Shown here: piece by piece, positions 1 to 64,000 of the stretch
How positions within the stretch are numbered: the first letter of the stretch is position 1
How the letters are laid out: every line of letters starts with the position of its first letter
Assembly: GCA_963753345.1 (NCBI GenBank)
Contig: CAVWBU010000032.1
Span: 128,001-192,000, forward strand
Direction of reading: 5' to 3'
DNA: 64,000 nucleotides
Source: an uncultured Fibrobacterota bacterium
GTDB lineage: Bacteria; Fibrobacterota; Chitinivibrionia; Chitinivibrionales; FEN-1185
Notes under the pieces: generated by a model
Told to the model about the DNA's origin: nothing
The model's database searches: none
Seen by the model: only the letters and a program-made list of their open reading frames with translations
Translations under genes and position numbers: made by a program

Positions 1-1
1 A

Positions 2-1171
2 GGCAAGCAGATCGTAAAGCTCGTCAACCTCATCATCACCCAGGCGGTGAACGAAAACGCGTCCGATATCCACATCGAGCCCATGGACGCCTATGTCCGG
101 CTCCGGTATCGCATCGACGGCGAGCTTGAGGAGAAGAACCCGATTCCGCTCCCGCTGCGCGCGCAGATCACGTCGCGCCTCAAGATTATGGCCGGCATGG
201 ACATCGCCGAGAAACGCAAGCCACAGGACGGCCACATCGAGATACGCCACCAGGGCCGCAACATCGACTTCCGCGTGTCAACGTTCCCGGTCATGACCCG
301 CACCAGGGGCGTCAACGAGAAAATGGTGCTGCGTATCATAGACCAGCAGGCGCATCAGCTCACGCTCGACCAGCTCGGCTTTCTGCCGGGCATGCTCAAG
401 CAGTTCGATGACCTCGTGCGGGGATCCGACGGCATCATTCTGGTCACCGGCCCCACGGGAAGCGGCAAGAGCAGTACGCTGTACGCTTCGCTCGCTCGCG
501 TCACCCAATTCTACGAAAACCGGAAGAACATCGTCACCATGGAAGACCCGGTGGAATTCGTTCTCGACGGCGTGAACCAGGGACAGATCAACGTCAAGGC
601 CGGATTCAACTTCGACGACGGCATGCGGTCCATTCTGCGACAGGACCCGGACATTGTGATGGTGGGAGAAATGCGCGACAAGCAGACGTGCGAGATGGCG
701 ATCCAGGCCGCGCTCACCGGCCACATGGTGTATTCCACGCTCCACACCAACGACTCCGCGAGCGCGTTCACCCGTCTTCTCGACATGGGCATCGAGCCGT
801 TCCTCATCTGTTCCACCGTGCGCGGAGTGCTCGCGCAGCGTCTCGTGAGGAGGATCTGTTCAAAATGCAAGGAGACGTACAGCGAGGATCCCGAAGTGCT
901 GGAAAAGCTCGGCCTCAAGCCCGGCATCACTCTTTACAAAGGGAAAGGCTGCCGGGTCTGCAACAACAGCGGATACAAGGGCCGCACCGGCATCTACGAG
1001 CTCCTTGTCCCCGATTCGACGGTCAAGAAGATGATCATCGAGCACAGGACGTCCGACGACATCAAGGATTACGCCGTCGAAAAGGGCGGTTTCGACACGC
1101 TACGGAAGGACGGCCTGCGCAAGTGCGCCGACGGCGTCACCACATTGGAACAGGTGCTGGGAGCGTCCTAG
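2..1171 (+). CDS. GspE/PilB-family secretion/pilus ATPase (5' truncated by window)
   Basis: ASDIHIEP, Walker A GPTGSGKS, LRQDPD, STLHTND, two CxxC pairs; frame open from position 2. Confidence 0.93.
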   Translation, partial: GKQIVKLVNLIITQAVNENASDIHIEPMDAYVRLRYRIDGELEEKNPIPLPLRAQITSRLKIMAGMDIAEKRKPQDGHIEIRHQGRNIDFRVSTFPVMTRTRGVNEKMVLRIIDQQAHQLTLDQLGFLPGMLKQFDDLVRGSDGIILVTGPTGSGKSSTLYASLARVTQFYENRKNIVTMEDPVEFVLDGVNQGQINVKAGFNFDDGMRSILRQDPDIVMVGEMRDKQTCEMAIQAALTGHMVYSTLHTNDSASAFTRLLDMGIEPFLICSTVRGVLAQRLVRRICSKCKETYSEDPEVLEKLGLKPGITLYKGKGCRVCNNSGYKGRTGIYELLVPDSTVKKMIIEHRTSDDIKDYAVEKGGFDTLRKDGLRKCADGVTTLEQVLGAS

Positions 1172-1172
1172 A

Positions 1173-3395
1173 ATGACTAGCGGTGTTTCCCGCACCCCGC
1201 TGCTGGAAAAAATAGCTCTCAATCCCGTGCAGAAAGAGGCCGTGCTGTACGATCTGGGCCCCCAGCTCGTGTTCGCGGGCGCGGGCACGGGAAAGACAAG
1301 GGTTCTCACCGCGAAGATCGCCTGGCTCATCCGGCACAAGAACGTCGCCCCCGGCCGCATATTCGCCGCGACGTTCACCAACAAGGCCGCGCGCGAAATG
1401 CAGCGCCGCGTCGAGGACCTCGCGGACCTGCCGTGCGCAGGTCTGTGGATAGGAACCTTTCACTCGCTGTGCGCCCGGATCCTGCGCAGGGAAGCGGGGC
1501 GCCTGGGTTTTCCCCCGTGGTTCTCCATTTTCGACGCCGACGACCAGCTTGCATGCGTAAAGAAGCTCGCCAGGGCGCTGTCGCTCGACGAGCGCACCAT
1601 GCCGCCGCGCCTCGTGCTTTCGGCGATATCGCGGTACAAAAACGCCTGCGTCCCTCCTGCGGGCCTTGCCGGAACGGGAGCAAGCTTCTTCGAATCGGCA
1701 ATCATCCGCGCCTACGGCGCGTACCAGGAAAGCCTGCGCGCGCAGCAGGCCATGGACTTTGACGATCTTTTGTCGAATTGCGTGTACCTGCTGCGGGACA
1801 ACCCGGACGTTCTGCAGAAGTATCAATCGTCCTTTTCGCATGTTCTTGTGGACGAATACCAGGACACCAACACGGCGCAATTGCATCTTGTAAAGCTGCT
1901 CGGCGCTGCCCACGGCAACGTGTTCGTGGTGGGCGACGACGACCAGAGCATCTACGCGTGGCGCGGGGCGCAGGTGGAGAACATCCTCACGTTCGAAAAG
2001 GCGTTCCCCGGCACAAAGACGTTCACCCTGGAGCAGAACTACCGCTCCACTGGCCCGGTACTCTCCTTTGCCAATGCCGCCATCGAGCCGAACACCGTGC
2101 GGGCGAAGAAACGGCTCTGGACGGGACGGCAAGGGGGCTTGCCGGTGGCGGTGGTCCGCTATCGCGACGACCGGCACGAATCGGAATCGGTGTGCGACGC
2201 CGTGAACAAATGCGTGCAGGAGGGCGCACGGTCCGGCGACATCGCGGTGCTCTTCAGGACCAACGCGCAGTCGCGGCTGTTTGAGGACTCCATGCGCAAG
2301 CGCCGCATCCCCTATGTGCTTGTGGGCGGGACAAGTTTTTACGAGCGCCGGGAGATCAAGGACTGCCTCGCGTACCTGCGGCTGTGCGTCAACCCGAAGG
2401 ACGACGTCTGCTGCCAGCGGATCGTCAACGTCCCGCCGCGCGGTATGGGCGACAAGGCCAGGGAACGGCTCGAGGCGCGAAGCCGCGAACTGGGGAAGTC
2501 CCTTCTCCAGACCGTTCTTGACGATCCGGAAACGGCCGCGTACGGCCGCGGCCAGAAGGGGCTCTTGGACCTGCGCGAAACATTCACCCTGCTTGCAGAC
2601 CTCATTGCGCAACACGAATCACCCGCCGAAGTGCTCACGCAAATGCTGTCGCTCACCGATTATCTCACCATGTTCGAGGGCGAGGATTCCGAGGAGGCGG
2701 AGAGCCGGATCGACAACGTGAGCGAACTGGTGAACGCCGTGTCGTTCTGGACGGAGGAGAATGCCGGGAAGGGTCTTTCGGATTTCCTCGAGGAGATATC
2801 GCTCGCATCGGATGTGGACCGCTGGGAGCAGAAGGCCGATTCGGTGAACCTCATGACGCTCCACTGCGCAAAGGGGCTCGAATTCGGGAGGGTGTTTATT
2901 GTCGGGTGCGAAGACGGCATTCTGCCGTCGCGGCAAAACTTCGACGACAGCGCCAAGATCGAGGAGGAGCGGAGGCTCTTCTACGTGGGCATCACCAGGG
3001 CCATGGACGGGCTGGCGGTGTCGCATGCCGACCAGCGGTGGCGTTTCGGCAGCTGCATCCCGCAGACGCCGTCGCGGTTCTTGGCGGCGATTCCGCGGGA
3101 ACTGTATGAGTATATTGACAAAAGCGGAGTGTATGCGGGCGAGGAAAAGAAGCCTCTCAAGGAGCGTTTCCGCGAACCTGCTTCGGAAAGCCAGGAACCC
3201 GCGTACCGTCACGAGGATTTTTCGCAGGAAACCGTGCAGTTCCGTATGGGACAGCACGTGCAGCACAAGCTGTACGGCAGAGGAAAAATCGTGAACCTGA
3301 GCGGGTTCGGCGACGATATGCGGATCATCGTGCTGTTCAACGACGGCGCGCGGAGGAAGATGATGGCGAAATTCGCGGACCTGGAGACATCGTAG
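1173..3395 (+). CDS. ATP-dependent DNA helicase UvrD/PcrA
   Basis: AGAGTGKT, VDEYQD, VGDDDQSIY, QNYRS, HCAKGLEF, EERRLFYVGITRA, C-terminal Tudor-like tail. Confidence 0.95.
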   Translation: MTSGVSRTPLLEKIALNPVQKEAVLYDLGPQLVFAGAGTGKTRVLTAKIAWLIRHKNVAPGRIFAATFTNKAAREMQRRVEDLADLPCAGLWIGTFHSLCARILRREAGRLGFPPWFSIFDADDQLACVKKLARALSLDERTMPPRLVLSAISRYKNACVPPAGLAGTGASFFESAIIRAYGAYQESLRAQQAMDFDDLLSNCVYLLRDNPDVLQKYQSSFSHVLVDEYQDTNTAQLHLVKLLGAAHGNVFVVGDDDQSIYAWRGAQVENILTFEKAFPGTKTFTLEQNYRSTGPVLSFANAAIEPNTVRAKKRLWTGRQGGLPVAVVRYRDDRHESESVCDAVNKCVQEGARSGDIAVLFRTNAQSRLFEDSMRKRRIPYVLVGGTSFYERREIKDCLAYLRLCVNPKDDVCCQRIVNVPPRGMGDKARERLEARSRELGKSLLQTVLDDPETAAYGRGQKGLLDLRETFTLLADLIAQHESPAEVLTQMLSLTDYLTMFEGEDSEEAESRIDNVSELVNAVSFWTEENAGKGLSDFLEEISLASDVDRWEQKADSVNLMTLHCAKGLEFGRVFIVGCEDGILPSRQNFDDSAKIEEERRLFYVGITRAMDGLAVSHADQRWRFGSCIPQTPSRFLAAIPRELYEYIDKSGVYAGEEKKPLKERFREPASESQEPAYRHEDFSQETVQFRMGQHVQHKLYGRGKIVNLSGFGDDMRIIVLFNDGARRKMMAKFADLETS

Positions 3396-3424
3396 GGGAA
3401 AAGCGTATTTCTCTTTTGGCTCGT

Positions 3425-3527
3425 TCAACCTCATCCCCCGGCCCCTTCTCCCACAAGGAGAAGGGGGAAAGAATTATTTTCTAATATAACGCACCTCCCC
3501 GTGGGAGAGGGGAAGGGGTGAGGTTGA
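3425..3527. repeat. Palindromic REP-like intergenic element (CCTCATCCCC...GGGGTGAGG type)
   Basis: Terminal inverted repeats TCAACCTCATCCCC / GGGGTGAGGTTGA with two internal hairpins. Confidence 0.7.
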
Positions 3528-3558
3528 GGGGAAAACCTTTTCAGAAGCGGGCATTTTT

Positions 3559-3846
3559 ATGATAGACAAAGAACATGTCAAGCACATTGCCAACCTTTCC
3601 CGCTTGTCACTTTCGGATGCCGAGACCGAAGCGTTCACCCATCAACTCGCCTCGATCATCGGCTACATGGATCAGCTTAACAAAGCGGACACTTCTGGCG
3701 TGGAGCCCACCGCGTTCATCGCGCCCGCCCGCGACCCCATGCGCGAAGATGCCGAAACACCCTCGCTGCCCCGTGAAAAGCTGCTTGCCAACGGCCCCAA
3801 AGTCAAGAACGGGCATTTTGCGGTGCCGAAGGTTATTAATCAATAA
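3559..3846 (+). CDS. gatC: Asp/Glu-tRNA amidotransferase subunit C
   Basis: V.HIA.LSRL, DTSGVEPT, MRED, F.VPKVI motifs; 95 aa. Confidence 0.93.
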   Translation: MIDKEHVKHIANLSRLSLSDAETEAFTHQLASIIGYMDQLNKADTSGVEPTAFIAPARDPMREDAETPSLPREKLLANGPKVKNGHFAVPKVINQ

Positions 3847-3865
3847 TCAATAACATACAGCAGAT

Positions 3866-4022
3866 TTGGGCGTTCCCCTCCCCCTCGACAAAGCTCGGGG
3901 TCGGGTCGGTTCTCCTTCCGGTCTCGGCCTTCGGCCTCGGGCCGCCTCGGCCCTATGCCGCGTGGCGCGGCGGGTCCGGGCGGCATCCCACTTTGGCGGG
4001 ACCTCCAGTCGCCCCTAACGCG
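3866..4022 (-). repeat. Structured repeat family B, copy B1
   Basis: Minus strand reads GCGTTAGGGGCGACTGGAGG...CGAGACCGGAAGGAGAACCG...AACGCCCAA, matching the other B copies. Confidence 0.85.
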
Positions 4023-4123
4023 AAAACCAAAACAACAACTGGAAGCTGGGTTTTTTTTATTGCCGCGCGCAGTATACCAATGAAGTTGCAGAAAGCGTCA
4101 TTGCGAGTGCTTGGAATTCCAGG

Positions 4124-4308
4124 TGGCGCAAAGATGTAATTGACTTAACGGATTTCTTCTGCCGCGCGCTAGGCAGGACCGGAGTGGTCCCGCCGTAGCG
4201 GGATTGCCGGCCGACCCCTCGCCGAAGGCGACTAGGGGCGGACCGGCAACGAGGCGAACAGCCGAGCCCGGAGGGAGGGCCGCCGCTGCGAAGCAGCGGG
4301 GCGCCCGA
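4124..4308 (+). repeat. Structured repeat family B, copy B2
   Basis: GTAATTGACT..CTGCCGCGCGCTAGGCAGGACCGGAG...CGAGCCCGGAGGGAGGGCCG...GGCGCCCGA. Confidence 0.85.
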
Positions 4309-4331
4309 TTCTTTTTCTTTGAGCTATTTAT

Positions 4332-4817
4332 TTATCCTAAGTGATTAAACTCCGCATTCTCCAGAAATTCCTTCGGCTCGTTGACAAACTCAAGAAGATG
4401 CTCCACCAGGTGCTCGTGTTTCTGCTCTTCGACGATAAGAAACTGCAGCGCCTTCTTGTCGTCCTTCGAGGAGGCCTTGGAGAGCATGTCGGAGTACAGC
4501 GAGATGCTTTTGGTTTCCAATTCAAGCGCCTTGCCGTAGGCCTGGGCGTAATCGTAGACCGCCTGAGGGAGAACAAACTGCTCCGCGAGACCGGCAAAAA
4601 TGCGCTTCGCCTCCGCCGACGCGGTGCCCGGCTGGGGCGCCCCCGGGGCTTTTTTCTTTTGTTGCCATTCGTTAAAAAGGTCAAAATGCTTCTGCTCCTC
4701 CGAGGCCAAAACCGCAAAGATCCCGGCCAACGCCTTGAACGGAGATTCCGCCCCGAGCTTTTCGTAGTATGCTTTGCCTTCCAGTTCGATGCCCTTTGCG
4801 AGTTCAAGAGGGTCCAT
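4332..4817 (-). CDS. Rubrerythrin/ferritin-like di-iron protein
   Basis: Two E...EExxH pairs (EEQKHF, EEQKHE). Confidence 0.85.
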   Translation of the reverse strand: MDPLELAKGIELEGKAYYEKLGAESPFKALAGIFAVLASEEQKHFDLFNEWQQKKKAPGAPQPGTASAEAKRIFAGLAEQFVLPQAVYDYAQAYGKALELETKSISLYSDMLSKASSKDDKKALQFLIVEEQKHEHLVEHLLEFVNEPKEFLENAEFNHLG

Positions 4818-4829
4818 TGATGTTCCTTG

Positions 4830-5372
4830 CTATTGAAGAGTGATGGTTTTCTTTTCCACGTCGATGTGTTTGTCCTTGAAATTTGCGGTCGCGCCCGCGG
4901 CAAAAATGACCTTGACCTTCGCGCCCACGGAAAGTTTTACGTCCTTGGGGTCGCCGCTGTCAAGCGGAATGGTGAATGAGAACTCAGTCACCCCGTTGAC
5001 CTGTTTGCAGTCCGCGCTCAGGATATCGTTTTTTCCACCTATGGCCGTGTCCGGTTTGTGCGACACGTCGCTCACGCCGTATTCGTCGGACGAGACCGTC
5101 TTGCCGTTCACCAGCGCGCCCATGATCATGTTCGCGCCTTTCATCATGCTTGTGGGGTTGAAGCCGACGGCAACCCAGCCTTTTGTCGGGTACGTCACCT
5201 GAGCGCGCAGGTTGGCGCCGTCGACCTTGTATGCAAAAGTAAACTTGCCGGCCTTGACCGTTGTGTACGGTGTTTCCTTGGCCGTGGCGGCGGCCGAATC
5301 GCCGGCCGCGTTCGCGAGAAAAACAGCGGCGCAGATCAGCACAACGACCGATGCCGTTCGAGCAAGTGTCAT
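4830..5372 (-). CDS. Exported DOMON-domain protein
   Basis: Signal peptide; GWVAVGF..MKGANM motif and C-terminal His typical of heme-binding DOMON. Confidence 0.8.
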   Translation of the reverse strand: MTLARTASVVVLICAAVFLANAAGDSAAATAKETPYTTVKAGKFTFAYKVDGANLRAQVTYPTKGWVAVGFNPTSMMKGANMIMGALVNGKTVSSDEYGVSDVSHKPDTAIGGKNDILSADCKQVNGVTEFSFTIPLDSGDPKDVKLSVGAKVKVIFAAGATANFKDKHIDVEKKTITLQ

Positions 5373-5375
5373 GTG

Positions 5376-5609
5376 CTATTTCTTCTTCCTGAAAAAGGTT
5401 GATTTTACCCACGACCAGTTGAGAACAACATGGATGATGATGAGAGCGACAAAAGTATAGCCCGTGTACAGGTGCACCTGGCGGACCATGCCGAACGGAA
5501 TCGACTCCGCGAAAAGCGACATCATCACCCCCGTAACGGCCTGGGCAACGGCGACAACCGCCAAAACGGGATTGGTGATTCTGAGCGCGACAACCTTTGT
5601 GAAAGCCAC
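5376..5609 (-). CDS. Small 2-TM membrane protein (DUF4405-like, His-containing)
   Basis: GTG after AAGGAG; VH.YTG....LIIIHVVLNWSW pattern. Confidence 0.7.
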   Translation of the reverse strand: MAFTKVVALRITNPVLAVVAVAQAVTGVMMSLFAESIPFGMVRQVHLYTGYTFVALIIIHVVLNWSWVKSTFFRKKK

Positions 5610-5633
5610 AAGTTCTCCTTTCGCAAATCGGCC

Positions 5634-6194
5634 TTAAGCGCCCGGCGCGCCCGCGGCGGCCTTCATGGCGGCCTCGACGCCCTTGGAGAAATCGGTCGGG
5701 ACCGTGGTCATGCGGGCGGCCTTTTCCTTGTCGAGCAGGTACAGAGCGGCCGTGTCGGTCCCGATGAGCTTGAGCTGGGCAATGATATCGTTGTCGTTTT
5801 CCTCTTCTTCGGTCTGCTCGGTAACATACCACTGGAGAAACACTTCGGTGGCGTGATCTTTTTCCTTTACCGCCAGTTCCACCAGGTCGCCGATGCACTT
5901 GGTGATGAACTGTTCGTGGGCGAGCGTCTTGGTGAACATGTCCATGGGCGATTTGAACTCGGCCGGCGGCTCCTTGATGGAAAGCAGATTAATCTTGCCG
6001 CCCATCTTGATCACGTATTCGTAGAACTTCATGGCGTGCAGCATTTCCTCGTGGTACTGGACCATGAACCAGTTGGCGAACCCCTTGAGGCCCTTGAACG
6101 CGCAGTCGGCCGACATGGCCGAATACAGGTAAGCCGAGTACATTTCGTTGTTGATCTGGACGTTAAGCGCGTCTTCCATCTTCTTTGAGATCAT
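5634..6194 (-). CDS. ftnA: Non-heme ferritin
   Basis: QINNEMYSAYLY, EEMLHAMK, FLQWYVTEQTEEE; RBS AAAGGAGG. Confidence 0.92.
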   Translation of the reverse strand: MISKKMEDALNVQINNEMYSAYLYSAMSADCAFKGLKGFANWFMVQYHEEMLHAMKFYEYVIKMGGKINLLSIKEPPAEFKSPMDMFTKTLAHEQFITKCIGDLVELAVKEKDHATEVFLQWYVTEQTEEEENDNDIIAQLKLIGTDTAALYLLDKEKAARMTTVPTDFSKGVEAAMKAAAGAPGA

Positions 6195-6349
6195 GCTATC
6201 CTCCTTTGATAAGCTGTGTTGGCGACCGTCATGCGTGCATCTTGATGATTACGTACCATGCGGCATGAAGGTTATCTTTGCAACCTAACAAACATAATAA
6301 AATGCACGGCCGATTTCATCATAAATCACGGGCAGTGATGGTTTAAGGA

Positions 6350-6450
6350 TTGAAGACTGTCATTTCATTCCCTAAAGTATGGTAATAGCGCTTCGCGCTT
6401 TGCATTATGTCTATTGCCTCTTCTCCACAGCTTGCTGCGGGAGTCTTCAA
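6350..6450 (+). repeat. Hairpin-TTCAA element (IS200/IS605 end-like), copy P1
   Basis: TTGAAGAC...CTCCACAGCTTGCTGCGGGAGTCTTCAA; similar to 35115-35178 and 48052-48166. Confidence 0.6.
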
Positions 6451-6471
6451 CTATTTTCATCATAATTATTT

Positions 6472-7452
6472 ATGAGCCATGTCCCGTCATACCAAAGTCT
6501 CTCCGCTTCCGAATGGGACGAGCGCATTGCAGCGGCAGAAGCGCTTTTCTCGCCGTGCATGCTGTGCCCGCGCAGATGTAAAGCGGACAGAAAGGCAGGG
6601 AAGAAGGGGCGCTGCGGGGCGGGAAATGAGCTTGTCATTTCGAGCATATTCCCGCATCACGGCGAGGAGCCGCCCGTTTCCGGCACGAAAGGATCGGGCA
6701 CGGTGTTTTTCGCGCATTGCTCGCTCCGGTGCTGCTTCTGCCAGAATTTCCAGATATCGCAGGAGGGTGAGGGCGAACCGTATACCGAGCAAAGGCTTGC
6801 AGAAAGAATGCTCTGGCTCCAGGGGAGCGGCGTTCACAATATCAACCTTGTGACGCCCACACATTTTCTGCCGCATATTCTTCGCTCGCTCAAGATCGCG
6901 GCGGCCGAAGGCCTTTCGCTTCCCATTGTCTGGAACTCAAGCGGCTACGAGCTTGCAGAGGCGCTTGCCCTGCTCAGGGGAATCGTGGATGTTTACTTAC
7001 CGGACATGAAATACGGGTCGAACGAATCGTCACAGCGGTACTGCGGCGCGCCGGACTACGTGGAAATGAATCAGGCCGCCGTGCGCGAAATGTTCCGCCA
7101 GGTGGGGCCGCTCAAAACCGACAGGGAGGGGATTGCATACCGGGGAATGTGCATACGGCACCTGGTGTTGCCGGAAGGCTGGGCGCATTCCAGAAAGATC
7201 TTCGATTTTCTGCGCAGCGCGTTCGATCCGGCAGACATCACCCTGAGCCTCATGGCGCAGTATCGCCCCCTGTACAGGGTAAAGGAGTTCCCGGAACTTC
7301 TGCGCGGAATTTCACGGGAAGAATACGATGTGGTGCTTGCGGAAGCGGAAGACGCCGGGATCAATGTGTTTCCCCAGGAGCTTGCGCTCCTCGACGAAAG
7401 CTTTTGCATCGATTTTACAACAAGGAAAAGCGAGCCGTTGACTGGGAGGTGA
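6472..7452 (+). CDS. Radical SAM protein, PflX-like
   Basis: CMLCPRRC, HHGEEP, CSLRCCFCQN, HNINLVTPTH, YLPDMKY, RHLVLP. Confidence 0.9.
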   Translation: MSHVPSYQSLSASEWDERIAAAEALFSPCMLCPRRCKADRKAGKKGRCGAGNELVISSIFPHHGEEPPVSGTKGSGTVFFAHCSLRCCFCQNFQISQEGEGEPYTEQRLAERMLWLQGSGVHNINLVTPTHFLPHILRSLKIAAAEGLSLPIVWNSSGYELAEALALLRGIVDVYLPDMKYGSNESSQRYCGAPDYVEMNQAAVREMFRQVGPLKTDREGIAYRGMCIRHLVLPEGWAHSRKIFDFLRSAFDPADITLSLMAQYRPLYRVKEFPELLRGISREEYDVVLAEAEDAGINVFPQELALLDESFCIDFTTRKSEPLTGR

Positions 7453-7454
7453 AT

Positions 7455-7502
7455 GCGTTGGACCGTTCGAGTGTTGGTGCGTTAGAGTGTTCGAGCGTTA
7501 CC
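7455..7502. repeat. Degenerate 8-mer tandem repeat (about 6 x GYGTTNGA)
   Basis: gcgttgga ccgttcga gtgttggt gcgttaga gtgttcga gcgttacc. Confidence 0.6.
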
Positions 7503-7521
7503 TCATCAACCCATTAACCTG

Positions 7522-7701
7522 TCACACGAACAGCTCTTCCAACAGCGACGAGGAGGATTTCTTGGGCTGCTTCCTGGGCTTCTCGCGTGATTCCCTGTCG
7601 ATGGCGTGTAAAAAGAACCGGGAAACGCTGTAGAGGAAGCCGGCGAAGAGAAGCGCCCACATTGTCAACCAGTACCAGGAGGGATTCTTCTTGAAGAGCA
7701 T
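7522..7701 (-). CDS. Small single-TM hypothetical protein (59 aa, not in ORF track)
   Basis: MLFKKNPSWYWLTMWALLFAGFLYSVSRFFLHAIDRESREKPRKQPKKSSSSLLEELFV*; fills intergenic gap. Confidence 0.55.
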   Translation of the reverse strand: MLFKKNPSWYWLTMWALLFAGFLYSVSRFFLHAIDRESREKPRKQPKKSSSSLLEELFV

Positions 7702-7787
7702 TGCTACAACCCGTGTGAGTGGTAAAAGAGAAAGTTATTCCTATTCAATAATATAATTCATGCTTTCATTTGTGAAGGGGGAATCGC

Positions 7788-8249
7788 ATGGAATACGAAG
7801 TTGGACGTGCCGGAAAAATCGTGGTGATCCGCCTGAACGACGGCGATCCGATGTACTCGTCCATCGAGGCCGCGGCGGCGAAGGAAAGCATCGCAAGCGC
7901 CGCGGTGTGGCTCGTGGGAGGCATCAAGAACGCCGGCGTGGTGGTCGGGCCGAAGAAGGAGGATTCGTTCCCGCTGGAGGTGATCGAGAAACACTTTGCG
8001 GACGGCCGCGAGATCGCGGCCGTGGGCACGATATTCACCAATGCCGAGGGCAAGCCCAAGCTCCATATGCATGCGGCCATAGGCAAAGGGGACGAGGTCG
8101 TTGCAGGGTGTCCCCGCAAGGGCGCGGACTGCTGGCTGGTTGACGAAGTGATAATCATGGAGATACGCGGCCTGTCTGCGCGCCGCGTTAAGGAGGCAAA
8201 ATGCGGACTTGAGCTGTTGAGCATCCGGGCCGGAGCAAAAAAATCGTAG
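7788..8249 (+). CDS. PPC/DUF296-domain protein
   Basis: IRLNDGD, EIAAVGTI, LHMHAAIG. Confidence 0.8.
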   Translation: MEYEVGRAGKIVVIRLNDGDPMYSSIEAAAAKESIASAAVWLVGGIKNAGVVVGPKKEDSFPLEVIEKHFADGREIAAVGTIFTNAEGKPKLHMHAAIGKGDEVVAGCPRKGADCWLVDEVIIMEIRGLSARRVKEAKCGLELLSIRAGAKKS

Positions 8250-8345
8250 GTTTCGCAAAGGTATTGTTTGCCGCGGCCGTATTCTTTTGATATTTTAGTT
8301 TATAGGGTCGCGAAGTCTTCAGCCTTTTCCTTTAGGAGGAATATC

Positions 8346-8885
8346 ATGATGAAGCGTGTGTCTGTCTTGTTCGCCGTGTCGCTTGCGTGTCTGCTGCTTG
8401 CCGCAGGATGTCAGAAAAAGGTCACCAAAGTCCAGGAGCCGGTGAAGCCGGCCGAACAGCCCGCGCCAAAGGCTGTCGAAGCCCCGGCGCCCGTGCAGCT
8501 TCCGGATTCCTTCAAAGTGGTGGACCTCGACGCAAAAATGAAGGAAATTCTTGTCCCGGTGTATTTCAACTACGACAAGTACGATCTGCTTCCCGAGAGC
8601 GTAACCAAACTCGAAAAGATCGCGCCCTTTTTGCAGAGCAACACCGCCATCCGCGTGCTCATCGAGGGCAACGCCGACGAGCGCGGGTCGGCCGAATACA
8701 ACGTGGGCCTCGGCGAAAGCCGCGCTCGTACCGTAAAGAACTACCTCACCACCTACGGCATCCCGGACACGCGCATGGAAATCACCTCGTACGGCAAGGA
8801 GCGGCCTGCGTTTCCCAATTGCGGGACGGATGAATCGTGTCATGCGAAGAATAGACGGGTTGAGTGGAAGATCCTGGCAAAGTAA
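8346..8885 (+). CDS. pal: Peptidoglycan-associated lipoprotein (OmpA family)
   Basis: Lipobox LAAGC, VYFNYDK, IEGNADERGS.EYN, SYGKERP, KNRRVE; RBS AGGAGG. Confidence 0.9.
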   Translation: MMKRVSVLFAVSLACLLLAAGCQKKVTKVQEPVKPAEQPAPKAVEAPAPVQLPDSFKVVDLDAKMKEILVPVYFNYDKYDLLPESVTKLEKIAPFLQSNTAIRVLIEGNADERGSAEYNVGLGESRARTVKNYLTTYGIPDTRMEITSYGKERPAFPNCGTDESCHAKNRRVEWKILAK

Positions 8886-8903
8886 ATAATAATAGAAATA
8901 CTC

Positions 8904-9126
8904 TGGTGGGGGCACCACCTGACGGTGGTTCCCCCTGGCCCCCGGCTTCCGCCTCGGCACCTATCACATCCATCCCAATACGGCGGCGATCCGGGGGCAC
9001 ACTCCCTCCTGCGAAGGTGCGCGCGAGTTCGTTCGCTTGACACTCGCGAAGCGTCGCACCTTCGCAACGCAACCGTTGCGGTATACCCCCTCCGCCTCCG
9101 GCACCTCCCCCTGAAACAGGGGGAGG
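8904..9126 (+). repeat. Structured repeat family A, copy A1
   Basis: GGGGGCACCAC..GTGGTTCCCCC ... GCGAAGGTGCG..CGCACCTTCGCAACGCAACCGTTGCG ... CCCCCTCCGCC..GGGGAGG; homologous to 29973 and 55868. Confidence 0.85.
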
Positions 9127-9301
9127 AAAAACCAATAATAAGTTCGGAAATTCTCTAAAGTCAATAATCATAAAAGAATCCTCTCCCATCTCCACACCAT
9201 GGACGACGTCGAAAACACTGGCGTTTGAAAAGGTCCCTGCCCCTAATTATTGCTTTTCCGCATCGATGATACTATATTTTTACCAGAAAGGGATCGATAC
9301 G

Positions 9302-9511
9302 ATGCTCAGTTCGACCATATCCTCCAAGTTCCAGGTCGCCATTCCCAAGCGGGTGAGGGAGCAGCTCTGCCTTAAGGCGGGAACAAGGGTCCACGTCATT
9401 CCCTACCGCGACCGGATCGAGTTCATTCCCGTGCGTCCAATGAAATCCATGAGGGGTTTCATCAAACGGAAGTTCAGCAGCGCGATCATCCGGGAAAAGG
9501 ACCGTGTGTGA
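9302..9511 (+). CDS. AbrB/MazE-type antitoxin (VapB)
   Basis: STISSKFQVAIPKRVREQL..G swapped-hairpin motif; overlaps toxin start. Confidence 0.85.
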   Translation: MLSSTISSKFQVAIPKRVREQLCLKAGTRVHVIPYRDRIEFIPVRPMKSMRGFIKRKFSSAIIREKDRV

Positions 9512-9894
9512 ACCTCGTCGATTCCTCGGGTTGGATCGAGTACTTTCTGGATCTGCCCGGTGCCGCGCATTTCGCCCGGCCCATCGAGGATGAAAAAGAG
9601 CTCCTTGTCCCTTCAGTCTGCATCTACGAGGTCTTTCGGAAACTGCTCACCGAGACGGACGAGACCACCGCGCTTCAGGCGGTGACCCAGATGCAGCTGG
9701 GCAGGGTGGTGGAGCTTGACGAGGTCCTTGCAATCAACGCCGCCCGCCTCGGGTACGATCTCAAGCTCCCTTTTGCGGACAGCATCATCCTTGCCGCGGC
9801 CTTGATGCACCGGGCCACCCTCTACACTATGGACGAGCACTTCAAGGACAAGCCCTGGGTCAAGTACTTCCCCCACAAATCCAAACTTTCCTAG
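9508..9894 (+). CDS. vapC: PIN-domain toxin VapC
   Basis: VDSSGWIE, YEV, ADSII, T.DEHF acidic PIN residues. Confidence 0.9.
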   Translation: MNLVDSSGWIEYFLDLPGAAHFARPIEDEKELLVPSVCIYEVFRKLLTETDETTALQAVTQMQLGRVVELDEVLAINAARLGYDLKLPFADSIILAAALMHRATLYTMDEHFKDKPWVKYFPHKSKLS

Positions 9895-9981
9895 ATTTTT
9901 CTCACACGGCCTCCGGTTGAGGATCTCAATGAGGGCAAAGTCTATCTTTTGACTTGCGTGCTTCGTTGGTGAGAATTCCGG

Positions 9982-10196
9982 TTGGCGCGAAAAAAAGTAA
10001 TTGACTGAATAGAATTCTGCTGCCGCGCGTTAGGGGCGACCGGAAGCCGCTCTGGAGAGCGGTGCCGCCCGGACCTGGCCGCGTACCCGCGGCATTGGGC
10101 CGTGACGGCCCGAGGGCTTGCCCGAGACTGGAGGGAGAACCGCCCCCAGTGTAGAGACGCCACACCGTGGCGTCTCTACACTGGGGGAACGCCCAA
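9982..10196 (+). repeat. Structured repeat family B, copy B3
   Basis: Near-identical to 46190-46403; terminal hairpin contains GTAGAGACGCCAC..GTGGCGTCTCTAC. Confidence 0.9.
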
Positions 10197-10322
10197 TTTT
10201 TTTTGGTATTTGCTCAAACCTCCCTTTCCCTTGAAATCCCCCCCGGTAGCATATATTTTTGATGTTCTTTTTTGACATCACCATCTCCTTTCCATATTAA
10301 TACACACCTTTTGGAGGCTCCT

Positions 10323-13121
10323 ATGGCAAAGTACGTGTACTTTTTCGGCGGCGGCAAGGCCGACGGCAACGAATCGATGAAAAACCTTCTTGGCGGCAAG
10401 GGCGCGAATCTTGCCGAAATGGCCGGACACCCCAAGCTCCGGCTGCCTGTGCCTCCCGGCTTCACGGTCACCACCGAAGTCTGCACCTACTATTATGAGA
10501 ACAAAAAGACCTATCCCAAGGAGCTCAAAGGCCAGGTGAACAAGGCCATGGCCCAGGTTGAAAAACTCATGGGCAAGAAGTTCGGCGATCCCAACGACCC
10601 GCTGCTCATGTCGGTCCGCTCGGGCGCGCGCCGCTCCATGCCCGGCATGATGGACACGGTGCTCAACGTCGGGCTTAACGACGTCACCATCCAGGGTCTT
10701 ATCGCCAAAACCAACAACCCGCGCTTCGCCTACGACGCCTACCGCAGGCTCGTGATGATGTATGCGGACGTTGTCATGGAAAAAGCCGCTGGTATCGAGC
10801 TCGAAGGCGGCAAGGGAATTCGCAAATTGATGGATGAGAGACTTGGCGAGGTCAAGAAACAAAAGGGCTACAAGATCGACACGGACCTGACAGCCGACGA
10901 TCTCAAGGCGCTTGTGGCGGAGTTCAAGCAGATGGTGAAAGACCATCTCGGCCAGTCGTTCCCGGAAACACCTGAGGAACAGTTGTGGGGCGGCATCGGC
11001 GCGGTGTTCATGAGCTGGAACGGCAAGCGCGCGGTCGACTACCGACGCATCGAGAAGATACCGGACGACTGGGGAACTGCGGTCAATGTGCAGAGCATGG
11101 TGTTCGGCAACATGGGCGAGGATTCGGCCACGGGCGTCGCCTTCACGCGCAACCCGGGCAACGGCGACAACCACTTTTACGGCGAATACCTCATCAACGC
11201 GCAGGGTGAAGACGTGGTGGCCGGCATCCGCACGCCCGCTCCCATCAATGCGCAATCGGCAAACGACCAGAGCAGGAACCTTCCCACGCTCGAAAGCGCA
11301 TTTCCTGAATGCTACAAGCAGCTCTTTGCGTTCCAGAACGGGCTCGAAAAGCATTACAAAGACATGCAGGACATCGAATTCACCATTGAAAAAGGCAAGC
11401 TGTACATGCTGCAATGCCGCGTTGGAAAACGCAACGGCGTTGCCGCGGTGCGCATGGCCGTTGACATGTACAAAGAAAAATTGATCGACGCAAATACCGC
11501 CATCATGCGCGTTGGCCCCAACCAGCTCGTGGAGCTCCTGCTGCCCATGATCGATCCCAAGGCGGAAAGCGCCACGTCGCCGATTGCCAAGGGACTTCCT
11601 GCAGGCCCGGGCGGCGCCAAGGGTCGCGCGGTGTTCACGTCGAAGGACGCGGTGGCATGGGCCGAGCGCGGGGAGAAGGTTATTCTTGTCCGTGAAGAAA
11701 CTTCTCCCGAAGACGTTGACGGCATGCACAAGGCCCAGGCCATTCTCACGGCCAAGGGCGGCATGACCTCGCATGCCGCGCTCGTTGCGCGCGGCTGGGG
11801 CAAGTGCTGCGTGGTCGGGTGCGCCGACATCGAGGTCGGCAACGACAACAAGCACTTTACAACCAAGAAGGGCGTCAGCATCAAGGAAGGCGACTGGCTC
11901 ACGCTCAACGGCACCAAAGGCACGGTGTATCAGGGCGGCCTGTCGCTCATCGACGTGGACCTCGCCACGAACACCACCTACAAGGACCTCATGGCGCTTG
12001 TCGACAAAACGCGCGTGCTCAAAGTGCGCACCAATGCCGACACGCCCAAGGACGCCAAAAAGGCCGTGGAGTTCGGCGCGGAGGGCATCGGCCTGTTCCG
12101 CACCGAGCACATGTTCTACGGCGAGGGCTCCGACAAGCCGCTGTTCCTCCTTCGCAAGATGATCATGAGCAAGACGCTTGACGAGCGCAAGGCTGCGCTG
12201 GCCGAGCTGTTCCCGTTCGTCAAAAGCGACATCAAGGCCACCATGGAGGCCATGGGCGGCAGGCCGGTAACCATCCGGCTGCTCGACCCGCCGCTGCACG
12301 AGTTCGTGCCGCACGCGGCCGACAAGCTCGAGGCGCTCGGGCGCGAGCTGCACGTGGACGCGGCGGAGCTTCACAAACGCGCCGAGGGCCTGCGGGAGAA
12401 CAACCCCATGCTCGGTCACCGCGGCGTGCGCCTCGGCATCACGTATCCCGAGATCACCGAGATGCAGGTGCGCGCCATTCTCGAAGCGGCCGGCGAGCTC
12501 ATCAAGGAGGGCAAGGAGGCGAATCCCGAGATCATGATTCCGGTCACCTGCACGGTCGCGGAAATCAATGACCAGAAGGTCATTGTGGACCGCGTGTATC
12601 CGGAAGTTTGCGCGAAAGTGGGACTCAAGAAGATCCCGTTCATGTACGGCACCATGATCGAAATCCCGCGCGCCGCGCTCACGGCCAACAAAATGGCGCA
12701 GACCGCGGAATTCTTTTCGTTCGGCACCAACGACCTCACGCAGATGGGCTTCGGCTTCTCGCGCGACGACATCGGCAGCTTTTTGCCCGATTATCTCAAC
12801 AAGAAGACCCTGCCGGCCGACCCGTTCCAGACCATCGATCAGGAAGGGATCGGCGAGCTCATCAAGATCGGCATCGAGCGCGGACGCTCGGTGCGGCCGA
12901 AGCTCAAGGTCGGGATATGCGGCGAGCACGGCGGCGATGCGGATTCGGTCAAGTTCTGCCACCGCGTGGGCATGAATTATGTTTCCTGTTCGCCCTTCCG
13001 CGTACCCATTGCCCGGCTGGCGGCCGCGCAGGCGGCAGTGGAGGCTTCGGTAAAAACGAAGAAGCCCGCACAGAAGAAAGCCGGCAAGGCGAAGAAATCT
13101 TCTTCCAAGAAGAGAAAGTAA
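10323..13121 (+). CDS. ppdK: Pyruvate, phosphate dikinase
   Basis: MAKYVYFFGGG, LLGGKGANLAEM, GGMTSHAA phospho-His, GIGLFRTEHMF, GICGEHGG; RBS GGAGG. Confidence 0.97.
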   Translation: MAKYVYFFGGGKADGNESMKNLLGGKGANLAEMAGHPKLRLPVPPGFTVTTEVCTYYYENKKTYPKELKGQVNKAMAQVEKLMGKKFGDPNDPLLMSVRSGARRSMPGMMDTVLNVGLNDVTIQGLIAKTNNPRFAYDAYRRLVMMYADVVMEKAAGIELEGGKGIRKLMDERLGEVKKQKGYKIDTDLTADDLKALVAEFKQMVKDHLGQSFPETPEEQLWGGIGAVFMSWNGKRAVDYRRIEKIPDDWGTAVNVQSMVFGNMGEDSATGVAFTRNPGNGDNHFYGEYLINAQGEDVVAGIRTPAPINAQSANDQSRNLPTLESAFPECYKQLFAFQNGLEKHYKDMQDIEFTIEKGKLYMLQCRVGKRNGVAAVRMAVDMYKEKLIDANTAIMRVGPNQLVELLLPMIDPKAESATSPIAKGLPAGPGGAKGRAVFTSKDAVAWAERGEKVILVREETSPEDVDGMHKAQAILTAKGGMTSHAALVARGWGKCCVVGCADIEVGNDNKHFTTKKGVSIKEGDWLTLNGTKGTVYQGGLSLIDVDLATNTTYKDLMALVDKTRVLKVRTNADTPKDAKKAVEFGAEGIGLFRTEHMFYGEGSDKPLFLLRKMIMSKTLDERKAALAELFPFVKSDIKATMEAMGGRPVTIRLLDPPLHEFVPHAADKLEALGRELHVDAAELHKRAEGLRENNPMLGHRGVRLGITYPEITEMQVRAILEAAGELIKEGKEANPEIMIPVTCTVAEINDQKVIVDRVYPEVCAKVGLKKIPFMYGTMIEIPRAALTANKMAQTAEFFSFGTNDLTQMGFGFSRDDIGSFLPDYLNKKTLPADPFQTIDQEGIGELIKIGIERGRSVRPKLKVGICGEHGGDADSVKFCHRVGMNYVSCSPFRVPIARLAAAQAAVEASVKTKKPAQKKAGKAKKSSSKKRK

Positions 13122-13164
13122 GGCCGAAAGCTAAACGCACCTATTGACAAGGTCGTTCATATGT

Positions 13165-13202
13165 AAAGGGCGGGATCAGCGGATCTTGCCCTTTTCTTTT
13201 TT
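13165..13202 (+). terminator. Intrinsic terminator after ppdK
   Basis: AAAGGGCGGGATC-AGCG-GATCTTGCCCTTT followed by T-rich run. Confidence 0.75.
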
Positions 13203-13263
13203 CAACAAGAAAACGTCCGGTCCGGCTCTTTTTACCATTTTCAATAGAAACGAGGTTGCATCA

Positions 13264-14025
13264 GTGAAGCAATCCTTCATTGCCTTGGCGATTGCCGCCG
13301 CAGTTTTTCTGTCCCTGTCGGGCTGTTCGTCCGACAAAAAAGTCACCGCGCTTACCACCCAGGACCAGAAGGTGAGCTACATGTTCGGCCTCAACATGGG
13401 CGGATATCTCAAGAAGCTCGATATCAAGGTGGACCGTGCCGCGCTGATCCAGGGAATAACCGACACCTTGTCGGGCGCGAAACCGCTCCTGACGTCGGAG
13501 CAGGTGATGGCCCTCCAGCAGGAATTTTCCAAGACGATGCAGGAGAAGCAGATGGCCGAGATTAAGGCGCTGAGCGAAAAGAACGGCAAGGAAGGCTCGG
13601 AATTTCTGGAAAAGAACAAGAAGGAAAAGGGTGTTATCACCACCGCATCCGGCCTGCAGTACACTATTCTCAAGCAGGGCACGGGCGCCAAGCCCACCGC
13701 GACGGATGTCGTGTCGGTGAACTATCGCGGGACATTTATTGACGGAAAAGAATTCGACAATTCGTACACCCGCGGCCAGCCCGCCACGTTCCCGGTGACC
13801 GGCGTCATCCCCGGATGGACCGAGGCGCTGCAGCTCATGCAGGTGGGCACCAAGGCGAAGCTGTTCGTGCCCGGGAAACTCGGCTACGGCGAACGCGGCA
13901 TGGGTCAGCAGATACCTCCCAACAAGACGCTTCTTTTCGAAGTGGAGCTGCTTTCGATCCAGCCGAAAACCGCGGCCGCGCCGGCCGGCGCGACTCCCGC
14001 AGGAGCACAGAAGAAGATAAAGTGA
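13264..14025 (+). CDS. FKBP-type peptidyl-prolyl isomerase (FkpA/Mip-like lipoprotein)
   Basis: LSGC lipobox, TASGLQY, EFDNSY, VIPGWTEAL, GYGERG, IPPN..L.FEVELL. Confidence 0.93.
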   Translation: MKQSFIALAIAAAVFLSLSGCSSDKKVTALTTQDQKVSYMFGLNMGGYLKKLDIKVDRAALIQGITDTLSGAKPLLTSEQVMALQQEFSKTMQEKQMAEIKALSEKNGKEGSEFLEKNKKEKGVITTASGLQYTILKQGTGAKPTATDVVSVNYRGTFIDGKEFDNSYTRGQPATFPVTGVIPGWTEALQLMQVGTKAKLFVPGKLGYGERGMGQQIPPNKTLLFEVELLSIQPKTAAAPAGATPAGAQKKIK

Positions 14026-14204
14026 GCGAACAGAAGTTTTGTTGATGGAACCATGCGGCTCGCAAAGGATTGCGGGCCGCATTTCATTTTTCCGGAACGT
14101 GCGGGGAGCACCGATCTTCAACAGCCGCTATTTGTTGGTAGGTTATGGTGAAGAATGTATTTTTTATAATTGTGTGAGGGAAGACATTCTATGGAGACAA
14201 CCCG

Positions 14205-14579
14205 ATGCCGGTGAGAGTACTTGTCGCGGATGATAATCTCGATGTCCAGGAGCTGGTGAACGACATTCTCATCATCAATTTCAAGGACGTTTCCGTGGAA
14301 CGGGTGCTCGATGCCAACGGGCTTCGCGAAGAACTCGGGGCGGCAAAACGGCCCTACGACCTGATCATTGTGGCCTCGGGTCTTGCCGATCCGCAGGGAA
14401 AGTCGGCTCCTGCCATAATCCGGGAGGAATTCCGGGCCGTCAGCGGCAAGACGGTGATCCTCGAAGACGCCCCCGGCCAGGTCAAGCGCGGTCCGGGCAC
14501 GGCGGGCATTCCCGTCCTCACCAAGCCCTTCTCCCTCGACGAATTCGGCGATTGCGTCAGAAAAATATGCCCCCGCTGA
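14205..14579 (+). CDS. Stand-alone receiver-like domain protein (atypical)
   Basis: VLVADD, DLIIV(A), KPFSLDE; phospho-acceptor Asp appears replaced by Ala. Confidence 0.7.
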   Translation: MPVRVLVADDNLDVQELVNDILIINFKDVSVERVLDANGLREELGAAKRPYDLIIVASGLADPQGKSAPAIIREEFRAVSGKTVILEDAPGQVKRGPGTAGIPVLTKPFSLDEFGDCVRKICPR

Positions 14580-14609
14580 CGCAGTTGCATCGGTAACGAG
14601 GAGGCCGCC

Positions 14610-15245
14610 ATGGCCCTTGCCCTTTCGCGGGGAGATTCCATCCTTTTCATCGGCGACAGCATCACCGACTGCGGCAGGCGCGCCGGCCAGGTGGGCCCCA
14701 TGGGCCGCGGGTATCCGCTGCTGGTGTCGTCGAGGCTGTCCGCAAAGTTCCCTCACCTCGGTCTCTCTTTTGTCAATAAAGGAATTTCCGGCGACAGGAT
14801 AAAGGACCTGGCCGCGAGATGGGGGCGGGACGCAGTTGCCCTGCGGCCGACCATCATCTCGATTCTCGCGGGCGTCAACGACACCTGGAGGAGATTCGAC
14901 AGCGGCGAGGAGACCCCTGCCGCGGAGTTCGAAGCGGTCTTCCGCCGGATTCTCGAGGCCACGCGTCGGGAAACCTCGGCCGCGCTGGTGCTCTGCGAGC
15001 CGTTTGTGGTGCCGTGCGGGCTCGTTACCGGCGCTTGGCGCCAAGACCTCGATCCGAAGATCGCGGCAGTGCGGGAGCTTGCCGCCGAGTTCGGCGCAAT
15101 CCTCGTTCCGCTCGACGAACTATTCACCGCGGCCGCTGCCGAGGCGGCTCCCGGATACTGGGCCGAAGACGGCGTTCACCCGACCAATGCCGGCCACGGA
15201 CTCATCGCGCAGGCGTGGCTCAGGCATGTGCTTGACATAGAGTAA
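14610..15245 (+). CDS. SGNH/GDSL hydrolase
   Basis: FIGDSITD, NKGISG, GVND, DGVHP. Confidence 0.92.
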   Translation: MALALSRGDSILFIGDSITDCGRRAGQVGPMGRGYPLLVSSRLSAKFPHLGLSFVNKGISGDRIKDLAARWGRDAVALRPTIISILAGVNDTWRRFDSGEETPAAEFEAVFRRILEATRRETSAALVLCEPFVVPCGLVTGAWRQDLDPKIAAVRELAAEFGAILVPLDELFTAAAAEAAPGYWAEDGVHPTNAGHGLIAQAWLRHVLDIE

Positions 15246-15282
15246 TACGCGAAGGGGATGGGGCGTGGAACGGTCTGCCGGC

Positions 15283-16056
15283 ATGTCGTATTTCGATTCT
15301 CACTGCCACCTCCAGGACAAGCGTCTCCTGCCCGGCATCGCCGGCGTTTGCGCGCGGGCGAAAAGCGCCGGGGTCTCCATCGTGTCTTGCTGCGGAAGCG
15401 CTGAGGGTGATTGGGAATCGGTAAAGAAGCTTTCAGGGGCACATTCATGGATAGTTCCTTCCTTCGGGCTTCATCCCTGGTATGTTGCGGACCGAAGCGC
15501 GGATTGGGAAAAAAAACTTTCGGCCTTTCTCAAGGATAATCCCGCGGCCTGTGTCGGCGAAATCGGCATCGACCACGCGCTTGACAAATCAACCTTTGCG
15601 GATCAGGAAAAAGTCTTTCTGCGGCAGCTCGCCATTGCGGCCGAATTCGCCAGGCCGGTCACCATTCACTGCGTGCGGGCATTCGGCCGCCTCATTGAAT
15701 TGCTCCGGCAGGCCGGCGGCGTTTTCCAGGGCGGCATCGTTCATTCCTACTCGGGCCCGCCCGAACTCGTGACAACGCTCGAAGGATTCGGCCTTTCGAT
15801 CTCGTTTTCCGGCTCCATAACGTTTCCCAGGAACAAGAAATCCCGCGCTTCGGTTAATGCGGTTGCACCTGACCGGCTGTGTCTCGAAACCGACAGCCCG
15901 GACATAAAGCCCAGCGAGTGGGATGGGGCGGTAAACGAACCTGCTTCGATTACGCTTGTCGCCAAGGCAGCGGCGGAACTGCGGGGAATGCAATTGAAGG
16001 AAGTCGCCGAATTGACGTTAAGGAATGCGTCCAGGATCTTCACGGGAAGAAGTTGA
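15283..16056 (+). CDS. TatD family DNase
   Basis: DSHCHL, GLHPW, GEIGID, IHC, HSYSG, ETDSPD. Confidence 0.92.
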   Translation: MSYFDSHCHLQDKRLLPGIAGVCARAKSAGVSIVSCCGSAEGDWESVKKLSGAHSWIVPSFGLHPWYVADRSADWEKKLSAFLKDNPAACVGEIGIDHALDKSTFADQEKVFLRQLAIAAEFARPVTIHCVRAFGRLIELLRQAGGVFQGGIVHSYSGPPELVTTLEGFGLSISFSGSITFPRNKKSRASVNAVAPDRLCLETDSPDIKPSEWDGAVNEPASITLVAKAAAELRGMQLKEVAELTLRNASRIFTGRS

Positions 16057-16263
16057 CAGTTGACGGTTGATAGTTGACCGGGACTGTCAATTCCCGACAT
16101 TTTCAAAGACACCCGGCGGATTTATCATCCTAGACGTTATATCTGAAATCAACCCTCACCATCAAAAACCAATGGCATGGAGAAAAGGACTGCAGTAAGG
16201 GCCGAGAAAACGTCCCGCTTGATTGCTTTCAACTGTCAACTTCCAACTCTCAACTTTCAACTA
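16051..16263. repeat. Inverted heptamer arrays: (AGTTGAC)n at 16051-16078 and (TCAACT.)n at 16229-16263
   Basis: agttgac agttgac ggttgat agttgac ... tcaactg tcaactt ccaactc tcaactt tcaacta. Confidence 0.7.
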
Positions 16264-16341
16264 TCCTAAAACACCGCGACCGCGGCAATATTATTTTTGT
16301 TACTCCTTCGTCCTAGACCCATTCCAGAAAAGGCTGTTTTA

Positions 16342-18111
16342 ATGCATCAGTTAAGAACTCACACGTGCTGCGAGCTCAGGAAAACCGACGTCGGCAGGGA
16401 AGTGGCCCTGTGCGGCTGGATCCATTCCCGACGGGACCACGGCGGCGTGCTTTTTATCGACCTCAGGGACAACTTCGGGCTCACCCAGGTGGTGGTGTAT
16501 CCTGCGGTCGCGTTTCTCGACGAGGTGTCGCGGCTCCCCAAGGAGACTGTTGTCCGTTTCGGCGGCAGGGTAGCATTCCGGTCCGAGGAAAACATCAATC
16601 CCAAACTTCCCACGGGCGAAGTTGAGGTCGTGGTGGAATCGTACGAAGTGCTCGGTTCCTGCGACCCGCTGCCGCTCAACGTGTTTCCCGAAGACGACGC
16701 ACCCGAAGACCTGCGCCTGCGGTACCGGTTCCTCGATCTTCGCAGAAGTAAACTACACCGGAACATTGTCCTGCGTTCCGACGTCATCGCGAGCATGCGG
16801 CGCCGCATGTGGGACCTGGGGTTCAAGGAGTTCCAGACGCCCATCCTCACCAGCTCCTCGCCCGAGGGCGCGCGCGACTACCTCGTGCCGTCGCGCATTC
16901 ATCCTGGCAAGTTCTATGCCCTGCCGCAGGCGCCGCAGCAGTTCAAACAGCTTCTCATGATATCCGGGTTCGACCGGTACTTCCAGATCGCGCCGTGTTT
17001 CCGCGACGAGGACGCCCGGGCCGACCGCTCGCCGGGCGAGTTCTACCAGCTCGACATGGAAATGTCCTTTGTGAATCAGGAAGATATTTTCAAGGTCGTC
17101 GAAACCCTGATCTGCGGTATTTTCACCGAGTTTTCCAAGAAGAAAATCGACGCGCCGCCGTTCGTGCGCATTCCGTACCGGGAATCGATGATAAAGTACG
17201 GCACCGACAAACCCGATCTTCGCATCCCGATTGATATGCGCGACTGCACTTCGATATTCGCGCAATCGGGGTTCAAGGTGTTCCGCGGCGCCATCGAGAC
17301 CGGCGCGGTGGTGCGGGCGATTCCGGTGAAAGGCATCGCCTCCAAGCCGAGAAACTTCTTCGACAAGCTCGTGGACCACGCCACATCCATCGGCGCAAAA
17401 GGGCTCGCGTACCTGCAGTGGCTCGACGCAGGAGTAAAGGGGCCGCTCATGAAGTTCCTGACGCCCGAAGAGCTGGGGAAAATCGAATCGCTTTGCGGGA
17501 CGGGCAAAGGCGACGTGGTTTTTTTCGTTTGCGATACGCCGCAGACCACCAACAAACTGTGCAGTGAACTGCGCGTCAAGCTGGGGAGCGACCTCGGCAT
17601 GATCGATCCGGATGCGTTCAGGTTCTGCTGGATCGTTGATTTTCCGATGTACGAATGGGACGAAGAGAACAAGTGCGTCGCTTTTTCCCACAATCCGTTT
17701 TCCATGCCTCAGGGAGGCATGGAGGCGCTTGCCGCGAAGCAGCCGCTCGACATTCTGGCGCACCAGTACGACATCGTGTGCAACGGCATCGAGCTGTCCA
17801 GCGGCGCCATACGCAATCACCAGCCCGAGATCATGTACAAGGCATTCGAGATCGCGGGCTACAATAAGGAAACGGTCGACGAGCGGTTCGGCGCCATGAT
17901 CAGCGCCTTCAAGCTCGGCGCGCCTCCCCACGGCGGCATCGCGCCCGGCATCGACCGCATCGTGATGCTGCTTGCCGGCGAAGAGAACATCCGCGAGGTG
18001 ATCGCGTTTCCCATGAACCAGCGCGCGCAGGACCTTCTGATGAACGCGCCGGCAACCGTTTCACAGAAGCAGCTAAGGGAACTGCATGTTCGCGTTGTGG
18101 AGCATACCTGA
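16342..18111 (+). CDS. aspS: Aspartate-tRNA ligase (likely non-discriminating Asp/Asn)
   Basis: [45 protein letters not shown]. Confidence 0.96.
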
Positions 18112-18259
18112 CGGTGCTGAGGGAATGCGGCGCGGCGTTCCCCTTGCTGTCCCGGGATCCGATTCTTTCCGGCCATCCTTGACTTCGGCGGCATCGTATC
18201 ATACAATGATATGATTTGACTTTTCCCCTCACTTTCACCCTTTTTCAAATGGAGGTTCC

Positions 18260-18847
18260 ATGAAGCGTTCTCTTGCATTAACAGTCGCGGTTGCGTCACT
18301 CATCTTTGTCCTTGGTTGCGGTACGCCCACTCTCATTTACAACAAGACATTGCCGGAAATCAAAGCGCCTGCCGACAAGGCGCTGTGCGTGCTCGTGCGC
18401 CCCATGGCGTTCATGGGGGCCACGTTCATTCCAGTGTATTGCGACCAGAAATATGAGGGAGGCACCGAAGGCAACACCATGCTCACCTTCCCGGTTGATC
18501 CCGGCGAACACTACATCATCGCCGACGCCACCAACAAATCCAAAGTGAAGTACAATTTTCAGGCCGGGAAGGTGTATTTCATATGGCATACGGTTGTTTC
18601 ACTTTCCTCTGGCATAATCAAGATAAACACCAGCACGTTCGCGCCGATGGACGGCGAATCGGCCACGAAGAAGATAGAGGATGAAAAGGGCAAAATCACC
18701 TGGGTGCAGAAGAACCCCGAAGACAAGGATTCGAAGGATTTGAGTGCGAATGATTTCGAGGATGTCAAGAAGGATTACGAGAAGTGGGCCGCAGACGGCA
18801 AGAACGCGGCGGACGCCAAGAAAGAGGCGGAGTATCCCGGATATTGA
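18260..18847 (+). CDS. Lipoprotein, DUF2846-like hypothetical
   Basis: RBS GGAGG, VLGC lipobox, V.PGEH...AGKVYF beta-sandwich pattern. Confidence 0.7.
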   Translation: MKRSLALTVAVASLIFVLGCGTPTLIYNKTLPEIKAPADKALCVLVRPMAFMGATFIPVYCDQKYEGGTEGNTMLTFPVDPGEHYIIADATNKSKVKYNFQAGKVYFIWHTVVSLSSGIIKINTSTFAPMDGESATKKIEDEKGKITWVQKNPEDKDSKDLSANDFEDVKKDYEKWAADGKNAADAKKEAEYPGY

Positions 18848-18871
18848 TGTTTCGAAAACTTCAAGAGGTAC

Positions 18872-18902
18872 ATGCACGGTCGCCAGACCGTGCATTTTTT
18901 TT
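18872..18902 (+). terminator. Intrinsic terminator
   Basis: ATGCACGGTC...GACCGTGCAT hairpin plus T run. Confidence 0.75.
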
Positions 18903-19033
18903 CCCGTGCGGCGCAAACTTCGTTCACCCGCAGCAGCCGCTTTTTTCTTCGCCCGCGAGCCATGTGCCGTCCCCAACTACTATTTTATGGTGCCGGCCGG
19001 CAGGAGCCGGCTCACTTAACGCATAAGGCAACC

Positions 19034-19768
19034 ATGTTTTCACAGCGGATAGCGCTTGTCACCGGCGGTTCGCGCGGCATCGGCAGGGCCGTAGTGACGG
19101 AATTCCGGTCGAAGAACGCGACTGTGTACTTCACCTACCACCGCCACGAACAGGCCGCCGAAGAAACGACTTCGCAGACCGGCGCGCACAAGATTCTTTG
19201 CCCGCAGGAAGACGGTGTTGCCATCGAAAAAGCCGTGGACGATATCGTGAAGCGCGAGGGCCGCATCGACATTCTCATCAACAACGCGGGAATCACATCG
19301 GACCAGTACCTGATGATGATGCCTTCCGACGAATGGGACAAAGTCATCGACACCAACCTCAACGGCGCGTTCCGGTTTGCAAAGGCGGTCGCGCGTCCCA
19401 TGATGGCGGCGAAGAAGGGCGTCATCGTGAATGTCGCCTCGGTTTCGGGGCTGGTGGGCATCGGCGGGCAGACCAACTACGCGGCCTCAAAGGGCGCCCT
19501 TATCGCCTTCACCCGTTCGCTTGCCGCCGAGCTTGGGCCGCGCGGCATCCGCGTGAACGCGGTGGTGCCCGGATTTGTGGAGACCGACATGACCGCCAGG
19601 ATGCCGCGCCAGGTGAAGCAGCAGAACCTCGAACGGATCCTTGTCAAACGTTTCGGGACGCCAGGGGAAATCGCGGCCGCGGTCGCGTTTCTTTCGTCCG
19701 ACGATTCGTCCTACATCATCGGTCAGGCGCTTGTCGTCGACGGCGGCCTCACCTCAACCGTGGCGTGA
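19034..19768 (+). CDS. fabG: 3-oxoacyl-ACP reductase (FabG-like SDR)
   Basis: TGGSRGIG, NNAGI, YAASK, PGFVETDMT, VDGG. Confidence 0.85.
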   Translation: MFSQRIALVTGGSRGIGRAVVTEFRSKNATVYFTYHRHEQAAEETTSQTGAHKILCPQEDGVAIEKAVDDIVKREGRIDILINNAGITSDQYLMMMPSDEWDKVIDTNLNGAFRFAKAVARPMMAAKKGVIVNVASVSGLVGIGGQTNYAASKGALIAFTRSLAAELGPRGIRVNAVVPGFVETDMTARMPRQVKQQNLERILVKRFGTPGEIAAAVAFLSSDDSSYIIGQALVVDGGLTSTVA

Positions 19769-19775
19769 CCGTTTC

Positions 19776-20717
19776 ATGATCGTCTTTCTTTTTCCCGGAC
19801 AGGGATCTCAGGAAATCGGCATGGGGAGCGACCTTTTCAAAGGCGACTCCCATTTCCGCTCGCTCGTGACGCTCGGCAGCGACCTCACCCGCGAGGACCT
19901 CGAAAAGCTGTGCCTGCGCGGGCCGGAAAAACGGCTGCGGCGGGCGCAGTTCCTCCAGCCGCTCCTGACCGCGGTGTCCCTCGGTTACCTCCGGCACGTG
20001 CGCGAGCGGGGAATAACTCCCCATGCCGTGCTCGGCCATTCGCTGGGCGAAATAACGTCGCTTGCCGCAAGCGGCGTCATATCGGACGAGGAAGCGGTTG
20101 TGATGGCGGCAAAACGGGGCGAATTCATGGACGAGGCCGCGGCCCGCTGCAACGGCGGCATGATGGCCGTGCTGTTCACTCCTCTTGACAAAGTGAATGA
20201 GATTCTCTCGGCAATGGACAGGCCCCGCGACATCGTGCTTGCAAACGACAACGCGCCGGATCAGATCGTGGTGTCGGGAGATATGGGGGCGCTGGAGGAG
20301 TTTTCGCGGCTGCTTCATGCCGCGGGCGTCGGCAAGACCAAGTCGATCCTTGTCGCAGGGCCGTGGCACAGCCCGTTCATGGAAAGCGCGAGGGAGGAAT
20401 TCGGCAGGTGGGTCGCGCCCGTTTCCTTCAAGGCGCCCCGTGAGCCGCTCATGCTCAATGCGGCGGGCGCGTTTGTGACCGATCCGGTGGTCATCAAGGA
20501 CCTGGTCACGCGCCAGCTCGTGAGTCCCGTGTTCTGGCGCGCGTGCATGGAGTCGCTCCGTGTGATGAAAGCGGATGTCTTCCTTGAGATCGGCCCCCAG
20601 CGGGTGCTGTCGGGCCTTGTGCGGGTGAACGGATATCCGAAAACCACCAGAGTCTATAATGTCAACAACCTTACCGGCCTCAACCGCGCGGCGCACGACC
20701 TTGCCTTGGCGTCCTGA
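19776..20717 (+). CDS. fabD: Malonyl-CoA:ACP transacylase-like
   Basis: FPGQGSQ, GHSLGE, N.PDQ.VVSG, WHS, EIGP. Confidence 0.85.
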   Translation: MIVFLFPGQGSQEIGMGSDLFKGDSHFRSLVTLGSDLTREDLEKLCLRGPEKRLRRAQFLQPLLTAVSLGYLRHVRERGITPHAVLGHSLGEITSLAASGVISDEEAVVMAAKRGEFMDEAAARCNGGMMAVLFTPLDKVNEILSAMDRPRDIVLANDNAPDQIVVSGDMGALEEFSRLLHAAGVGKTKSILVAGPWHSPFMESAREEFGRWVAPVSFKAPREPLMLNAAGAFVTDPVVIKDLVTRQLVSPVFWRACMESLRVMKADVFLEIGPQRVLSGLVRVNGYPKTTRVYNVNNLTGLNRAAHDLALAS

Positions 20718-20731
20718 CGGCGCGGGAACCT

Positions 20732-21097
20732 ATGTCTTCCAAAAAGGACCTCATCCGCGAGTACAAGCAGCGCATTGCTCCGATGGGAGTGTTCCGCGTG
20801 ACCAATTCCGCGAACGGAAAAATCCTCGTCGGCAGTTCAAAAAGCCTCGACACCAAATTCAACAGCATCCTCTTCCAGCTTAGAATCGGCAGGTTCCCCA
20901 ATCCCGCGCTCCAGGCCGACTTCGAAACGTGCGGGGAAGCGGCTTTTTCATACGAGATTGTCGATACGCTTGAACCAAAAGACGATCTTCTTTACAACTA
21001 CGATGATGACCTGAAAACACTTGAGGAACTATGGCTTGATAAGTTGAGGCCGTATGATGAAAAAGGATACAATAGTGAGAAGCTGCGGAAGTTGTAG
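20732..21097 (+). CDS. Small GIY-YIG-like protein
   Basis: GVFRVTN...GKILVGSS, F.N..LQ.DF...GE..F.YEI pattern. Confidence 0.7.
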   Translation: MSSKKDLIREYKQRIAPMGVFRVTNSANGKILVGSSKSLDTKFNSILFQLRIGRFPNPALQADFETCGEAAFSYEIVDTLEPKDDLLYNYDDDLKTLEELWLDKLRPYDEKGYNSEKLRKL

Positions 21098-21177
21098 ATT
21101 GATGATTGTGAATTGAAAAACAGCTTAACCGTTTTCTTAGGTTTTTAAATCTACAATCTAAATTCTACATTCTACAA

Positions 21178-22263
21178 TTAAGTGACCGGCGGCGGAAAAT
21201 ACCTGTCGAGCCGCGAAAAAATAAATTTGTCTCCCGCCAGCACGATCTGCTTGCCCATCAGCGCGTCGCGCACGTTGATCTGCCGCATGAACACCCTGGC
21301 CCATACGTCCGCATTGACCGTGACCGTGAGGTCCGGCGAAGGAACTTTCCCTTCCGTAAATGTGCAGGTGCCATGGTCCACGGCAAGGGTAACCGCATAG
21401 TTCTTGTCCGGGAATTCAAACTGGAGCACCGTCTTCAGGCGGGCGGTTGCCAGCGGGTCGACGCTCCTTGCCATCTCCTGCATCAGGATGCGCACGTCCG
21501 ACATCACGTTTTTGCTCAGAAGGTCCAGGTTGTTTGATTGTTCCCCCATGGCAAGCGCATGTTCCCAGTAGATGTTCGAGTACTTGCTGAAATAGGAAAG
21601 GTCGGGCGACAGCGGCGCAGACGCCTTTTGCTGCGTCTCGGACGAGATCGCGCCTGCCGAAGCGAGTTCGTACCCTGCCTTGATAAAGGCGGCCTCAATC
21701 GACTTGACCGTGAGCGGCTTGGCAAGCGTGAATTGCAGCAGGTACGATTCGGGCCTCGTAAGCTCGCCGCAAAGCTCCATGGACATGGCGTTGGCATACA
21801 GGGAGAACATGCTCCTCACTGCGGAGAAATTCTCGTCTCCCTTGAAAGCCCCCACCACGATCGCGGCGATCTTCTTGGGCCATTTTTCGGGGAAGCGGAG
21901 CGCATTGCGCACCGTGCCCAATGGCGACTGCTCGAATTTCGATTGCGTGAGAGGCAGGGTGCGGTCGAGCACGTTTTTGAGGTGGCTGCTCACGGTGAAC
22001 GCGTTGAGCGGCGTGGCGCAGACGACCATCTCCGCGTCGAGGATGTCCTTAAGGATCATTGCCATGTCGTCGCGGATCACGCAGGTCCCCGGCGAGGTGA
22101 CCCAGCAGCCGTAGCAGCCGAGGCACTGCTTTATGTCAAGCGACGGCAGGTCGCGGTCGACCAGGTCTGCGCCTCCCTCGATCGCGCCCTTGACAAAGAG
22201 GTCGGTAAGGCGCCGGGTGAAACCGTTTTTTCTCGGATACGCGCGCAACAGGAGCATTTTCAT
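21178..22263 (-). CDS. Iron-sulfur flavoprotein/flavodoxin-like domain fused to SCP2 lipid-binding domain
   Basis: CLGCYGCWVTSPGTC cluster motif, ATPL; C-terminal LQFEF...PDLTV...G...GD SCP2 pattern. Confidence 0.8.
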   Translation of the reverse strand: MKMLLLRAYPRKNGFTRRLTDLFVKGAIEGGADLVDRDLPSLDIKQCLGCYGCWVTSPGTCVIRDDMAMILKDILDAEMVVCATPLNAFTVSSHLKNVLDRTLPLTQSKFEQSPLGTVRNALRFPEKWPKKIAAIVVGAFKGDENFSAVRSMFSLYANAMSMELCGELTRPESYLLQFTLAKPLTVKSIEAAFIKAGYELASAGAISSETQQKASAPLSPDLSYFSKYSNIYWEHALAMGEQSNNLDLLSKNVMSDVRILMQEMARSVDPLATARLKTVLQFEFPDKNYAVTLAVDHGTCTFTEGKVPSPDLTVTVNADVWARVFMRQINVRDALMGKQIVLAGDKFIFSRLDRYFPPPVT

Positions 22264-22727
22264 GGCGTGCGGTCCATCATTGCAAGCGCCATGGTCCCCC
22301 TGGCCACCGTCTTTCTGCCCACCAACGCCTCAACAGAATAGCTGAACAGGCTGCCGAAACTGGTTTCGCACGTGGACCGGAGCACGAGCGTTTCGCCTGG
22401 AAACGCGGGGCTGACGAATTTCATGCTTGCCGAAGCCAGGAAAAAGATGCGAGGCTCTTTTTCCGGAGCGTCACCCTTCACCTTCCTGGAGAGACCCCAC
22501 AAAAGCCCGCTGGTCTGGGCGAGCGCGTCCGTCACCAGGACGCCGGGCATCACCGGTTTTCCGGGAAAATGGCCGGCGAAGAACGGCTCGTCGCTCCGTA
22601 TGGCGCGCTCGGTCACGATCTCCCGGTCGGGCACGAGCTTTATCACCCGGTCCACAAAAAGGAAGGGCGGGCGATGGGGAAGGATCGCAAGGATGTCTTC
22701 CATGGTGAAATTCGTAGCGCCGGTCAT
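22260..22727 (-). CDS. fabZ: 3-hydroxyacyl-ACP dehydratase, FabZ-like
   Basis: LPHRPPFLFVD, GHFPGKPVMPGVL. Confidence 0.85.
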   Translation of the reverse strand: MTGATNFTMEDILAILPHRPPFLFVDRVIKLVPDREIVTERAIRSDEPFFAGHFPGKPVMPGVLVTDALAQTSGLLWGLSRKVKGDAPEKEPRIFFLASASMKFVSPAFPGETLVLRSTCETSFGSLFSYSVEALVGRKTVARGTMALAMMDRTP

Positions 22728-23545
22728 CGTTCGTCACCGTCCCTGCTGCTGGTTTCCCAGCATGTTCCTTTGTCAAGCTCCTCAAGCTGCTCCGACATCA
22801 GATCGCGCACCCGCCGCGCAAAGTCGGGCGCCGTCTCGGCCGCCTTGCTGCGGCAGGCTTCAAGAAGACGGATCACGTACCTGAATCGATACGGGGGGAA
22901 AATACTCCCTTTGCGGCGCGCCATGAGCGGAAGATCGGAATGGATGACCGCCGGCACAACGGGTGCGCCGGAATCCACGGCTATTTTGAACGGGAAGGTC
23001 CCGAACGGAAGGAGTTTTCCGGTCTTTGCGCGCGTGCCCTCGGGGAACACAAGGAGGTTCTTGCCCGAAGCAAGTATCGCCCTGCATTTTTCCATGGCCG
23101 CGGCAAGCGACGAAAGCGAATCCGGGTCGATGCTCACAAAGTCGAGGTGCTTTACAAATGTTGAAAACAGCGGGACCCCGGCGTAGTTCGACTTGATGAC
23201 CACGCCGCTTTGCGGGAGCATGGAGAGCATGATGAGCGCATCAAGCCTGCTCCGGTGGTTTGCCACCACCACCGACCCGCGCACCGCGCGTGCGCGTCCG
23301 CCCGGCTGTTCCGTAAACGAATACACGCCCAGGCCGGGCAGCCAGATTCTCACGAGAACAAACGCATACGCCTTGAGTACCGAATACATGATCCGCTGCA
23401 TGAGGCGGGGCCAGGGCGCAAGGATCATGAGAAAAGGAATGCCGACAAGGAAAAACATCACCGCGGACAGGAAATACCCGAGATAGCCGATGATGCCGAG
23501 AAAGATTTTGAGAGGGTACCAGGGGGTGATGGGAATATCCTGCAT
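22724..23545 (-). CDS. PlsC-family lysophospholipid acyltransferase
   Basis: NHRSRLD, FPEGTR, N-terminal TM helices. Confidence 0.88.
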   Translation of the reverse strand: MQDIPITPWYPLKIFLGIIGYLGYFLSAVMFFLVGIPFLMILAPWPRLMQRIMYSVLKAYAFVLVRIWLPGLGVYSFTEQPGGRARAVRGSVVVANHRSRLDALIMLSMLPQSGVVIKSNYAGVPLFSTFVKHLDFVSIDPDSLSSLAAAMEKCRAILASGKNLLVFPEGTRAKTGKLLPFGTFPFKIAVDSGAPVVPAVIHSDLPLMARRKGSIFPPYRFRYVIRLLEACRSKAAETAPDFARRVRDLMSEQLEELDKGTCWETSSRDGDER

Positions 23546-23571
23546 AATTACGTCGGGTCTGCAAGCAGCGG

Positions 23572-24117
23572 CTAAAACGGCGTCTTGATCTCACTCAGAA
23601 ACGGAAGTTTCGTGTCCTTGTCCGAAACAACGGGATGTTCCACCGGCCAAGCGACGCCGATGGCGGGATCGTTCCACCTGATGCCCGCGTCGTGGGCCGG
23701 TGAGTAGTATGCGTCAACTTTGTACAGAAACTCCGTGTCCGCCGACAGGGTGCAGTATCCGTGCGCGAATCCCCGGGGGATATAGAGCATCCGTTTATCC
23801 TTCTCGCCCAGCGTGAACCCCAGCCACCTGCCGAAGGTTTTCGATTTTTTCCGCAGGTCCACCACCGCGTCGAAGACTTCGCCGCGCACCACGCGGACGA
23901 GCTTGCTCTGATCAAACGGCGGTCTCTGGAAATGCAGGCCGCGCACCACGCCGGCCGCGAAGGACCGCGCGTGATTGTCCTGAACGAAATTCGAGGCGAG
24001 ACCGTGCGCGTCCAGTTCCCGCGCCGCGAACGATTCCAGAAAGAAGCCGCGGCTGTCCTCGTGGACGATAGGTTCGATGAGCCACACGCCCGGCAGTCCT
24101 GTTTCGGTGAATTTCAT
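23572..24117 (-). CDS. rfbC: dTDP-4-dehydrorhamnose 3,5-epimerase
   Basis: DSRGFF.E, RGLHFQ, IPRGFAHG, WNDP. Confidence 0.95.
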   Translation of the reverse strand: MKFTETGLPGVWLIEPIVHEDSRGFFLESFAARELDAHGLASNFVQDNHARSFAAGVVRGLHFQRPPFDQSKLVRVVRGEVFDAVVDLRKKSKTFGRWLGFTLGEKDKRMLYIPRGFAHGYCTLSADTEFLYKVDAYYSPAHDAGIRWNDPAIGVAWPVEHPVVSDKDTKLPFLSEIKTPF

Positions 24118-24989
24118 CAGCGTTTTCCCGATGCGAGCTGCAGAAGGTAGTCGCCATAGCTGTTCTTCTTCATGGGCTCCGCGAGGCGCGAAAGCTGCTC
24201 CGCGGTGATGTACCCGAGATGGAACGCTATTTCCTCCGGGCACGAGACCTTAAGCCCCTGGCGCGACTGTATGGTCTCAACGAACACCGAGGCCTGCAGC
24301 ATTGACTCGTGGGTGCCGGTGTCGAGCCATGCAACGCCCCTGCCGAGGAGCACCACGTCGAGCTTCCCCTCCTGTAAATAGGTCATATTGAGGTCGGTTA
24401 TTTCGAGTTCGCCGCGCGCAGACGGTGCAAGCCGCGACGCGCGCCGGGCGACCTGGCTGTCGTAAAAGTAAAGTCCGGTCACGGCATACGGAGACACGGG
24501 CCGTTTCGGCTTCTCCACCAGGCCGACGGGTTTTCCTTCGGCGTCAAGCTCGACGACGCCGTACCGTTCCGGGTCGGTCACCCAGTACCCGAAAATGGTC
24601 GCCCTGCCCCTGTCGACCGCGGCTTTGGCAAGCGTGCCCACAAGGCCGTGTCCCCAGAAGATGTTGTCGCCGAGGATGAGCGCCACCGAGTCGCTGCCGA
24701 TAAAATCCTTTCCGATGATGAACGCCTGCGCGATTCCCTCTGGTTTGGGCTGTACCGCATACGAAAGGTTGATGCCCCACTGGCCGCCGTCGCCGAGCAG
24801 GCGCCTGAACGCATCGATGTCCTGCGGCGTACTTATGACGAGGATGTCGCGTATGCCCGCGAGCATGAGAATGGAAAGCGGGTAATACACCATGGGCTTG
24901 TCGTAGATCGGCATGAGCTGCTTGCACACCGCGAGCGTCACGGGATACAGGCGCGTGCCCGAGCCGCCGGCGAGGATGATGCCTTTCAT
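24117..24989 (-). CDS. rfbA: Glucose-1-phosphate thymidylyltransferase
   Basis: [38 protein letters not shown]. Confidence 0.96.
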
Positions 24990-25164
24990 GGCGTCCTTCT
25001 TGTTGCTGGGTTGTTCCTCTGCGAAAATCGAGAGGTGAACGATTTCAGAAAATACAATCTGTCACCCGCTGAATGAAGTTCAAAAGGTCGGCGGGCTGGG
25101 AATGGAAAGGGCCGGAACAATGGTTGTTCCGGCCCCGAGATGCTGTGCGATGCGGACTCTGAGC

Positions 25165-25878
25165 TTAGAAGTAGAACGCCAGGGTGAGAGCGCCGACCGC
25201 TGTGATACCGAAAGTCGTAGTTGCGCCGCCCTTGACTGTGGGGCTGCCGGGTGCGGTGGATTTCTGGTCGTAGGGGGCAGTCACCGAATACCCGAGCCGG
25301 TATTCCGCGCTCAGGCTCAATTCCTTGATAATAAAGAATTCGATGCCGCCGAGCGCGGCGATGTTAAAGTTAAAGCCGCCTACATAGGCTGTGCCGTTAA
25401 TTGTTTGCGGGGCATTTGTTACCGTGTACTGAGGGGTTCCGGTGGGTTCAGCATCTTTTTCCGAAGTCGCCGTTGACACAAACCCCAATGCGCCGCCCAC
25501 GTAAGGGCTCACTCGAGTCTTGAGCAAATGATACTCCGCCCCAACGTTGAGGCCGACACTCCAGGCGTTCATATCGCCGGCTGTCCCGCCGCCGGCAGGA
25601 GCCGGGGTTCCCTGATCGGCAAGTCCGAACAGCAGACTTCCGCGAAGGGCCAAAGGATCCAATATGTAGTACTTGAATCCCGCTCCACCGTTATAAGCAG
25701 TGGCCCCCAGTAGCGACAGTCCGCTGAAAGTAAAGAGCGCTGCCTTCGAGCCCGACTGCACGCACTGGCCCATGTCGTCTGCCGATACAAGAGATGCAGG
25801 AGCAACCAGCGCCAGCACCACCGCACCGCATAGCGCGGTTTTTCGGAATCCACTCAAAACAAGTGAAGAAGACTTCAT
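25165..25878 (-). CDS. Outer-membrane beta-barrel protein
   Basis: Signal peptide, alternating beta-strands, GAEY, C-terminal FYF. Confidence 0.75.
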   Translation of the reverse strand: MKSSSLVLSGFRKTALCGAVVLALVAPASLVSADDMGQCVQSGSKAALFTFSGLSLLGATAYNGGAGFKYYILDPLALRGSLLFGLADQGTPAPAGGGTAGDMNAWSVGLNVGAEYHLLKTRVSPYVGGALGFVSTATSEKDAEPTGTPQYTVTNAPQTINGTAYVGGFNFNIAALGGIEFFIIKELSLSAEYRLGYSVTAPYDQKSTAPGSPTVKGGATTTFGITAVGALTLAFYF

Positions 25879-25985
25879 ACAACACCCCTTTCTTTAATGT
25901 GGAAACCTTTCAACGTCTCTTACGCTGCCAAATCTAAAATATTAAAAGGGAAAGTGATGTCCAACAAAATATCAAAGATTTTCCA

Positions 25986-26402
25986 TCACTCGCCGATTAC
26001 CTGAACAAAAATCTTCCTTCCCCGCGGCCGGTTATCGTGGTCGATGACCACGATCTGCTGCCAGGTTCCGAGAATGAGTTTCCCTTCCGTAAACGGTACG
26101 GAGATTCCCGGGCCCATGAGCGTGGCGCGGAGGTGCGAGAAACCGTTGTCGTCGCCCCAGGTCTCCGAATGGCGGGTCTTAAGACTGCTCGGCACGAGCT
26201 TGTCGAGCCGGTCTTTCATGTCCTGCGCAAGCGCCGGCTCGAATTCAATGGTAGATATGGACGCGGTCGAGCCCACCACAAAGACCGTGGCAATGCCGCT
26301 TTCGATTTCCGATCTTGCAATGATTGACTGGACCTCCGGGGTGATGTTCACGACGTCGGAGAATCCCCGCGTCTGGACGGTAAAACTGTTTCCGAAAACC
26401 AT
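25986..26402 (-). CDS. YjbQ/UPF0047 family protein
   Basis: NITPEV, GSTAS...IEFEP, NG.SHLRA, LGTWQQI..ID.D.RPR. Confidence 0.9.
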   Translation of the reverse strand: MVFGNSFTVQTRGFSDVVNITPEVQSIIARSEIESGIATVFVVGSTASISTIEFEPALAQDMKDRLDKLVPSSLKTRHSETWGDDNGFSHLRATLMGPGISVPFTEGKLILGTWQQIVVIDHDNRPRGRKIFVQVIGE

Positions 26403-26522
26403 GAGGCGGCCTTTCTGTTTGTGAAACCAAAATACATTCGGGACTCGCGACTGCGGATTCGCGCTTCGCGGTCGCATGCATGCGGCAGCCGGACATATTT
26501 TCTGTGTGAGGAGAAACTGCGA

Positions 26523-27455
26523 ATGGCCGGTCTTGACGAACACATAGCTCTGTTCCTTGACTACCTGCTCAAGGAAAAAGGCTTCTCGCCGCTCACGGTC
26601 GGGGCGTATGGCGGCGACCTTGCGCAGTTCCGGACCTTTACAGAGCAGACCTGCACCGGCGCGGGGTTCGAAGACGTCATGAAAAAGGCCGTGATGCGCG
26701 ACTTTATTTACGCACAAGGCGAACAGGGCCTTACGCCGCGCTCGATCGCGCGGAAGGTGGCGGCGCTCAAGTCGTTTTCGAAGTTCTGCGTGAGGCGGCA
26801 TATCCTGTCTGTCAACCCTGCAAAGCTCCTGGCAAGCCCCAAGCTCGACAAGCCGCTTCCTGCCTTTCTCACCGAAAGGCAGGCGCGGGAACTGACGGTC
26901 GCCGGCGCTCCCGGCGGGAAACAGCGCGCTGCAACGGATGTGCTCAGGAGCCGGGCCATCGTCGAGCTTTTATACGGCACCGGGCTTCGCCTTGCAGAAC
27001 TGCACGGCCTCAACGCGGACACCATCGATTACAAGCGCGCCACGGTCCGCGTGCTTGGCAAGGGGAGAAAAGAGCGGGTGGTGCCGGTCACCGATTCGGC
27101 CGTGAATGCAATACGGGAATACTTGAAGACCCGGCCGGGCCTTCCCGGGAACGCGCCGCTTTTCGCAGGCCGCAGGGGAGGCCGCCTTTCCCGCAGGCAG
27201 ATAGAACGCATCGTTGCGCAGGAACTTTCCGCGGTCACCAGTCAGAGGAAACGCAGCCCGCACGTGCTCAGGCATTCGTTCGCCACGCACCTGCTCGACC
27301 GCGGGGCCGACATCCGCGCGGTCAAGGAGCTGCTCGGCCACTCGTCGCTGGCAACCACGCAGATCTACACCCACATGTCAAAGGAACACCTGCTCAAGGT
27401 GTACCGCAGGGCGCACCCGCGCGCCGAGGTTGCGCGTCCTGCCGGGCAAAGCTGA
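26523..27455 (+). CDS. xerC: Tyrosine recombinase XerC
   Basis: LLYGTGLR..EL, GKG.KER.VP, SPHVLRHSFATHLL..GAD, LLGH..L.TTQIYTH, HPRA. Confidence 0.88.
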   Translation: MAGLDEHIALFLDYLLKEKGFSPLTVGAYGGDLAQFRTFTEQTCTGAGFEDVMKKAVMRDFIYAQGEQGLTPRSIARKVAALKSFSKFCVRRHILSVNPAKLLASPKLDKPLPAFLTERQARELTVAGAPGGKQRAATDVLRSRAIVELLYGTGLRLAELHGLNADTIDYKRATVRVLGKGRKERVVPVTDSAVNAIREYLKTRPGLPGNAPLFAGRRGGRLSRRQIERIVAQELSAVTSQRKRSPHVLRHSFATHLLDRGADIRAVKELLGHSSLATTQIYTHMSKEHLLKVYRRAHPRAEVARPAGQS

Positions 27456-27470
27456 CAATTCCTCAACGGA

Positions 27471-27497
27471 AAAAGCCGGAACACTGCTCCGGCTTTT
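27471..27497. terminator. Bidirectional terminator between convergent genes
   Basis: AAAAGCCGGA-acactgc-TCCGGCTTTT. Confidence 0.7.
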
Positions 27498-27516
27498 GTC
27501 AATCTGTTTGCGGTAA

Positions 27517-28017
27517 CTACTCGTCGGAGCCGGGTGGCCCGCCATGCCCGCCGGGAGGACCATGATGCGGCCCGTCTCCATGGTGGTCGCCCTGCATGGG
27601 CGGACGAAGCTCGTTGCTCAGCAGCTTTTCAAACTGTTCCTTGGTGAGAACGGACTTGAGCGCGATCATGTGGTCGGCCATCTGTTCCGCCATCGCCCTG
27701 TGGAGCTCGCCCATTTCCTTTGCATAGCCGTGCAGAACGGTCTTGGAAGGAGAGGGTTTGAGCAGCTCATCCTTGCTTTTGTCAAGGAGCACCTTCATTT
27801 TTTCGAAGTTCTGCTTGCGAAACTCCATCGACTGCTTCCTCATGTCCTTGAGCCTGGCCTTCTGATTTTCGGAAAGGCCGAGCTGCGCCCAGATCCTGTG
27901 GCGTGTCGAATCCCTTGAAAATGAGGCGGAATCCTGCGCGCCTTGCGCGCCCTGCGCGTGCGGCGCGGCGACCATCAGACAGAGAGTCAGTCCACTCAAG
28001 GTCATTGCGAAACGCAT
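27517..28017 (-). CDS. Spy/CpxP-family periplasmic protein with His-rich tail
   Basis: Signal peptide, LGLSENQK and VLTKEQ (LTxxQ) motifs. Confidence 0.8.
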   Translation of the reverse strand: MRFAMTLSGLTLCLMVAAPHAQGAQGAQDSASFSRDSTRHRIWAQLGLSENQKARLKDMRKQSMEFRKQNFEKMKVLLDKSKDELLKPSPSKTVLHGYAKEMGELHRAMAEQMADHMIALKSVLTKEQFEKLLSNELRPPMQGDHHGDGPHHGPPGGHGGPPGSDE

Positions 28018-28033
28018 ACTGCCCTCCACGGTT

Positions 28034-28360
28034 CTATTCCTGATACAAAACCTCTTCGTAATAGCCGTACGAATTCGAGTTTTCGCGGTACACGTCGCTG
28101 TTGATATAGGTGTTGACGCCGTTCAGGTCTTCGGCGATTTCGGCCGAATACGACGCGCGCGACGGCGACAGACGCAGTGCGGTGAACACCGACACCGCGA
28201 TAAGCAGCGACGCCGCCAGACCGAAAACGGTACGTTCCACGGCCCTTCTCCTGTTGATGCGCCGGATAACGGCGCCGTACAGGTTCTCCGGCAGCGGCGG
28301 AATGCTTGCGAGCTGGGCGAGCGCGGCCCGCGGCATCTGGTTCTCAAAATTCTGTTCCAT
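28034..28360 (-). CDS. Putative single-TM anti-sigma factor
   Basis: Between ECF sigma and Spy gene; R-rich patch then TM (AASLLIAV). Confidence 0.65.
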   Translation of the reverse strand: MEQNFENQMPRAALAQLASIPPLPENLYGAVIRRINRRRAVERTVFGLAASLLIAVSVFTALRLSPSRASYSAEIAEDLNGVNTYINSDVYRENSNSYGYYEEVLYQE

Positions 28361-28369
28361 AAAAACCCC

Positions 28370-28897
28370 CTAATTTTCCCCGAACTTCTTCCGTATTTCC
28401 TCCTTGAGCCGAAAGAGCTGCGTACGGAGGCTTCCCGCGCTCTTGCCCGTGATATCGGCCAGTTCTTCAAACGAGAACCCGAGCATTTCGCGGCCGGTGA
28501 GAAGGAAGCGCTCTTCGGCCGTGATGCTCTTGAGTATTTTCTGCATGTCCTCTTTCACGTCTATGCCTTCCGCCGATGATACCGTTGGTCCAGTGTCTTC
28601 GTCAAGTTCCTGCATTTCGTTTACGCGGCTCTGTTTTGAGAGCAGCGTCATGCATGCGTTGAATGTTATCCTGTAAATCCATGTCGATAACGCAGAACCT
28701 CCGCCGAACTTGCGAAGAGAGTTATAGACCCTTATGAACGTCTCCTGAACCGCCTCCTGCGCCGCCCCGGAATCGCCGTGAAGCGTCCGGTAAGCTATTT
28801 TCCATGAAAACGGCGCGTAATAGTCGTACAGCGCCCTAAATGATGCCCGATCTCCTTTTCTCGCGCGCTGTACCGTGAGATCGTCCAGTTCATTCAT
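28370..28897 (-). CDS. ECF RNA polymerase sigma factor
   Basis: A.EAVQETFI, STWIYRI..N, FSFEELA.I, RTQLFR. Confidence 0.92.
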   Translation of the reverse strand: MNELDDLTVQRARKGDRASFRALYDYYAPFSWKIAYRTLHGDSGAAQEAVQETFIRVYNSLRKFGGGSALSTWIYRITFNACMTLLSKQSRVNEMQELDEDTGPTVSSAEGIDVKEDMQKILKSITAEERFLLTGREMLGFSFEELADITGKSAGSLRTQLFRLKEEIRKKFGEN

Positions 28898-28910
28898 TCT
28901 TTCAACCTAT

Positions 28911-28939
28911 TTGACATCAAAAAATGATTCAATGTTACA
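28911..28939 (-). promoter_or_regulatory. Candidate autoregulatory ECF promoter
   Basis: Minus strand TGTAAC-N17-TGTCAA about 14 nt upstream of the sigma gene start. Confidence 0.5.
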
Positions 28940-29029
28940 GAGGGGTAAACTTATTTTACCCCGTACATAAGGATGCTAAAACATACGTTGTGCAGCGGCC
29001 GCATTCAAAGAATTTGAAAGGGGCATACG

Positions 29030-29488
29030 GTGCAAAATCAAGGCAATGCGATCATCGTGGCCTCGGACCACGCAGGGTTCAAGCTCAAGGAGTTTGTCAA
29101 GCGTGAACTGGGGAACCGGTCGATTCCGGTCGAAGACGTCGGGGTGTTCAGCGAGGAGCGGAGCGATTACCCGATATTCATTGCTAGGGCGGCCTCAAAA
29201 GTATCCAGCGGCGCTTTCCGCCGGGGCATCGTCCTGTGCGGGTCGGGGATCGGCGCGTCCATTGTGGCCAACCGGTTCAAGAACGTGCGCGCCGCGCTGT
29301 GCGTGACTCCGGAAATGGCGGAAATGTCCCGCCGGCATAATGACAGCAATGTTCTCGCAATGGGCGAGAGAATCACCCCGCCCGAAACCGCCGCGAAGAT
29401 ACTTTCCGTGTGGCTCGACACGCCGTTTGACGGCGGCCGCCACGAGACACGGGTGCGTCAGATCGACACGGTTGTCGGAACGCAATAA
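29030..29488 (+). CDS. rpiB: Ribose 5-phosphate isomerase B
   Basis: SDHAG, DYP, CGSGIG, RRHNDSN, FDGGRH. Confidence 0.95.
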   Translation: MQNQGNAIIVASDHAGFKLKEFVKRELGNRSIPVEDVGVFSEERSDYPIFIARAASKVSSGAFRRGIVLCGSGIGASIVANRFKNVRAALCVTPEMAEMSRRHNDSNVLAMGERITPPETAAKILSVWLDTPFDGGRHETRVRQIDTVVGTQ

Positions 29489-29496
29489 CGCAGGAG

Positions 29497-29961
29497 ATGC
29501 CGATGACGGCCAGGAAAACGCGCGCCCGCAGGCGCACGCGCGCCCCGTGGGACGAGTACTTCATGAAGATCGCGCAGCAGGTGGCCACGCGCTCGACCTG
29601 CGACCGCAAGAACGTGGGCGCGGTGATCGTGCGCGACAAGACCATCCTTTCGACCGGGTACAACGGCAGCGTGCGCGGTATGCCGCACTGCGACGACGTG
29701 GGCCACACCATGGAAAACGGCCACTGCATCGCCACGGTGCACGCCGAAGCCAATGCGATCATCCAGGCCGCCAAGAACGGCGTGGCGCTTGACGGAGCGG
29801 ACATCTACATAACGGCGTCGCCGTGCTGGCACTGCTTCAAGCTCATCGCCAACAGCGGGATAAAGAGGATTTTCTACCTCGAATTCTACCGCGACAATCA
29901 CGTCATTGAAGTAGCGGGACAGGCGGGAATAGAGTTAAGGCAAGTAGTAATTAATTCTTGA
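29497..29961 (+). CDS. dCMP deaminase / ComEB family
   Basis: WDEYFM, RSTC, TGYNG, HAEANA, PCWHC. Confidence 0.92.
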   Translation: MPMTARKTRARRRTRAPWDEYFMKIAQQVATRSTCDRKNVGAVIVRDKTILSTGYNGSVRGMPHCDDVGHTMENGHCIATVHAEANAIIQAAKNGVALDGADIYITASPCWHCFKLIANSGIKRIFYLEFYRDNHVIEVAGQAGIELRQVVINS

Positions 29962-29972
29962 ACCAATAATCT

Positions 29973-30171
29973 TGCTGGGGGCACCGCTTCGCGTTTCCCC
30001 CTCGCTTCGGCCTCCTCGGCCTTCGGCCTGCGGTGTCCTGCGCTACCCCCTCCAGCAAAGGGGCGCGCGAGGTCGCTCGCTTGACGCTCGCGAAGCGTCG
30101 CCCCTTCGCAACGCAACCGTTGCGGAACAACCCCCTCCGCCTTCGGCACCTCCCCCTTAACAAGGGGGAGG
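29973..30171 (+). repeat. Structured repeat family A, copy A2
   Basis: 3' two-thirds like A1/A5; 5' arm nearly identical to the reverse complement of 34425-34476. Confidence 0.85.
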
Positions 30172-30228
30172 ACATTCAATACTGCAGTTATTGATGGTTG
30201 GTGGTTTAAGAAATGGCGACGACCCTGA

Positions 30229-30398
30229 CTGCCGCGCGTTAGGGGCGACTGGAGGCCGCGCTGGAGCGCGGTGCCGCCTGACCACGGCCCGCAGGGCCAT
30301 TGTGGCAGGCGGCCCGAGGCCGAAGGCCGAGACCGGAAGGAGAACCGACCCCCAGTACAGTGGTGCATCCTGCACTACCGTACTGGGGAAACGCCCAA
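30229..30398 (+). repeat. Structured repeat family B, copy B4
   Basis: CTGCCGCGCGTTAGGGGCGACTGGAGG...CGAGACCGGAAGGAGAACCG...AACGCCCAA. Confidence 0.88.
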
Positions 30399-30428
30399 AT
30401 AGTTGTTTTGAAATTCAGATAATGGAAG

Positions 30429-31193
30429 TTATTGATGTCTCTTATGCCACGCTACGACATCGTCGTACTTGAGCGTCCCTCCGAAAATGTCAAGGCTGCT
30501 GCCCACCGTGGCGTCGACCCGGCCGCCACCGAGATCGAGCACACGGTCGAGATCGCCCGTGGATCGTATGCCGCCCGCATAGGTGACGGGCAGCGGCGAG
30601 AATTCTCCGAGGAGTTTCACCAGTCCTTCGTCGATGCCCGAGCGTTTTCCCTCGACGTGCGCGGCGTGGACGAGAAATTCGTCGCAATAGGCCCCGAGCG
30701 TTTCCAGCGTATCTTTCGAAACGGCAACCGACGTGAGCCGCTGCCAGCGGTCGGTTGCTATATAGTAAACTTTATCCTTGAGGATGCAGCTGAGATCAAG
30801 CACCAGCCGCTCTCTGCCCACGAGCGCCGTCATGGCCTTGAGATTTTCCAGGTGGAGGCGTCCCTCTTTGAAAACGTAGGAGGTGACGATCACGTGCGAA
30901 GCGCCCATGTCGAGGTATTTCCGAGCGTTTTCCGGCGTAATGCCGCCGCCGATGTGGAACCCCTGCGGGAATTCGGCCAGAGCGGCGGCCGCCGCGTCGC
31001 GGTTGCCGGGCCCGAGCATGATGACATGCCCGCCCGCAAGGCCGTCGCGTTTGTATAGTGCCGCGAAGTGCGAGGCCGGAAGGTCGGTTGCGAAGTTGGT
31101 GACCAGCGCGTCCGGCTCCGCGTCGGACAGCGTGCTGCCCACGATCTGCTTCACCTTGCCTTCATGCAGATCTATACAGGGACGGAATTTCAT
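30429..31193 (-). CDS. hisA: ProFAR isomerase HisA, His6/eukaryote-like subtype
   Basis: FRPCIDLH.GKVKQIVGSTL, GGHVIMLG, LVLDLSC, DEFLVHA..VEG, TYAGG. Confidence 0.9.
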   Translation of the reverse strand: MKFRPCIDLHEGKVKQIVGSTLSDAEPDALVTNFATDLPASHFAALYKRDGLAGGHVIMLGPGNRDAAAAALAEFPQGFHIGGGITPENARKYLDMGASHVIVTSYVFKEGRLHLENLKAMTALVGRERLVLDLSCILKDKVYYIATDRWQRLTSVAVSKDTLETLGAYCDEFLVHAAHVEGKRSGIDEGLVKLLGEFSPLPVTYAGGIRSTGDLDRVLDLGGGRVDATVGSSLDIFGGTLKYDDVVAWHKRHQ

Positions 31194-31336
31194 GGGTAAG
31201 ATCCTTTGTTATTTTCACTGAAAATATACTTTACCATGACGACATTCGGAAGTACGTCATGACCTTTGGACACCATCATGCAGCAAATATATTTTCTTAC
31301 GAGGACTGCGTTGAACCTACTAGAAAAGGAGAGGGT

Positions 31337-32083
31337 ATGCGTTGTACCATGGTGATTGCCGTATGCGGCGCGCTGCTGCTGGCCGGATGCTCCAAACCCG
31401 AGATGCGATCCGAAGTGATGGACAAGTACCCCAACGGCGCCAAGAAAAAAGAGAACTATGTCATGGTGCTGGGGGCGAAAAAGGACGTGGCGCGCACCGT
31501 GTACTATTTCCAAGACGGCAGCATCCAGTCGGACACGCATTACAAGAAGGGGAAGCCGGACAGCATCATGATCGGCAATTATCCCAACGGCAAGCGGCTG
31601 TTGGAGACCGGATACAAAGAGGGGAAGAAAGACGGAAAGGACGTATCGTGGTATGAGGACGGCAAGGTCAAGACTGAGGCGACCTATGCCTGCGACACGC
31701 CGCTCGGGACCGCCACGGCCTACTTTCCGGACGGGAAAAAATCTTCCGAGATGAGCTTTAAGAACGGTAAGAAGGACGGTGTCGAAACCGTGTGGTTTTC
31801 CAACGGCAACAAGAAGCGCATGACCACCTATGCCGCGGGAAACAAGAACGGCCCGGAAAAGAAATGGCTCGAAAACGGCACGATCGAAATCGAACAGAAC
31901 TATGTCAACGACTTTCTCGACGGCCCGTCCACCGAATACTACGAGAACGGCAAAAAGGAGACCGAGGCGACCTACAAAAACGGCCAGCTTGACGGCGTCA
32001 AGACCATGTGGACCGAGAAAGGAAAGAAACAGGGCGAAGCCACGTACAAGGACGGGAACTTGGTGGAGGGGAAATCGTTTTAA
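31337..32083 (+). CDS. MORN-variant repeat lipoprotein (YwqK-like)
   Basis: LAGC lipobox; about 24-aa repeats Y..G.K..E..YKNG.KDG. Confidence 0.85.
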   Translation: MRCTMVIAVCGALLLAGCSKPEMRSEVMDKYPNGAKKKENYVMVLGAKKDVARTVYYFQDGSIQSDTHYKKGKPDSIMIGNYPNGKRLLETGYKEGKKDGKDVSWYEDGKVKTEATYACDTPLGTATAYFPDGKKSSEMSFKNGKKDGVETVWFSNGNKKRMTTYAAGNKNGPEKKWLENGTIEIEQNYVNDFLDGPSTEYYENGKKETEATYKNGQLDGVKTMWTEKGKKQGEATYKDGNLVEGKSF

Positions 32084-32318
32084 GAAAGAGGTTGAAAGTT
32101 AAAAGTTGAAAGTTGAAAGTGAAGAGAAAAATGGCGTTTTCGCGAGAAGGCGGGGACGCCTTTCTTGTGGGCGATGACAAAACGCGAATCGTGCTTGATA
32201 TTGGGAGAGGGCCGAAATTGATTTGTTGGTGTGGAAAGAGAGAGTCTGGCGCTTGTTGACACGAACACAAGCCCCGCGGACTCATTGTCACGGGAAAAGA
32301 AAGTTCTTGTCTGTTACT

Positions 32319-32909
32319 ATGTCGCGCACAACAGCACACTTCGCTCTCGTTCTGACCGCGGCAGCCGTCCTCCTTTCAGCCTGGCCAGGATCGGCCGTGC
32401 CGCGTTTCGGGGGAGGGATGACCGCCTATTTCAATTATGCCGACATGCCGGTTAGCGAGGGCCGAATCTATGGCCTTGGCTGGGGTCTTGGCGGAATCCT
32501 CAATTGCGGCCTGTCGGACAACTTCCGGATCGGCTGCATGGGCAGCACCTACCGTCTGGACTACGATAATCTCGGAGCACGGGGCAGTTACATCGACTTG
32601 GGGTACGGCGGCATATGCGCGGAATACTGCATTCCGGTAACAACGGGACGTTGTGCCCTTGGCCTCATGCTCGGAGGAGGAGAAGAGACGAACCTTCATA
32701 TATGGACTTCGGCAGGCGGTGACAGCATTTCGGCCCGGTACGGCTCTTTTGGCATGATGATCGGAGCGCCCATGATTTCGTACGAGCACGCTTTGACAAA
32801 GACGATTTTCGCTCTGGTGAGGATCGACTATCTCGTCGGCTTTCACAACGGCACGTTGGAAACGTTCGGAAGCCCGGGGCTGCGCGTGGGGATTATCTTC
32901 AATAAGTAG
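32319..32909 (+). CDS. Exported hypothetical protein, probable small beta-barrel
   Basis: Signal peptide, Gly/aromatic beta-strands, ends VGIIFNK. Confidence 0.6.
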   Translation: MSRTTAHFALVLTAAAVLLSAWPGSAVPRFGGGMTAYFNYADMPVSEGRIYGLGWGLGGILNCGLSDNFRIGCMGSTYRLDYDNLGARGSYIDLGYGGICAEYCIPVTTGRCALGLMLGGGEETNLHIWTSAGGDSISARYGSFGMMIGAPMISYEHALTKTIFALVRIDYLVGFHNGTLETFGSPGLRVGIIFNK

Positions 32910-33054
32910 CAGGAGTAAAGACGGGACGGTGGCGGGTTCGACATAATCATCGATAATTTTTGGCATGGTGACGGGGAGCACCAACGAGTCGCACCGAGTG
33001 CGGGAAGTACCAATACTCTTCTTGCCTTCCCGGTTCTCATAATTCTATATTCAT

Positions 33055-33119
33055 TTTCGAATGATCAGGCGGCTGCCTTGCGCAGCGTAGCCGGGCCGGT
33101 ACAGCGGCAACGGACGAAC
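33055..33119 (+). ncRNA. NiCo (czcD) metal-sensing riboswitch aptamer
   Basis: TGATCAGGC-[GCTGC cttgc GCAGC]-GTAGCCGGGCC..CGGCAAC four-way-junction signature directly upstream of a CDF gene. Confidence 0.8.
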
Positions 33120-33120
33120 A

Positions 33121-33159
33121 GCTCCGTGGGACATAGAAACGTTCCGCGGGGCTTTTTTT
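33121..33159 (+). terminator. Riboswitch expression-platform terminator
   Basis: GCTCCGTGGGAC-atagaaac-GTTCCGCGGGGC-T7 between aptamer and RBS. Confidence 0.8.
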
Positions 33160-33175
33160 GTTTGCGGAGGATCCC

Positions 33176-34072
33176 TTGCAAACCGACCTTTACAAATTTC
33201 TTATCGCTTCCCTTTCCGTGGCCTCCAACCTCCTGCTCGTGATACTCAAGCTGGTGGTGGGATTTTCCATCGGCTCCATATCGGTGATTTCCGAGGCGCT
33301 GCATTCCGGCGTGGATGTTTTTGCCGCGGTTGTGGCCACCATCGGCGTAAAGCGGTCCTCGGAGCCCGCCGACAGGGATCACCGGTTCGGCCACGGGAAA
33401 TTTGAAAGTTTTTCCGGTCTTGTCCAGGCGTTTCTCATTTTCCTTGCGGCGTTCTGGATCGTGTACGAGGCGGTGCGCAGGCTGGCGCATCCGGCGGCAA
33501 TGGGGGAGCTCGGCTGGGGCGTTGCCGTGATGCTGGTTTCCTCTCTTGTCAATACGGTGATCGGCCTTGTGCTCCTCGGCGCGGCGAGGAAGACCGGTTC
33601 CCTTGCCCTCAAGGCCGATGCATGGCATTCCCTCACCGACGTGATCACGTCCGGGGGCGTGTTCCTGGGCCTTGCGGCGGTATGGGTTGGGAGGCGGCTG
33701 TTTCCCGGCGTGGATCTGGCTTGGATCGATCCGGTTGCGGCTGTTGCAGTGTCAGTCCTCATTTTCAAGGCGGCGTGGGACCTCACCCTGGAATCCGCGC
33801 GCGACCTGCTTGACGTGAGCCTGCCGCAGCAGGAAGAAGACGAGATCAGGGCCCTGCTTGCACGCACCTACCCGGACGTGGTTGACTGTCACAAATTTCG
33901 CGGCCGTAAATCCGGCTCGAAACGGTTCGTGGAGTTCCACATCAGGGTCGATCCGGCGATGTCGGTCGAAGCCTCGCATTCCCTGGATCACAGCATCGCC
34001 GCGGAAATCAAGCAGCGGTTTCCTGGCGCGGAGGTGATGGTGCATATCGAGCCGAAGAGGACGGATAAATAA
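33176..34072 (+). CDS. Cation diffusion facilitator (FieF/CzcD family) transporter
   Basis: TTG after GGAGG; SEALHS..D, H.FGHGKFE, ADAWHS.TD, C-terminal VHIEP. Confidence 0.93.
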   Translation: MQTDLYKFLIASLSVASNLLLVILKLVVGFSIGSISVISEALHSGVDVFAAVVATIGVKRSSEPADRDHRFGHGKFESFSGLVQAFLIFLAAFWIVYEAVRRLAHPAAMGELGWGVAVMLVSSLVNTVIGLVLLGAARKTGSLALKADAWHSLTDVITSGGVFLGLAAVWVGRRLFPGVDLAWIDPVAAVAVSVLIFKAAWDLTLESARDLLDVSLPQQEEDEIRALLARTYPDVVDCHKFRGRKSGSKRFVEFHIRVDPAMSVEASHSLDHSIAAEIKQRFPGAEVMVHIEPKRTDK

Positions 34073-34073
34073 A

Positions 34074-34259
34074 TTGGGCGCCCCGCCGCTTCGCGGCGGC
34101 GGCCCTCCTTCCAGGCTCGGCTGGTCAGCCTCGTTGCCGGACCGCTCCGAGTCGCCTGCGGCGAGGGGTCGGCCGGCAATTCGCTCCAGATCACCTTTCA
34201 GTCCGGCCTGGCGCGCGGCAGAAGAACTCCTATTAGGCAATTGCTTCTTCTCGCGCCAA
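34074..34259 (-). repeat. Structured repeat family B, copy B5
   Basis: Minus strand TTGGCGCG..CTGCCGCGCGCCAGG...CGAGCCTGGAAGGAGGGCCG...GGCGCCCAA; close to B2. Confidence 0.85.
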
Positions 34260-34359
34260 ACGGTGCTCCAAATACGCATACGTAAACGCGTTAGCGCGTC
34301 TAAGCGTATATGAGTCACCATCTCAACTCCTCAACTTTTCAACTATTCAACTCACTTTC

Positions 34360-34488
34360 TTGGTGCCCCCGCAGCCGAAGCTTCTTTCTTGCCAATCAAC
34401 TTGCTTGGGGGCTACCAACGAAGGGGTAGCGCAGGACACCGCAGGCCGAAGGCCGAGGAGGCCGGAGCGAGGGGGATACTTCCCCCGC
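34360..34488 (-). repeat. Structured repeat family A (subtype 2), copy A3
   Basis: Minus strand GGGGGAAGTATCCCCCTCGCT..CGCTACCCC.TCGT.GGTAGCC...GGCACC, matching 54225-54372. Confidence 0.8.
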
Positions 34489-34590
34489 ATCAATCGTCTT
34501 TGTATGCTAAAATCACCAAGACATGTCTAAATCGAAATATTTGCAATTATCCCCCCGTAATGAGTATACTTACTAATTGGAAAGAAAACC

Positions 34591-34998
34591 ATGCTCTCCA
34601 TCCTGACCGCATTAACAGCCTCAGTATTTCTGAGCGTCTCTTCGCCCGGCGTCAATGCCGGCGGGGAAGTTCAGGCGGTGCAGCCATGCTGCCATTGCGC
34701 ATGCTGCAAGGGCGGGGTTTGCAAATGCGGGATGAACAAGACGCAGGCCCCCGTTTCCAAGGCGTCCCAACCCGCCGAACAAAAAGGCCCTTGTTGCGGA
34801 AACTCAAATTCGGTTCCTCATCCGGAAGACAATGCCGTTCTTTCTTTTAGTCCAAGGATTTCGAACGAATTGCAGAGTATAGTGAGTGCTCCGGCATTTG
34901 TTTCAATTGCCGCTTCCCGGTACTTTCAGGTTCGTAGGCTTCCGAGTATTTCATTGTCACCTCCAGGTTCATCCCGCTCGATTCCCCTGCGTATTTGA
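34591..34998 (+). CDS. Cys-rich small protein (DUF2946/CzcI-like leader) heading the copper cluster
   Basis: Hydrophobic N-terminus, CCHCACC..C.C and CC clusters, C-terminal SPP....PLRI. Confidence 0.6.
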   Translation: MLSILTALTASVFLSVSSPGVNAGGEVQAVQPCCHCACCKGGVCKCGMNKTQAPVSKASQPAEQKGPCCGNSNSVPHPEDNAVLSFSPRISNELQSIVSAPAFVSIAASRYFQVRRLPSISLSPPGSSRSIPLRI

Positions 34999-35114
34999 CC
35001 GCTTTTTGCGCCTCGTTTTCATTTCTTGAGAAGATGCAACGGAACACGGTATTGTTGTGATCATTCTGTAGTGGCACACAAATTGCGGTCTTCTATTAGT
35101 TGGTGGTTGAGGTG

Positions 35115-35178
35115 AATCCCATAACGAGCGACTTGTGTCATTGGCCTTTTCCTCGCAGCTTGCTACGGGGTTCTTCAA
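35115..35178 (+). repeat. Hairpin-TTCAA element, copy P2
   Basis: AATCCCATAACGAGCG...TCCTCGCAGCTTGCTACGGGGTTCTTCAA. Confidence 0.6.
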
Positions 35179-35214
35179 TCAAAACCGTAGCTTTTCAAGA
35201 TAAAGGAGGATAGG

Positions 35215-35970
35215 ATGAAGACAATAATCGTCGGAAAAGTTTTTTCAATCATCGTCGGCGTGGCCTTCGTCGCATGCGCCGCCGGTTCGCCGGCAAACTC
35301 CGGAAGAGGCGGTGATTATGTGACGGTAACGAACATTCTTGAACAAGTCGGCATTCCCAAGGAGGCGATCTGGGAGGTTGCCCATTTCGAAGGAGACAAA
35401 GTCGTAGAGCTTGATTTTTCGGTGAAGTTTGAAGTCGTTCAGGACCCCACGGCTTACAACGTCATCGAGGACACCGTATACCGGTTCAGGCCGTTTAGAT
35501 CCCTTCCGTCAAGTATCGGAGACCTTGCAAGGCTGAAAAAACTCAATCTGGATGGGAATGATCTCACCACATTGCCCGATCAAATCGGCAAGCTCACGCA
35601 GCTTCAAGTCCTTTCGGTGCGCCATAACCAGCTTGAGAAGTTACCAGCGTCGATGGGAGATCTTGCGAACTTGAGGATTTTGGACCTGAAGGGGAATGAT
35701 TTGCGCTCCCTGCCCCCGTCGGTCAGGGGTTGGAAAAGTATGGTAACGCTCAACCTAGCCTCGAACAATCTACGGGACCTTGGCGATGAAATTGGGGATT
35801 TGTCAACCCTGAAATACTTGTTTCTGGAGGGGAACCCGTTACGAGCGCTGCCCCGGAGCATCACGTCGCTCAAGCTGAGGCAGTTCGATGTACGATATGC
35901 GGGTTTGCGGAGAATCGATCGTCAGACGCGTGAATGGGTCAGGGCCAATAACGACGAGTTCTCGGAATAA
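35215..35970 (+). CDS. Leucine-rich-repeat protein, probable lipoprotein
   Basis: RBS AGGAGG; AFVAC; 23-aa repeats LP..IG.L..L..L.L..N.L. Confidence 0.88.
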   Translation: MKTIIVGKVFSIIVGVAFVACAAGSPANSGRGGDYVTVTNILEQVGIPKEAIWEVAHFEGDKVVELDFSVKFEVVQDPTAYNVIEDTVYRFRPFRSLPSSIGDLARLKKLNLDGNDLTTLPDQIGKLTQLQVLSVRHNQLEKLPASMGDLANLRILDLKGNDLRSLPPSVRGWKSMVTLNLASNNLRDLGDEIGDLSTLKYLFLEGNPLRALPRSITSLKLRQFDVRYAGLRRIDRQTREWVRANNDEFSE

Positions 35971-36022
35971 TTTGCGCCTGTTTTCACCTCAACCCCATTT
36001 CTTATCTACAAGGGAGGGGCTA

Positions 36023-36430
36023 ATGTTTATTTTCACTAAAGCTGCCGTGTGCGCAGCCGCGGTGTTTTGTATCGGCGCCATGGTGTCGTACGGTCAGGAT
36101 CAGGCCAAGGACACAACCATGCCTATGCACATGAACATGCCCGCCGGTCATATGTCAATGAAAGCCCATCACCAGGGCAATGATTCGGCAATGTCCATGC
36201 GTGAGACCAAGAGGAAAGCCACGCCCGTGAAAAAGCAGAAGCTCGCGCCGCAGACAACGTGTCCGGTCCGGGGCGATCCGATCAACAAGGACGTGTACGT
36301 CGATTACAAAGGCAAACGGGTCTATTTCTGTTGCGCCGGATGTCCGAACGTGTTCAATAAAGATCCGGAAAAATATCTCAAAATCCTTGCCGACCGCGGC
36401 GAGGCGCCAATTGATATCCCAAAGAAATAA
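36023..36430 (+). CDS. Exported YHS-domain protein with Met/His-rich region
   Basis: Signal peptide, MPMHMNM, CPVRG...YVDYKGKRVYFCC..C...F.KDPEKY. Confidence 0.85.
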   Translation: MFIFTKAAVCAAAVFCIGAMVSYGQDQAKDTTMPMHMNMPAGHMSMKAHHQGNDSAMSMRETKRKATPVKKQKLAPQTTCPVRGDPINKDVYVDYKGKRVYFCCAGCPNVFNKDPEKYLKILADRGEAPIDIPKK

Positions 36431-36466
36431 CGCTAGAATGGAACGATTGGTTGATCGTGCATGTGA

Positions 36467-36865
36467 TTGGAGGCGACCGTGATCTCGTACGGATATGTCA
36501 AGGAAGTGGACCGGCCGTTCGAAGAGGTGCTCCAGCAATTGCCGAAGATCCTGGAAAAGGAAGGCTTCGGCGTGGTCAGCACAATCGACATCGGGCAGAA
36601 GCTGCGGGACAAGCTGGGCGTTGACTTCCGCAAGTACGTCATTCTTGGTGCCTGCAAACCTCCGAGCGCGTACAAGGCTTTGTCCGTTGAAGAGAACATC
36701 GGGCTGATGCTCCCGTGCAATGTCATTGTGTACGACAGAGACGGCACCACGGTTGTTGGGACAATTCGGCCGGAAGTAGTGATGAGAACCATCGGCAATC
36801 CCGCTCTGGAGCCGGTTGCTGCCGAGGTCGAGGCGTCCCTCAAACGGGTGTTCGAAGCAATTTGA
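36467..36865 (+). CDS. DUF302 family protein
   Basis: EGFGV...ID, YVILGAC.P, IGLMLPCNVIV. Confidence 0.88.
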   Translation: MEATVISYGYVKEVDRPFEEVLQQLPKILEKEGFGVVSTIDIGQKLRDKLGVDFRKYVILGACKPPSAYKALSVEENIGLMLPCNVIVYDRDGTTVVGTIRPEVVMRTIGNPALEPVAAEVEASLKRVFEAI

Positions 36866-36888
36866 CAATCAGAAGGAACCTTGTTCCG

Positions 36889-38259
36889 ATGACAACACTA
36901 CCCAAAGTTGGTTCAACGCGCTTTCGGAAATCTTTTGGTCGTGCAACGGGCGCGCTATGGTGCTGCTTATTTCTTTCAACAGCCAGCGTTTTTTCCCAGC
37001 AGGACAGCGCGCCTGTGGTGCTTGCGGCCAATTATCAGATCATGAAGTCCCAGCTCAACGGTCTCATTGACGAAGCCATCAAAAACAATCCAAGCCTCAA
37101 AGCGGCCGGGAATAAGATCGATGCGGCAAAGGCTTCGGTACGTTACGCAAAAAGCCTGGACCCGCCGCAGATCGCCGTTGAGTTTTATAATTCTCCTATA
37201 GCCTCATTTCCGAATCCGTTCAAAGATCAAATGGAATACGACTACTCTATCCAGCAGATGTTTCCGTTTCCCGGAAAGCTCGGCTCCATGGCAAGAGCAG
37301 AGCAAAAACGGGCCGGGATGTTCACGGCCGACCGGCAAACACTGCAACAGGACATTGTCCGCAATGTAAAGACACTCTACTTTGATTTATATCTGAAAAA
37401 CCGGCAAGTGGAAATCAATCATGAAACCCGAATGCTTGTCCGCGAATTCGTTGACATTGCGCGAAAGCAATATGAACTCGGCATGGGCAAACAATCCGAC
37501 ATACTGCGGGCACAGACCGAGCTGTCGGCGCTTGGGAACGACAGCATCGTGCTCGTTCAACAGCGAAGATCGATGGAAGGGATGTTCAATGCCGTGTGCA
37601 ACAGGCCGGTAACAACCGAGATCGGCTTTATCCCGGAAATTGAGCCGGAGATGCCGGACTATGATTTGAACTCGTTGCTTGGCATGGCGGAAAAGAACCG
37701 GCCCGAGCTGAAATCCATGCAGTACGATGTTGAAATGAAGCAGGCCGAGCGACTGGCTTCCGGTAAGGAATATTTGCCGGATTTCATGGTACGCGGGATG
37801 TACAAACAAATGACATCGGCCCCAGACGACTGGAGCCTCATGGTTGGCGCCACGGTCCCGATCGCTCCTTGGTCGTTGGGGAAAAATTCAGCAGGGACTG
37901 CCCGCAGCGACGCGAATATCAAGACGGCGCAGGGTGAGCTCGATAACATGAAGAACATGATAGCTTCGGAAGTCAATGATGCGCTCTTGAAGGTTGAAAG
38001 CAGCAAGGAACGGCTGAGACTAAGCAAGGAAACCACCATTCCGCAAGCGCAGCAGACGCTCATGAGCGCAATGGCTGCATACAAAACGGGAAAAGAGGAA
38101 TTTCTCATGCTGATTGATATTCAAAGAATGCTTGCCATGGCAAAGCTGGATTATCACATGGCCGTCATGAATCTTCTTGATAGTCATAGCCAGCTTGAAC
38201 GTGCGGTTGGGCTGAGTATTGAGGAGATCGGACAATCGCCAAAAGGAGGCCGTCAATGA
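36889..38259 (+). CDS. TolC/CusC-family outer membrane efflux protein
   Basis: NNPSL, QMFPFPGK, NRPEL, YLPDF, LERAVG; start uncertain. Confidence 0.88.
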   Translation: MTTLPKVGSTRFRKSFGRATGALWCCLFLSTASVFSQQDSAPVVLAANYQIMKSQLNGLIDEAIKNNPSLKAAGNKIDAAKASVRYAKSLDPPQIAVEFYNSPIASFPNPFKDQMEYDYSIQQMFPFPGKLGSMARAEQKRAGMFTADRQTLQQDIVRNVKTLYFDLYLKNRQVEINHETRMLVREFVDIARKQYELGMGKQSDILRAQTELSALGNDSIVLVQQRRSMEGMFNAVCNRPVTTEIGFIPEIEPEMPDYDLNSLLGMAEKNRPELKSMQYDVEMKQAERLASGKEYLPDFMVRGMYKQMTSAPDDWSLMVGATVPIAPWSLGKNSAGTARSDANIKTAQGELDNMKNMIASEVNDALLKVESSKERLRLSKETTIPQAQQTLMSAMAAYKTGKEEFLMLIDIQRMLAMAKLDYHMAVMNLLDSHSQLERAVGLSIEEIGQSPKGGRQ

Positions 38260-39749
38260 TTCGTACCGGGAAAACCGCTGCGACAATTCTTGTCTTGGGT
38301 CTGGTTGCTATCGGTCTTTCGGGCTCGTTTATCTCGTGTCAGAAATCCCAGCACGCAGCGCAGGCATCTAGCCAGAAAGTGATTTACCATTGCCCCATGC
38401 ATCCGAATTACCTTTCGGACAAACCGGGGACTTGTCCCATATGCGGAATGAAACTCGTACCTGCCGGAGGCGTCCCTGCGTCCGGCCAACCGGGAAGTGC
38501 TGCAATCACAAAGGAACGCAAGGTTCTTTATTATCGCGATGCCATGAATCCCTCGCACACCTCGGAAAAGCCGGGCAAGGCGCCTGACGGGATGGACATG
38601 GTGCCGGTATATACGGACGAGGCCGGGGGTGAAGCCGGAGAGGTGAAAATCGACCCCACAACCGTTCAGAACATGGGGGTGACGACAGAAACCGTAACGC
38701 TGCGCGACCTCAAGAAAGAGATCCGCCTTTCCGGGATCATCGACATAAACGAAACGGCGATCAGCGTCGTCAATACCAAGATCATGGGATGGGTCGAAAA
38801 GCTCTTTATCGATTACACAGGCCAGGCGGTCAGAAAGGGGCAGCCGCTCCTCACCATTTACAGCCCCGACCTTGTGAGCGCACAGGAGGAATACCTGCAG
38901 GCCATTCGTTATCTCAAGGGTCTTCCCGAAGGGATTTCTTCCGACGCGCGGCGCGGCGCAGAGCAGCTTGTCGAAAGCGGTAGGCGAAGGCTTCTAAACT
39001 GGGACATTCCGGAAAAGGCCGTTTCCGCGCTCGAGGCGCGCAACGCTCCGGAAAAGGCCATGACCATCTATTCACCGTCGGACGGCGTTGTATTGGAGAA
39101 AATGGTCGCGGCCGGACAGAATGTTATGCCCGGCATGGCGCTTTACAAGGTGGTGAACATTTCGGTGGTCTGGGGCGTTGCCAACGTGTACCAGGAGGAC
39201 CTGCCTTATGTCAAGCTCGGAACCGAAGCGACGGTGGAAGTGCCGTCCATCGCCGGAAGGACATTCCGCGGGAAGGTCCAGTTTGTGTCGCCGGTTCTCG
39301 ACCCGTCCACCAAAACCGCGGCGGTCCGCATCGCCCTCCGCAACACCGCTGACCTGCTGCTCAAACCGCAGATGTTTGCGAACGTAGCCATTCAGTCGCC
39401 GCTTTCGCGCAACGCGCTTTCCGTTTCGCAGCAGGCGGTCATTCACACCGGTACCCGGAACATCGTGATTGTTTCGCTGGGCAACGGCTATTTCAAGCCG
39501 CAGGAAGTAAAGCTTGGCATGAGCGCCAATGGGTTTGTGCAGGTCCTCGACGGCCTTGCGGAAGGGCAAACAATCGTCACCTCCTCGCAATTTCTCATCG
39601 ACTCCGAGAGCAACCTGAAGAAGGCGGTGAGCCAAATGGGCGGAATGGAAATGCCGATGCCTTCGCCGGAGCAGCAGCAAGACACCTCAAAACAGGAAAA
39701 GCGGCAGTCGCAGAAGGATCGTCAACAAATGAACATGCCGGGAATGTAA
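38256..39749 (+). CDS. cusB: CusB-like RND periplasmic adaptor with heavy-metal-binding domains
   Basis: YHCPMHP..GTCPICGMKL, YYRDAM.P..PGK.PDGMD, YSPDL..AQEEY, FLIDSES. Confidence 0.88.
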   Translation: MIRTGKTAATILVLGLVAIGLSGSFISCQKSQHAAQASSQKVIYHCPMHPNYLSDKPGTCPICGMKLVPAGGVPASGQPGSAAITKERKVLYYRDAMNPSHTSEKPGKAPDGMDMVPVYTDEAGGEAGEVKIDPTTVQNMGVTTETVTLRDLKKEIRLSGIIDINETAISVVNTKIMGWVEKLFIDYTGQAVRKGQPLLTIYSPDLVSAQEEYLQAIRYLKGLPEGISSDARRGAEQLVESGRRRLLNWDIPEKAVSALEARNAPEKAMTIYSPSDGVVLEKMVAAGQNVMPGMALYKVVNISVVWGVANVYQEDLPYVKLGTEATVEVPSIAGRTFRGKVQFVSPVLDPSTKTAAVRIALRNTADLLLKPQMFANVAIQSPLSRNALSVSQQAVIHTGTRNIVIVSLGNGYFKPQEVKLGMSANGFVQVLDGLAEGQTIVTSSQFLIDSESNLKKAVSQMGGMEMPMPSPEQQQDTSKQEKRQSQKDRQQMNMPGM

Positions 39750-39770
39750 AAACCATTAGGCGGGAAACCC

Positions 39771-42700
39771 ATGCTCGAAAAACTCATTGAATGGTCGATT
39801 AAGAACAAGTTTCTGGTGATCATGCTCACCATCTTCGCGATCGGCGCCGGCGTTTGGGCGATTGTTACAACGCCGGTTGACGCGATCCCGGACTTGAGCG
39901 ACGTGCAGGTGATCGTCTATACCGAGTACGAGGGACAATCGCCGCGCATCGTTGAAGACCAGGTGACCTATCCGCTCACCACGTCTTTGCTGTCGGTTCC
40001 CGGTGCACGAGTAGTGCGAGGGTATTCGTTTTTCGGCTATTCGCTTGTCTACGTCATCTTCAAGGACGGCACCGACATCTACTGGGCGCGCAGCCGCGTG
40101 CTTGAGTACCTGAACTATGCCCAGAAACGTTTGCCCGCGGGAGTATTGCCCACGCTCGGGCCGGACGCCACCGGCGTGGGTTGGGTGTACGAGTATGCCT
40201 TGACCTCGCCATACACGATCGCTGCAGGAGCTGCGCTCGCTCCAGGACTGGTACCTGAAATATGGATTGTCAAGCATCGAGGGCGTCGCCGAGGTGGCGA
40301 GCATCGGCGGCTATGTCAAGCAGTACCAGGTGACCGTGGACCCGTCGAAGCTGCAGGCGTACGGCATTCCGGTCGGCGACATCGAGATGGCGATAAAGAA
40401 CGCCAACAGCGACGTGGGCGGCGAGGTGATCGAAATGGCCGAAATGGAGTTCATGATCCGCGGTCTCGGATATATAAAATCCATCGACGACATCAAAAAC
40501 ATCCCGGTCAAGACCGACATGCAGCGCGGCGTCGCCGTGCGCATCGGCGACATCGCCGATGTGGCCATCGGGCCCGAGATGCGGCGGGGGCTGGCCGATC
40601 TTGACGGAAAGGGAGAGGTCGCGGGCGGCATCGTGGTCATGCGGTTCGGCGAAAACGCCCAGAAGGTCATCAAGGCCGTGGAGAAGAAGCTCGAGGTGCT
40701 CAAAGCCGGGCATGCCGCCGGACGTGCAGATCGTGCCGACCTACAACCGCTCGGCGCTCATCGAGCGCGCCATCGCAAATCTGCGCGACAAGCTCTTCGA
40801 GGAAATCCTCATTGTCGCGCTCGTGTGCGCATTCTTCCTCTTTCACGCGAGAAGCGCGTTCGTGGCGGTATTTACCTTGCCCACGGCGATACTCATGGCC
40901 TTTGTTGTCATGCGGATGCAGGGACTCAATGCGAACATCATGTCGCTCGGCGGCATCGCGATCGCCATCGGCGCCATGGTGGACGCGGCAATCATCATGA
41001 TCGAAAACGCGCACAAGCACATCGAGGCCGAAAACGCGAAGCCGCCAGAGGAGCGGCTGCCGCATTGGCAGGTAATACTGCAGGCATCGAAGGAGGTGGG
41101 GCCGCCGCTGTTCTGGTCGCTCCTGGTGATCACGGTCTCGTTTATCCCGATCTTTACGCTCGAGGCGCAGGAAGGCCGGCTGTTCAAGCCGCTTGCCTTT
41201 ACAAAAACGTATTCCATGGCTGCGGCGGCGATACTTGCCGTCACCATCGTGCCGGTGCTCATGGGGTATTTTCGTGCGCGGAAAAATACGGCCCGAGCAC
41301 GCAACCCGCTCAACCGGTTTCTCATTTCGCTCTATCATCCGGTGGTCAAATTTGTGGTGCGGTATCCGAAATGGGTCATCGCGGCCGCAGTTGTCATCAT
41401 CGCCGTAAGCGTGGTTCCCTTCCTTAAACTCGGCTCCGAATTCATGCCGCCGCTTTACGAAGGCGATCTGCTCTACATGCCCACGACCCTTCCCGGCGTT
41501 TCCGATAACCAAGGCAAAAGAGATCCTGCAGCAGACCGACAAGATCATCGCGTCGTTTCCCGAAGTCAAACGCGTGTTCGGCAAGGCGGGCCGGGCCGAG
41601 ACCGCCACCGACCCGGCGGGCCTTGACATGCTGGAAACCATCATCATGCTCAAGCCCGAAAAAGAGTGGCCCAAAGGCATGACGCACGAAAAACTCGTGC
41701 AGCAGCTTGACGAGGCGATAAAATTTCCCGGCCTCACCAACGCCTGGACCATGCCGATCAAGACCCGCACCGACATGCTCTCCACCGGCATCAAGACCCC
41801 GGTCGGCATAAAAATCTCCGGGGCGAACCTTGACACGCTGGAAATGCTCGGCAAGGAGGTGGAGACCGCGGTGCGCGCGGTGCCGTACACGACCTCGGCG
41901 TTCGCCGAACGCGCCGTGGGCGGCAATTACCTCGATATCAAGATCGACCGGGTCAAGGCCGGACGCTACGGCCTTAACATTGGCGACATTCAGTCGGTCA
42001 TCTCAGACCGCGCTCGGCGGCATGAGCATCACCACCACCGTGGAAGGTCTGGAGCGGTATACGGTCAACCTTCGCTACAGCCGGGAACTGCGCGACAATA
42101 TCGAGGCGCTCAAGCGAGTGCTCGTCACCGGCAAGGGCGGCGGCGGTCAGCCGCCAGGCATGGGCGGCCAGCAATCCGCAATGGGCGGTCTGCAGGTGCC
42201 GCTCGGCCAGGTGGCGGACTTCGAAATCAACAAGGGGCCCATGGTCATCCGGAGCGAAGACAGCCGGCCCAACGCCTGGGTGTTTGTTGACATGCGGGGG
42301 ACCGACATGGGCAGCTACATTCGTCAAGCCCAGAAGGCGGTGGCTGCAAAGGTGAAGCTTCCCACGGGCTACAGCATCATCTGGAGCGGCGAATACGAAT
42401 TCATGCAGCGCAGCCAGAAGCGGCTTATGGTGGTCATTCCCATGACGCTGTTCATCATATTCATCATTCTATTCCTGAATACGAAGTCGCTTGTCAAAAC
42501 GGCAATCATCCTTCTGGCCGTTCCGTTTTCCCTTGTCGGCACCGTTTGGTTTTTGTATCTCCTCGGCTACAACATGAGCCTGGCCGTATGGGTGGGAATC
42601 ATCGCGCTTGCGGGGCTGACGCCGAGACCGGGGTGGTCATGCTCCTGTATCTCGATCAGGCATATGAGGACGCGAAAAAAATGGGCGCTGTGACGATATC

Positions 42701-42938
42701 CCGTCTCAAGGAGGCCATCGACCACGGCGCGGTGCGACGCGTGCGGCCGAAGATCATGACGGCGTCGGTGATCATCGCCGGTTTACTTCCGATCATGTGG
42801 AGCAACGGCACCGGCTCCGACGTGATGAAGCGGATCGCGGCGCCCATGGTGGGCGGCGTCATAACGTCGGTGCTGATGGAACTGCTGGTGTATCCGGCGA
42901 TTTATTTCCTGTGGAGAAAGCGGGGAATACGAAGCTAA
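39771..42938 (+). pseudogene. cusA: CusA/SilA heavy-metal RND efflux pump, full length but broken by about 7 frameshifts (sequence error or decay)
   Basis: Consecutive CusA segments ([57 protein letters not shown]) in alternating frames; shifts near 40211, 40709, 41270, 41301, 41502, 42003, 42617. Confidence 0.85.
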
Positions 42939-42996
42939 GAAGAAATCATATCAATGGGGTCATCGTATGGACGACAATTTCGATTTCGATACACTC

Positions 42997-43028
42997 CCGT
43001 TCGTGGTGAGCTTGTCGAACCATGAACG
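42997..43028. repeat. REP-like hairpin (GAGCTTGTCGAA type)
   Basis: CGTTCGTGG-tgagcttgtcgaa-CCATGAACG. Confidence 0.5.
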
Positions 43029-43114
43029 CGAACGGGTGTCGCCTTTCAATGACCGGACTAAGAAACATGCACAGAAAAAGGGGTGCAATTAGACATTCAC
43101 AAAGAGGAGGTTGT

Positions 43115-43639
43115 ATGCGTTTCATGAAGATGTGGTCGGCTATCATTCCGGCGGCGGGCCTTGTTGCGATGCTGGCGGCAACCGGCTCCATGGGGCAGGC
43201 AATGCAAGGCATGACGGGCGATACGGCAAAGACGGCGGCCCATGCAAAAAAGCTTAAGCCCCAGGCAACCTGCCCGGTCACCGGAGACCCGATTAACAAA
43301 AAGCTATACGTTGACCATAAGGGAAAAAGGATTTACGTCTGCTGTCCCATGTGCATCGACTCGGTGAAAAAGGACCCGGAAAAATATGTCAAAAAGCTTG
43401 AAAGCATGGGGCAAGGGGTTGAAACGATCAGCGCCAAAACGTTGAAGGAAAGCAAAAGCGCGAAAGCGGACACGTCAACCGCCGCTGAAGCAGGCTACTG
43501 GACATGCCCCATGCACCCGGAAATCCACAAGTCCGCGCCGGGACAATGCCCGATTTGCGGAATGAACCTGGAGTATAAAAAGGTCGCCAAAGACGCACCG
43601 AAAGCAAAGAGTACGGAAATGAAAGACATGAAGATGTAA
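43115..43639 (+). CDS. Exported YHS + heavy-metal-binding domain protein
   Basis: RBS GAGGAGG; CPVTG..YVDHKGKRIYVCC..C; WTCPMHP...PGQCPICGM. Confidence 0.85.
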   Translation: MRFMKMWSAIIPAAGLVAMLAATGSMGQAMQGMTGDTAKTAAHAKKLKPQATCPVTGDPINKKLYVDHKGKRIYVCCPMCIDSVKKDPEKYVKKLESMGQGVETISAKTLKESKSAKADTSTAAEAGYWTCPMHPEIHKSAPGQCPICGMNLEYKKVAKDAPKAKSTEMKDMKM

Positions 43640-43717
43640 TCAAGGAATGACCAAATGAAATCCTTGAACACGGGATTGTATGACAACAATTTCTTTTGCC
43701 TTCGGTGACTTGCTCAT

Positions 43718-46038
43718 ATGCAAAAAGTTGTGACAACTTCGCTTCCAGCTTCTTCCGTCGACCCAGTCTGCGGAATGACCGAGACGCCGCAATGGACGCG
43801 ATCGTACGTTTACAAAGGCGTCACGTACCGATTCTGCTCAGAAGGATGCCTCGTTAAATTCAAGAATGATCCCGAGCGCTATTTGAATCCGGTCAAGCAA
43901 CCTGAGCCTCCGAGCTCCGACGCGCTGGCACATTTTACCTCTGCCCTATGGACCCCGAAGTACGGTCTCCTAAACCCGGCGCTTGTCCCAAATGCGGCAT
44001 GGCGCTGGAACCGGAAACGATATCGGTTACAAATGAGAAAAATCCCGAGCTTATCGACATGACCCGCAGGTTCTGGATAAGCCTTGCCCTTTCCGCGCCG
44101 CTGGTGAGCGTAGCCATGCTGCACATGGCGCCGGGTTTCTTTCCGCATTCCTTGACAAACGCCGCGCAATGGCTGGAGCTTGCGCTGGCGACGCCGGTGG
44201 TGCTCTGGGCCGGATGGCCGTTTTTCGTGCGGGCCAAGAACTCGCTTGTCAACAGAAGCCCCAACATGTTCACGCTCATCGGCTTCGGCGTGGCGGTTTC
44301 TTATTTGTACAGCGTCATTGCGACGCTGCTGCCCGGCCTGTTCCCAGCCGCCTTCCGGAGCAGCCACGGCGCTGTTGCCGTGTATTTCGAAGCGAGCGCC
44401 ACCATTGTCACGCTTGTTCTGCTCGGTCAGGTGCTGGAGCTTCGCGCCCGGCAAAGAACCGGCGACGCGATCCGGGCGCTCCTGTCGCTCGCGCCAAAAA
44501 CCGCCGTTAAGCTTTCGGCCGGCGGCGTCGAGGAGACCGTGCCCATTGACAGAATACTACCAGGCGATACTCTGCGAGTACGGCCGGGCGAGAAAATCCC
44601 GGTTGACGGCGTGGTAATCGATGGCGTTACATCCGTTGACGAGTCTATGATGACAGGAGAGCCCCTGCCCGTTCAAAAAGCCCCGGGAGACCCGGTAATC
44701 GGCGCTACGGTGAATGCAAGCGGGTCCGTGATCATGAAGGCAAAGGCCGTGGGCGGCCAAACGCTCCTCGCGCAGATCGTTGCCATGGTGGCCGCGGCGC
44801 AGCGGAGCCGTCCGCCCATCCAGAAACTGGCCGACCGGGTCGCGTCGTATTTCGTTCCCGCCGTGGCGGCCGCGTCGGTGCTGACGTTTGCCGCATGGGC
44901 GCTTTTCGGTCCGCCGCCGGCTATGGCATATGCATTGGTAAACGCAGTCGCCGTGCTCATCATCGCATGCCCCTGCGCCCTGGGGCTTGCCACGCCCATG
45001 TCGATCATGGTCGTCATGGGCAGGGCCGCCGGAGCGGGCGTGCTGTTCCGGGACGCGGCGGCCGTGGAAGTGCTGGGAAAGGTCGACACGCTTGTCATTG
45101 ACAAGACGGGAACCTTGACGCGGGGGAAGCCGGAGGTAACCATGGTGCTGGCGGCGCCGGGCTTTTTCGAAAACGACGTGCTGGGGATGGCCGCCGGGCT
45201 TGAGAAGAAAAGCGAGCATCCGTGGGCCGCCGCGATCACGCAGGCCGCTGCATCGCGCGGCATGGCCCTGATCGAAGCGACAACCTTTGTTTCGACCACC
45301 GGACGCGGCGTGAGCGGAACGGTGCAGGGGCGAATTGTGACATTGGGGAATCGCGCCTTTCTGGAGGGCGCGTCCGCATTCCCGCCGGAACTGCTTGCAA
45401 AGGCCGAGTCTGCGGCCGCGGAAGCGAAAGGCGTGACGTACGTTGCGGTCGACGGCAGGGCCGCGGGCCTGATCGTGGTGTCGGACACGATCAAGGACTC
45501 GGCGCAGCGTGCGGTGCGGGAGCTTCACAAAGAGGGATTGCGCATCGTGATGCTTACCGGAGACAGCGCCGCAAGCGCACGGGCGGTCGCCGGCGCGCTC
45601 GGCATCGACGAGGTGATCGCCGAAGTGCTTCCCGGCCAGAAAGCCGAGGCGGTGAGGCGGCTTCAGGACGAAGGCCGGATCGTTGCCATGGCAGGCGACG
45701 GCATCAACGACGCACCTGCTCTCGCGCAGGCGCACGTGGGCATCGCCATGGGAACCGGCACCGACACGGCCATGGAGAGCGCGGGCGTGACGCTGGTCAA
45801 AGGCGAGCTCATCGCGATTGTCCGGGCCCGGCGCCTGAGCCGCGCCGCCATGAGAAACATCAGACAGAACCTTGGGTTCGCGTTTGTCTATAATTCGCTG
45901 GGCATTCCCCTGGCCGCGGGCGCGCTGTATCCGCTGTTCGGGATTCTTCTGAGCCCCATGATTGCCGCCGCGGCCATGAGCTTTTCGTCGGTCTCGGTGA
46001 TTTCAAATGCGTTACGGTTGAGGAAGGTAAAGTTGTGA
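43718..46038 (+). CDS. copA: Cu(I)-translocating P1B ATPase with N-terminal YHS domain (one frameshift near 43940)
   Basis: DPVCGM..YRFCS; CPMDPE; TGE, CPCALG, DKTGT, GDGIND, YN, MSFSS. Confidence 0.9.
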
Positions 46039-46189
46039 AGGGGATGTAAGAATAATAACCTGAGAGACAGGGAGGACACGGAGAAAGAAAAGGCAGGTGG
46101 TTTACGGTTGATTGAGGAGTTGAGAAGAAAAAAGCGTTGAAAAGCAGAAAATGCAAAGAACAGGTTTGGCTGATTATTGCGGCTGCCGA

Positions 46190-46403
46190 TTGGCGCGAAA
46201 CAGAGTAATTGACTAAATAGAATTCTGCTGCCGCGCGTTAGGGGCGACCGGAAGTCCCGCTAGAGTGGGATGCCGCCCGGACCCGGCCGCGTACCCGCGG
46301 CATTGGGCCGTGGCGGCCCGAGGGCTTGCCCGAGACTGGAGGGAGAACCGCCCCCAGTGTAGAGACGCCACACCGTGGCGTCTCTACACTGGGGGAACGC
46401 CCA
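46190..46403 (+). repeat. Structured repeat family B, copy B6
   Basis: Near-identical to B3 except a swapped first hairpin (GTCCCGC-TAGA-GTGGGAT vs GCCGCTC-TGGA-GAGCGGT). Confidence 0.9.
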
Positions 46404-46421
46404 GATCTTTTTCTTATTTCC

Positions 46422-47873
46422 TTAGAACGTCCCGTCAAGCACCTCCGGGTCCAGAAGCTTTCCAAACGAGAACGTGTAATTGAGCTGGAAATTCGGCGCC
46501 CACGAGGCGACGTCCGATGCGCGCGGGACCAGGATGCCCATGAAATCGATTCCCAGGCATACCACGTTGTGCTGTGCAATAAGCACGGCGATCTTGCCGG
46601 CCGGCGCCATGATGTACGATTCGTTCATCGAGTAATGGTCGCTGCCGCCCGCCTCGGTCACCTCCTCGGACTGCCGGTTCCTCTGCATTCCGGAAACGCC
46701 GATGCCGCCCTTGACAAAGCCGTTGCCGAACACGCCGAGCGCGCTGTACTCGAAGAAGGCGTTCTGCGTGGGGTCCTGGGTGCTCTGGTTGAACGGAATC
46801 GGCCACGAAATCCTTCCCCTGAACCCGGTGTTCGGCTTGCCCGCGCGTATGTTGAAGACCCAGTTGAAGCAATACAGTTCCTTGAAATGCGCGGTCGTGT
46901 TGTCGTAGATCCATATGCCTTGATTCGGGTCATAGAACGGCGCCACAACGTTGGTCTCCTGCGCTGCCTTGTTCTGCATTATGGCAAGGCCTATGCCCGC
47001 GCTGAAATATCTAAATCCCCATTCGTGTTCGAGACTCAGGTAAAGGTCCGGAATTCCTTTTGCCGAACCGGTGAAGACGGTGTCGTTGCCCGCAAGCGGC
47101 ATACCCAGCTTTATCCTCGCCTGTGAGTGCGGCGTGGTGGGATGAACGTAGTAGATCATGGCACCCCAGCGGGACTGGTCGGTGCCGAGCACTCCCACCG
47201 CAACCCTGCCCATGATGCCGACAGCGGGGGCGGTCACCAATCCGCAGTTTGCCGGTTCCTCGGGCCGTTTTTCCGTTTCCGCCTCGCGTACGGGCGCGCC
47301 TTCAACCACGGGGCCGGGTTCGGTGACTGTTTCCTGTGCACGCCTTGGCGCGGAAGCAACGGACCTCGGTGCTTCCGAAGGCGGAAGCACGGCGCCGGCG
47401 ATGTCATCGGCAACGCGGCGCGGGACGTCGGTGTAAAAGTCTTCTATGGCGCCCCGGTACTGGTAGTCGCGGAACAGGAGGCGCCGCTTCTCCTTGACAT
47501 TGTAGAGCGAAAGGGTGAAGGTGAAAAGCGTGCCGATTTTTCCGAGCGAAGCCGATGCCGCAAACGCGGCCTGAGCCTTTTCGCCCGCGGGGATGACGCA
47601 TTCCGCGCTCATGCATTCGCCGCCTGCGTCGGGCCGGGCTTCCTTGAATGCGGCAAGCGTTTTTGCCTTGTCGACCACCTGCAACTGCCCGCTTGCCGCG
47701 CATTTTGCCCTCACGGCATCGGCAATCAGGGAGGCGTCGTCTTCGGTGACGCCCGTGGCCTTTATGGGCAGCAGGCAGACCGACTGCGGGGCTGCGGGAG
47801 AAACCGGGGATTGGGCGAACAGCGGGACGCAGGCAAGAGTAGCCCCGATACAACAACGCAGAAACGGCTGCAT
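46422..47873 (-). CDS. Exported protein: CsgG/TolB-N-like domain + probable C-terminal beta-barrel
   Basis: Signal peptide, ECMSAEC...SLGKIG pattern, aromatic alternating strands. Confidence 0.65.
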   Translation of the reverse strand: MQPFLRCCIGATLACVPLFAQSPVSPAAPQSVCLLPIKATGVTEDDASLIADAVRAKCAASGQLQVVDKAKTLAAFKEARPDAGGECMSAECVIPAGEKAQAAFAASASLGKIGTLFTFTLSLYNVKEKRRLLFRDYQYRGAIEDFYTDVPRRVADDIAGAVLPPSEAPRSVASAPRRAQETVTEPGPVVEGAPVREAETEKRPEEPANCGLVTAPAVGIMGRVAVGVLGTDQSRWGAMIYYVHPTTPHSQARIKLGMPLAGNDTVFTGSAKGIPDLYLSLEHEWGFRYFSAGIGLAIMQNKAAQETNVVAPFYDPNQGIWIYDNTTAHFKELYCFNWVFNIRAGKPNTGFRGRISWPIPFNQSTQDPTQNAFFEYSALGVFGNGFVKGGIGVSGMQRNRQSEEVTEAGGSDHYSMNESYIMAPAGKIAVLIAQHNVVCLGIDFMGILVPRASDVASWAPNFQLNYTFSFGKLLDPEVLDGTF

Positions 47874-48051
47874 GGATTCCTCCTGTGAAAAAAGGGTGCA
47901 TCAGACAATATAAATGTTTCCGGATTGGCAAGCACACTGGTAAAGACCCGCAAGCCGCGCGGAATCGCTCATGAGAAGATGAGGGACAAAGGTGACGGCC
48001 CTGGCCGCTATCGTATATTTTTGATAATCCACCGGGGCGTGGGCCCGGGTC

Positions 48052-48166
48052 AATCCCACAGCGAGCGGATTCCTCGGAGCTTGCTCCGGGGTTAGCGAGC
48101 GATTATGAGTATGTTTTTTTCCATAGGGATGGAAGATTCCTCGCAGCCTGCTGCGGGGTTCTTCAA
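48052..48166 (+). mobile_element. Two-hairpin non-autonomous IS200/IS605-like element (PATE-like), copy P3
   Basis: TTCCTCGGAGC-TT-GCTCCGGGG and TTCCTCGCAGC-CT-GCTGCGGGG hairpins, ends TTCAA; no ORF. Confidence 0.55.
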
Positions 48167-48193
48167 TGCCATTGCACCGCACAGGAGGAACCA

Positions 48194-49021
48194 GTGTCGT
48201 ATCCGGAATTGCGGGAACTTGTCGGAGGCTATTCCACGCCCTTTCTTCTGGAACAGTATGTTCACATGCGCGAAGAGTACACGGCAGAGGCCATAACAAT
48301 AATGGAGGCCGAACTCGCGCGCCGGAATATCGGGCACGATCAGATAGAGGAGTATTCGAAGAAAGGCGTTCTCGGCGAGCTTGGGGACCAGGGCAACGTT
48401 ACCATCCGCCACCTGAAGCGTGACGATTTTGTCAAGCTCGAAGGGTCCTTTTCCCGTGCCGACGCGGTGCTTGTCCGCGCCATGTTCGGCGACGAGAACG
48501 TGCCGTTCTTCCTCGACACGAGCGTGCAGCCGAATGCCGTACCCGGCGGCCAGAGCGCGCCGGTCGAGGTCGGCGTATACGTGCACAAGGAGGCCATCGA
48601 AAAGGCGCTCGCGCTCGTGGCCGCGCATTTCGACCTTGCCGACGGCGTGTACAAGGCGCGGCACGCGAGCACGCGGGAGCGGCTCGTTTCATTCAGCTTC
48701 GACGAGATCCAGCAGCAGGAGCTCGATTCTGCCGAGATCACCGGCGTCCATTTTTCGCTGGAGGAAAAAGGCGTTCTTGTCCGCTTCGGCAAGCGCCTCC
48801 TGGAGGAAATTGACGAAATAGAAAGCCGGGACGGCCGCATCGTGTTCCATTTTGACAATGTGGAAGGCCTGCTGTCACAGCTCGGCGGGAAGGAACCGGC
48901 GCTCACCAAGACCCACCTGCTCACCGCACTGGAAATCCTGCAGATTTACGCCAACGACCCCGACTTCGATTCTGCCGCCGAAGGCATCGCCGAGGCGCTG
49001 CTGGGGTTTTTTCTGCAGTAG
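48194..49021 (+). CDS. Hypothetical protein
   Basis: GTG after AGGAGG; host-like codon usage; no recognised family. Confidence 0.75.
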   Translation: MSYPELRELVGGYSTPFLLEQYVHMREEYTAEAITIMEAELARRNIGHDQIEEYSKKGVLGELGDQGNVTIRHLKRDDFVKLEGSFSRADAVLVRAMFGDENVPFFLDTSVQPNAVPGGQSAPVEVGVYVHKEAIEKALALVAAHFDLADGVYKARHASTRERLVSFSFDEIQQQELDSAEITGVHFSLEEKGVLVRFGKRLLEEIDEIESRDGRIVFHFDNVEGLLSQLGGKEPALTKTHLLTALEILQIYANDPDFDSAAEGIAEALLGFFLQ

Positions 49022-49078
49022 GGCGCTAATGGGGGCTAGAGTTAGAGAGATGGAGGAGCTACACAGGAAAGGATCGAA

Positions 49079-49720
49079 ATGGAATTTCGTTCGGCAGAAG
49101 CCATTGAACAACGAATAAGTGAATTGAGCCCGGTCTTTGACCTTGGGGATGGTCCGCTTCTGGAAGAGTACAATTTGCTGGTTTATTTCAGGTTACTCGC
49201 GTATGAGAAGATTATAACCTTTCCCTTCGACGTAAACAAATCAGAGGCTCCAGATTTTGTATGCCAAATTGGCCCAAACACCGTTGGTATAGAAGTTACC
49301 CACAGTGTTGTTAAGAATCATTTCCAGAATCTCAAAAGACATATTCTGGAGCCTGATTCCATTATCGAGATCTGTAGAGACGGGGTCTCTTATTTCCGCT
49401 CGGAAAAGGAGGGCTATTGTTGTCCCCCTGTTTACCATGATGGAGCAGAGACTTTATGGATGGGGTTTATCAGAAAGTCCTTGGAAAAGAAAGTGTCTAA
49501 ATTCCTTTCTCATTACCATCAATTCGAGCGGAATATTCTTCTGATCCGTGATTTCACCAATCTTCCGCTCAAAAACCGTCCTCTTACAGCCCAACAGCTC
49601 CTCATGGAATTCAGCGGCAACCTGTTGGACAAGTTTAATGAAGTTACGATAATTCTTGGTGACAACTGCATGATATTCGATGCATTTGACAAATCAAAAT
49701 TAATTAAGGTTGACCTTTGA
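49079..49720 (+). CDS. Hypothetical protein with PD-(D/E)xK-like nuclease motif
   Basis: E.PDF.......GIEVT; lower GC. Confidence 0.6.
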   Translation: MEFRSAEAIEQRISELSPVFDLGDGPLLEEYNLLVYFRLLAYEKIITFPFDVNKSEAPDFVCQIGPNTVGIEVTHSVVKNHFQNLKRHILEPDSIIEICRDGVSYFRSEKEGYCCPPVYHDGAETLWMGFIRKSLEKKVSKFLSHYHQFERNILLIRDFTNLPLKNRPLTAQQLLMEFSGNLLDKFNEVTIILGDNCMIFDAFDKSKLIKVDL

Positions 49721-49753
49721 TCGGAATATTAGTTTTCTATTGGAGAGCCACAC

Positions 49754-51316
49754 ATGTTTAAGAATTTAATTATCTTATTGATCCCCACGGTATTCCTTTA
49801 TTCTCAGCAAAATACTGCCCCAACGATCGCAGTTAGCGACCTTGTCGGCCAAGGTGTTAATCAGAGCGAGGCGACCGTCGTAAGTGAACAGCTTCGGACG
49901 GAATTGCAAAAGACAGGACATTTTCGCATTATAGAGCGAAACCAAATGCAGGAAATTCTTAAGGAACAGGGTTTTCAGCAAACAGGCTGCACAACTGATG
50001 CTTGCGCTGTAGAGGTGGGGCAATTGCTTGGCGTGAAAAACATCGTCGTGGGATCCCTTGGAATTGCGGGGAGCTACACCGTCCTGACCGTAAGGATTCT
50101 TGATGTTCAGACTGGCGAGGTACTTGTTACTGAAACAGGGAACGCCAAAGGTGGTATTGATGAAATGATTGAAAAGGGAATACGCGAAGTAGCCGGAAAA
50201 TTGGTCGTTGATTTGTCAAGGATCATGTGCCAAGCAATAGTCGATGCGGCAAAGAACGGGAATCTCAAAGAAAAAAGTCTCTTGCAGCGAGGCGCGGATG
50301 TGAATTCGAAGGCAAACAGTGGCTGGACTCCGCTGCATTGCGCTGCAAAATATGGGCATGAGGCCATAGTGAGTTTTCTGATTAGCAAAGGCGCAAATGT
50401 AAATGCGAAGATCAGCGGTGGCTGGACTCCGCTGCATGAGGCTGCTGAAGCTGGCTATATAGAAGCAGTCAAGATTCTTTTGAACAACGGTGCAGATGTG
50501 AATTCAGTGAGTTATCTTGTTGACGAAGGCGCGGATGTGAATTCGAAGGCAAACAGTGGCTGGACTCCGCTGCATTGTGCTTCAAAATATGGGCATGAGG
50601 CCATAGTGAGTTACCTGATTAGCAAAGGCTCGAATGTGAATGCCAAGACCAATAATGGCTGGACTCCGCTGCATGAGGCTGCTGAAGCTGGCTACACGGA
50701 AGTAGTCAAGATTCTGTTGAACAATGGTGCAGATGTGAATTCAAAAGCCAACGGGGGCGAAACTGCGTTGCATTGTGCCTCCGTTTTTAGACATGAAACC
50801 GTAGTGAATTATTTAATTAGTAAAGGCGCAAATGTGAATGTAAAAGACATTACTGGAGCAACTCCGTTGTATTATGCCGCCATAAATGGGAATGAGGTCA
50901 TAGTGAATTATCTGGTCATCAAAGGCGCGGATGTGAATTCGAAGGCAAACAATGGCTGGACTCCGCTGCATTGTGCTGCCCACAACGGACAGGAGGGTGT
51001 AGTAAAGTTCCTGATCACCAACGGTGCAAATGTGAATTCGAAGGCAGACAGTGGCTGGATTCCGCTGCATTTAGCTGCTGACAGTGGCCACGCAGAAATA
51101 GTCAAAATCCTGTTGAACAAGGGTGCTGATGTGAATGCGAAGACAAGCAATGGCTTTTCCGCTTTGGACGTGGCTGCGTCTCGCGGGCATTCGGATGTGG
51201 TGGAGATACTCAAGGAATACAGGGCAAAGCATCGGCTTGTAGACATTCATCTTACTCCCGAAGAGATAAAATCGGCGGGATTTGAAAAGAAACCCGACAC
51301 CACGCATGACCGATAG
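49754..51316 (+). CDS. Exported CsgG-like domain + ankyrin-repeat protein
   Basis: IIERNQMQEILKEQGFQQTGC; about 10 GADVN...GWTPLH repeats. Confidence 0.9.
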   Translation: MFKNLIILLIPTVFLYSQQNTAPTIAVSDLVGQGVNQSEATVVSEQLRTELQKTGHFRIIERNQMQEILKEQGFQQTGCTTDACAVEVGQLLGVKNIVVGSLGIAGSYTVLTVRILDVQTGEVLVTETGNAKGGIDEMIEKGIREVAGKLVVDLSRIMCQAIVDAAKNGNLKEKSLLQRGADVNSKANSGWTPLHCAAKYGHEAIVSFLISKGANVNAKISGGWTPLHEAAEAGYIEAVKILLNNGADVNSVSYLVDEGADVNSKANSGWTPLHCASKYGHEAIVSYLISKGSNVNAKTNNGWTPLHEAAEAGYTEVVKILLNNGADVNSKANGGETALHCASVFRHETVVNYLISKGANVNVKDITGATPLYYAAINGNEVIVNYLVIKGADVNSKANNGWTPLHCAAHNGQEGVVKFLITNGANVNSKADSGWIPLHLAADSGHAEIVKILLNKGADVNAKTSNGFSALDVAASRGHSDVVEILKEYRAKHRLVDIHLTPEEIKSAGFEKKPDTTHDR

Positions 51317-51344
51317 TTTTTTTGGATGGTATATGGAGGAAATA

Positions 51345-51674
51345 ATGATTCACAAAAGGTTAGTTGAAGAGGTTAAGGCACTTGCACAAGATTGGAAAGT
51401 GGTAGCGGCTGAAACTTCAAAGGGCGACGCATTTGATTTGAAAAAGCAAGCATTACTTGGTCGTTTGCTGTCACTACCTGAAGCCGACCTAAAAGATCTG
51501 GTGGCCCTCACGAATGTTGGTCGGGCTCAAATCATAAAGGATGAAGATACAACTTTGGCTTCTAGTTCACAAATGGTTGCCAAATGGCAAAAACCAGAGT
51601 GCGTAAAGGATCTGATGGCAAAGGCCGGGGTATTAATCGAGTACTTGGATGCAGCAAACAACTTCTTATCTTAA
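51345..51674 (+). CDS. DUF3775-like hypothetical protein
   Basis: RBS GGAGG; L..DLVAL..VGR ... L.EYL pattern. Confidence 0.55.
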   Translation: MIHKRLVEEVKALAQDWKVVAAETSKGDAFDLKKQALLGRLLSLPEADLKDLVALTNVGRAQIIKDEDTTLASSSQMVAKWQKPECVKDLMAKAGVLIEYLDAANNFLS

Positions 51675-51852
51675 AATCTGAGTCTTGGGTCTTTCTTGCT
51701 AAAGAAATCCCATCCGAAAGAAAAAGAAACTAAGGGCACATTACTCTCTTCTTCCCGTTCTTGACACCTTCCCCCGCGCAATTCATTTTTTATCATGACG
51801 ATCCTGACCGGGTAGAGTAACAAAACGCATTTCCCGAAAGGACGATGCCAGT

Positions 51853-51954
51853 ATGTCAAGTGTCAAGAAGCACCGCAAGGCCAAGATCAACAGGCACAAG
51901 CGGAAAAAAAAGAGAAGGCTGAGCCGCCACAAAAAAAGGACATGGCAGGCGTAA
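51853..51954 (+). CDS. Small basic ribosomal protein bS22 (AURKAIP1/COX24-like), not in ORF track
   Basis: MSSVKKHRKAKINRHKRKKKRRLSRHKKRTWQA*; RBS AAAGGA; own terminator. Confidence 0.8.
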   Translation: MSSVKKHRKAKINRHKRKKKRRLSRHKKRTWQA

Positions 51955-51987
51955 CGCCGCCATCGCGAAAGCGGTGCGAAAACATCA

Positions 51988-52020
51988 AGAAAAGGGTGAG
52001 AACGGTTCTCACCCTTTTCT
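51988..52020. terminator. Perfect inverted repeat / terminator after bS22
   Basis: AGAAAAGGGTGAGAAC-G-GTTCTCACCCTTTTCT. Confidence 0.75.
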
Positions 52021-52036
52021 ATTTTACAGACCAGGT

Positions 52037-54199
52037 ATGGAATCCATCCAGGGAATCGTCACCGACATAACATTCCGCAACGAGGAGAACGGATTCACCG
52101 TGCTCAAACTTGCGGAATCGGAATCCTCGCCCGCGGTGCTGTGCGTGGGCGCGATGCCCGCGGTGGAGCCGGGGGAGACGCTCAAGGCAACGGGCGAGTT
52201 CCGGCTCCACGCGCGGTTCGGGAAACAATTCGCGGTCTCGGCGTTCGAGACCGTGCGGCCGCTCACCCTCGCGGGGATCGCCGCGCTGCTCGGCAGCGGC
52301 CTCATCGAGAACATCGGCGAGGTGCGTGCCAAGAAAATCATCGACGTGTTCGGCCTCAAGACGCTTGACATACTGGACAATGAGCCGGCCCGCCTCCTGG
52401 AGGTGCGCGGCATCGGGAAGAAGACGCTGGAGAAGATCGTTGAGGCGTGGCAACGCAAGCGGCGCATCAGGGAGCTCATGGTGTTTCTGCAGGAATGCGC
52501 GATCACGGTCAACATGGCGTCTAAGATTTATTCCGCGTACGGAGACTCGGCGCAAGAGAAAATATCGCAGAACCCCTACTGCCTCATCGACGACGTGTGG
52601 GGCGTGGGGTTCAAGAAGGCCGACGCCATTGCCCAGAAACTCGGGTTTGCGCACGATTCGTTCAAGCGGATACGCGCCGGTCTCACCTATGTGATGTCGG
52701 AGGCCGCCGGAAACGGCCATGTCTATCTTCCCTCAACCGGGCTTGTTTCGAGCGCCGCGGCGATCCTCGAAGTCCCTGAGGACAAGACGCTGTTTTCGCT
52801 CGACCACATGGTGAAGGAAGGCGCGCTGGCTGCCGACGAAAGCCGCATCTACCTGCCGCACCTTTACGGAGCGGAATGCGCGGTCGCCGCGCTGCTGTCG
52901 GGCCTGGCGGGGGAGCGCTGCGGGCCGCTTGCGAAATACGACGCGCGCTATGTTTCGTCGTGGCTGGAATCCTACTCGGCCAAGAACCGCTGGCACGCCG
53001 ACCCGAAGCAGAAGGAGGCGGTGGCCGCCGCGCTTCTGCACGGCGCAAGCCTGCTCACGGGCGGGCCCGGCACGGGAAAGACCACCACGCTGCAGGTTAT
53101 CGTCTCGTTTTTGCGAGAGCATAACATACGCGTCGCACTCGCCGCGCCCACGGGCAGGGCCGCGCAGCGCATGGGAAGCATCGCGGGCCTTCGCGCCAGC
53201 ACCATCCACCGGATGCTCGAATACCGTCCGGGCGGCCAGGGGTACCGTTTTGCGCGGGACGCAAGCAACCCCGTCGAGGCCGACATGATTATCGTGGACG
53301 AAACCTCCATGATCGACATCGTGCTCATGCGGAGCCTGCTTGCGGCCGTGCGTCCCGGCACCTCGGTGCTGTTCGTGGGGGACGAGAACCAGCTTCCGTC
53401 AATAGGGCCGGGCACCGTGCTCGCCGACATGATCGCCTCGGCCGCCCTTCCGCACGTGCGGCTCACCACGGTGTTCAGGCAGGCGGCGCAGAGCGGCATC
53501 GTTACCGCGGCGCACGACATCATGGCCGGCAGGGTCCCGGTGCTTCGCAACGAGAAGGAGGGGAACATCTTCTTTGTAAACGAAGAGGACCCGGACCGCT
53601 GCTGCGCCGCGCTGGTTGACCTGGTGGTGAAACGCCTGCCGGCCCGGTACGGGTTCGATCCCGCGGCTGGCATCCAGGTGGTGTCGCCCATCCACAACGG
53701 CGTGCTGGGGACGCGGAACCTCAACGCCCTGCTCAAGGCCGCGCTCAATCCGGGCAAACGGTTCGTGCGGCGCGGCGACGCCGAGTTTTCCGCGGGCGAC
53801 AAGGTGATGCAGGTGAAGAACGACTACGACCGCGGCGTGTTCAACGGCGACATCGGGTTCGTGGCCGACATTGTTGACGAAAGCGACATTGTTGTCGATT
53901 TCGACGGCCAGAAGGTGCGGTATGAACCGCGCCACCTCGACGAGCTGGTCCACGCATACTGCATCAGCATCCACAAGAGTCAGGGCTGCGAGTTCCCGGC
54001 CGTGGTGATCCCTATTGCGACCCAGCACTTCGTGATGCTCCAGCGAAATCTTATTTATACCGCCATCACGCGCGCGAGGAAACTGTGTGTGCTCGTGGGC
54101 ATGCCCCGGGCGCTTGCCATTGCGGTGAAAAATAACGCGACCGTGGAGAGGTATTCGAGGTTGAGGGAGAGAATAGTTGACAAGATAAAAGTGTTATGA
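52037..54199 (+). CDS. recD2: RecD2 (RecD/TraA family) helicase
   Basis: NEENGFTV, NPY.L, TGGPGTGKT, APTGRAA, VDETSM, SIHKSQG.EF, YTAITRA. Confidence 0.93.
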   Translation: MESIQGIVTDITFRNEENGFTVLKLAESESSPAVLCVGAMPAVEPGETLKATGEFRLHARFGKQFAVSAFETVRPLTLAGIAALLGSGLIENIGEVRAKKIIDVFGLKTLDILDNEPARLLEVRGIGKKTLEKIVEAWQRKRRIRELMVFLQECAITVNMASKIYSAYGDSAQEKISQNPYCLIDDVWGVGFKKADAIAQKLGFAHDSFKRIRAGLTYVMSEAAGNGHVYLPSTGLVSSAAAILEVPEDKTLFSLDHMVKEGALAADESRIYLPHLYGAECAVAALLSGLAGERCGPLAKYDARYVSSWLESYSAKNRWHADPKQKEAVAAALLHGASLLTGGPGTGKTTTLQVIVSFLREHNIRVALAAPTGRAAQRMGSIAGLRASTIHRMLEYRPGGQGYRFARDASNPVEADMIIVDETSMIDIVLMRSLLAAVRPGTSVLFVGDENQLPSIGPGTVLADMIASAALPHVRLTTVFRQAAQSGIVTAAHDIMAGRVPVLRNEKEGNIFFVNEEDPDRCCAALVDLVVKRLPARYGFDPAAGIQVVSPIHNGVLGTRNLNALLKAALNPGKRFVRRGDAEFSAGDKVMQVKNDYDRGVFNGDIGFVADIVDESDIVVDFDGQKVRYEPRHLDELVHAYCISIHKSQGCEFPAVVIPIATQHFVMLQRNLIYTAITRARKLCVLVGMPRALAIAVKNNATVERYSRLRERIVDKIKVL

Positions 54200-54224
54200 A
54201 ATTATTATGAAAAGGTTATGGCAG

Positions 54225-54372
54225 GTGGGGGAAGTATCCCCCTCGCTTCGGCCCGGCCGCGCCGCTTTACAAACCAGCATCCCTGAGGCGCGACCGGTCC
54301 TCCGCTACCCCCTCGTGGGTAGCCGCCTTGACAAAGCAGTTGCAAGACCATGCATTGTTGTGGCGGCACCCA
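54225..54372 (+). repeat. Structured repeat family A (subtype 2), copy A4
   Basis: GGGGGAAGTATCCCCCTCGCTTCGG...CGCTACCCCCTCGTGGGTAGCCGCC...GGCGGCACCCA. Confidence 0.8.
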
Positions 54373-54406
54373 CAAAGAGCAGTTGAAAAGTTGAATAGTT
54401 GAAACG

Positions 54407-54596
54407 GAGAAGAAGTAATTGACTTAATAGGATTCTTCTGCCGCTGCGTTAGGTGGACCGAAGGGTGAGCTAGAGCGAATTACCGCCTGATCCCCAGCCG
54501 AAGGCGATTGGGACAGGCGGCAACGAGGCGAACAGCCGAGCCCGCAGGGAGACCGGCCCGACCCCGAGCGAAGTCGAGGGGGAGGGCAACGCCCAA
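54407..54596 (+). repeat. Structured repeat family B, copy B7
   Basis: GTAATTGACT..GCGTTAGGTGGACCG...CGAGGCGAACAGCCGAGCCCG...AACGCCCAA. Confidence 0.85.
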
Positions 54597-54626
54597 GTTT
54601 CTATATTTCTATCGGAATGGTATTTC

Positions 54627-54911
54627 ATGAAACCTCAACCCGACCCCGATATCATCCTCCTTAATAACGCTCTTGACAAGTTGGGAGTTGAGATCCGCCA
54701 CGGAACATTCGACGGCGACGGCGGTCTGGTGAAAATGGAGGATCGGTATATACTATTTTTACGTACCGGCGTCCTGCAGCAACGGGAGAAGGACCTGATG
54801 CTTGACGCGATAAGAAGAATGGGGCCGCTGGCCGTGCATGTGCCCCCGCGCGTGCGCGAGCTTCTGGGCGAAGACCAATGGGAAAGCACCACAGGAGAAA
54901 ATAATGGCTAA
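54627..54911 (+). CDS. Hypothetical protein
   Basis: 94-aa ORF overlapping the start of the next gene. Confidence 0.6.
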   Translation: MKPQPDPDIILLNNALDKLGVEIRHGTFDGDGGLVKMEDRYILFLRTGVLQQREKDLMLDAIRRMGPLAVHVPPRVRELLGEDQWESTTGENNG

Positions 54912-55851
54912 AGTAACAATCGGCGTGATCGGCGCGGGCGTGCTGGGATCGTACCATATCCAGAAGTGCCTCAAGAACAAAGACGTGGACTTTGCGGGGT
55001 TCCACGACTCGTCGGCCAATCGCCGCGCCGAGGTTGCGAAAAAACTCGGCGCGCGGCCATGGGACGCCATGGAAGGCCTTGTTGACGTGTGCGACGCCGT
55101 CATCGTGGCGACGCCCTCGTCGACCCACGCGGCCGTGGCGCTGGCCTGCATGGGGAAGAAGAAACACGTGCTCGTGGAGAAGCCGCTCGCGCCGAGCTTT
55201 GCCGAGGGGAAGGCTCTTGTCGAGGCCGCGCGCGAGCGGGGCGTGGTGCTGCATGTGGGGCACTCGGAGGCCTTCAATTCCTCTTTTGTGAAGCTTCTGT
55301 CGCTGGCTCCGACGCCCAAGTTCATCGAGATCCACAGGCTCGCGCAGTACTCGCCGCGCGGCACCGACGTGCCGGTAATCCTCGACCTCATGGTGCACGA
55401 CGTGCATCTCGTGCTGCGCCTGCTTTCGGAGGAGCCGCGCTACGACGCCATCGCGGCCACGGGCGTGCCGGTGGTGTCGCAGGACATCGACATCGCCAAC
55501 GTGCGCATCCCGTTCCCCTCGGGCTGCGTGGTGAACTGCACCGCCAGCCGCATATCCGCCAAGAAGATGCGCAAGCTGCGGCTGTTCGCGCGCGACAACT
55601 ACTATTCCGTCGATCTGGACAAAGAGGAAATCGAGCACTACTTCCTCACCGGCGCGGCGCAGGCGGGCCGGCCCCTTCCCGTTGAATTCTCCAAAGACAA
55701 GACCAGACACACGGACGCGCTCGAGGCCGAGCTCGCCGCATTCGTCGCCGCAATAGCAGGCGCGCCGGATCACAAGGGCGTGTCCGGCGAAGAGGCGCTC
55801 AAAGTGCTCAAAGTGACGGATACGATAATGGGACTACTAAAAAATCAATAA
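54904..55851 (+). CDS. Gfo/Idh/MocA oxidoreductase (GnnA-like)
   Basis: GVIGAG.LG..H, VEKP, VGH.E.FN, RGTDV.VILDLM.HD, TASRIS. Confidence 0.88.
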   Translation: MAKVTIGVIGAGVLGSYHIQKCLKNKDVDFAGFHDSSANRRAEVAKKLGARPWDAMEGLVDVCDAVIVATPSSTHAAVALACMGKKKHVLVEKPLAPSFAEGKALVEAARERGVVLHVGHSEAFNSSFVKLLSLAPTPKFIEIHRLAQYSPRGTDVPVILDLMVHDVHLVLRLLSEEPRYDAIAATGVPVVSQDIDIANVRIPFPSGCVVNCTASRISAKKMRKLRLFARDNYYSVDLDKEEIEHYFLTGAAQAGRPLPVEFSKDKTRHTDALEAELAAFVAAIAGAPDHKGVSGEEALKVLKVTDTIMGLLKNQ

Positions 55852-55867
55852 AGATTCCTGCAATGCT

Positions 55868-56077
55868 TGGTGGGGACACCACTTCGTGGTTTCCCCTGGG
55901 GTGCAGCTTCCTCCCGCCGGAAATCGGCGGGAGGTGATCTGCACCCACACCCTTTCCTGCGAAGGTGCGCGACAAGGTCACTCGCTTGACGCTCGCGAGT
56001 CGTCGCACCTTCGCAACGCAACCTCGGCGGAAGATCCCCCTCTGCCTTCGGCATCTCCCCCTTGTTAAGGGGGAGAT
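55868..56077 (+). repeat. Structured repeat family A, copy A5
   Basis: GGGGACACCAC.TCGTGGTTTCCCC...GCGAAGGTGCG..CGCACCTTCGCAACGCAACC...CCCCCTCTGCC..GGGGAGA. Confidence 0.85.
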
Positions 56078-56133
56078 AATTCCATTTCAAACATCTTTTC
56101 GCCAAGCAGAAATGTGGATGCGGCACTATCCCT

Positions 56134-56324
56134 CTGCCCGCGCGCCAGGCAGGACCGGAGGGTGAGCCAGAGCGAATTGTCACTCCGTTCCCCAAGGAAT
56201 AGTAATAGCGCTTCGCGCTTCATTATTATGTCACTTGCCTTGTGCCGGCCGAGGCCGGAGATTCAACCCGCCCAACAGGAAGGGCGGGTTATAGGCCGCC
56301 GCCGCAAAGCGGCGGGGCGCCCAA
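56134..56324 (+). repeat. Structured repeat family B, copy B8 (centre replaced by a module also present at 6358-6420)
   Basis: GCGCCAGGCAGGACCGGAGGGTGAGCCAGAGCGAATT...GGCCGCCGCCGCAAAGCGGCGGGGCGCCCAA. Confidence 0.75.
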
Positions 56325-56460
56325 GACTTCATGGCTTGGAAATGAGGTTCTTATCATTCCTTATCCCAATTACTATCTCTTTTGCTTGCACCCGTGCATT
56401 TGGTATATTATAGGGCGAATTATTTATATTTAACCGGATATCGCAAACCCGGAAACCTGT

Positions 56461-56534
56461 GCGCCAGTAGCTCAGTTGGATAGAGCGTCGGCCTCCGAAG
56501 CCGAAGGTCGTGGGTTCGACTCCCTCCTGGCGTA
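56461..56534 (+). tRNA. tRNA-Arg(CCG)
   Basis: GCGCCAG/CTGGCGT acceptor, TCGGC-CTCCGAA-GCCGA anticodon arm, GGTTCGAC T-loop; CCA not encoded. Confidence 0.95.
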
Positions 56535-56568
56535 TTACGCAGCTGCCCAATTTACAAAGGGGGTTCCT

Positions 56569-58437
56569 ATCAAATTCCGTAGTAGAACCAGCGGCCTTTT
56601 CGAAATCATCCAGCCGGTGATCGAAAAGGGAGAAGTGTTCGATTCCACGCTTCTCAAGAACATGATCAACTCCCTTATCGCCGAGGGCAAGCGGAACTTC
56701 GCCATCGACCTCACGCCTCTCGACTACATCTATTCCGACGCGATCAACGTGATCCTCGCGCTTAACAGGCGGATCCTCGACGTGAGCGGCCGGCTGTCGC
56801 TGATGGGGCCCTGTGCCGAGGTGAGACAGATACTGGAGCGCACCGGCATCCAGAACATCCTCAAGATCTTCGACACCGAGACCGAGCTGCTCAAGAGTTC
56901 CGAGGACATCATCCTGCAGACCACGCGCTACAACTTGTCGGATCTCCAGACGTATCAGCAGGCGCCTCCGCCAAAGCCGAAATCGGAATTTGAAGACCTG
57001 CGTTCCGAAATAAGCACCGCAATGCCGCCGGCCGTGGGCGCTGGAGAACCGGAAGTTGACAGAGGATACCGCCAGCCTCCGCAGCAGTTTGCACCGCCGC
57101 AGCCTCCGCCGCAGCAGTTCGCGCCTCCGCCTCCGGCCTACAAGGAGGAGGAATTCGAGGCCGCCTATAAATCGTTTGAGACTGAAGCGTCGCAGGACCG
57201 GTTCGCGCCTCCTCCGCCGCCGCAGGCGCCGCAGTATGCGGAGCCGTTTACGCCGCCGCCCGTGCAGCCGCCCCGACCCGCGCAGCCGCCCAGGCGTCCC
57301 GAAAGAGATTTCGCGCCTGTCCAGGAACCCGCTCCCGCTATGCGCCGCAGGGAGCCCGAATTCGAAGCGCCCGTACTGGAACCTCTGACGCCGCCCGAAA
57401 CCCGGAGCATGGAAGAAGAAATGGGGGCGAGAAAGGAACCGGCCAAGGCAAGGCCTTCGGGCGGGGAAAAGCACGTCGGCGCCTACGAAGAATTCGGCCG
57501 CGACACCGGCGAACCTGAGCCTAGGAAGCGTTCGCTTGTTCCTATTATTATAACGATACTCGTGGTAGCGATTCTTGCCGGAGGCGCATATTTCGCAATC
57601 AACTCTGGTATGCTGTCAGGAATTGGTGAGAAAGAAGCGCCCGCTCCAGCTCCAGCAGTGAGCAAGCCGGCAACGCCTCCGCCGCCTGCTGTCGCACCTG
57701 CGCCGCCTGCGCCCGCGCCTGCAGCAGCGGCACCCGCACCTGCGCCCGTTGCGGTCGAAGAACCGGCGGAAAAGCCCTCGAAGAAACCGAGCGCCAAGAC
57801 GGCTGGAAAAAAACCGGCCCCCGAAGTGTCGAAAAAGGCAGCCGCGGCTGCGGAAGCAGCGCCCGCAGGCACCGCAGGGAAAATTTTCATCACCTCGACA
57901 CCGCCCGGCGCCACCATCAAAGCCGACGATAGCCCGATCGGAACCACTCCGTTTACATGGAAGAATCCCAACGTAATCGGAGAGGTGACGATTGTTCTGT
58001 CGAAGCCCGGGTACAAGGACGCGGCAAAGACCATAGAATTCACCGGCGGCAGCAAGACCGAATCGTTCAGGCTGGAAAAAGAGGAAGCGCCGCCTGCTGC
58101 AAAGACAGCGGCGAAACCTGCGCCGGCTGCCGAACCCGAGGCAGAAGCAGCTCCTCCGCCTCCTCCGCCGCCCAAGCCCGCTCCTGCGCCCGAAGCAGCG
58201 GCTCCCGCGCCGGCGGCAGCCGCGGGCGGGGAGGCCGGCACGGTGTTTATCGCGTCGATACCGCCCGTGGCCGACGTCTACATGGACGGAAAACTCATCG
58301 GCAAGACGAACATCACCAAGCTCAACGTTGCCGCCGGCTCGCACAGCATGAGATTTGTCAAGGGAACTCAGGAAGTCACCAAGGACATGACATTCAAGGG
58401 CGGCGACAACCCGTCGCAGCTGGTGAACCTGAAATAA
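56569..58437 (+). CDS. STAS domain - Pro-rich linker - TM - PEGA-domain protein; apparent ATC start
   Basis: IDLTPLDYIYS..I STAS motif; TM IIITILVVAILAGGAYF; ITSTPPGATI..IGTTP and IASIPP.ADVYMDG..IGKT PEGA repeats; AAAGGGGG RBS precedes ATC. Confidence 0.8.
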   Translation: MKFRSRTSGLFEIIQPVIEKGEVFDSTLLKNMINSLIAEGKRNFAIDLTPLDYIYSDAINVILALNRRILDVSGRLSLMGPCAEVRQILERTGIQNILKIFDTETELLKSSEDIILQTTRYNLSDLQTYQQAPPPKPKSEFEDLRSEISTAMPPAVGAGEPEVDRGYRQPPQQFAPPQPPPQQFAPPPPAYKEEEFEAAYKSFETEASQDRFAPPPPPQAPQYAEPFTPPPVQPPRPAQPPRRPERDFAPVQEPAPAMRRREPEFEAPVLEPLTPPETRSMEEEMGARKEPAKARPSGGEKHVGAYEEFGRDTGEPEPRKRSLVPIIITILVVAILAGGAYFAINSGMLSGIGEKEAPAPAPAVSKPATPPPPAVAPAPPAPAPAAAAPAPAPVAVEEPAEKPSKKPSAKTAGKKPAPEVSKKAAAAAEAAPAGTAGKIFITSTPPGATIKADDSPIGTTPFTWKNPNVIGEVTIVLSKPGYKDAAKTIEFTGGSKTESFRLEKEEAPPAAKTAAKPAPAAEPEAEAAPPPPPPPKPAPAPEAAAPAPAAAAGGEAGTVFIASIPPVADVYMDGKLIGKTNITKLNVAAGSHSMRFVKGTQEVTKDMTFKGGDNPSQLVNLK

Positions 58438-58479
58438 GCATTATCCGGCGAATCGCACGGCGCCGGGAATCAGAAGTGC

Positions 58480-58518
58480 AAAGCAGGAAATCCTGGAGAG
58501 GGTTTCCTGCTTTTTTTT
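58480..58518 (+). terminator. Intrinsic terminator
   Basis: AAAGCAGGAAATCC...GGTTTCCTGC-T8. Confidence 0.75.
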
Positions 58519-58609
58519 GGATACGGCCGGGGGCTCCCTGGAAACCATCGCGGCGCTTGATTTTTCCGGGAGAGTTATATATCTTTTGGAGTCTCTGAAA
58601 AATTGTAGT

Positions 58610-58682
<73 letters not shown>

Positions 58683-58772
58683 TTTTGTGACAAGGACTTA
58701 CAACGCAAGTTGTAGGTCCTTTTTTTCAAAATGCCCAAAAATGCCCAAGATTTTAAAGGGGGCATCCGATTT

Positions 58773-59951
58773 TCAGGCCGCTACTCTCCAAAGTCTGCTG
58801 ATTAACGCCTGAACAGCCCCGAGAGGAATGTCTTTGCTTTTGGCAAGAATGATGAGGCGCTCAAGGTCTTCTTTGATCGCCTCGGTGTGTGCCTGCGTGA
58901 ACCCGGCCATGTCCTGGATTTCGGAGACATCGACCTTGTCATACCAGTCGAACATACTGTTCGTGTGGTGGCCGGTCTGAGCCTTGATCACGCTCTTATC
59001 GTGACCTTCACGTCTTTTCCTCACTGTATAGCAATGCCGGAAATCGTGACAGATTAGGTCTGCGAACCCCGCTTTGTCCGCAAGCTTCCTGAACTTGCGT
59101 TCGAAGAAGTTCTGGTTGATTCTGCGGCCTTTGACAGATAAGAAAACGATATTATCAGGTTTGCAGTCGCCGCGCTCGGTTTGGATCTCAATCAGCACAT
59201 CGTACAGCTCCTGTTCGATACCTGCTTTCTTATTATCACTCTCCTTCGTGTCAACGGCCTGAAGGTCGATAAGACGTTCCACAAGGTTTACCTTGCTCCA
59301 GGTGAGCGCAAGAATTTCGTCCTCACGCATTCCTGTACACCATGCACAAATGCAAACGCGTTTCATCCACCGTGGGAAGCTTTGCATGAGCCCCCAGAAT
59401 TCCTCAACGGTGATGGTTTTCGTACGTTTATTCACGCGCTTGAATTCTTTCCGAAGCGCTTTGTTGATAAGCCCGTTCAGTGGATTTTGTGATAAGATTT
59501 CCAATTCCTCAATGGCGTAATTGAGGACCCTTGAGAAATAGACGGCGAATTTCTTAACAGTGGAGACCGCCATTGTTCCTTCTCGGACCGGTCCGTTCAA
59601 GAAGGAATAGAGCCATGTTCGCACTTGGCCATTAGTGAGCAGGCATATACGCCAATCTCCCCATCTTTCAATGATCTGGTCAATATAGGAGGTGTTTGCG
59701 TACGCTCTTGTTCCCGCCAAATAGTCCCGATAGGGAAGCGCCGCTTCCTTCACGGTCATTTTCTTGATGTTCTTTGCCTTCACACCCAGGGATGGGTGTA
59801 AGCCCGATTTTTCAAAGATCGACTGCGCACAAACCTGATCGTACAAATCCTGCGCAGCTTTTTTCGGGAGCACCCGACGTTGCCGCACTCCGTGGCTGTC
59901 ATACCACTGGACTCTGCATCGCCTGCCTCCCAGTTCCTTTATTGATGCCAT
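58773..59951 (-). CDS. Phage-type tyrosine integrase
   Basis: TGMREDE (R), HDFRH, TGH, DWY catalytic set; 392 aa. Confidence 0.9.
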   Translation of the reverse strand: MASIKELGGRRCRVQWYDSHGVRQRRVLPKKAAQDLYDQVCAQSIFEKSGLHPSLGVKAKNIKKMTVKEAALPYRDYLAGTRAYANTSYIDQIIERWGDWRICLLTNGQVRTWLYSFLNGPVREGTMAVSTVKKFAVYFSRVLNYAIEELEILSQNPLNGLINKALRKEFKRVNKRTKTITVEEFWGLMQSFPRWMKRVCICAWCTGMREDEILALTWSKVNLVERLIDLQAVDTKESDNKKAGIEQELYDVLIEIQTERGDCKPDNIVFLSVKGRRINQNFFERKFRKLADKAGFADLICHDFRHCYTVRKRREGHDKSVIKAQTGHHTNSMFDWYDKVDVSEIQDMAGFTQAHTEAIKEDLERLIILAKSKDIPLGAVQALISRLWRVAA

Positions 59952-60021
59952 ACTCTTGTTCCCTTTCCGGGTACAAGGGTATAGCTGGGTAATTCGGAAA
60001 ATAATTCAGGGATGCGCCGCA

Positions 60022-60261
60022 TCAGGGGTTCCCCCCGTTGCGGACATATTCGTCGATGGTTTCGGGTTTCCAGAAAACTGCCTTCCGGCTGATACGGAGG
60101 TCGGGCGGGGGAATGCGGCCATCGTGCCACCACTCGCGGACAGAGTCCGTTGCGGGTCGCCCATTCTCTGTATAGAGGTCGAAATACTCTGCAAGTCGGC
60201 GCAGGCTGAAGAGAGGGCGGGCTTTGGAAAGCTTGATTTCTGGCGGCTGATGCGTACCCAT
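60022..60261 (-). CDS. Excisionase/AlpA-like DNA-binding protein
   Basis: WW.DGRIPPP.LRIS.KAVFWK...IDEY; immediately upstream of integrase. Confidence 0.7.
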   Translation of the reverse strand: MGTHQPPEIKLSKARPLFSLRRLAEYFDLYTENGRPATDSVREWWHDGRIPPPDLRISRKAVFWKPETIDEYVRNGGNP

Positions 60262-60592
60262 GTACAAATATACAGAAGTTTCCGCCCCAGATTAAATAAG
60301 TTTTTTTCTAATGGCACCTTTTTCTATTAAAGCAGGGCCAAAAAAAAGAAAAGATTTTGTGGGTATCCGCGCCGGTTCTGCGCCGAACCGGAAAAGTTAT
60401 CATTTTTAGGCGTTTTTAAGGGATACAAAGCTATTGGGAAGAAGAGCAACAACGGCCTCGGCTAATGAAAACAAACCAGAAACGCACTGATACTTGGGCC
60501 GGTTCGGTCAAGTTTATAAAGAAACCTCCACCTACAATCATGCTGCAGTTTCTGCAGCTGGCCGGTCTTTGTCAAACGGAGCCTGTTTTGCC

Positions 60593-61642
60593 TTAAACGC
60601 CCTCACAGTTGCAGTGGCCAAAGACGGTGCCTGAATCCGCATGGAGAGACCTGGGCTCCTTGCAAAGCCCTACTACAGGCGTGTAACCTGTCGGAGCCCA
60701 CGCTCGCTTAATCATTGAGTAAACTTGCCGATAAATACTTGTTCTATCCGATATATGGTAATGCTTCCCATCCGGAGTAACCTGAGGTTTTTGCCATTCA
60801 AGAGGAGGTAGCCCCCAATTTTTTCTATGAGTGTCGAGGCTTCGGTTCATCTCACGATAAGTCCCAAGAGTTATCCGGGCAGGTTTATGACCACTTCTAG
60901 CGGCGGTCAAGAAAAACTCCTGGTAAATGTCCTCCCAATGGTCCACTTCCAAAATGGGATCTATTCTCCATCGTATTTCAAATCCCATCTCTGCACCCCA
61001 CTTTGAATCGTCTAGTCGTCTTGAAATAGGAGGGGTGACGCGTACGCCATCGTCAAATTTGCCCTCCCACAGATCAGCGATTTCTTCAGGATTAAGGCTA
61101 TGGGTTAGCAGGATATTCTTTGTCGGCAATCCCTTTAAGAATCGGACATTCACGCTCTTGGTAAGTAAAATCAACTTTGATCCTTGAGGGTTCCTTCCCT
61201 CATCTGCAAACAAGGGAATCAAACGACGGGCGTGTCCGGTGACCCCTTCATACAGCAAAGAGTCACTGGAGTCTATCCCGAGCCCAAGATTCCGGTACTG
61301 TTCCTTTGGTTGCAATAGCCAATTAATTACGGCCTCTTCATAGTCGTCAATGTTATCATACAGCAGATGTCGTGATGGATCACATAATGACCGAAGTGTC
61401 AGGATAAGAAAGCAGGCCCTACAGCGCAATCCGCAAGCTCCCGATCCAATTGCCAGATCTGCCCAATGAGCCGGACAGTAGTTCTTTTGTTTTCCGTCTT
61501 TGTCCCATGGTTTTATTAGATTAGATTTCCTCGAGCATCGATACACCTCCAATGGCCGGGATAATCCGAGTATGGCAGCCTCAATGCATTCCAGCCGCCA
61601 ATGATCACGTTTTGCACGATCCAGATCACATTTTGATAACAT
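60593..61642 (-). CDS. Spore photoproduct lyase-like radical SAM protein
   Basis: CGLRCRAC, DSL, LLTKS, SLNPE, RIDPI, ITLGT, GLCKE, terminal CNC; start uncertain (up to 61732). Confidence 0.8.
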   Translation of the reverse strand: MLSKCDLDRAKRDHWRLECIEAAILGLSRPLEVYRCSRKSNLIKPWDKDGKQKNYCPAHWADLAIGSGACGLRCRACFLILTLRSLCDPSRHLLYDNIDDYEEAVINWLLQPKEQYRNLGLGIDSSDSLLYEGVTGHARRLIPLFADEGRNPQGSKLILLTKSVNVRFLKGLPTKNILLTHSLNPEEIADLWEGKFDDGVRVTPPISRRLDDSKWGAEMGFEIRWRIDPILEVDHWEDIYQEFFLTAARSGHKPARITLGTYREMNRSLDTHRKNWGLPPLEWQKPQVTPDGKHYHISDRTSIYRQVYSMIKRAWAPTGYTPVVGLCKEPRSLHADSGTVFGHCNCEGV

Positions 61643-61983
61643 AATGCAATAAGCAACGGCTGGGGATAGTGGTAATATCCATTCTTGCACAAGGTCTAAG
61701 GCAAAGGAAAAGAACAAATATGCACCAGCCATCCCTCGTCTTCACCAGCCCACCTCCAGCCACACCTGACCACTACCAGATAAAATAAACCATAGCCCAA
61801 CTGTCCAAGGAAGTCACCAGACAACCGTCTAGACCCCCACCCTGCCGATCTGAGTACACAAAGAGTACACAGCCACAGCGTACTTCAGCGTATTTTAGCG
61901 TACTTGGGCGTATGAAGCTTCAAAGGCCAGAAAATAAGAAAGCCCCAAAACTGCTGAAATTTTGCAGAATTTGAGGCTTTTAG

Positions 61984-62033
61984 TGGTACGGCCAGAGGGA
62001 CTTGAACCCCCAACCTTCTGATCCGTAGTCAGA
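61984..62033 (-). other. 3' half of tRNA-Arg(ACG): att-site fragment
   Basis: TCTGA-CTACGGA-TCAGA AGGTT GGGGG TTCAAGT CCCTC TGGCCGT ACCA; no D-arm or 5' acceptor strand upstream. Confidence 0.85.
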
Positions 62034-62112
62034 AGGTGAGCATTTTCACCATTTCTCCTCCTGCTGACCGGAAAGGCCACTCTAGCTAAGCCGGGGTTCG
62101 ATCTTGGTCGCT

Positions 62113-64000
62113 CTATTTCCGCGGTACTATAAATCTGTTCAGCATCTCCGAAAGCTCTGCGATGGTGAATGGTTTTGAAATGCCTGCTGTAAAGCCATGC
62201 TCGATAGGGTTCTTGATCACCGGATCATCCGCATAGCCGCTTGCCACAAAGATTGGGATGTCCTTGTTCAATTTTCTTATCTCTCTAACAGCTTCTATTC
62301 CACCCATGCCGCCGGGAACGGTAAGGTCAAGAATCATTGCACTCAATTGATTATTGACTCTGGTTTCGTTGATGTAGGAGTCAATGGCGTCCTTGCCGTC
62401 ATTCTTGCATACCACGGAGTATCCCAGTGATCCAAGCATTTGCCGAAGCGCGGCTCTTATAACTTCTTCGTCATCCATGACAATGACAGTGCCGCTGCCT
62501 TTGTGCCTGCTAACAGTGCCTGCATTCGCCGCAACCGCTTCTAGCGAAGCAGGCAGGTAAACATGAAACGTGCTGCCCTTACCTGGTTCGGATTCGACGT
62601 CAATGCTTCCGCCATGACGGGTGATGATTGAATAGCAGGTAGCAAGACCAAGGCCGTGGCCCTTCATTTTTGTCGTGTAGAAAGGGTCGAAAATGCGGGG
62701 CATGATATCCTTTGGTATGCCGATGCCGAAGTCTTTGATTGATACCTTGACATAATCGCCCTTGTCCAGTGGAGGATGTTCTTTTTTTTCAAGAGAAATA
62801 TTCTCTGCCACTATTTCTATGGTACCCCCGTTTGGCATTGCCTGCTGGGCATTGATGACAATGTTGTCGATAACTTGGGCGATTTGGTTCTTATCGATAT
62901 TGCACGACCATAGGTTTTCCGCCAGAAAAAATTTGCACGAAGTGTTTGACCCGCTTAGCGCGAATTGCGCTGCTTCCTGAATAAATGGAACTAATGGTGT
63001 TGTTTTCTGGATCGGTGCTCCGCCCTTGGCAAAGGTCAGAAGCTGCATGGTGAGCGAACGTGCGCGGTTTATTGTGGCCATGGTTGCTTCTAGGTATTCT
63101 TTGGTCTGAGCTTCCTTCGAGACGGAACGGGCGAGGTCGATATAAGCGAAAATCCCAGTAAGAAGGTTGTTGAAATCATGAGCTATGCCTCCGGCGAGAA
63201 CGCCTAGGGATTCTAGTTTCTGCGCTCTTTGGAGCGTCTCTTGCATGCGCTTGCGCTCCGTGATGTCTGTAAGTAAGTCCAGAGTAGCAGGCCTTCCTTT
63301 CCAAACAATAGGAACTGGGTTTATTTCAACCCAATATACTCTGCCATCAGCAGCCATTACCCTGAACTCATATCTTTGTTGTATCAAATCGCCCTTAATC
63401 AGCCTCGCATGGTTTTCTGTTAACAGGTGACGATCATCCGGATAGATGAATTCCAGAAAAGGTCTTTTTGTGGCTTCCTGTTCAGTATAACCCCAAAGTT
63501 CCATACCTCTTCGATTGACAAATTTTAACATGCCATCCTGCGCAACTACTATTATTTGGTTGGCATTATCCACAAGGCATCGATATTTCTCCTCGCTCTC
63601 CCGCAGCGCTTCCTCGGCCCTTTTGCGTTCGGTAATATCGCGCACAATGCCCTGGAATCTGCCATCGCCTAGCCTCTTGCCACTGATTTCAGTGCAGATA
63701 ACCGATCCATTCTTACAGCGCATTCGCCTTTCAGCCACGATTGTTTCACCTGATGACATTTCTTTGAATCTAATAGGGGTGGCCGCGATTTCTTCGGGAA
63801 GAAGCAAGTCCTTCATTCCAAGGTGCAAAATCTCTTCCCGTGAATAGCCGAAAATAGCGCATCCTTGTAAATTCACATCGGTGTAGTTTCCTTCCTTGTC
63901 AGCAATAAAGATTCCGTCGGATGCTTGTTCCATGAGAGTGCGATAGTTACTTTCACTGTCTCGCAGCGCCTCTTCTGCTTGTTTGCGTTCGGTGATATTC
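62113..64000 (-). CDS. PAS-domain hybrid histidine kinase (5' truncated by window)
   Basis: PAS repeats (DITERK), AHDFNN, NAQQAM, FDPFYTTK, GLGL, receiver MDDE..LD..KPF. Confidence 0.93.
   Translation of the reverse strand, partial: NITERKQAEEALRDSESNYRTLMEQASDGIFIADKEGNYTDVNLQGCAIFGYSREEILHLGMKDLLLPEEIAATPIRFKEMSSGETIVAERRMRCKNGSVICTEISGKRLGDGRFQGIVRDITERKRAEEALRESEEKYRCLVDNANQIIVVAQDGMLKFVNRRGMELWGYTEQEATKRPFLEFIYPDDRHLLTENHARLIKGDLIQQRYEFRVMAADGRVYWVEINPVPIVWKGRPATLDLLTDITERKRMQETLQRAQKLESLGVLAGGIAHDFNNLLTGIFAYIDLARSVSKEAQTKEYLEATMATINRARSLTMQLLTFAKGGAPIQKTTPLVPFIQEAAQFALSGSNTSCKFFLAENLWSCNIDKNQIAQVIDNIVINAQQAMPNGGTIEIVAENISLEKKEHPPLDKGDYVKVSIKDFGIGIPKDIMPRIFDPFYTTKMKGHGLGLATCYSIITRHGGSIDVESEPGKGSTFHVYLPASLEAVAANAGTVSRHKGSGTVIVMDDEEVIRAALRQMLGSLGYSVVCKNDGKDAIDSYINETRVNNQLSAMILDLTVPGGMGGIEAVREIRKLNKDIPIFVASGYADDPVIKNPIEHGFTAGISKPFTIAELSEMLNRFIVPRK

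Follow-up and report, generated by a model that had tools for sequence, protein, structure and literature searches.

The window analyzed here, a 64,000-nt stretch of contig CAVWBU010000032.1 (GCA_963753345.1), belongs to a 4.52-Mb, 94%-complete Chitinivibrionales-type genome and carries eight copies of family B, an intergenic repeat of ~150 nt that lies mostly in back-to-back pairs. The original prediction placed eight copies at 3866..56324, and all were found at that span. They score 33.6–94.5 bits with a covariance model, and the next-best match in the window scores 13.5 bits; the training lineage of the model took in several of B1–B8. The first two copies form a divergent B-B doublet, in which B1 (3866..4021, minus strand, 89.4 bits), a left arm of the GCGTT type, and B2 (4166..4308, plus strand, 71.6 bits), the right arm, flank a 144-bp spacer (4022..4165) that ends in the common leader. 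Farther along, a family A arm of the A2 type (8892..9129, an HMM match on the minus strand, its outward, GNA-loop strand) is followed by two small ORFs called on the plus strand (9266..9894) and then by B3 (10027..10196, plus strand, covariance model), whose terminal hairpin is a GTAG-type palindrome. The second ORF resembles the VapC toxin (NF047959, 27 bits against a cut-off of 80), and the two ORFs form a putative toxin-antitoxin pair, likely carried as cargo.

Family A arms also partner B4 (30236..30398, plus strand, 85.3 bits; A2-type arm at 29961..30174, minus strand), the GCGCC-type B5 (34074..34214, minus strand, 76.5 bits; arm at 34310..34489 on the plus, outward strand), B7 (54446..54596, plus strand, 94.5 bits; arm, spacer, and leader at 54224..54432, minus strand), and B8 (56142..56324, plus strand, 33.6 bits; A2-type arm at 55860..56079, minus strand), a GCGCC-type copy with a module inserted in its upper junction. 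B6 (46235..46404, plus strand, covariance model) is 92% identical to B3 across 237 nt, leader included, and a search for its partner arm found none.

Extrapolation from the window had implied hundreds of copies per genome, and nhmmer indeed returned 413 matches in the 4.52 Mb, 360 of them full length, for ~400 copies overall. Pairs within 400 bp are divergent in 251 cases, convergent in 1, and tandem in 7, and a divergent partner (family A or a second B) was found for 276 of 398 B copies (69%). The family A arms carry GNA loops on the outward strand 57 times versus 0 on the other (n = 277), and 132 of the 277 have the same GNA/GNA core as B. The arms stand back to back: the strands that fold are opposite DNA strands, and the 3′ ends point outward. 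B copies occupy convergent gene gaps in 105 of 345 cases, compared with 385 of 2,499 gaps. Clustering of the neighbors of the 360 full-length copies revealed no enriched enzyme family, mobile-enzyme families included. No target-site duplication was obvious by eye in 45 A-B doublets, and no B copy among the matches listed is split by an inserted gene.

Read from the 5′ end, each copy begins with P1 (GCGYY/RRCGC), followed by a three-way junction from which P2 and a variable terminal hairpin branch. Above the P1 junction come a tandem GA/GA, a 2-bp stem, a GNA/GNA loop, and a junction bearing three hairpins, and CCA lies directly 3′ of P1. The predicted covariation of the outer stem was confirmed in 297 copies chosen without pairing as a criterion, with GCGTT/AACGC in 185 and GCGCC/GGCGC in 84. 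The strongest MI-APC pairs are base pairs in a set of 267 distinct copies whose median pairwise identity is 69%; Y22-R111 is TA in 142 and CG in 116, and the outer stem is TA in 183 and CG in 83. A set of 46 copies drawn from several genomes has two-sided changes at 23 of its 39 pairs, a level reached in 0 of 500 shuffles, and pairing amounts to 86%, compared with 35–50% in slid controls. This covariation shows that the stems of family B are real, and the claim of selection on structure is supported, the structure being kept by compensatory change.

Finer points of the predicted anatomy needed revision. The four quoted first-hairpin sequences are exact, but B5, B7, and B8 have a different one; the terminal motif is not CCAA but CCA plus any base (CCAA 199, CCAG 77, CCAT 61; n = 360); and most of the “unpaired purine-rich junctions” turn out to be internal loops, symmetric GA/GA and GNA/GNA, in which we infer non-canonical pairs. 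GTAG palindromes occur in 28 of 360 copies, only as inserts of the terminal hairpin. The leader 5′ of the copies has the layout GGCGC, then TTGAC 26 nt ahead of the stem, then TGCCGC.

The proposed check for a known Rfam family left the window copies without any match: no family appeared across the window at gathering or at E values up to 10, Acido-Lenti-1 had no window match, and Flavo-1 (RF01705, gathering 42 bits) matched neither the window nor the whole genome. Rfam likewise returned nothing for 8 deltaproteobacterial and 14 distant loci. Elsewhere, RF01705 gives 13 matches, 6 of them above gathering, all in one of 151 Fibrobacterota genomes. Most of the 13 extend into the frame of family B, GCGTTAGG ... 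CCCGACCC-hairpin-GGGGAACGCCCA, and the family B model assigns 12–32 bits to 12 of them. The published Flavo-1 alignment (Weinberg et al. 2010, PMC2864571) has ends identical to the outer frame of family B. Since this frame, which the RF01705 model leaves out, is common to true Flavo-1 matches and the original alignment, we regard B as a Flavo-1-type element, and sequence comparison makes the kinship very probable. The suggested resemblance to Flavo-1 thus stands as kinship, together with the larger size and the extra branches, but not as an RF01705 score.

Specifically, both elements have a GCGYYAGG start, P2, a GNA/GNA internal loop, a CCGACC junction, a terminal hairpin, and an RRCGCCCA end. 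The Rfam consensus and the B core also agree in the basal stem, the GNA/GNA loop, and the GA junction on the purine-rich strand, and both elements are intergenic with many copies per genome. Flavo-1 combines two GNA/GNA loops with a single long apical stem. B contains just one such loop, plus a tandem GA, and its apical stem has given way to a four-way junction with three hairpins; B is also GC-rich and twice as long.

Family B is present in a Deltaproteobacteria-labelled genome too, and its occurrence and copy number are patchy among genomes. Among five sister genomes, one that is 99% complete lacks any B match, which indicates that B is dispensable. About 15 of 21 non-Fibrobacterota loci from a genome-wide pattern scan were discarded as chance matches, as was the single B match on viral contigs, which falls within a coding region. 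Separately, weak matches to the Flavo-1 frame lie on two 7-kb scaffolds of the phage set, both unverified.

The original reading of family B as an RNA is not supported as put, since the loop census favors DNA. The first-hairpin loop is C-NRNA-G, and the fold strands of 344 distinct copies contain 333 cGNAg and 37 cAAAg triloops, compared with 21 and 3 on the other strand; the same copies have 10 GNRA and 0 cUUCGg loops. According to PMC13037366, GNA mini-hairpins are far stabler as DNA than as RNA; examples are found at the G4 primase origin, in RSF1010 ssiA, and in the N4 single-stranded DNA (ssDNA) promoters. The DNA-type triloops, the few GNRA loops, and the lack of cUUCGg therefore favor ssDNA over RNA, and family B probably acts as ssDNA. 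A terminator-like control is itself low in RNA tetraloops (2 GNRA, 1 UUCG; n = 65), so the census is one without a strong RNA control. Nearest-neighbor folding gives no clear choice of DNA versus RNA or of strand, and the fold strand is on the G-rich strand in 149 of 246 cases, a weak bias confounded by gene orientation.

These data bear directly on the reading of B as a structured non-coding RNA, which we consider decidedly unlikely. In that reading, transcription of the spacer or read-through would yield the RNA, as in the proposal for TwoAYGGAY RNAs, and a protein such as CsrA would perhaps bind it. The strong covariation, including G-U/G-T wobble, the CCA end, the folding z-scores of B1–B8 (−2.3 to −8.1), and the TTGAC found in the leader of 202 of 360 copies would all fit an RNA, as would a record of Flavo-1 in Leptospira long-read transcript data. 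However, TTGAC has no properly spaced −10 box, and a sigma-70 promoter in the leader was rejected, the position concerned being CGCGCG. In addition, the triloops are GNA rather than GNRA or UUCG, the loop base is free among GGA, GAA, GCA, and GTA, unlike in a CsrA site, and neighboring mRNAs reach the non-folding strand first. In F. psychrophilum, Flavo-1 matches are found in sense and antisense orientation as well as outside transcribed regions (PMC9723704). TwoAYGGAY also lends some support to an RNA: as described in bioRxiv 10.64898/2026.09.22.753630, it shares with B multiple copies, multiple hairpins, divergent doublets (68% in TwoAYGGAY), short upstream repeats, and REP association. Compared by description only, B differs in its phylum and in having no AYGGAY loops, and the Rfam search gave no match to RF01731 (TwoAYGGAY).

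Plasmids hold relatives of the Flavo-1 frame, with a query for the frame matching 80 Bacteroidales plasmid records; family B itself has no convincing plasmid match. With 24–27 bits under the B model, the plasmid copies are Flavo-1-like rather than B; those tested against Rfam score under gathering, and the copies fall in three or four related groups. Of 8 plasmid sites examined, 5 have the fold on the template strand 5′ of an ardC, ssb/pcfK, or JAB gene, a fit judged from neighboring genes; the other 3 sites are without these genes. Frpo/ssi signals share that layout (PMC11541004).

At the level of individual sites, comparison with sister species shows that 15 of 21 syntenic sites keep B and 4 of 21 are empty, these 4 being too diverged to show element ends. 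The occupants of shared sites are no more alike than random B copies: a cassette from about −260 to +30 differs, and the flanks past +30 are orthologous. An older 3′ end is stacked behind 18 of 360 copies, compared with 1 of 720 control windows. From these comparisons, we hold with high confidence that occupants are rewritten faster than their flanks. Sites that endure from species to species while changing the sequence they hold point to an active copy-exchange process.

Such turnover would also be expected if the doublets were selfish REPIN-like elements, ssDNA substrates for the swapping or copying of arms by a putative dedicated recombinase or nuclease, with the insertion sequence IS1182 a mere passenger-carrying parasite. 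The differing cassettes within orthologous flanks, the stacked 3′ ends, the empty sites, and the patchy distribution are all consistent with this reading, as are the divergent doublets and the intergenic, gene-3′-end bias. REP/BIME and RAYT-associated REPIN elements are intergenic, number hundreds of copies, and form inverted doublets of mosaic modules; like B, they also show gene-3′-end bias and are targeted by particular IS elements. B differs in its 150-nt multi-junction fold, its outward 3′ ends, and the lack of a linked RAYT. Moreover, no Y1/RAYT transposase or reverse transcriptase was found in this 94%-complete genome, B is at 0 of 12 Y1 loci from three relatives (incomplete assemblies), and the neighbor clustering gave no candidate enzyme family. 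Retention at 15 of 21 sites, some with flank identity of only 71–86%, further suggests host selection on position. Altogether, we rate a selfish REPIN-like nature as rather unlikely.

One IS1182 clade bears B inside its inverted repeats. In a full element (L151), B lies between the stop codon and the right end, and at a sister-species locus (L145), the order B-transposase remnant-B is found between IS ends; seven further IS1182 loci have no B, and viral contigs hold no relative of the transposase. The family is characterized by a DDE_Tnp_1 plus DDE_Tnp_1_6 transposase, short terminal repeats, and hairpin-loop insertion with a short duplication, and here the clade has targeted hairpin loops within A arms; a 4-bp duplication accompanies one element. 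The IS end is kept by 23 of 111 GCGCC copies (controls 0–1) and 1 of 248 GCGTT copies, that is, at 24 of 359 copies overall (~6%), and is absent at all eight window copies. The transposase C-terminal motif is retained upstream of two B copies in this genome. The statement that the repeats are not decaying MITEs is thus supported in that structure is kept, but not supported insofar as it implies that they are unrelated to transposon remnants.

The opposite extreme, in which B is a subterminal structure serving IS1182 transposition and all copies are decaying IS-derived miniature elements, draws on L151, L145, and the two retained transposase motifs, and we find it very unlikely. A single clade has B within its ends, B is missing from most IS1182 elements examined, and most B copies have no IS end, with just 1 in 248 among the GCGTT type. 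Compensatory change keeps the structure rather than letting it decay, and at the loci read there is no IS1182 context around plasmid Flavo-1-frame copies or the Deltaproteobacteria-labelled B. An integron origin, with B or the B-B pair as an attC/attI-type site of the resident IntI, is largely refuted and highly improbable. GTTAGG fits the R′ box, and an A-B doublet comes immediately after the integron integrase of this genome (TIGR02249, 454 bits). However, the GTT is variable (a third of copies have GCC, and GTG, GCG, and GTC occur elsewhere) and stands ahead of AAC, the reverse of the folded attC order, and among 7 other IntI loci A or B lies beside only the orthologous one. Without the conserved AAC ... 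GTT R box order, and with dispersed copies in place of arrayed cassettes, attC identity was rejected.

The explanation that we tentatively favor, at somewhat less than even confidence, is that B is a four-way-branched relative of Flavo-1 that folds as ssDNA and serves as a landing site for priming, with occupants rewritten by recombination. Folding likely involves one strand, as ssDNA, and the folded element would likely be a landing site at which host primase or polymerase begins synthesis. Since the folded strands are opposite with their 3′ ends outward, synthesis from exposed templates would run inward across the doublet. The IS1182 clade carrying B inserts in hairpin loops of resident arms, as shown for A arms, and deletion between old and new copies would then replace the occupant, with an IS end and a 3′ stub of the old copy remaining; relics of this type are observed. 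Recombination among copies, partly IS1182-driven, likely keeps changing the occupant of each site.

By analogy, ssi, Frpo, G4, and N4 signals are folded ssDNA with GNA mini-hairpins, as B probably is, and the genes beside 5 of 8 plasmid sites suggest that the Flavo-1-frame relatives may lie ahead of leading-region genes. RSF1010 ssiA and ssiB are paired signals on opposite strands. Signals of the ssi/Frpo type are simpler than B and occur once or a few times per replicon, Frpo has −35/−10 boxes in its stem whereas B does not, and the literature listings surveyed showed no precedent for hundreds of priming sites on one chromosome. A role of B in priming or as an ssDNA promoter is putative, possible but doubtful. 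The broader claim, that Flavo-1 and B are together widespread folded-ssDNA priming signals rather than RNAs, with paired chromosomal copies priming both strands, plasmids using them, and IS1182 homing rewriting the occupants, we regard as unlikely.

The literature surveyed, with subscription papers mostly outside its scope, contains nothing that treats Flavo-1 as DNA or ties it to IS1182. Among bacterial “sRNA” annotations, Flavo-1 is one of the most abundant, and it has lacked a function since 2010. Family B extends the Flavo-1 frame, brings it to Fibrobacterota as well as deltaproteobacterial lineages, and offers specific grounds for testing it as DNA. It also presents two testable oddities: repeat sites that are kept across species while the resident sequence is swapped, and an insertion sequence that bears a structure of the very class whose partner arms it targets.

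All eight copies of family B, the folded repeat of about 150 bases that the original prediction placed between positions 3866 and 56324 of the window, were found there as described. A profile built from these eight gave 413 matches in the 4.52-Mb, 94%-complete genome, with the 5' anchor in 384 and full length in 360 (median 152 nt), and just 5 of the 360 full-length copies overlap a gene called by our purpose-written script. The outer part of the fold consists of P1, followed by CCA, and a three-way junction at which P2 and a terminal hairpin that varies between copies branch off. The inner part consists of tandem GA/GA, a 2-bp stem, a 3x3 GNA/GNA loop, and an upper junction of three hairpins, one of which is closed by CGAG/CGAG. 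Across the genome, 53 of the 360 copies contain an inserted 27-nt module (GACCCTTGGAAG...), with several junction points serving as insertion sites.

The covariation claimed from the sequence holds on this larger set: for 267 of 344 distinct copies (length 130-172 nt, common inserts absent), the top MI-APC column pairs are base pairs. Among 297 copies chosen with no pairing requirement, the outer stem reads GCGTT/AACGC 185 times and GCGCC/GGCGC 84 times, and other taxa add GCGTG/CACGC and GGGTG/CACCC. In 46 copies from several genomes, from which the 39-pair structure was itself drawn, two-sided changes occur at 23 of the 39 named pairs, a number reached by 0 of 500 shuffles in a test that is inflated by relatedness of the copies, and the named pairs form in 86% of cases vs 35-50% in slid controls. 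Family B is a real, strongly structured repeat. Outer-stem type and junction type are associated with a Cramer V of 0.10; since module variants are linked only in part, the copies are mosaics.

The proposed likeness to Flavo-1 (Rfam RF01705) held for the frame, which is common to RF01705 places and the published alignment, but failed on Rfam score and apex. Specifically, an Rfam search of family B gave no match, whereas RF01705 matches 13 places in one Fibrobacterota genome. Most of these extend into a B-type start, CCCGACCC junction, terminal hairpin, and GGGGAACGCCCA end, and 12 of the 13 score 12-32 bits with the B covariance model. In the portion of the original authors' paper available to us, their Flavo-1 alignment has B-type ends too (PMC2864571), and minimal forms of 100-120 nt, present in other Fibrobacterota, make a bridge between Flavo-1 and B. 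Given the common frame, the failed Rfam score, and the other apex, family B is best taken as a novel, larger Flavo-1-type element, outside RF01705 by threshold. Outside Bacteroidota, small Paraclostridium plasmids carry a 62-bit Rfam Flavo-1 match (locus L175, 3004-3080) that lacks the B outer frame.

Sister genomes with family B are labelled Fibrobacterota or Chitinivibrionales. An exact core pattern was matched in 4 of the 5 other genus members, and a search of 35 further relatives gave none. Covariance-model searches, in which only about 21 candidates per genome were scored, found relatives in 23 of 151 genomes of the phylum, in 1 of 151 genomes of the phylum holding a Deltaproteobacteria-labelled genome with 12 copies, and in 2 of 151 genomes of a third sample.

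Copies of B (B arms) often stand back to back with arms of the second folded family, A, or with another B. The 398 B and 317 A arms form 251 divergent, 7 tandem, and 1 convergent neighbor pairs at distances of up to 400 bp; a partner arm is present for 276 of the 398 B arms, and B-B spacers are mostly 121-125 bp. Other repeat families have left remnants in the doublet spacers. The back-to-back layout is found in more than one phylum, since several B copies of the Deltaproteobacteria-labelled genome (loci L104, L132, and L139) come with a different partner module of their own on the upstream side. The GNA/GNA core of B is also found in 132 of 277 A arms, whose GNA triloops number 57 on the outward strand vs 0 on the other. 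B copies are enriched in gaps between convergent genes (105/345 vs 385/2499), with a median of 25 bp from the B end to the facing stop codon. In doublet behavior, the arms resemble TwoAYGGAY elements, as far as the accessible part of their description goes (bioRxiv 10.64898/2026.09.22.753630). That family B is a REPIN-like substrate is possible, though we consider it doubtful: neither a Y1 transposase nor a reverse transcriptase was found in the 94%-complete genome, and B is absent from all 12 Y1 loci examined from relatives.

Elsewhere in the window, a NiCo riboswitch (33051-33136, + strand; 49.8 bits, above gathering) lies directly upstream of a cation diffusion facilitator gene. A CusA/CzcA-type efflux gene in a metal-efflux cluster (39771-42938, +) is split into several pieces in differing frames, through either a broken gene or an assembly error. 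An ankyrin-repeat gene (49754-51316, +) has 99-bp units and an internal 217-bp duplication. Two tRNAs (56461-56534 and 58610-58682), a tyrosine recombinase adjoining the second (58773-59951), and, some 3.4 kb beyond, a partial match to a tRNA (61995-62050) are possibly a small integrated element.

An integron integrase precedes an A-B doublet at locus L012 (3735-5030; G000:C18:30734-32029, in the window's genome). An integron-site reading was rejected, since among seven other integrase loci only the orthologous one has the doublet and GTT is not conserved. Arms of family A or B are also found close to two more integrases, which have no IntI insertion. The sole enzyme physically linked to B is the IS1182 transposase. 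At locus L151 (G133:C380), the left repeat is followed by a 469-aa transposase, a B homolog (43.7 bits), and the right repeat, and the element lies within an A-like hairpin loop, accompanied by a 4-bp duplication; at locus L145 of a sister species (G004:C34), a transposase remnant is flanked by B on both sides, again inside the IS ends. In the window's genome, an IS1182 end lies 3' of 23 of the 111 copies of GCGCC type and of 1 of the 248 of GCGTT type (0-1 in controls), and the transposase C-terminal motif lies upstream of two copies. Seven other IS1182 loci, including the genome's own, have no B, and the IS1182 end is found at 0 of the 8 window copies. That family B is purely an IS relic is improbable.

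Syntenic flanks were found in the window's genome for 21 of 45 B copies taken from sister genomes; at these sites, B is present on the same strand in 15 cases and a different arm in 2, and 4 are empty. Across 13 scorable pairs, the orthologous copy ranks 39-315 of 344 (median 240), i.e., orthologous occupants are no more alike than random B copies, even with flanks 88-93% identical. DNA 31-200 nt downstream of B ranks first in nearly all orthologous pairs, which is not true of the core, the leader, or the greater part of the spacer. An older 3'-end stub lies within 100 nt downstream of 18 of 360 copies vs 1 of 720 control windows. Incoming copies therefore probably land in, or convert, resident ones; IS1182 insertion and then deletion between copies would leave relics with the IS end, and recombination among about 400 homologous folds may account for the remaining replacement.

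The fold strand of the 344 distinct copies carries 333 C-GNA-G triloops (all four bases occurring at N), 37 C-AAA-G, 10 GNRA, and 0 cUUCGg, vs 21, 3, 2, and 4 on the opposite strand. According to the accessible part of a review (PMC13037366), GNA/AAA-type mini-hairpins are far more stable as DNA than as RNA, bind SSB poorly, and are known at the G4 primase origin, RSF1010 ssiA, and N4 ssDNA promoters. In the portion seen of a Flavobacterium psychrophilum study (PMC9723704), Flavo-1 matches lie sense, antisense, or outside transcribed regions. The leader TTGAC lies 26 nt 5' of P1 in 162 of the 202 copies having it, and these leaders have no -10 box. Against folding as DNA count energy models that do not separate DNA from RNA, a terminator-like control also poor in RNA tetraloops, and Leptospira long-read RNA data in which, as far as the available part goes, Flavo-1 is among the regions listed as seen. 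Altogether, family B is unlikely to be an RNA and is likely a folded ssDNA signal.

The ardC, pcfK, and JAB genes are markers of plasmid leading regions. Used as query, the Flavo-1-frame copy that Bacteroides plasmid p5482 contributes to the published Flavo-1 alignment matches 80 Bacteroidales plasmid records. At five of eight sites examined, the fold lies on the template strand upstream of ardC, of pcfK/pcfJ/ssb, or of a JAB gene; the three other, related sites have no such gene arrangement beside it. Frpo/ssi structures allow leading-region genes to be transcribed off the transferred strand, according to the part available of PMC11541004. We tentatively suggest that the most likely role of the family B ssDNA signal would be in priming or ssDNA transcription.

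Follow-up and report, generated by a model that had tools for sequence, protein, structure and literature searches.

How a small toxin-antitoxin gene pair (vapBC) in an uncultured peat bacterium came to lie wedged between two modules, A and B, of a very abundant folded intergenic repeat is the question raised by this locus: the genes may be the cargo of an element that has the two modules as its ends, or an accessory insertion into a spacer that the repeats already occupied. The window analyzed here is the whole stretch of 64,000 nucleotides around the pair; it belongs to an assembly (G000) of 4.5 Mb in 55 contigs, a metagenome-assembled genome that is 94% complete and contains redundant small contigs. 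The locus comprises the following features.

8346-8885, plus strand: gene for an OmpA-family (Pal-like) lipoprotein, pal (PF00691, 66.4 bits)
8881-9160, plus strand: repeat module A, type 1 (long form), 280 nt, core about 8901-9136 (nhmmer, 201 bits)
9137-9301, plus strand: AT-rich stretch before vapB, GC 0.41, running about 140 nt past the edge of the A profile, unique in the genome
9302-9511, plus strand: vapB-like antitoxin gene, SpoVT/AbrB-MazE fold, 69 aa (PF04014, 24.5 bits, just below the cut-off of 24.7)
9508-9894, plus strand: vapC-like gene for a PIN-domain toxin, 128 aa (PF01850, 49.4 bits, cut-off 23.6)
9895-9977, plus strand: stretch of 83 bp from the vapC stop to B, unique, with no second copy in the genome
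9973-10213, plus strand: repeat module B, long form, about 240 nt, core about 10020-10200 (nhmmer, 198 bits)
About 10069-10187, plus strand: tract of about 120 nt within B that matches the paralogue at 46183-46430 (four-way alignment)
10323-13121, plus strand: ppdK, pyruvate phosphate dikinase gene (PF02896, PF01326, PF00391)

The original prediction, made from the letters of the DNA, described a complete AbrB-VapC module in an enlarged spacer between pal and ppdK, and this description is borne out by open reading frames (ORFs) matching PF04014 and PF01850 in an A-to-B gap of 812 bp by profile edges, or about 840 bp between cores. The GTG start of vapC overlaps the vapB stop by 4 nt (GTGA), and the combination of a PIN toxin with a small, coupled, upstream antitoxin places the pair, as judged from its sequence, among type II toxin-antitoxin systems of the VapBC class. 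Acidic residues D5, E41, D91, and D108 can be read off the VapC translation, their roles being putative. The AT-rich stretch ahead of vapB presumably carries the promoter of the pair, and a promoter and terminator scan of the locus gave consensus-level matches only. The cassette has the GC content of the genome (0.56-0.59 against 0.559), is present together with its flanks in a single copy, and shows no terminal direct or inverted repeats of at least 8 nt common to its two junctions. Public metagenome contigs from four runs in two studies bridge the junction between vapBC and B, one contig bridges the junction between A and vapBC, and the layout is therefore real and not an assembly artifact, with the qualification that one of the bridging runs may be the source sample. 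No joint skipping vapBC was found in the contigs of the four public runs, contigs being a form of data that drops rare variants.

Profiles of A and B were built for nhmmer from the window copies, which number only 5 for A and 8 for B. The A copies lie at 8881-9160+, 29950-30229+, 34259-34510-, 54199-54410+, and 55847-56130+, and the B copies at 3849-4041-, 4114-4327+, 9973-10213+, 30197-30414+, 34056-34267-, 46184-46423+, 54394-54613+, and 56124-56340+. Each of the five A copies is followed on its own strand by a B, four of these pairs being adjacent and the fifth split by vapBC, and the A cores begin 12-26 nt past stop codons (the pal stop codon lies 16-19 nt upstream of the A core at the vapBC locus). 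The prediction was thus right about the order, the shared strand, and the start of A shortly past stop codons; its list of repeats contained all five A-B pairs and missed three further B copies without an A. Apart from the pair around vapBC, the repeat units of the window are as follows.

3849-4041, minus strand, and 4114-4327, plus strand: head-to-head B doublet without A (profile match)
29950-30414, plus strand: empty A (type 1)-B composite; in G001 and G004 htpX and variable genes lie between repeat units at this site
34056-34510, minus strand: empty A (type 2)-B composite; G002 has a CAACT/GTTGA tandem tract alone at the site
46184-46423, plus strand: solo long-form B, 146 nt past a gene end, partner of the conversion tract in the B beside vapBC
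54199-54613, plus strand: empty A (type 2)-GTTGA tract-B (long) composite; G004 has GTTGA tracts alone at the site
55847-56340, plus strand: empty A (type 1)-B composite; G002 has just a 38-nt inverted B-terminal hairpin at the site

Rfam 15 has no family for A or B; its matches in the window at gathering score are two tRNAs and a NiCo riboswitch, and at E <= 10 nothing credible was returned over 8850-10260. In the genome as a whole, the window-built profiles gave 301 A and 427 B matches, a repeat system of at least 700 module copies that takes up about 3% of the 4.5-Mb genome. The arrangement seen in the window is maintained: within 300 bp, an A precedes a same-strand B 213 times, a B precedes an A once, and opposite-strand combinations occur seven times. 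Outside adjacent pairs, 88 A and 214 B matches remain; full-length solo type-1 A copies are present with no B for kilobases, and solo B copies occur as well as B-B arrangements (30 head-to-head doublets and 22 tandem). In gene-context statistics that rest on a crude home-made gene caller, convergent spacers are occupied in 28.5%, divergent spacers in 15.5%, and co-directional spacers in 10.3% of cases, the composites in co-directional spacers are sense in 73 cases versus antisense in 33, and A begins at a median of 14 nt past a co-oriented stop codon. The units therefore favor gene 3' ends, although they are not confined there. The system is found in five of the six genomes of the genus, the sixth (G003) having a 43-nt match only, and among 25 genomes of other genera there was one 44-nt A/B match only. 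A search of the published literature on Chitinivibrionales repeats, with supplementary files outside its reach, found none of this kind.

Both modules beside vapBC fold strongly, as had been anticipated. A at 8881-9160 is a chain of GC-rich hairpins (-114 kcal/mol, z -6.1, 0/200 shuffles as good), the closest paralogues of which are merely 81-84% identical, and B at 9973-10213 is a closed multi-hairpin structure with a T-rich tail (z -6.5, 0/200 shuffles as good), in which 8 of the 24 predicted pairs show compensatory changes across 8 copies, among them a helix between the two ends of the module. Few pairs emerged when a consensus was folded from the nhmmer alignment, owing to misalignment of the variable hairpins, and the count of G-U versus A-C in the profile alignment (361 versus 52) is biased by the method of pair prediction. 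Between strands, the difference in free energy runs in opposite directions for the two modules, the sense strand being the more stable in 227 of 286 B copies and in 73 of 235 A copies.

The evidence that A and B constitute one element is mixed. Among adjacent pairs, type-1 A is combined with short B in 23 of 24 cases and with long B in 1 of 24, and type-2 A is combined with long B in 146 of 161 (Fisher p = 2.6e-18 for the linkage of types), which gives the composites some unit character; GTTGA linker tracts also occur in composites. On the other hand, 1238 high-identity matches involving 206 composites covered A alone in 341 cases, B alone in 549, and both in 8, of which seven are duplicated small contigs because the flanks match too. 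A and B had a common nearest neighbor in 5 of 189 composites, two of these being an assembly duplicate and two a single reciprocal pair, a result that is suggestive and not final because a star-like burst from a master copy would give the same one. When the ends of 45 composites were compared by eye, no terminal inverted repeats were found, the 5' end of A and the 3' end of B sharing only TTGG, and no target duplications were seen. Sites in G002 and G004 that lack a composite are not clean, a GTTGA/CAACT tandem tract or the 38-nt inverted B-terminal hairpin being left behind, and no clean excision footprint was found at the empty G002 sites.

The relatives of the host provide the history of the spacer. 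The Pal-like lipoprotein is 97% identical in amino acids to its orthologue in the sister genome (G001), and the ppdK promoter region is conserved, with 94% nucleotide identity upstream of the gene. The spacer between the two genes consists in G001 of a type-2 A, a GTTGA tract, and a long-form B, and in G004 113 bp separate a type-1-like A from a short-form B; vapBC is absent from both, so that the empty alleles expected beside the filled one do exist. The spacer of G005 contains fragments in a rearranged state, and that of G003 a plain terminator hairpin without repeats. VapC is single-copy in G000 and was not found in four of the five other genomes of the genus (G001, G002, G004, and G005), its closest homologue (65% amino acid identity) being found in G006 in an unrelated context, where a vapB homologue, 71% identical, adjoins a VapC. 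The vapB-vapC pairing is kept in five homologue loci, and neither A nor B was found at VapBC homologue loci (0 of 7 in relatives, 0 of 23 in metagenome contigs). The pair is thus a recent arrival in a spacer already holding repeats.

The borders of the insertion indicate which of the two modules was there before. Homology between G000 and G001 ends at the pal stop codon and restarts exactly at the 5' edge of B, and all of the DNA in between is different, the type of A included; vapBC did not simply insert cleanly into the spacer of an A-B pair. The B beside vapBC is 91% identical to the G001 B over its 5' 88 nt, and its 3' end and flank are 94% identical; these parts are orthologous to G001, and hence B did not arrive with vapBC. 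The tract in between, at about 10069-10187, has 2 differences to the paralogue at 46183-46430 and is unlike the G001 and G004 orthologues in a four-way alignment, the whole B being 92% identical over 237 nt to 46186-46422. The tract is a gene-conversion patch with the paralogue and shows that dispersed B copies exchange sequence; the G001 locus that matches the B at 46184 is split over two contig ends, and the tract is compatible with conversion in either direction. A type-1 A with a long B is moreover a mismatched combination, and G001 has a type-2 A at this position, from which it follows that the modules flanking vapBC are not halves of one canonical composite.

Our preferred interpretation, held with somewhat better than even confidence, is that of a BIME-like mosaic of independent structured modules with recombinogenic, dispensable seams, in which vapBC is an accessory insertion beside a resident B and not transposing cargo. 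It starts from what the repeat census, the orthology of B, its conversion tract, and the absence of copying as a unit directly revealed, and we infer from there that the pair entered by recombination at the repeats or close to them, the DNA possibly coming from another strain. A and B would be two separate self-folding modules of a high-copy intergenic system restricted to part of one genus, and a lineage-specific vapBC would have entered the repeat-filled pal-ppdK spacer at a place bounded by the pal stop codon on the left and by the 5' edge of the resident B on the right; turnover of the A module would have accompanied this entry or taken place separately. More generally, the seams would take up and lose accessory genes by recombination, and the position of the insertion would be explained because the repeat seam is the only dispensable DNA between the two housekeeping genes and because the repeats are recombinogenic.

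In the genome as a whole, the vapBC locus included, A and the following B on the same strand are set apart by an interval of 301-1500 bp in 6 cases and of 301-6000 bp in 11. Eighteen ORFs from 9 of the 11 intervals were scanned, the remaining two being a 354-bp interval without a clear ORF and the vapBC locus, which was scanned separately. They encode surface or secreted proteins, small lipoprotein-like proteins, a split HD-domain gene, restriction and helicase genes, and housekeeping genes, and no cargo of any such interval has a second copy in the genome. The contrast between loaded and empty alleles recurs at a second locus, C23:24889-26686, where G000 has ORFs of 275 and 120 aa between A and B and the pair in G001 is empty, with a 65-bp spacer; G002 and G005 have 314 and 213 bp there, and the breaks fall within the 3' part of A on one side and at the 5' extension of B on the other. 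At C47, a unit made of A, an LRR-lipoprotein gene, and B is common to G000 and G001, and G005 lacks the whole unit, the flanking genes being 82 bp apart. At the 29950 site, G004 has two direct A-B pairs around htpX, a nucleotidyltransferase gene, and a glycosyltransferase (GT4) gene, G001 has htpX and a WYL-regulated island, and G000 has a single pair, differences that form the pattern expected from recombination between flanking repeats. The 29950 site and C23 thus offer further examples of gene gain and loss bounded by repeats, in favor of the mosaic. Three observations run against it. Each of two independent G000-specific insertions occupies the interval of an A and a B that stand side by side in G001, a narrower target than any point of a spacer; the right-hand border of the vapBC insertion coincides exactly with the 5' edge of B; and the tight link of A type with B form gives the composites some unit character.

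Findings of this kind could also be accommodated if the A-B seam were a landing pad, that is, a preferred integration site, either site-specific or with the repeats as portable recombination arms, at which small accessory genes are gained and lost. That G000 carries cargo at two loci where G001 has none, and where the outgroups lack it as well, is what such a site would produce, as are the A-LRR-lipoprotein-B unit that is missing whole from G005, the accessory kinds of the cargo and of neighboring variable genes, and the gene conversion between B copies, which means that the repeats recombine. Layouts in which a gene stands between A and B also exceed the expectation from solo frequencies, although weakly, the next co-oriented unit starting with B after 6 of 11 solo A copies and after 9 of 38 B copies (Fisher one-sided p = 0.059). 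However, the cases are a handful and were found by inspecting the A...B intervals themselves, the break points vary (one spans all of A, another cuts into the 3' part of A and takes away the 5' extension of B), and no recombinase is linked to the repeats. Furthermore, units occupy 10-29% of spacers, depending on spacer type, so that some coincidence is to be expected, and we therefore regard a preferred integration site as possible and, on balance, unlikely. A stronger version, in which the A and B modules are portable homology arms or docking sites across the genome and a gene enclosed by them can enter or leave any of some 200 A-B seams by exchange, seems doubtful to us; if true, it would amount to repeat-guided cassette exchange without a dedicated integrase array and would explain the presence of toxin-antitoxin, lipoprotein, and defense genes at seams.

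Under coincidence alone, the A after pal and the B before ppdK would be unrelated solo copies that happen to flank genes of independent arrival, the repeats being uninvolved. Solo copies are indeed common (the 88 A and 214 B matches outside adjacent pairs), and the number of A-gene-B layouts is near expectation; yet A and B were adjacent at pal-ppdK before the insertion, as the relatives indicate, the pattern is repeated at C23, and the repeats are visibly engaged in sequence exchange, which together make an accidental juxtaposition improbable in our estimation.

The original prediction had gone further and taken A and B for the left and right ends of a single non-autonomous element, mobilized by an enzyme acting in trans. 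No match to the Y1/RAYT transposase family (PF01797) was found at E <= 0.001 in the 94%-complete assembly by a search that in a control matched 6 of 14 reference genomes, and TnpB (PF07282) likewise gave no match in this assembly, the control search having worked. Among the 18 ORFs scanned in A...B intervals of up to 6 kb, there was no transposase or HUH nuclease, and hence no A-B pair enclosing the transposase or nuclease that had been proposed as a check. With regard to other candidate partners, the single IS110 gene of the genome is not beside A or B, a small GIY-YIG gene on C27 is surrounded by an unrelated 111-nt hairpin array of its own and lacks any A or B for about 3 kb around, and a second small GIY-YIG gene has a solo B nearby, as the density of B predicts. 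A model in which A and B are ends recognized as folded single-stranded DNA or RNA, moved by a nuclease of the HUH/RAYT type or another kind, with A-vapBC-B as a loaded copy, would account for the strict order and orientation (213 versus 1), the strong folding with its compensatory changes, the linked architectures of A and B, and the empty alleles in relatives, but we consider it very improbable, as the B beside vapBC corresponds by orthology to the B resident in G001 and is mismatched in type with its A, composites have neither common spacers nor common genealogies, the cargo has no second copy, and terminal inverted repeats, target duplications, PF01797, PF07282, and any transposase within A...B intervals of up to 6 kb were all missing. 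Matches that cover A or B alone, the solo, head-to-head, and tandem copies of B, and the self-closed fold of B argue in addition against two ends of one element, and a resident B, mismatched types, and cargo without a second copy argue against the movement of a loaded unit. What stands of the prediction as a whole is the A-B architecture and the empty alleles, and what finds little support is the transposing, cargo-carrying element.

Returning to the mosaic that we prefer, if its seams truly guide gene gain and loss, they would represent a new route of accessory-gene flux in bacteria; otherwise, the locus still illustrates cleanly how spacers full of repeats can pass for mobile elements with cargo, a useful warning wherever scans deduce mobility from nothing but flanking repeats. 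Several known systems offer themselves for comparison. Miniature elements such as MITEs, and PATEs of the IS200/IS605 family, are likewise non-coding, structured, intergenic, and multi-copy, whereas the A-B composites lack terminal inverted repeats, target duplications, copying as a unit, and TnpA/TnpB. The pairing of terminal inverted repeats with target duplications and the whole-element copies that mark MITEs and unit transposons are thus not found, nor are the TnpA/TnpB and the autonomous copy that would accompany an IS200/IS605 derivative (a PATE or an omega-RNA end). Chromosomal integrons, for example the Vibrio superintegron, carry toxin-antitoxin cassettes between attC sites of one family, in one array beside the integrase gene. 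The locus shares with such arrays a small toxin-antitoxin pair bracketed by folded repeats and the occurrence of empty and filled sites, but its borders are two unlike families scattered over the genome; judged on these borders, the pair would not be a cassette flanked on both sides by attC sites of one family in a single array.

Minimal mobile elements (MMEs) of Neisseria provide another parallel, and their genes are reportedly exchanged by homologous recombination of the flanks (Saunders and Snyder 2002). As in MMEs, strain-specific genes here lie between conserved flanking genes in a repeat-rich genome, although the immediate borders are dispersed repeat modules and not conserved genes alone. 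We know of no natural transformation in this organism. Genes within Neisseria MMEs are described as differentiating strains and species (PMC1538595). REPINs, described as inverted REP doublets (PMC3337134), resemble the present system together with their RAYTs in that folded, non-autonomous repeats number in the hundreds and stay within one lineage, and the 30 head-to-head B doublets recall them. The A-B composite, in contrast, is not an inverted doublet, PF01797 is missing, and composites are not copied as units; of the two hallmarks of REPIN-RAYT systems, no RAYT gene was found and there is no inverted pair of short REPs, the B-B doublets being the only inverted arrangement.

In its working, the system is most like the REP/BIME repeats of enterobacteria and pseudomonads. 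BIMEs are presented as composite mosaics of extragenic palindromic repeats in PMC2817692, REP-BIME being described also in PMC3333891, and REPs as single palindromes of 20-40 bp in alternating orientation (PMC3733652, PMC2817692). Like them, A and B are high-copy, GC-rich, extragenic repeats that form composites with set linkers and are enriched at gene 3' ends, and a mosaic of modules in set combinations, with linkers, in extragenic positions, and at high copy number is indeed what we found, except for the 20-40-bp alternating REPs. In contrast to REPs, A and B are hairpin chains of 150-280 nt that are mutually unlike and follow each other in direct order; a long-range helix closes B, and no Y1 transposase was found. 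The modules are far larger and more elaborately folded than REPs, have no RAYT that we could find, and are confined to part of one uncultured genus.

Two B copies situated 36 kb apart in the window, one beside vapBC and the other without an adjoining A, have in common a tract of ~120 nt (10069-10187 and 46277-46395) that includes a perfect 45-nt hairpin. In the sister genome G001 the orthologue of the B beside vapBC does not carry this tract, which is a product of recent gene conversion, with the dispersed repeats as partners.

In composites with a type-2 A, A and B are joined by short tandem tracts of the unit AGTTGA(A/G)(A/T). These tracts were located as follows:
Window 54378-54404
Window 34315-34344
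Relatives, loci L005, L086, and L034
In the relatives G002 and G004, such tracts are kept where A and B are both missing, and they occur in either orientation; they may be an array of protein-binding sites, or else the layer of the mosaic that arose first.

At the site that an empty type-1 A-B composite occupies in the window (29950-30414, +), the relatives harbor htpX together with variable genes, none of which is present there in G000, the genome holding the window:
G001, L032 (C560:2500-8600): htpX, a WYL/WCX regulator, a ClpP-like SDH protease, and two unknown ORFs
G004, L033 (C7:87500-92000): htpX, a Pol-beta-type nucleotidyltransferase, and a GT4 glycosyltransferase
Elsewhere in G000 (L060, C19:74600-79700), a defence-like block comes after a solo type-1 A. 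It comprises an Mrr-type restriction endonuclease along with a ResIII/helicase protein and a SEC-C/aspartyl-protease ORF, and the next element is a short-form B 4.6 kb downstream.

Other features were recorded in the window and in G000, of which neither tandem array is related to A or B:
Window 50290-51238: array of 99-nt tandem repeats (seven units or more), inside the called gene 49754-51316
Window 33051-33136: NiCo riboswitch (49.8 bits), upstream of the gene 33158-34072
L089 (C27:259555-262773), about 1037-1890: GIY-YIG ORF of 103 aa with an adjoining 111-nt tandem hairpin array

Some small G000 contigs repeat parts of larger ones, flanks included, at 98.7-100% identity (C5, C7, C29/C30, C38, C42, and C55). 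This duplication reflects assembly redundancy or strain mixture, and raw repeat counts in G000 are slightly too high as a result.

B forms head-to-head doublets, with the 5' ends facing each other, at window 3849-4327, and such doublets number 30 across G000. The arrangement recalls REPIN doublets, although a PF01797 search of the 94%-complete G000 assembly found no RAYT gene.
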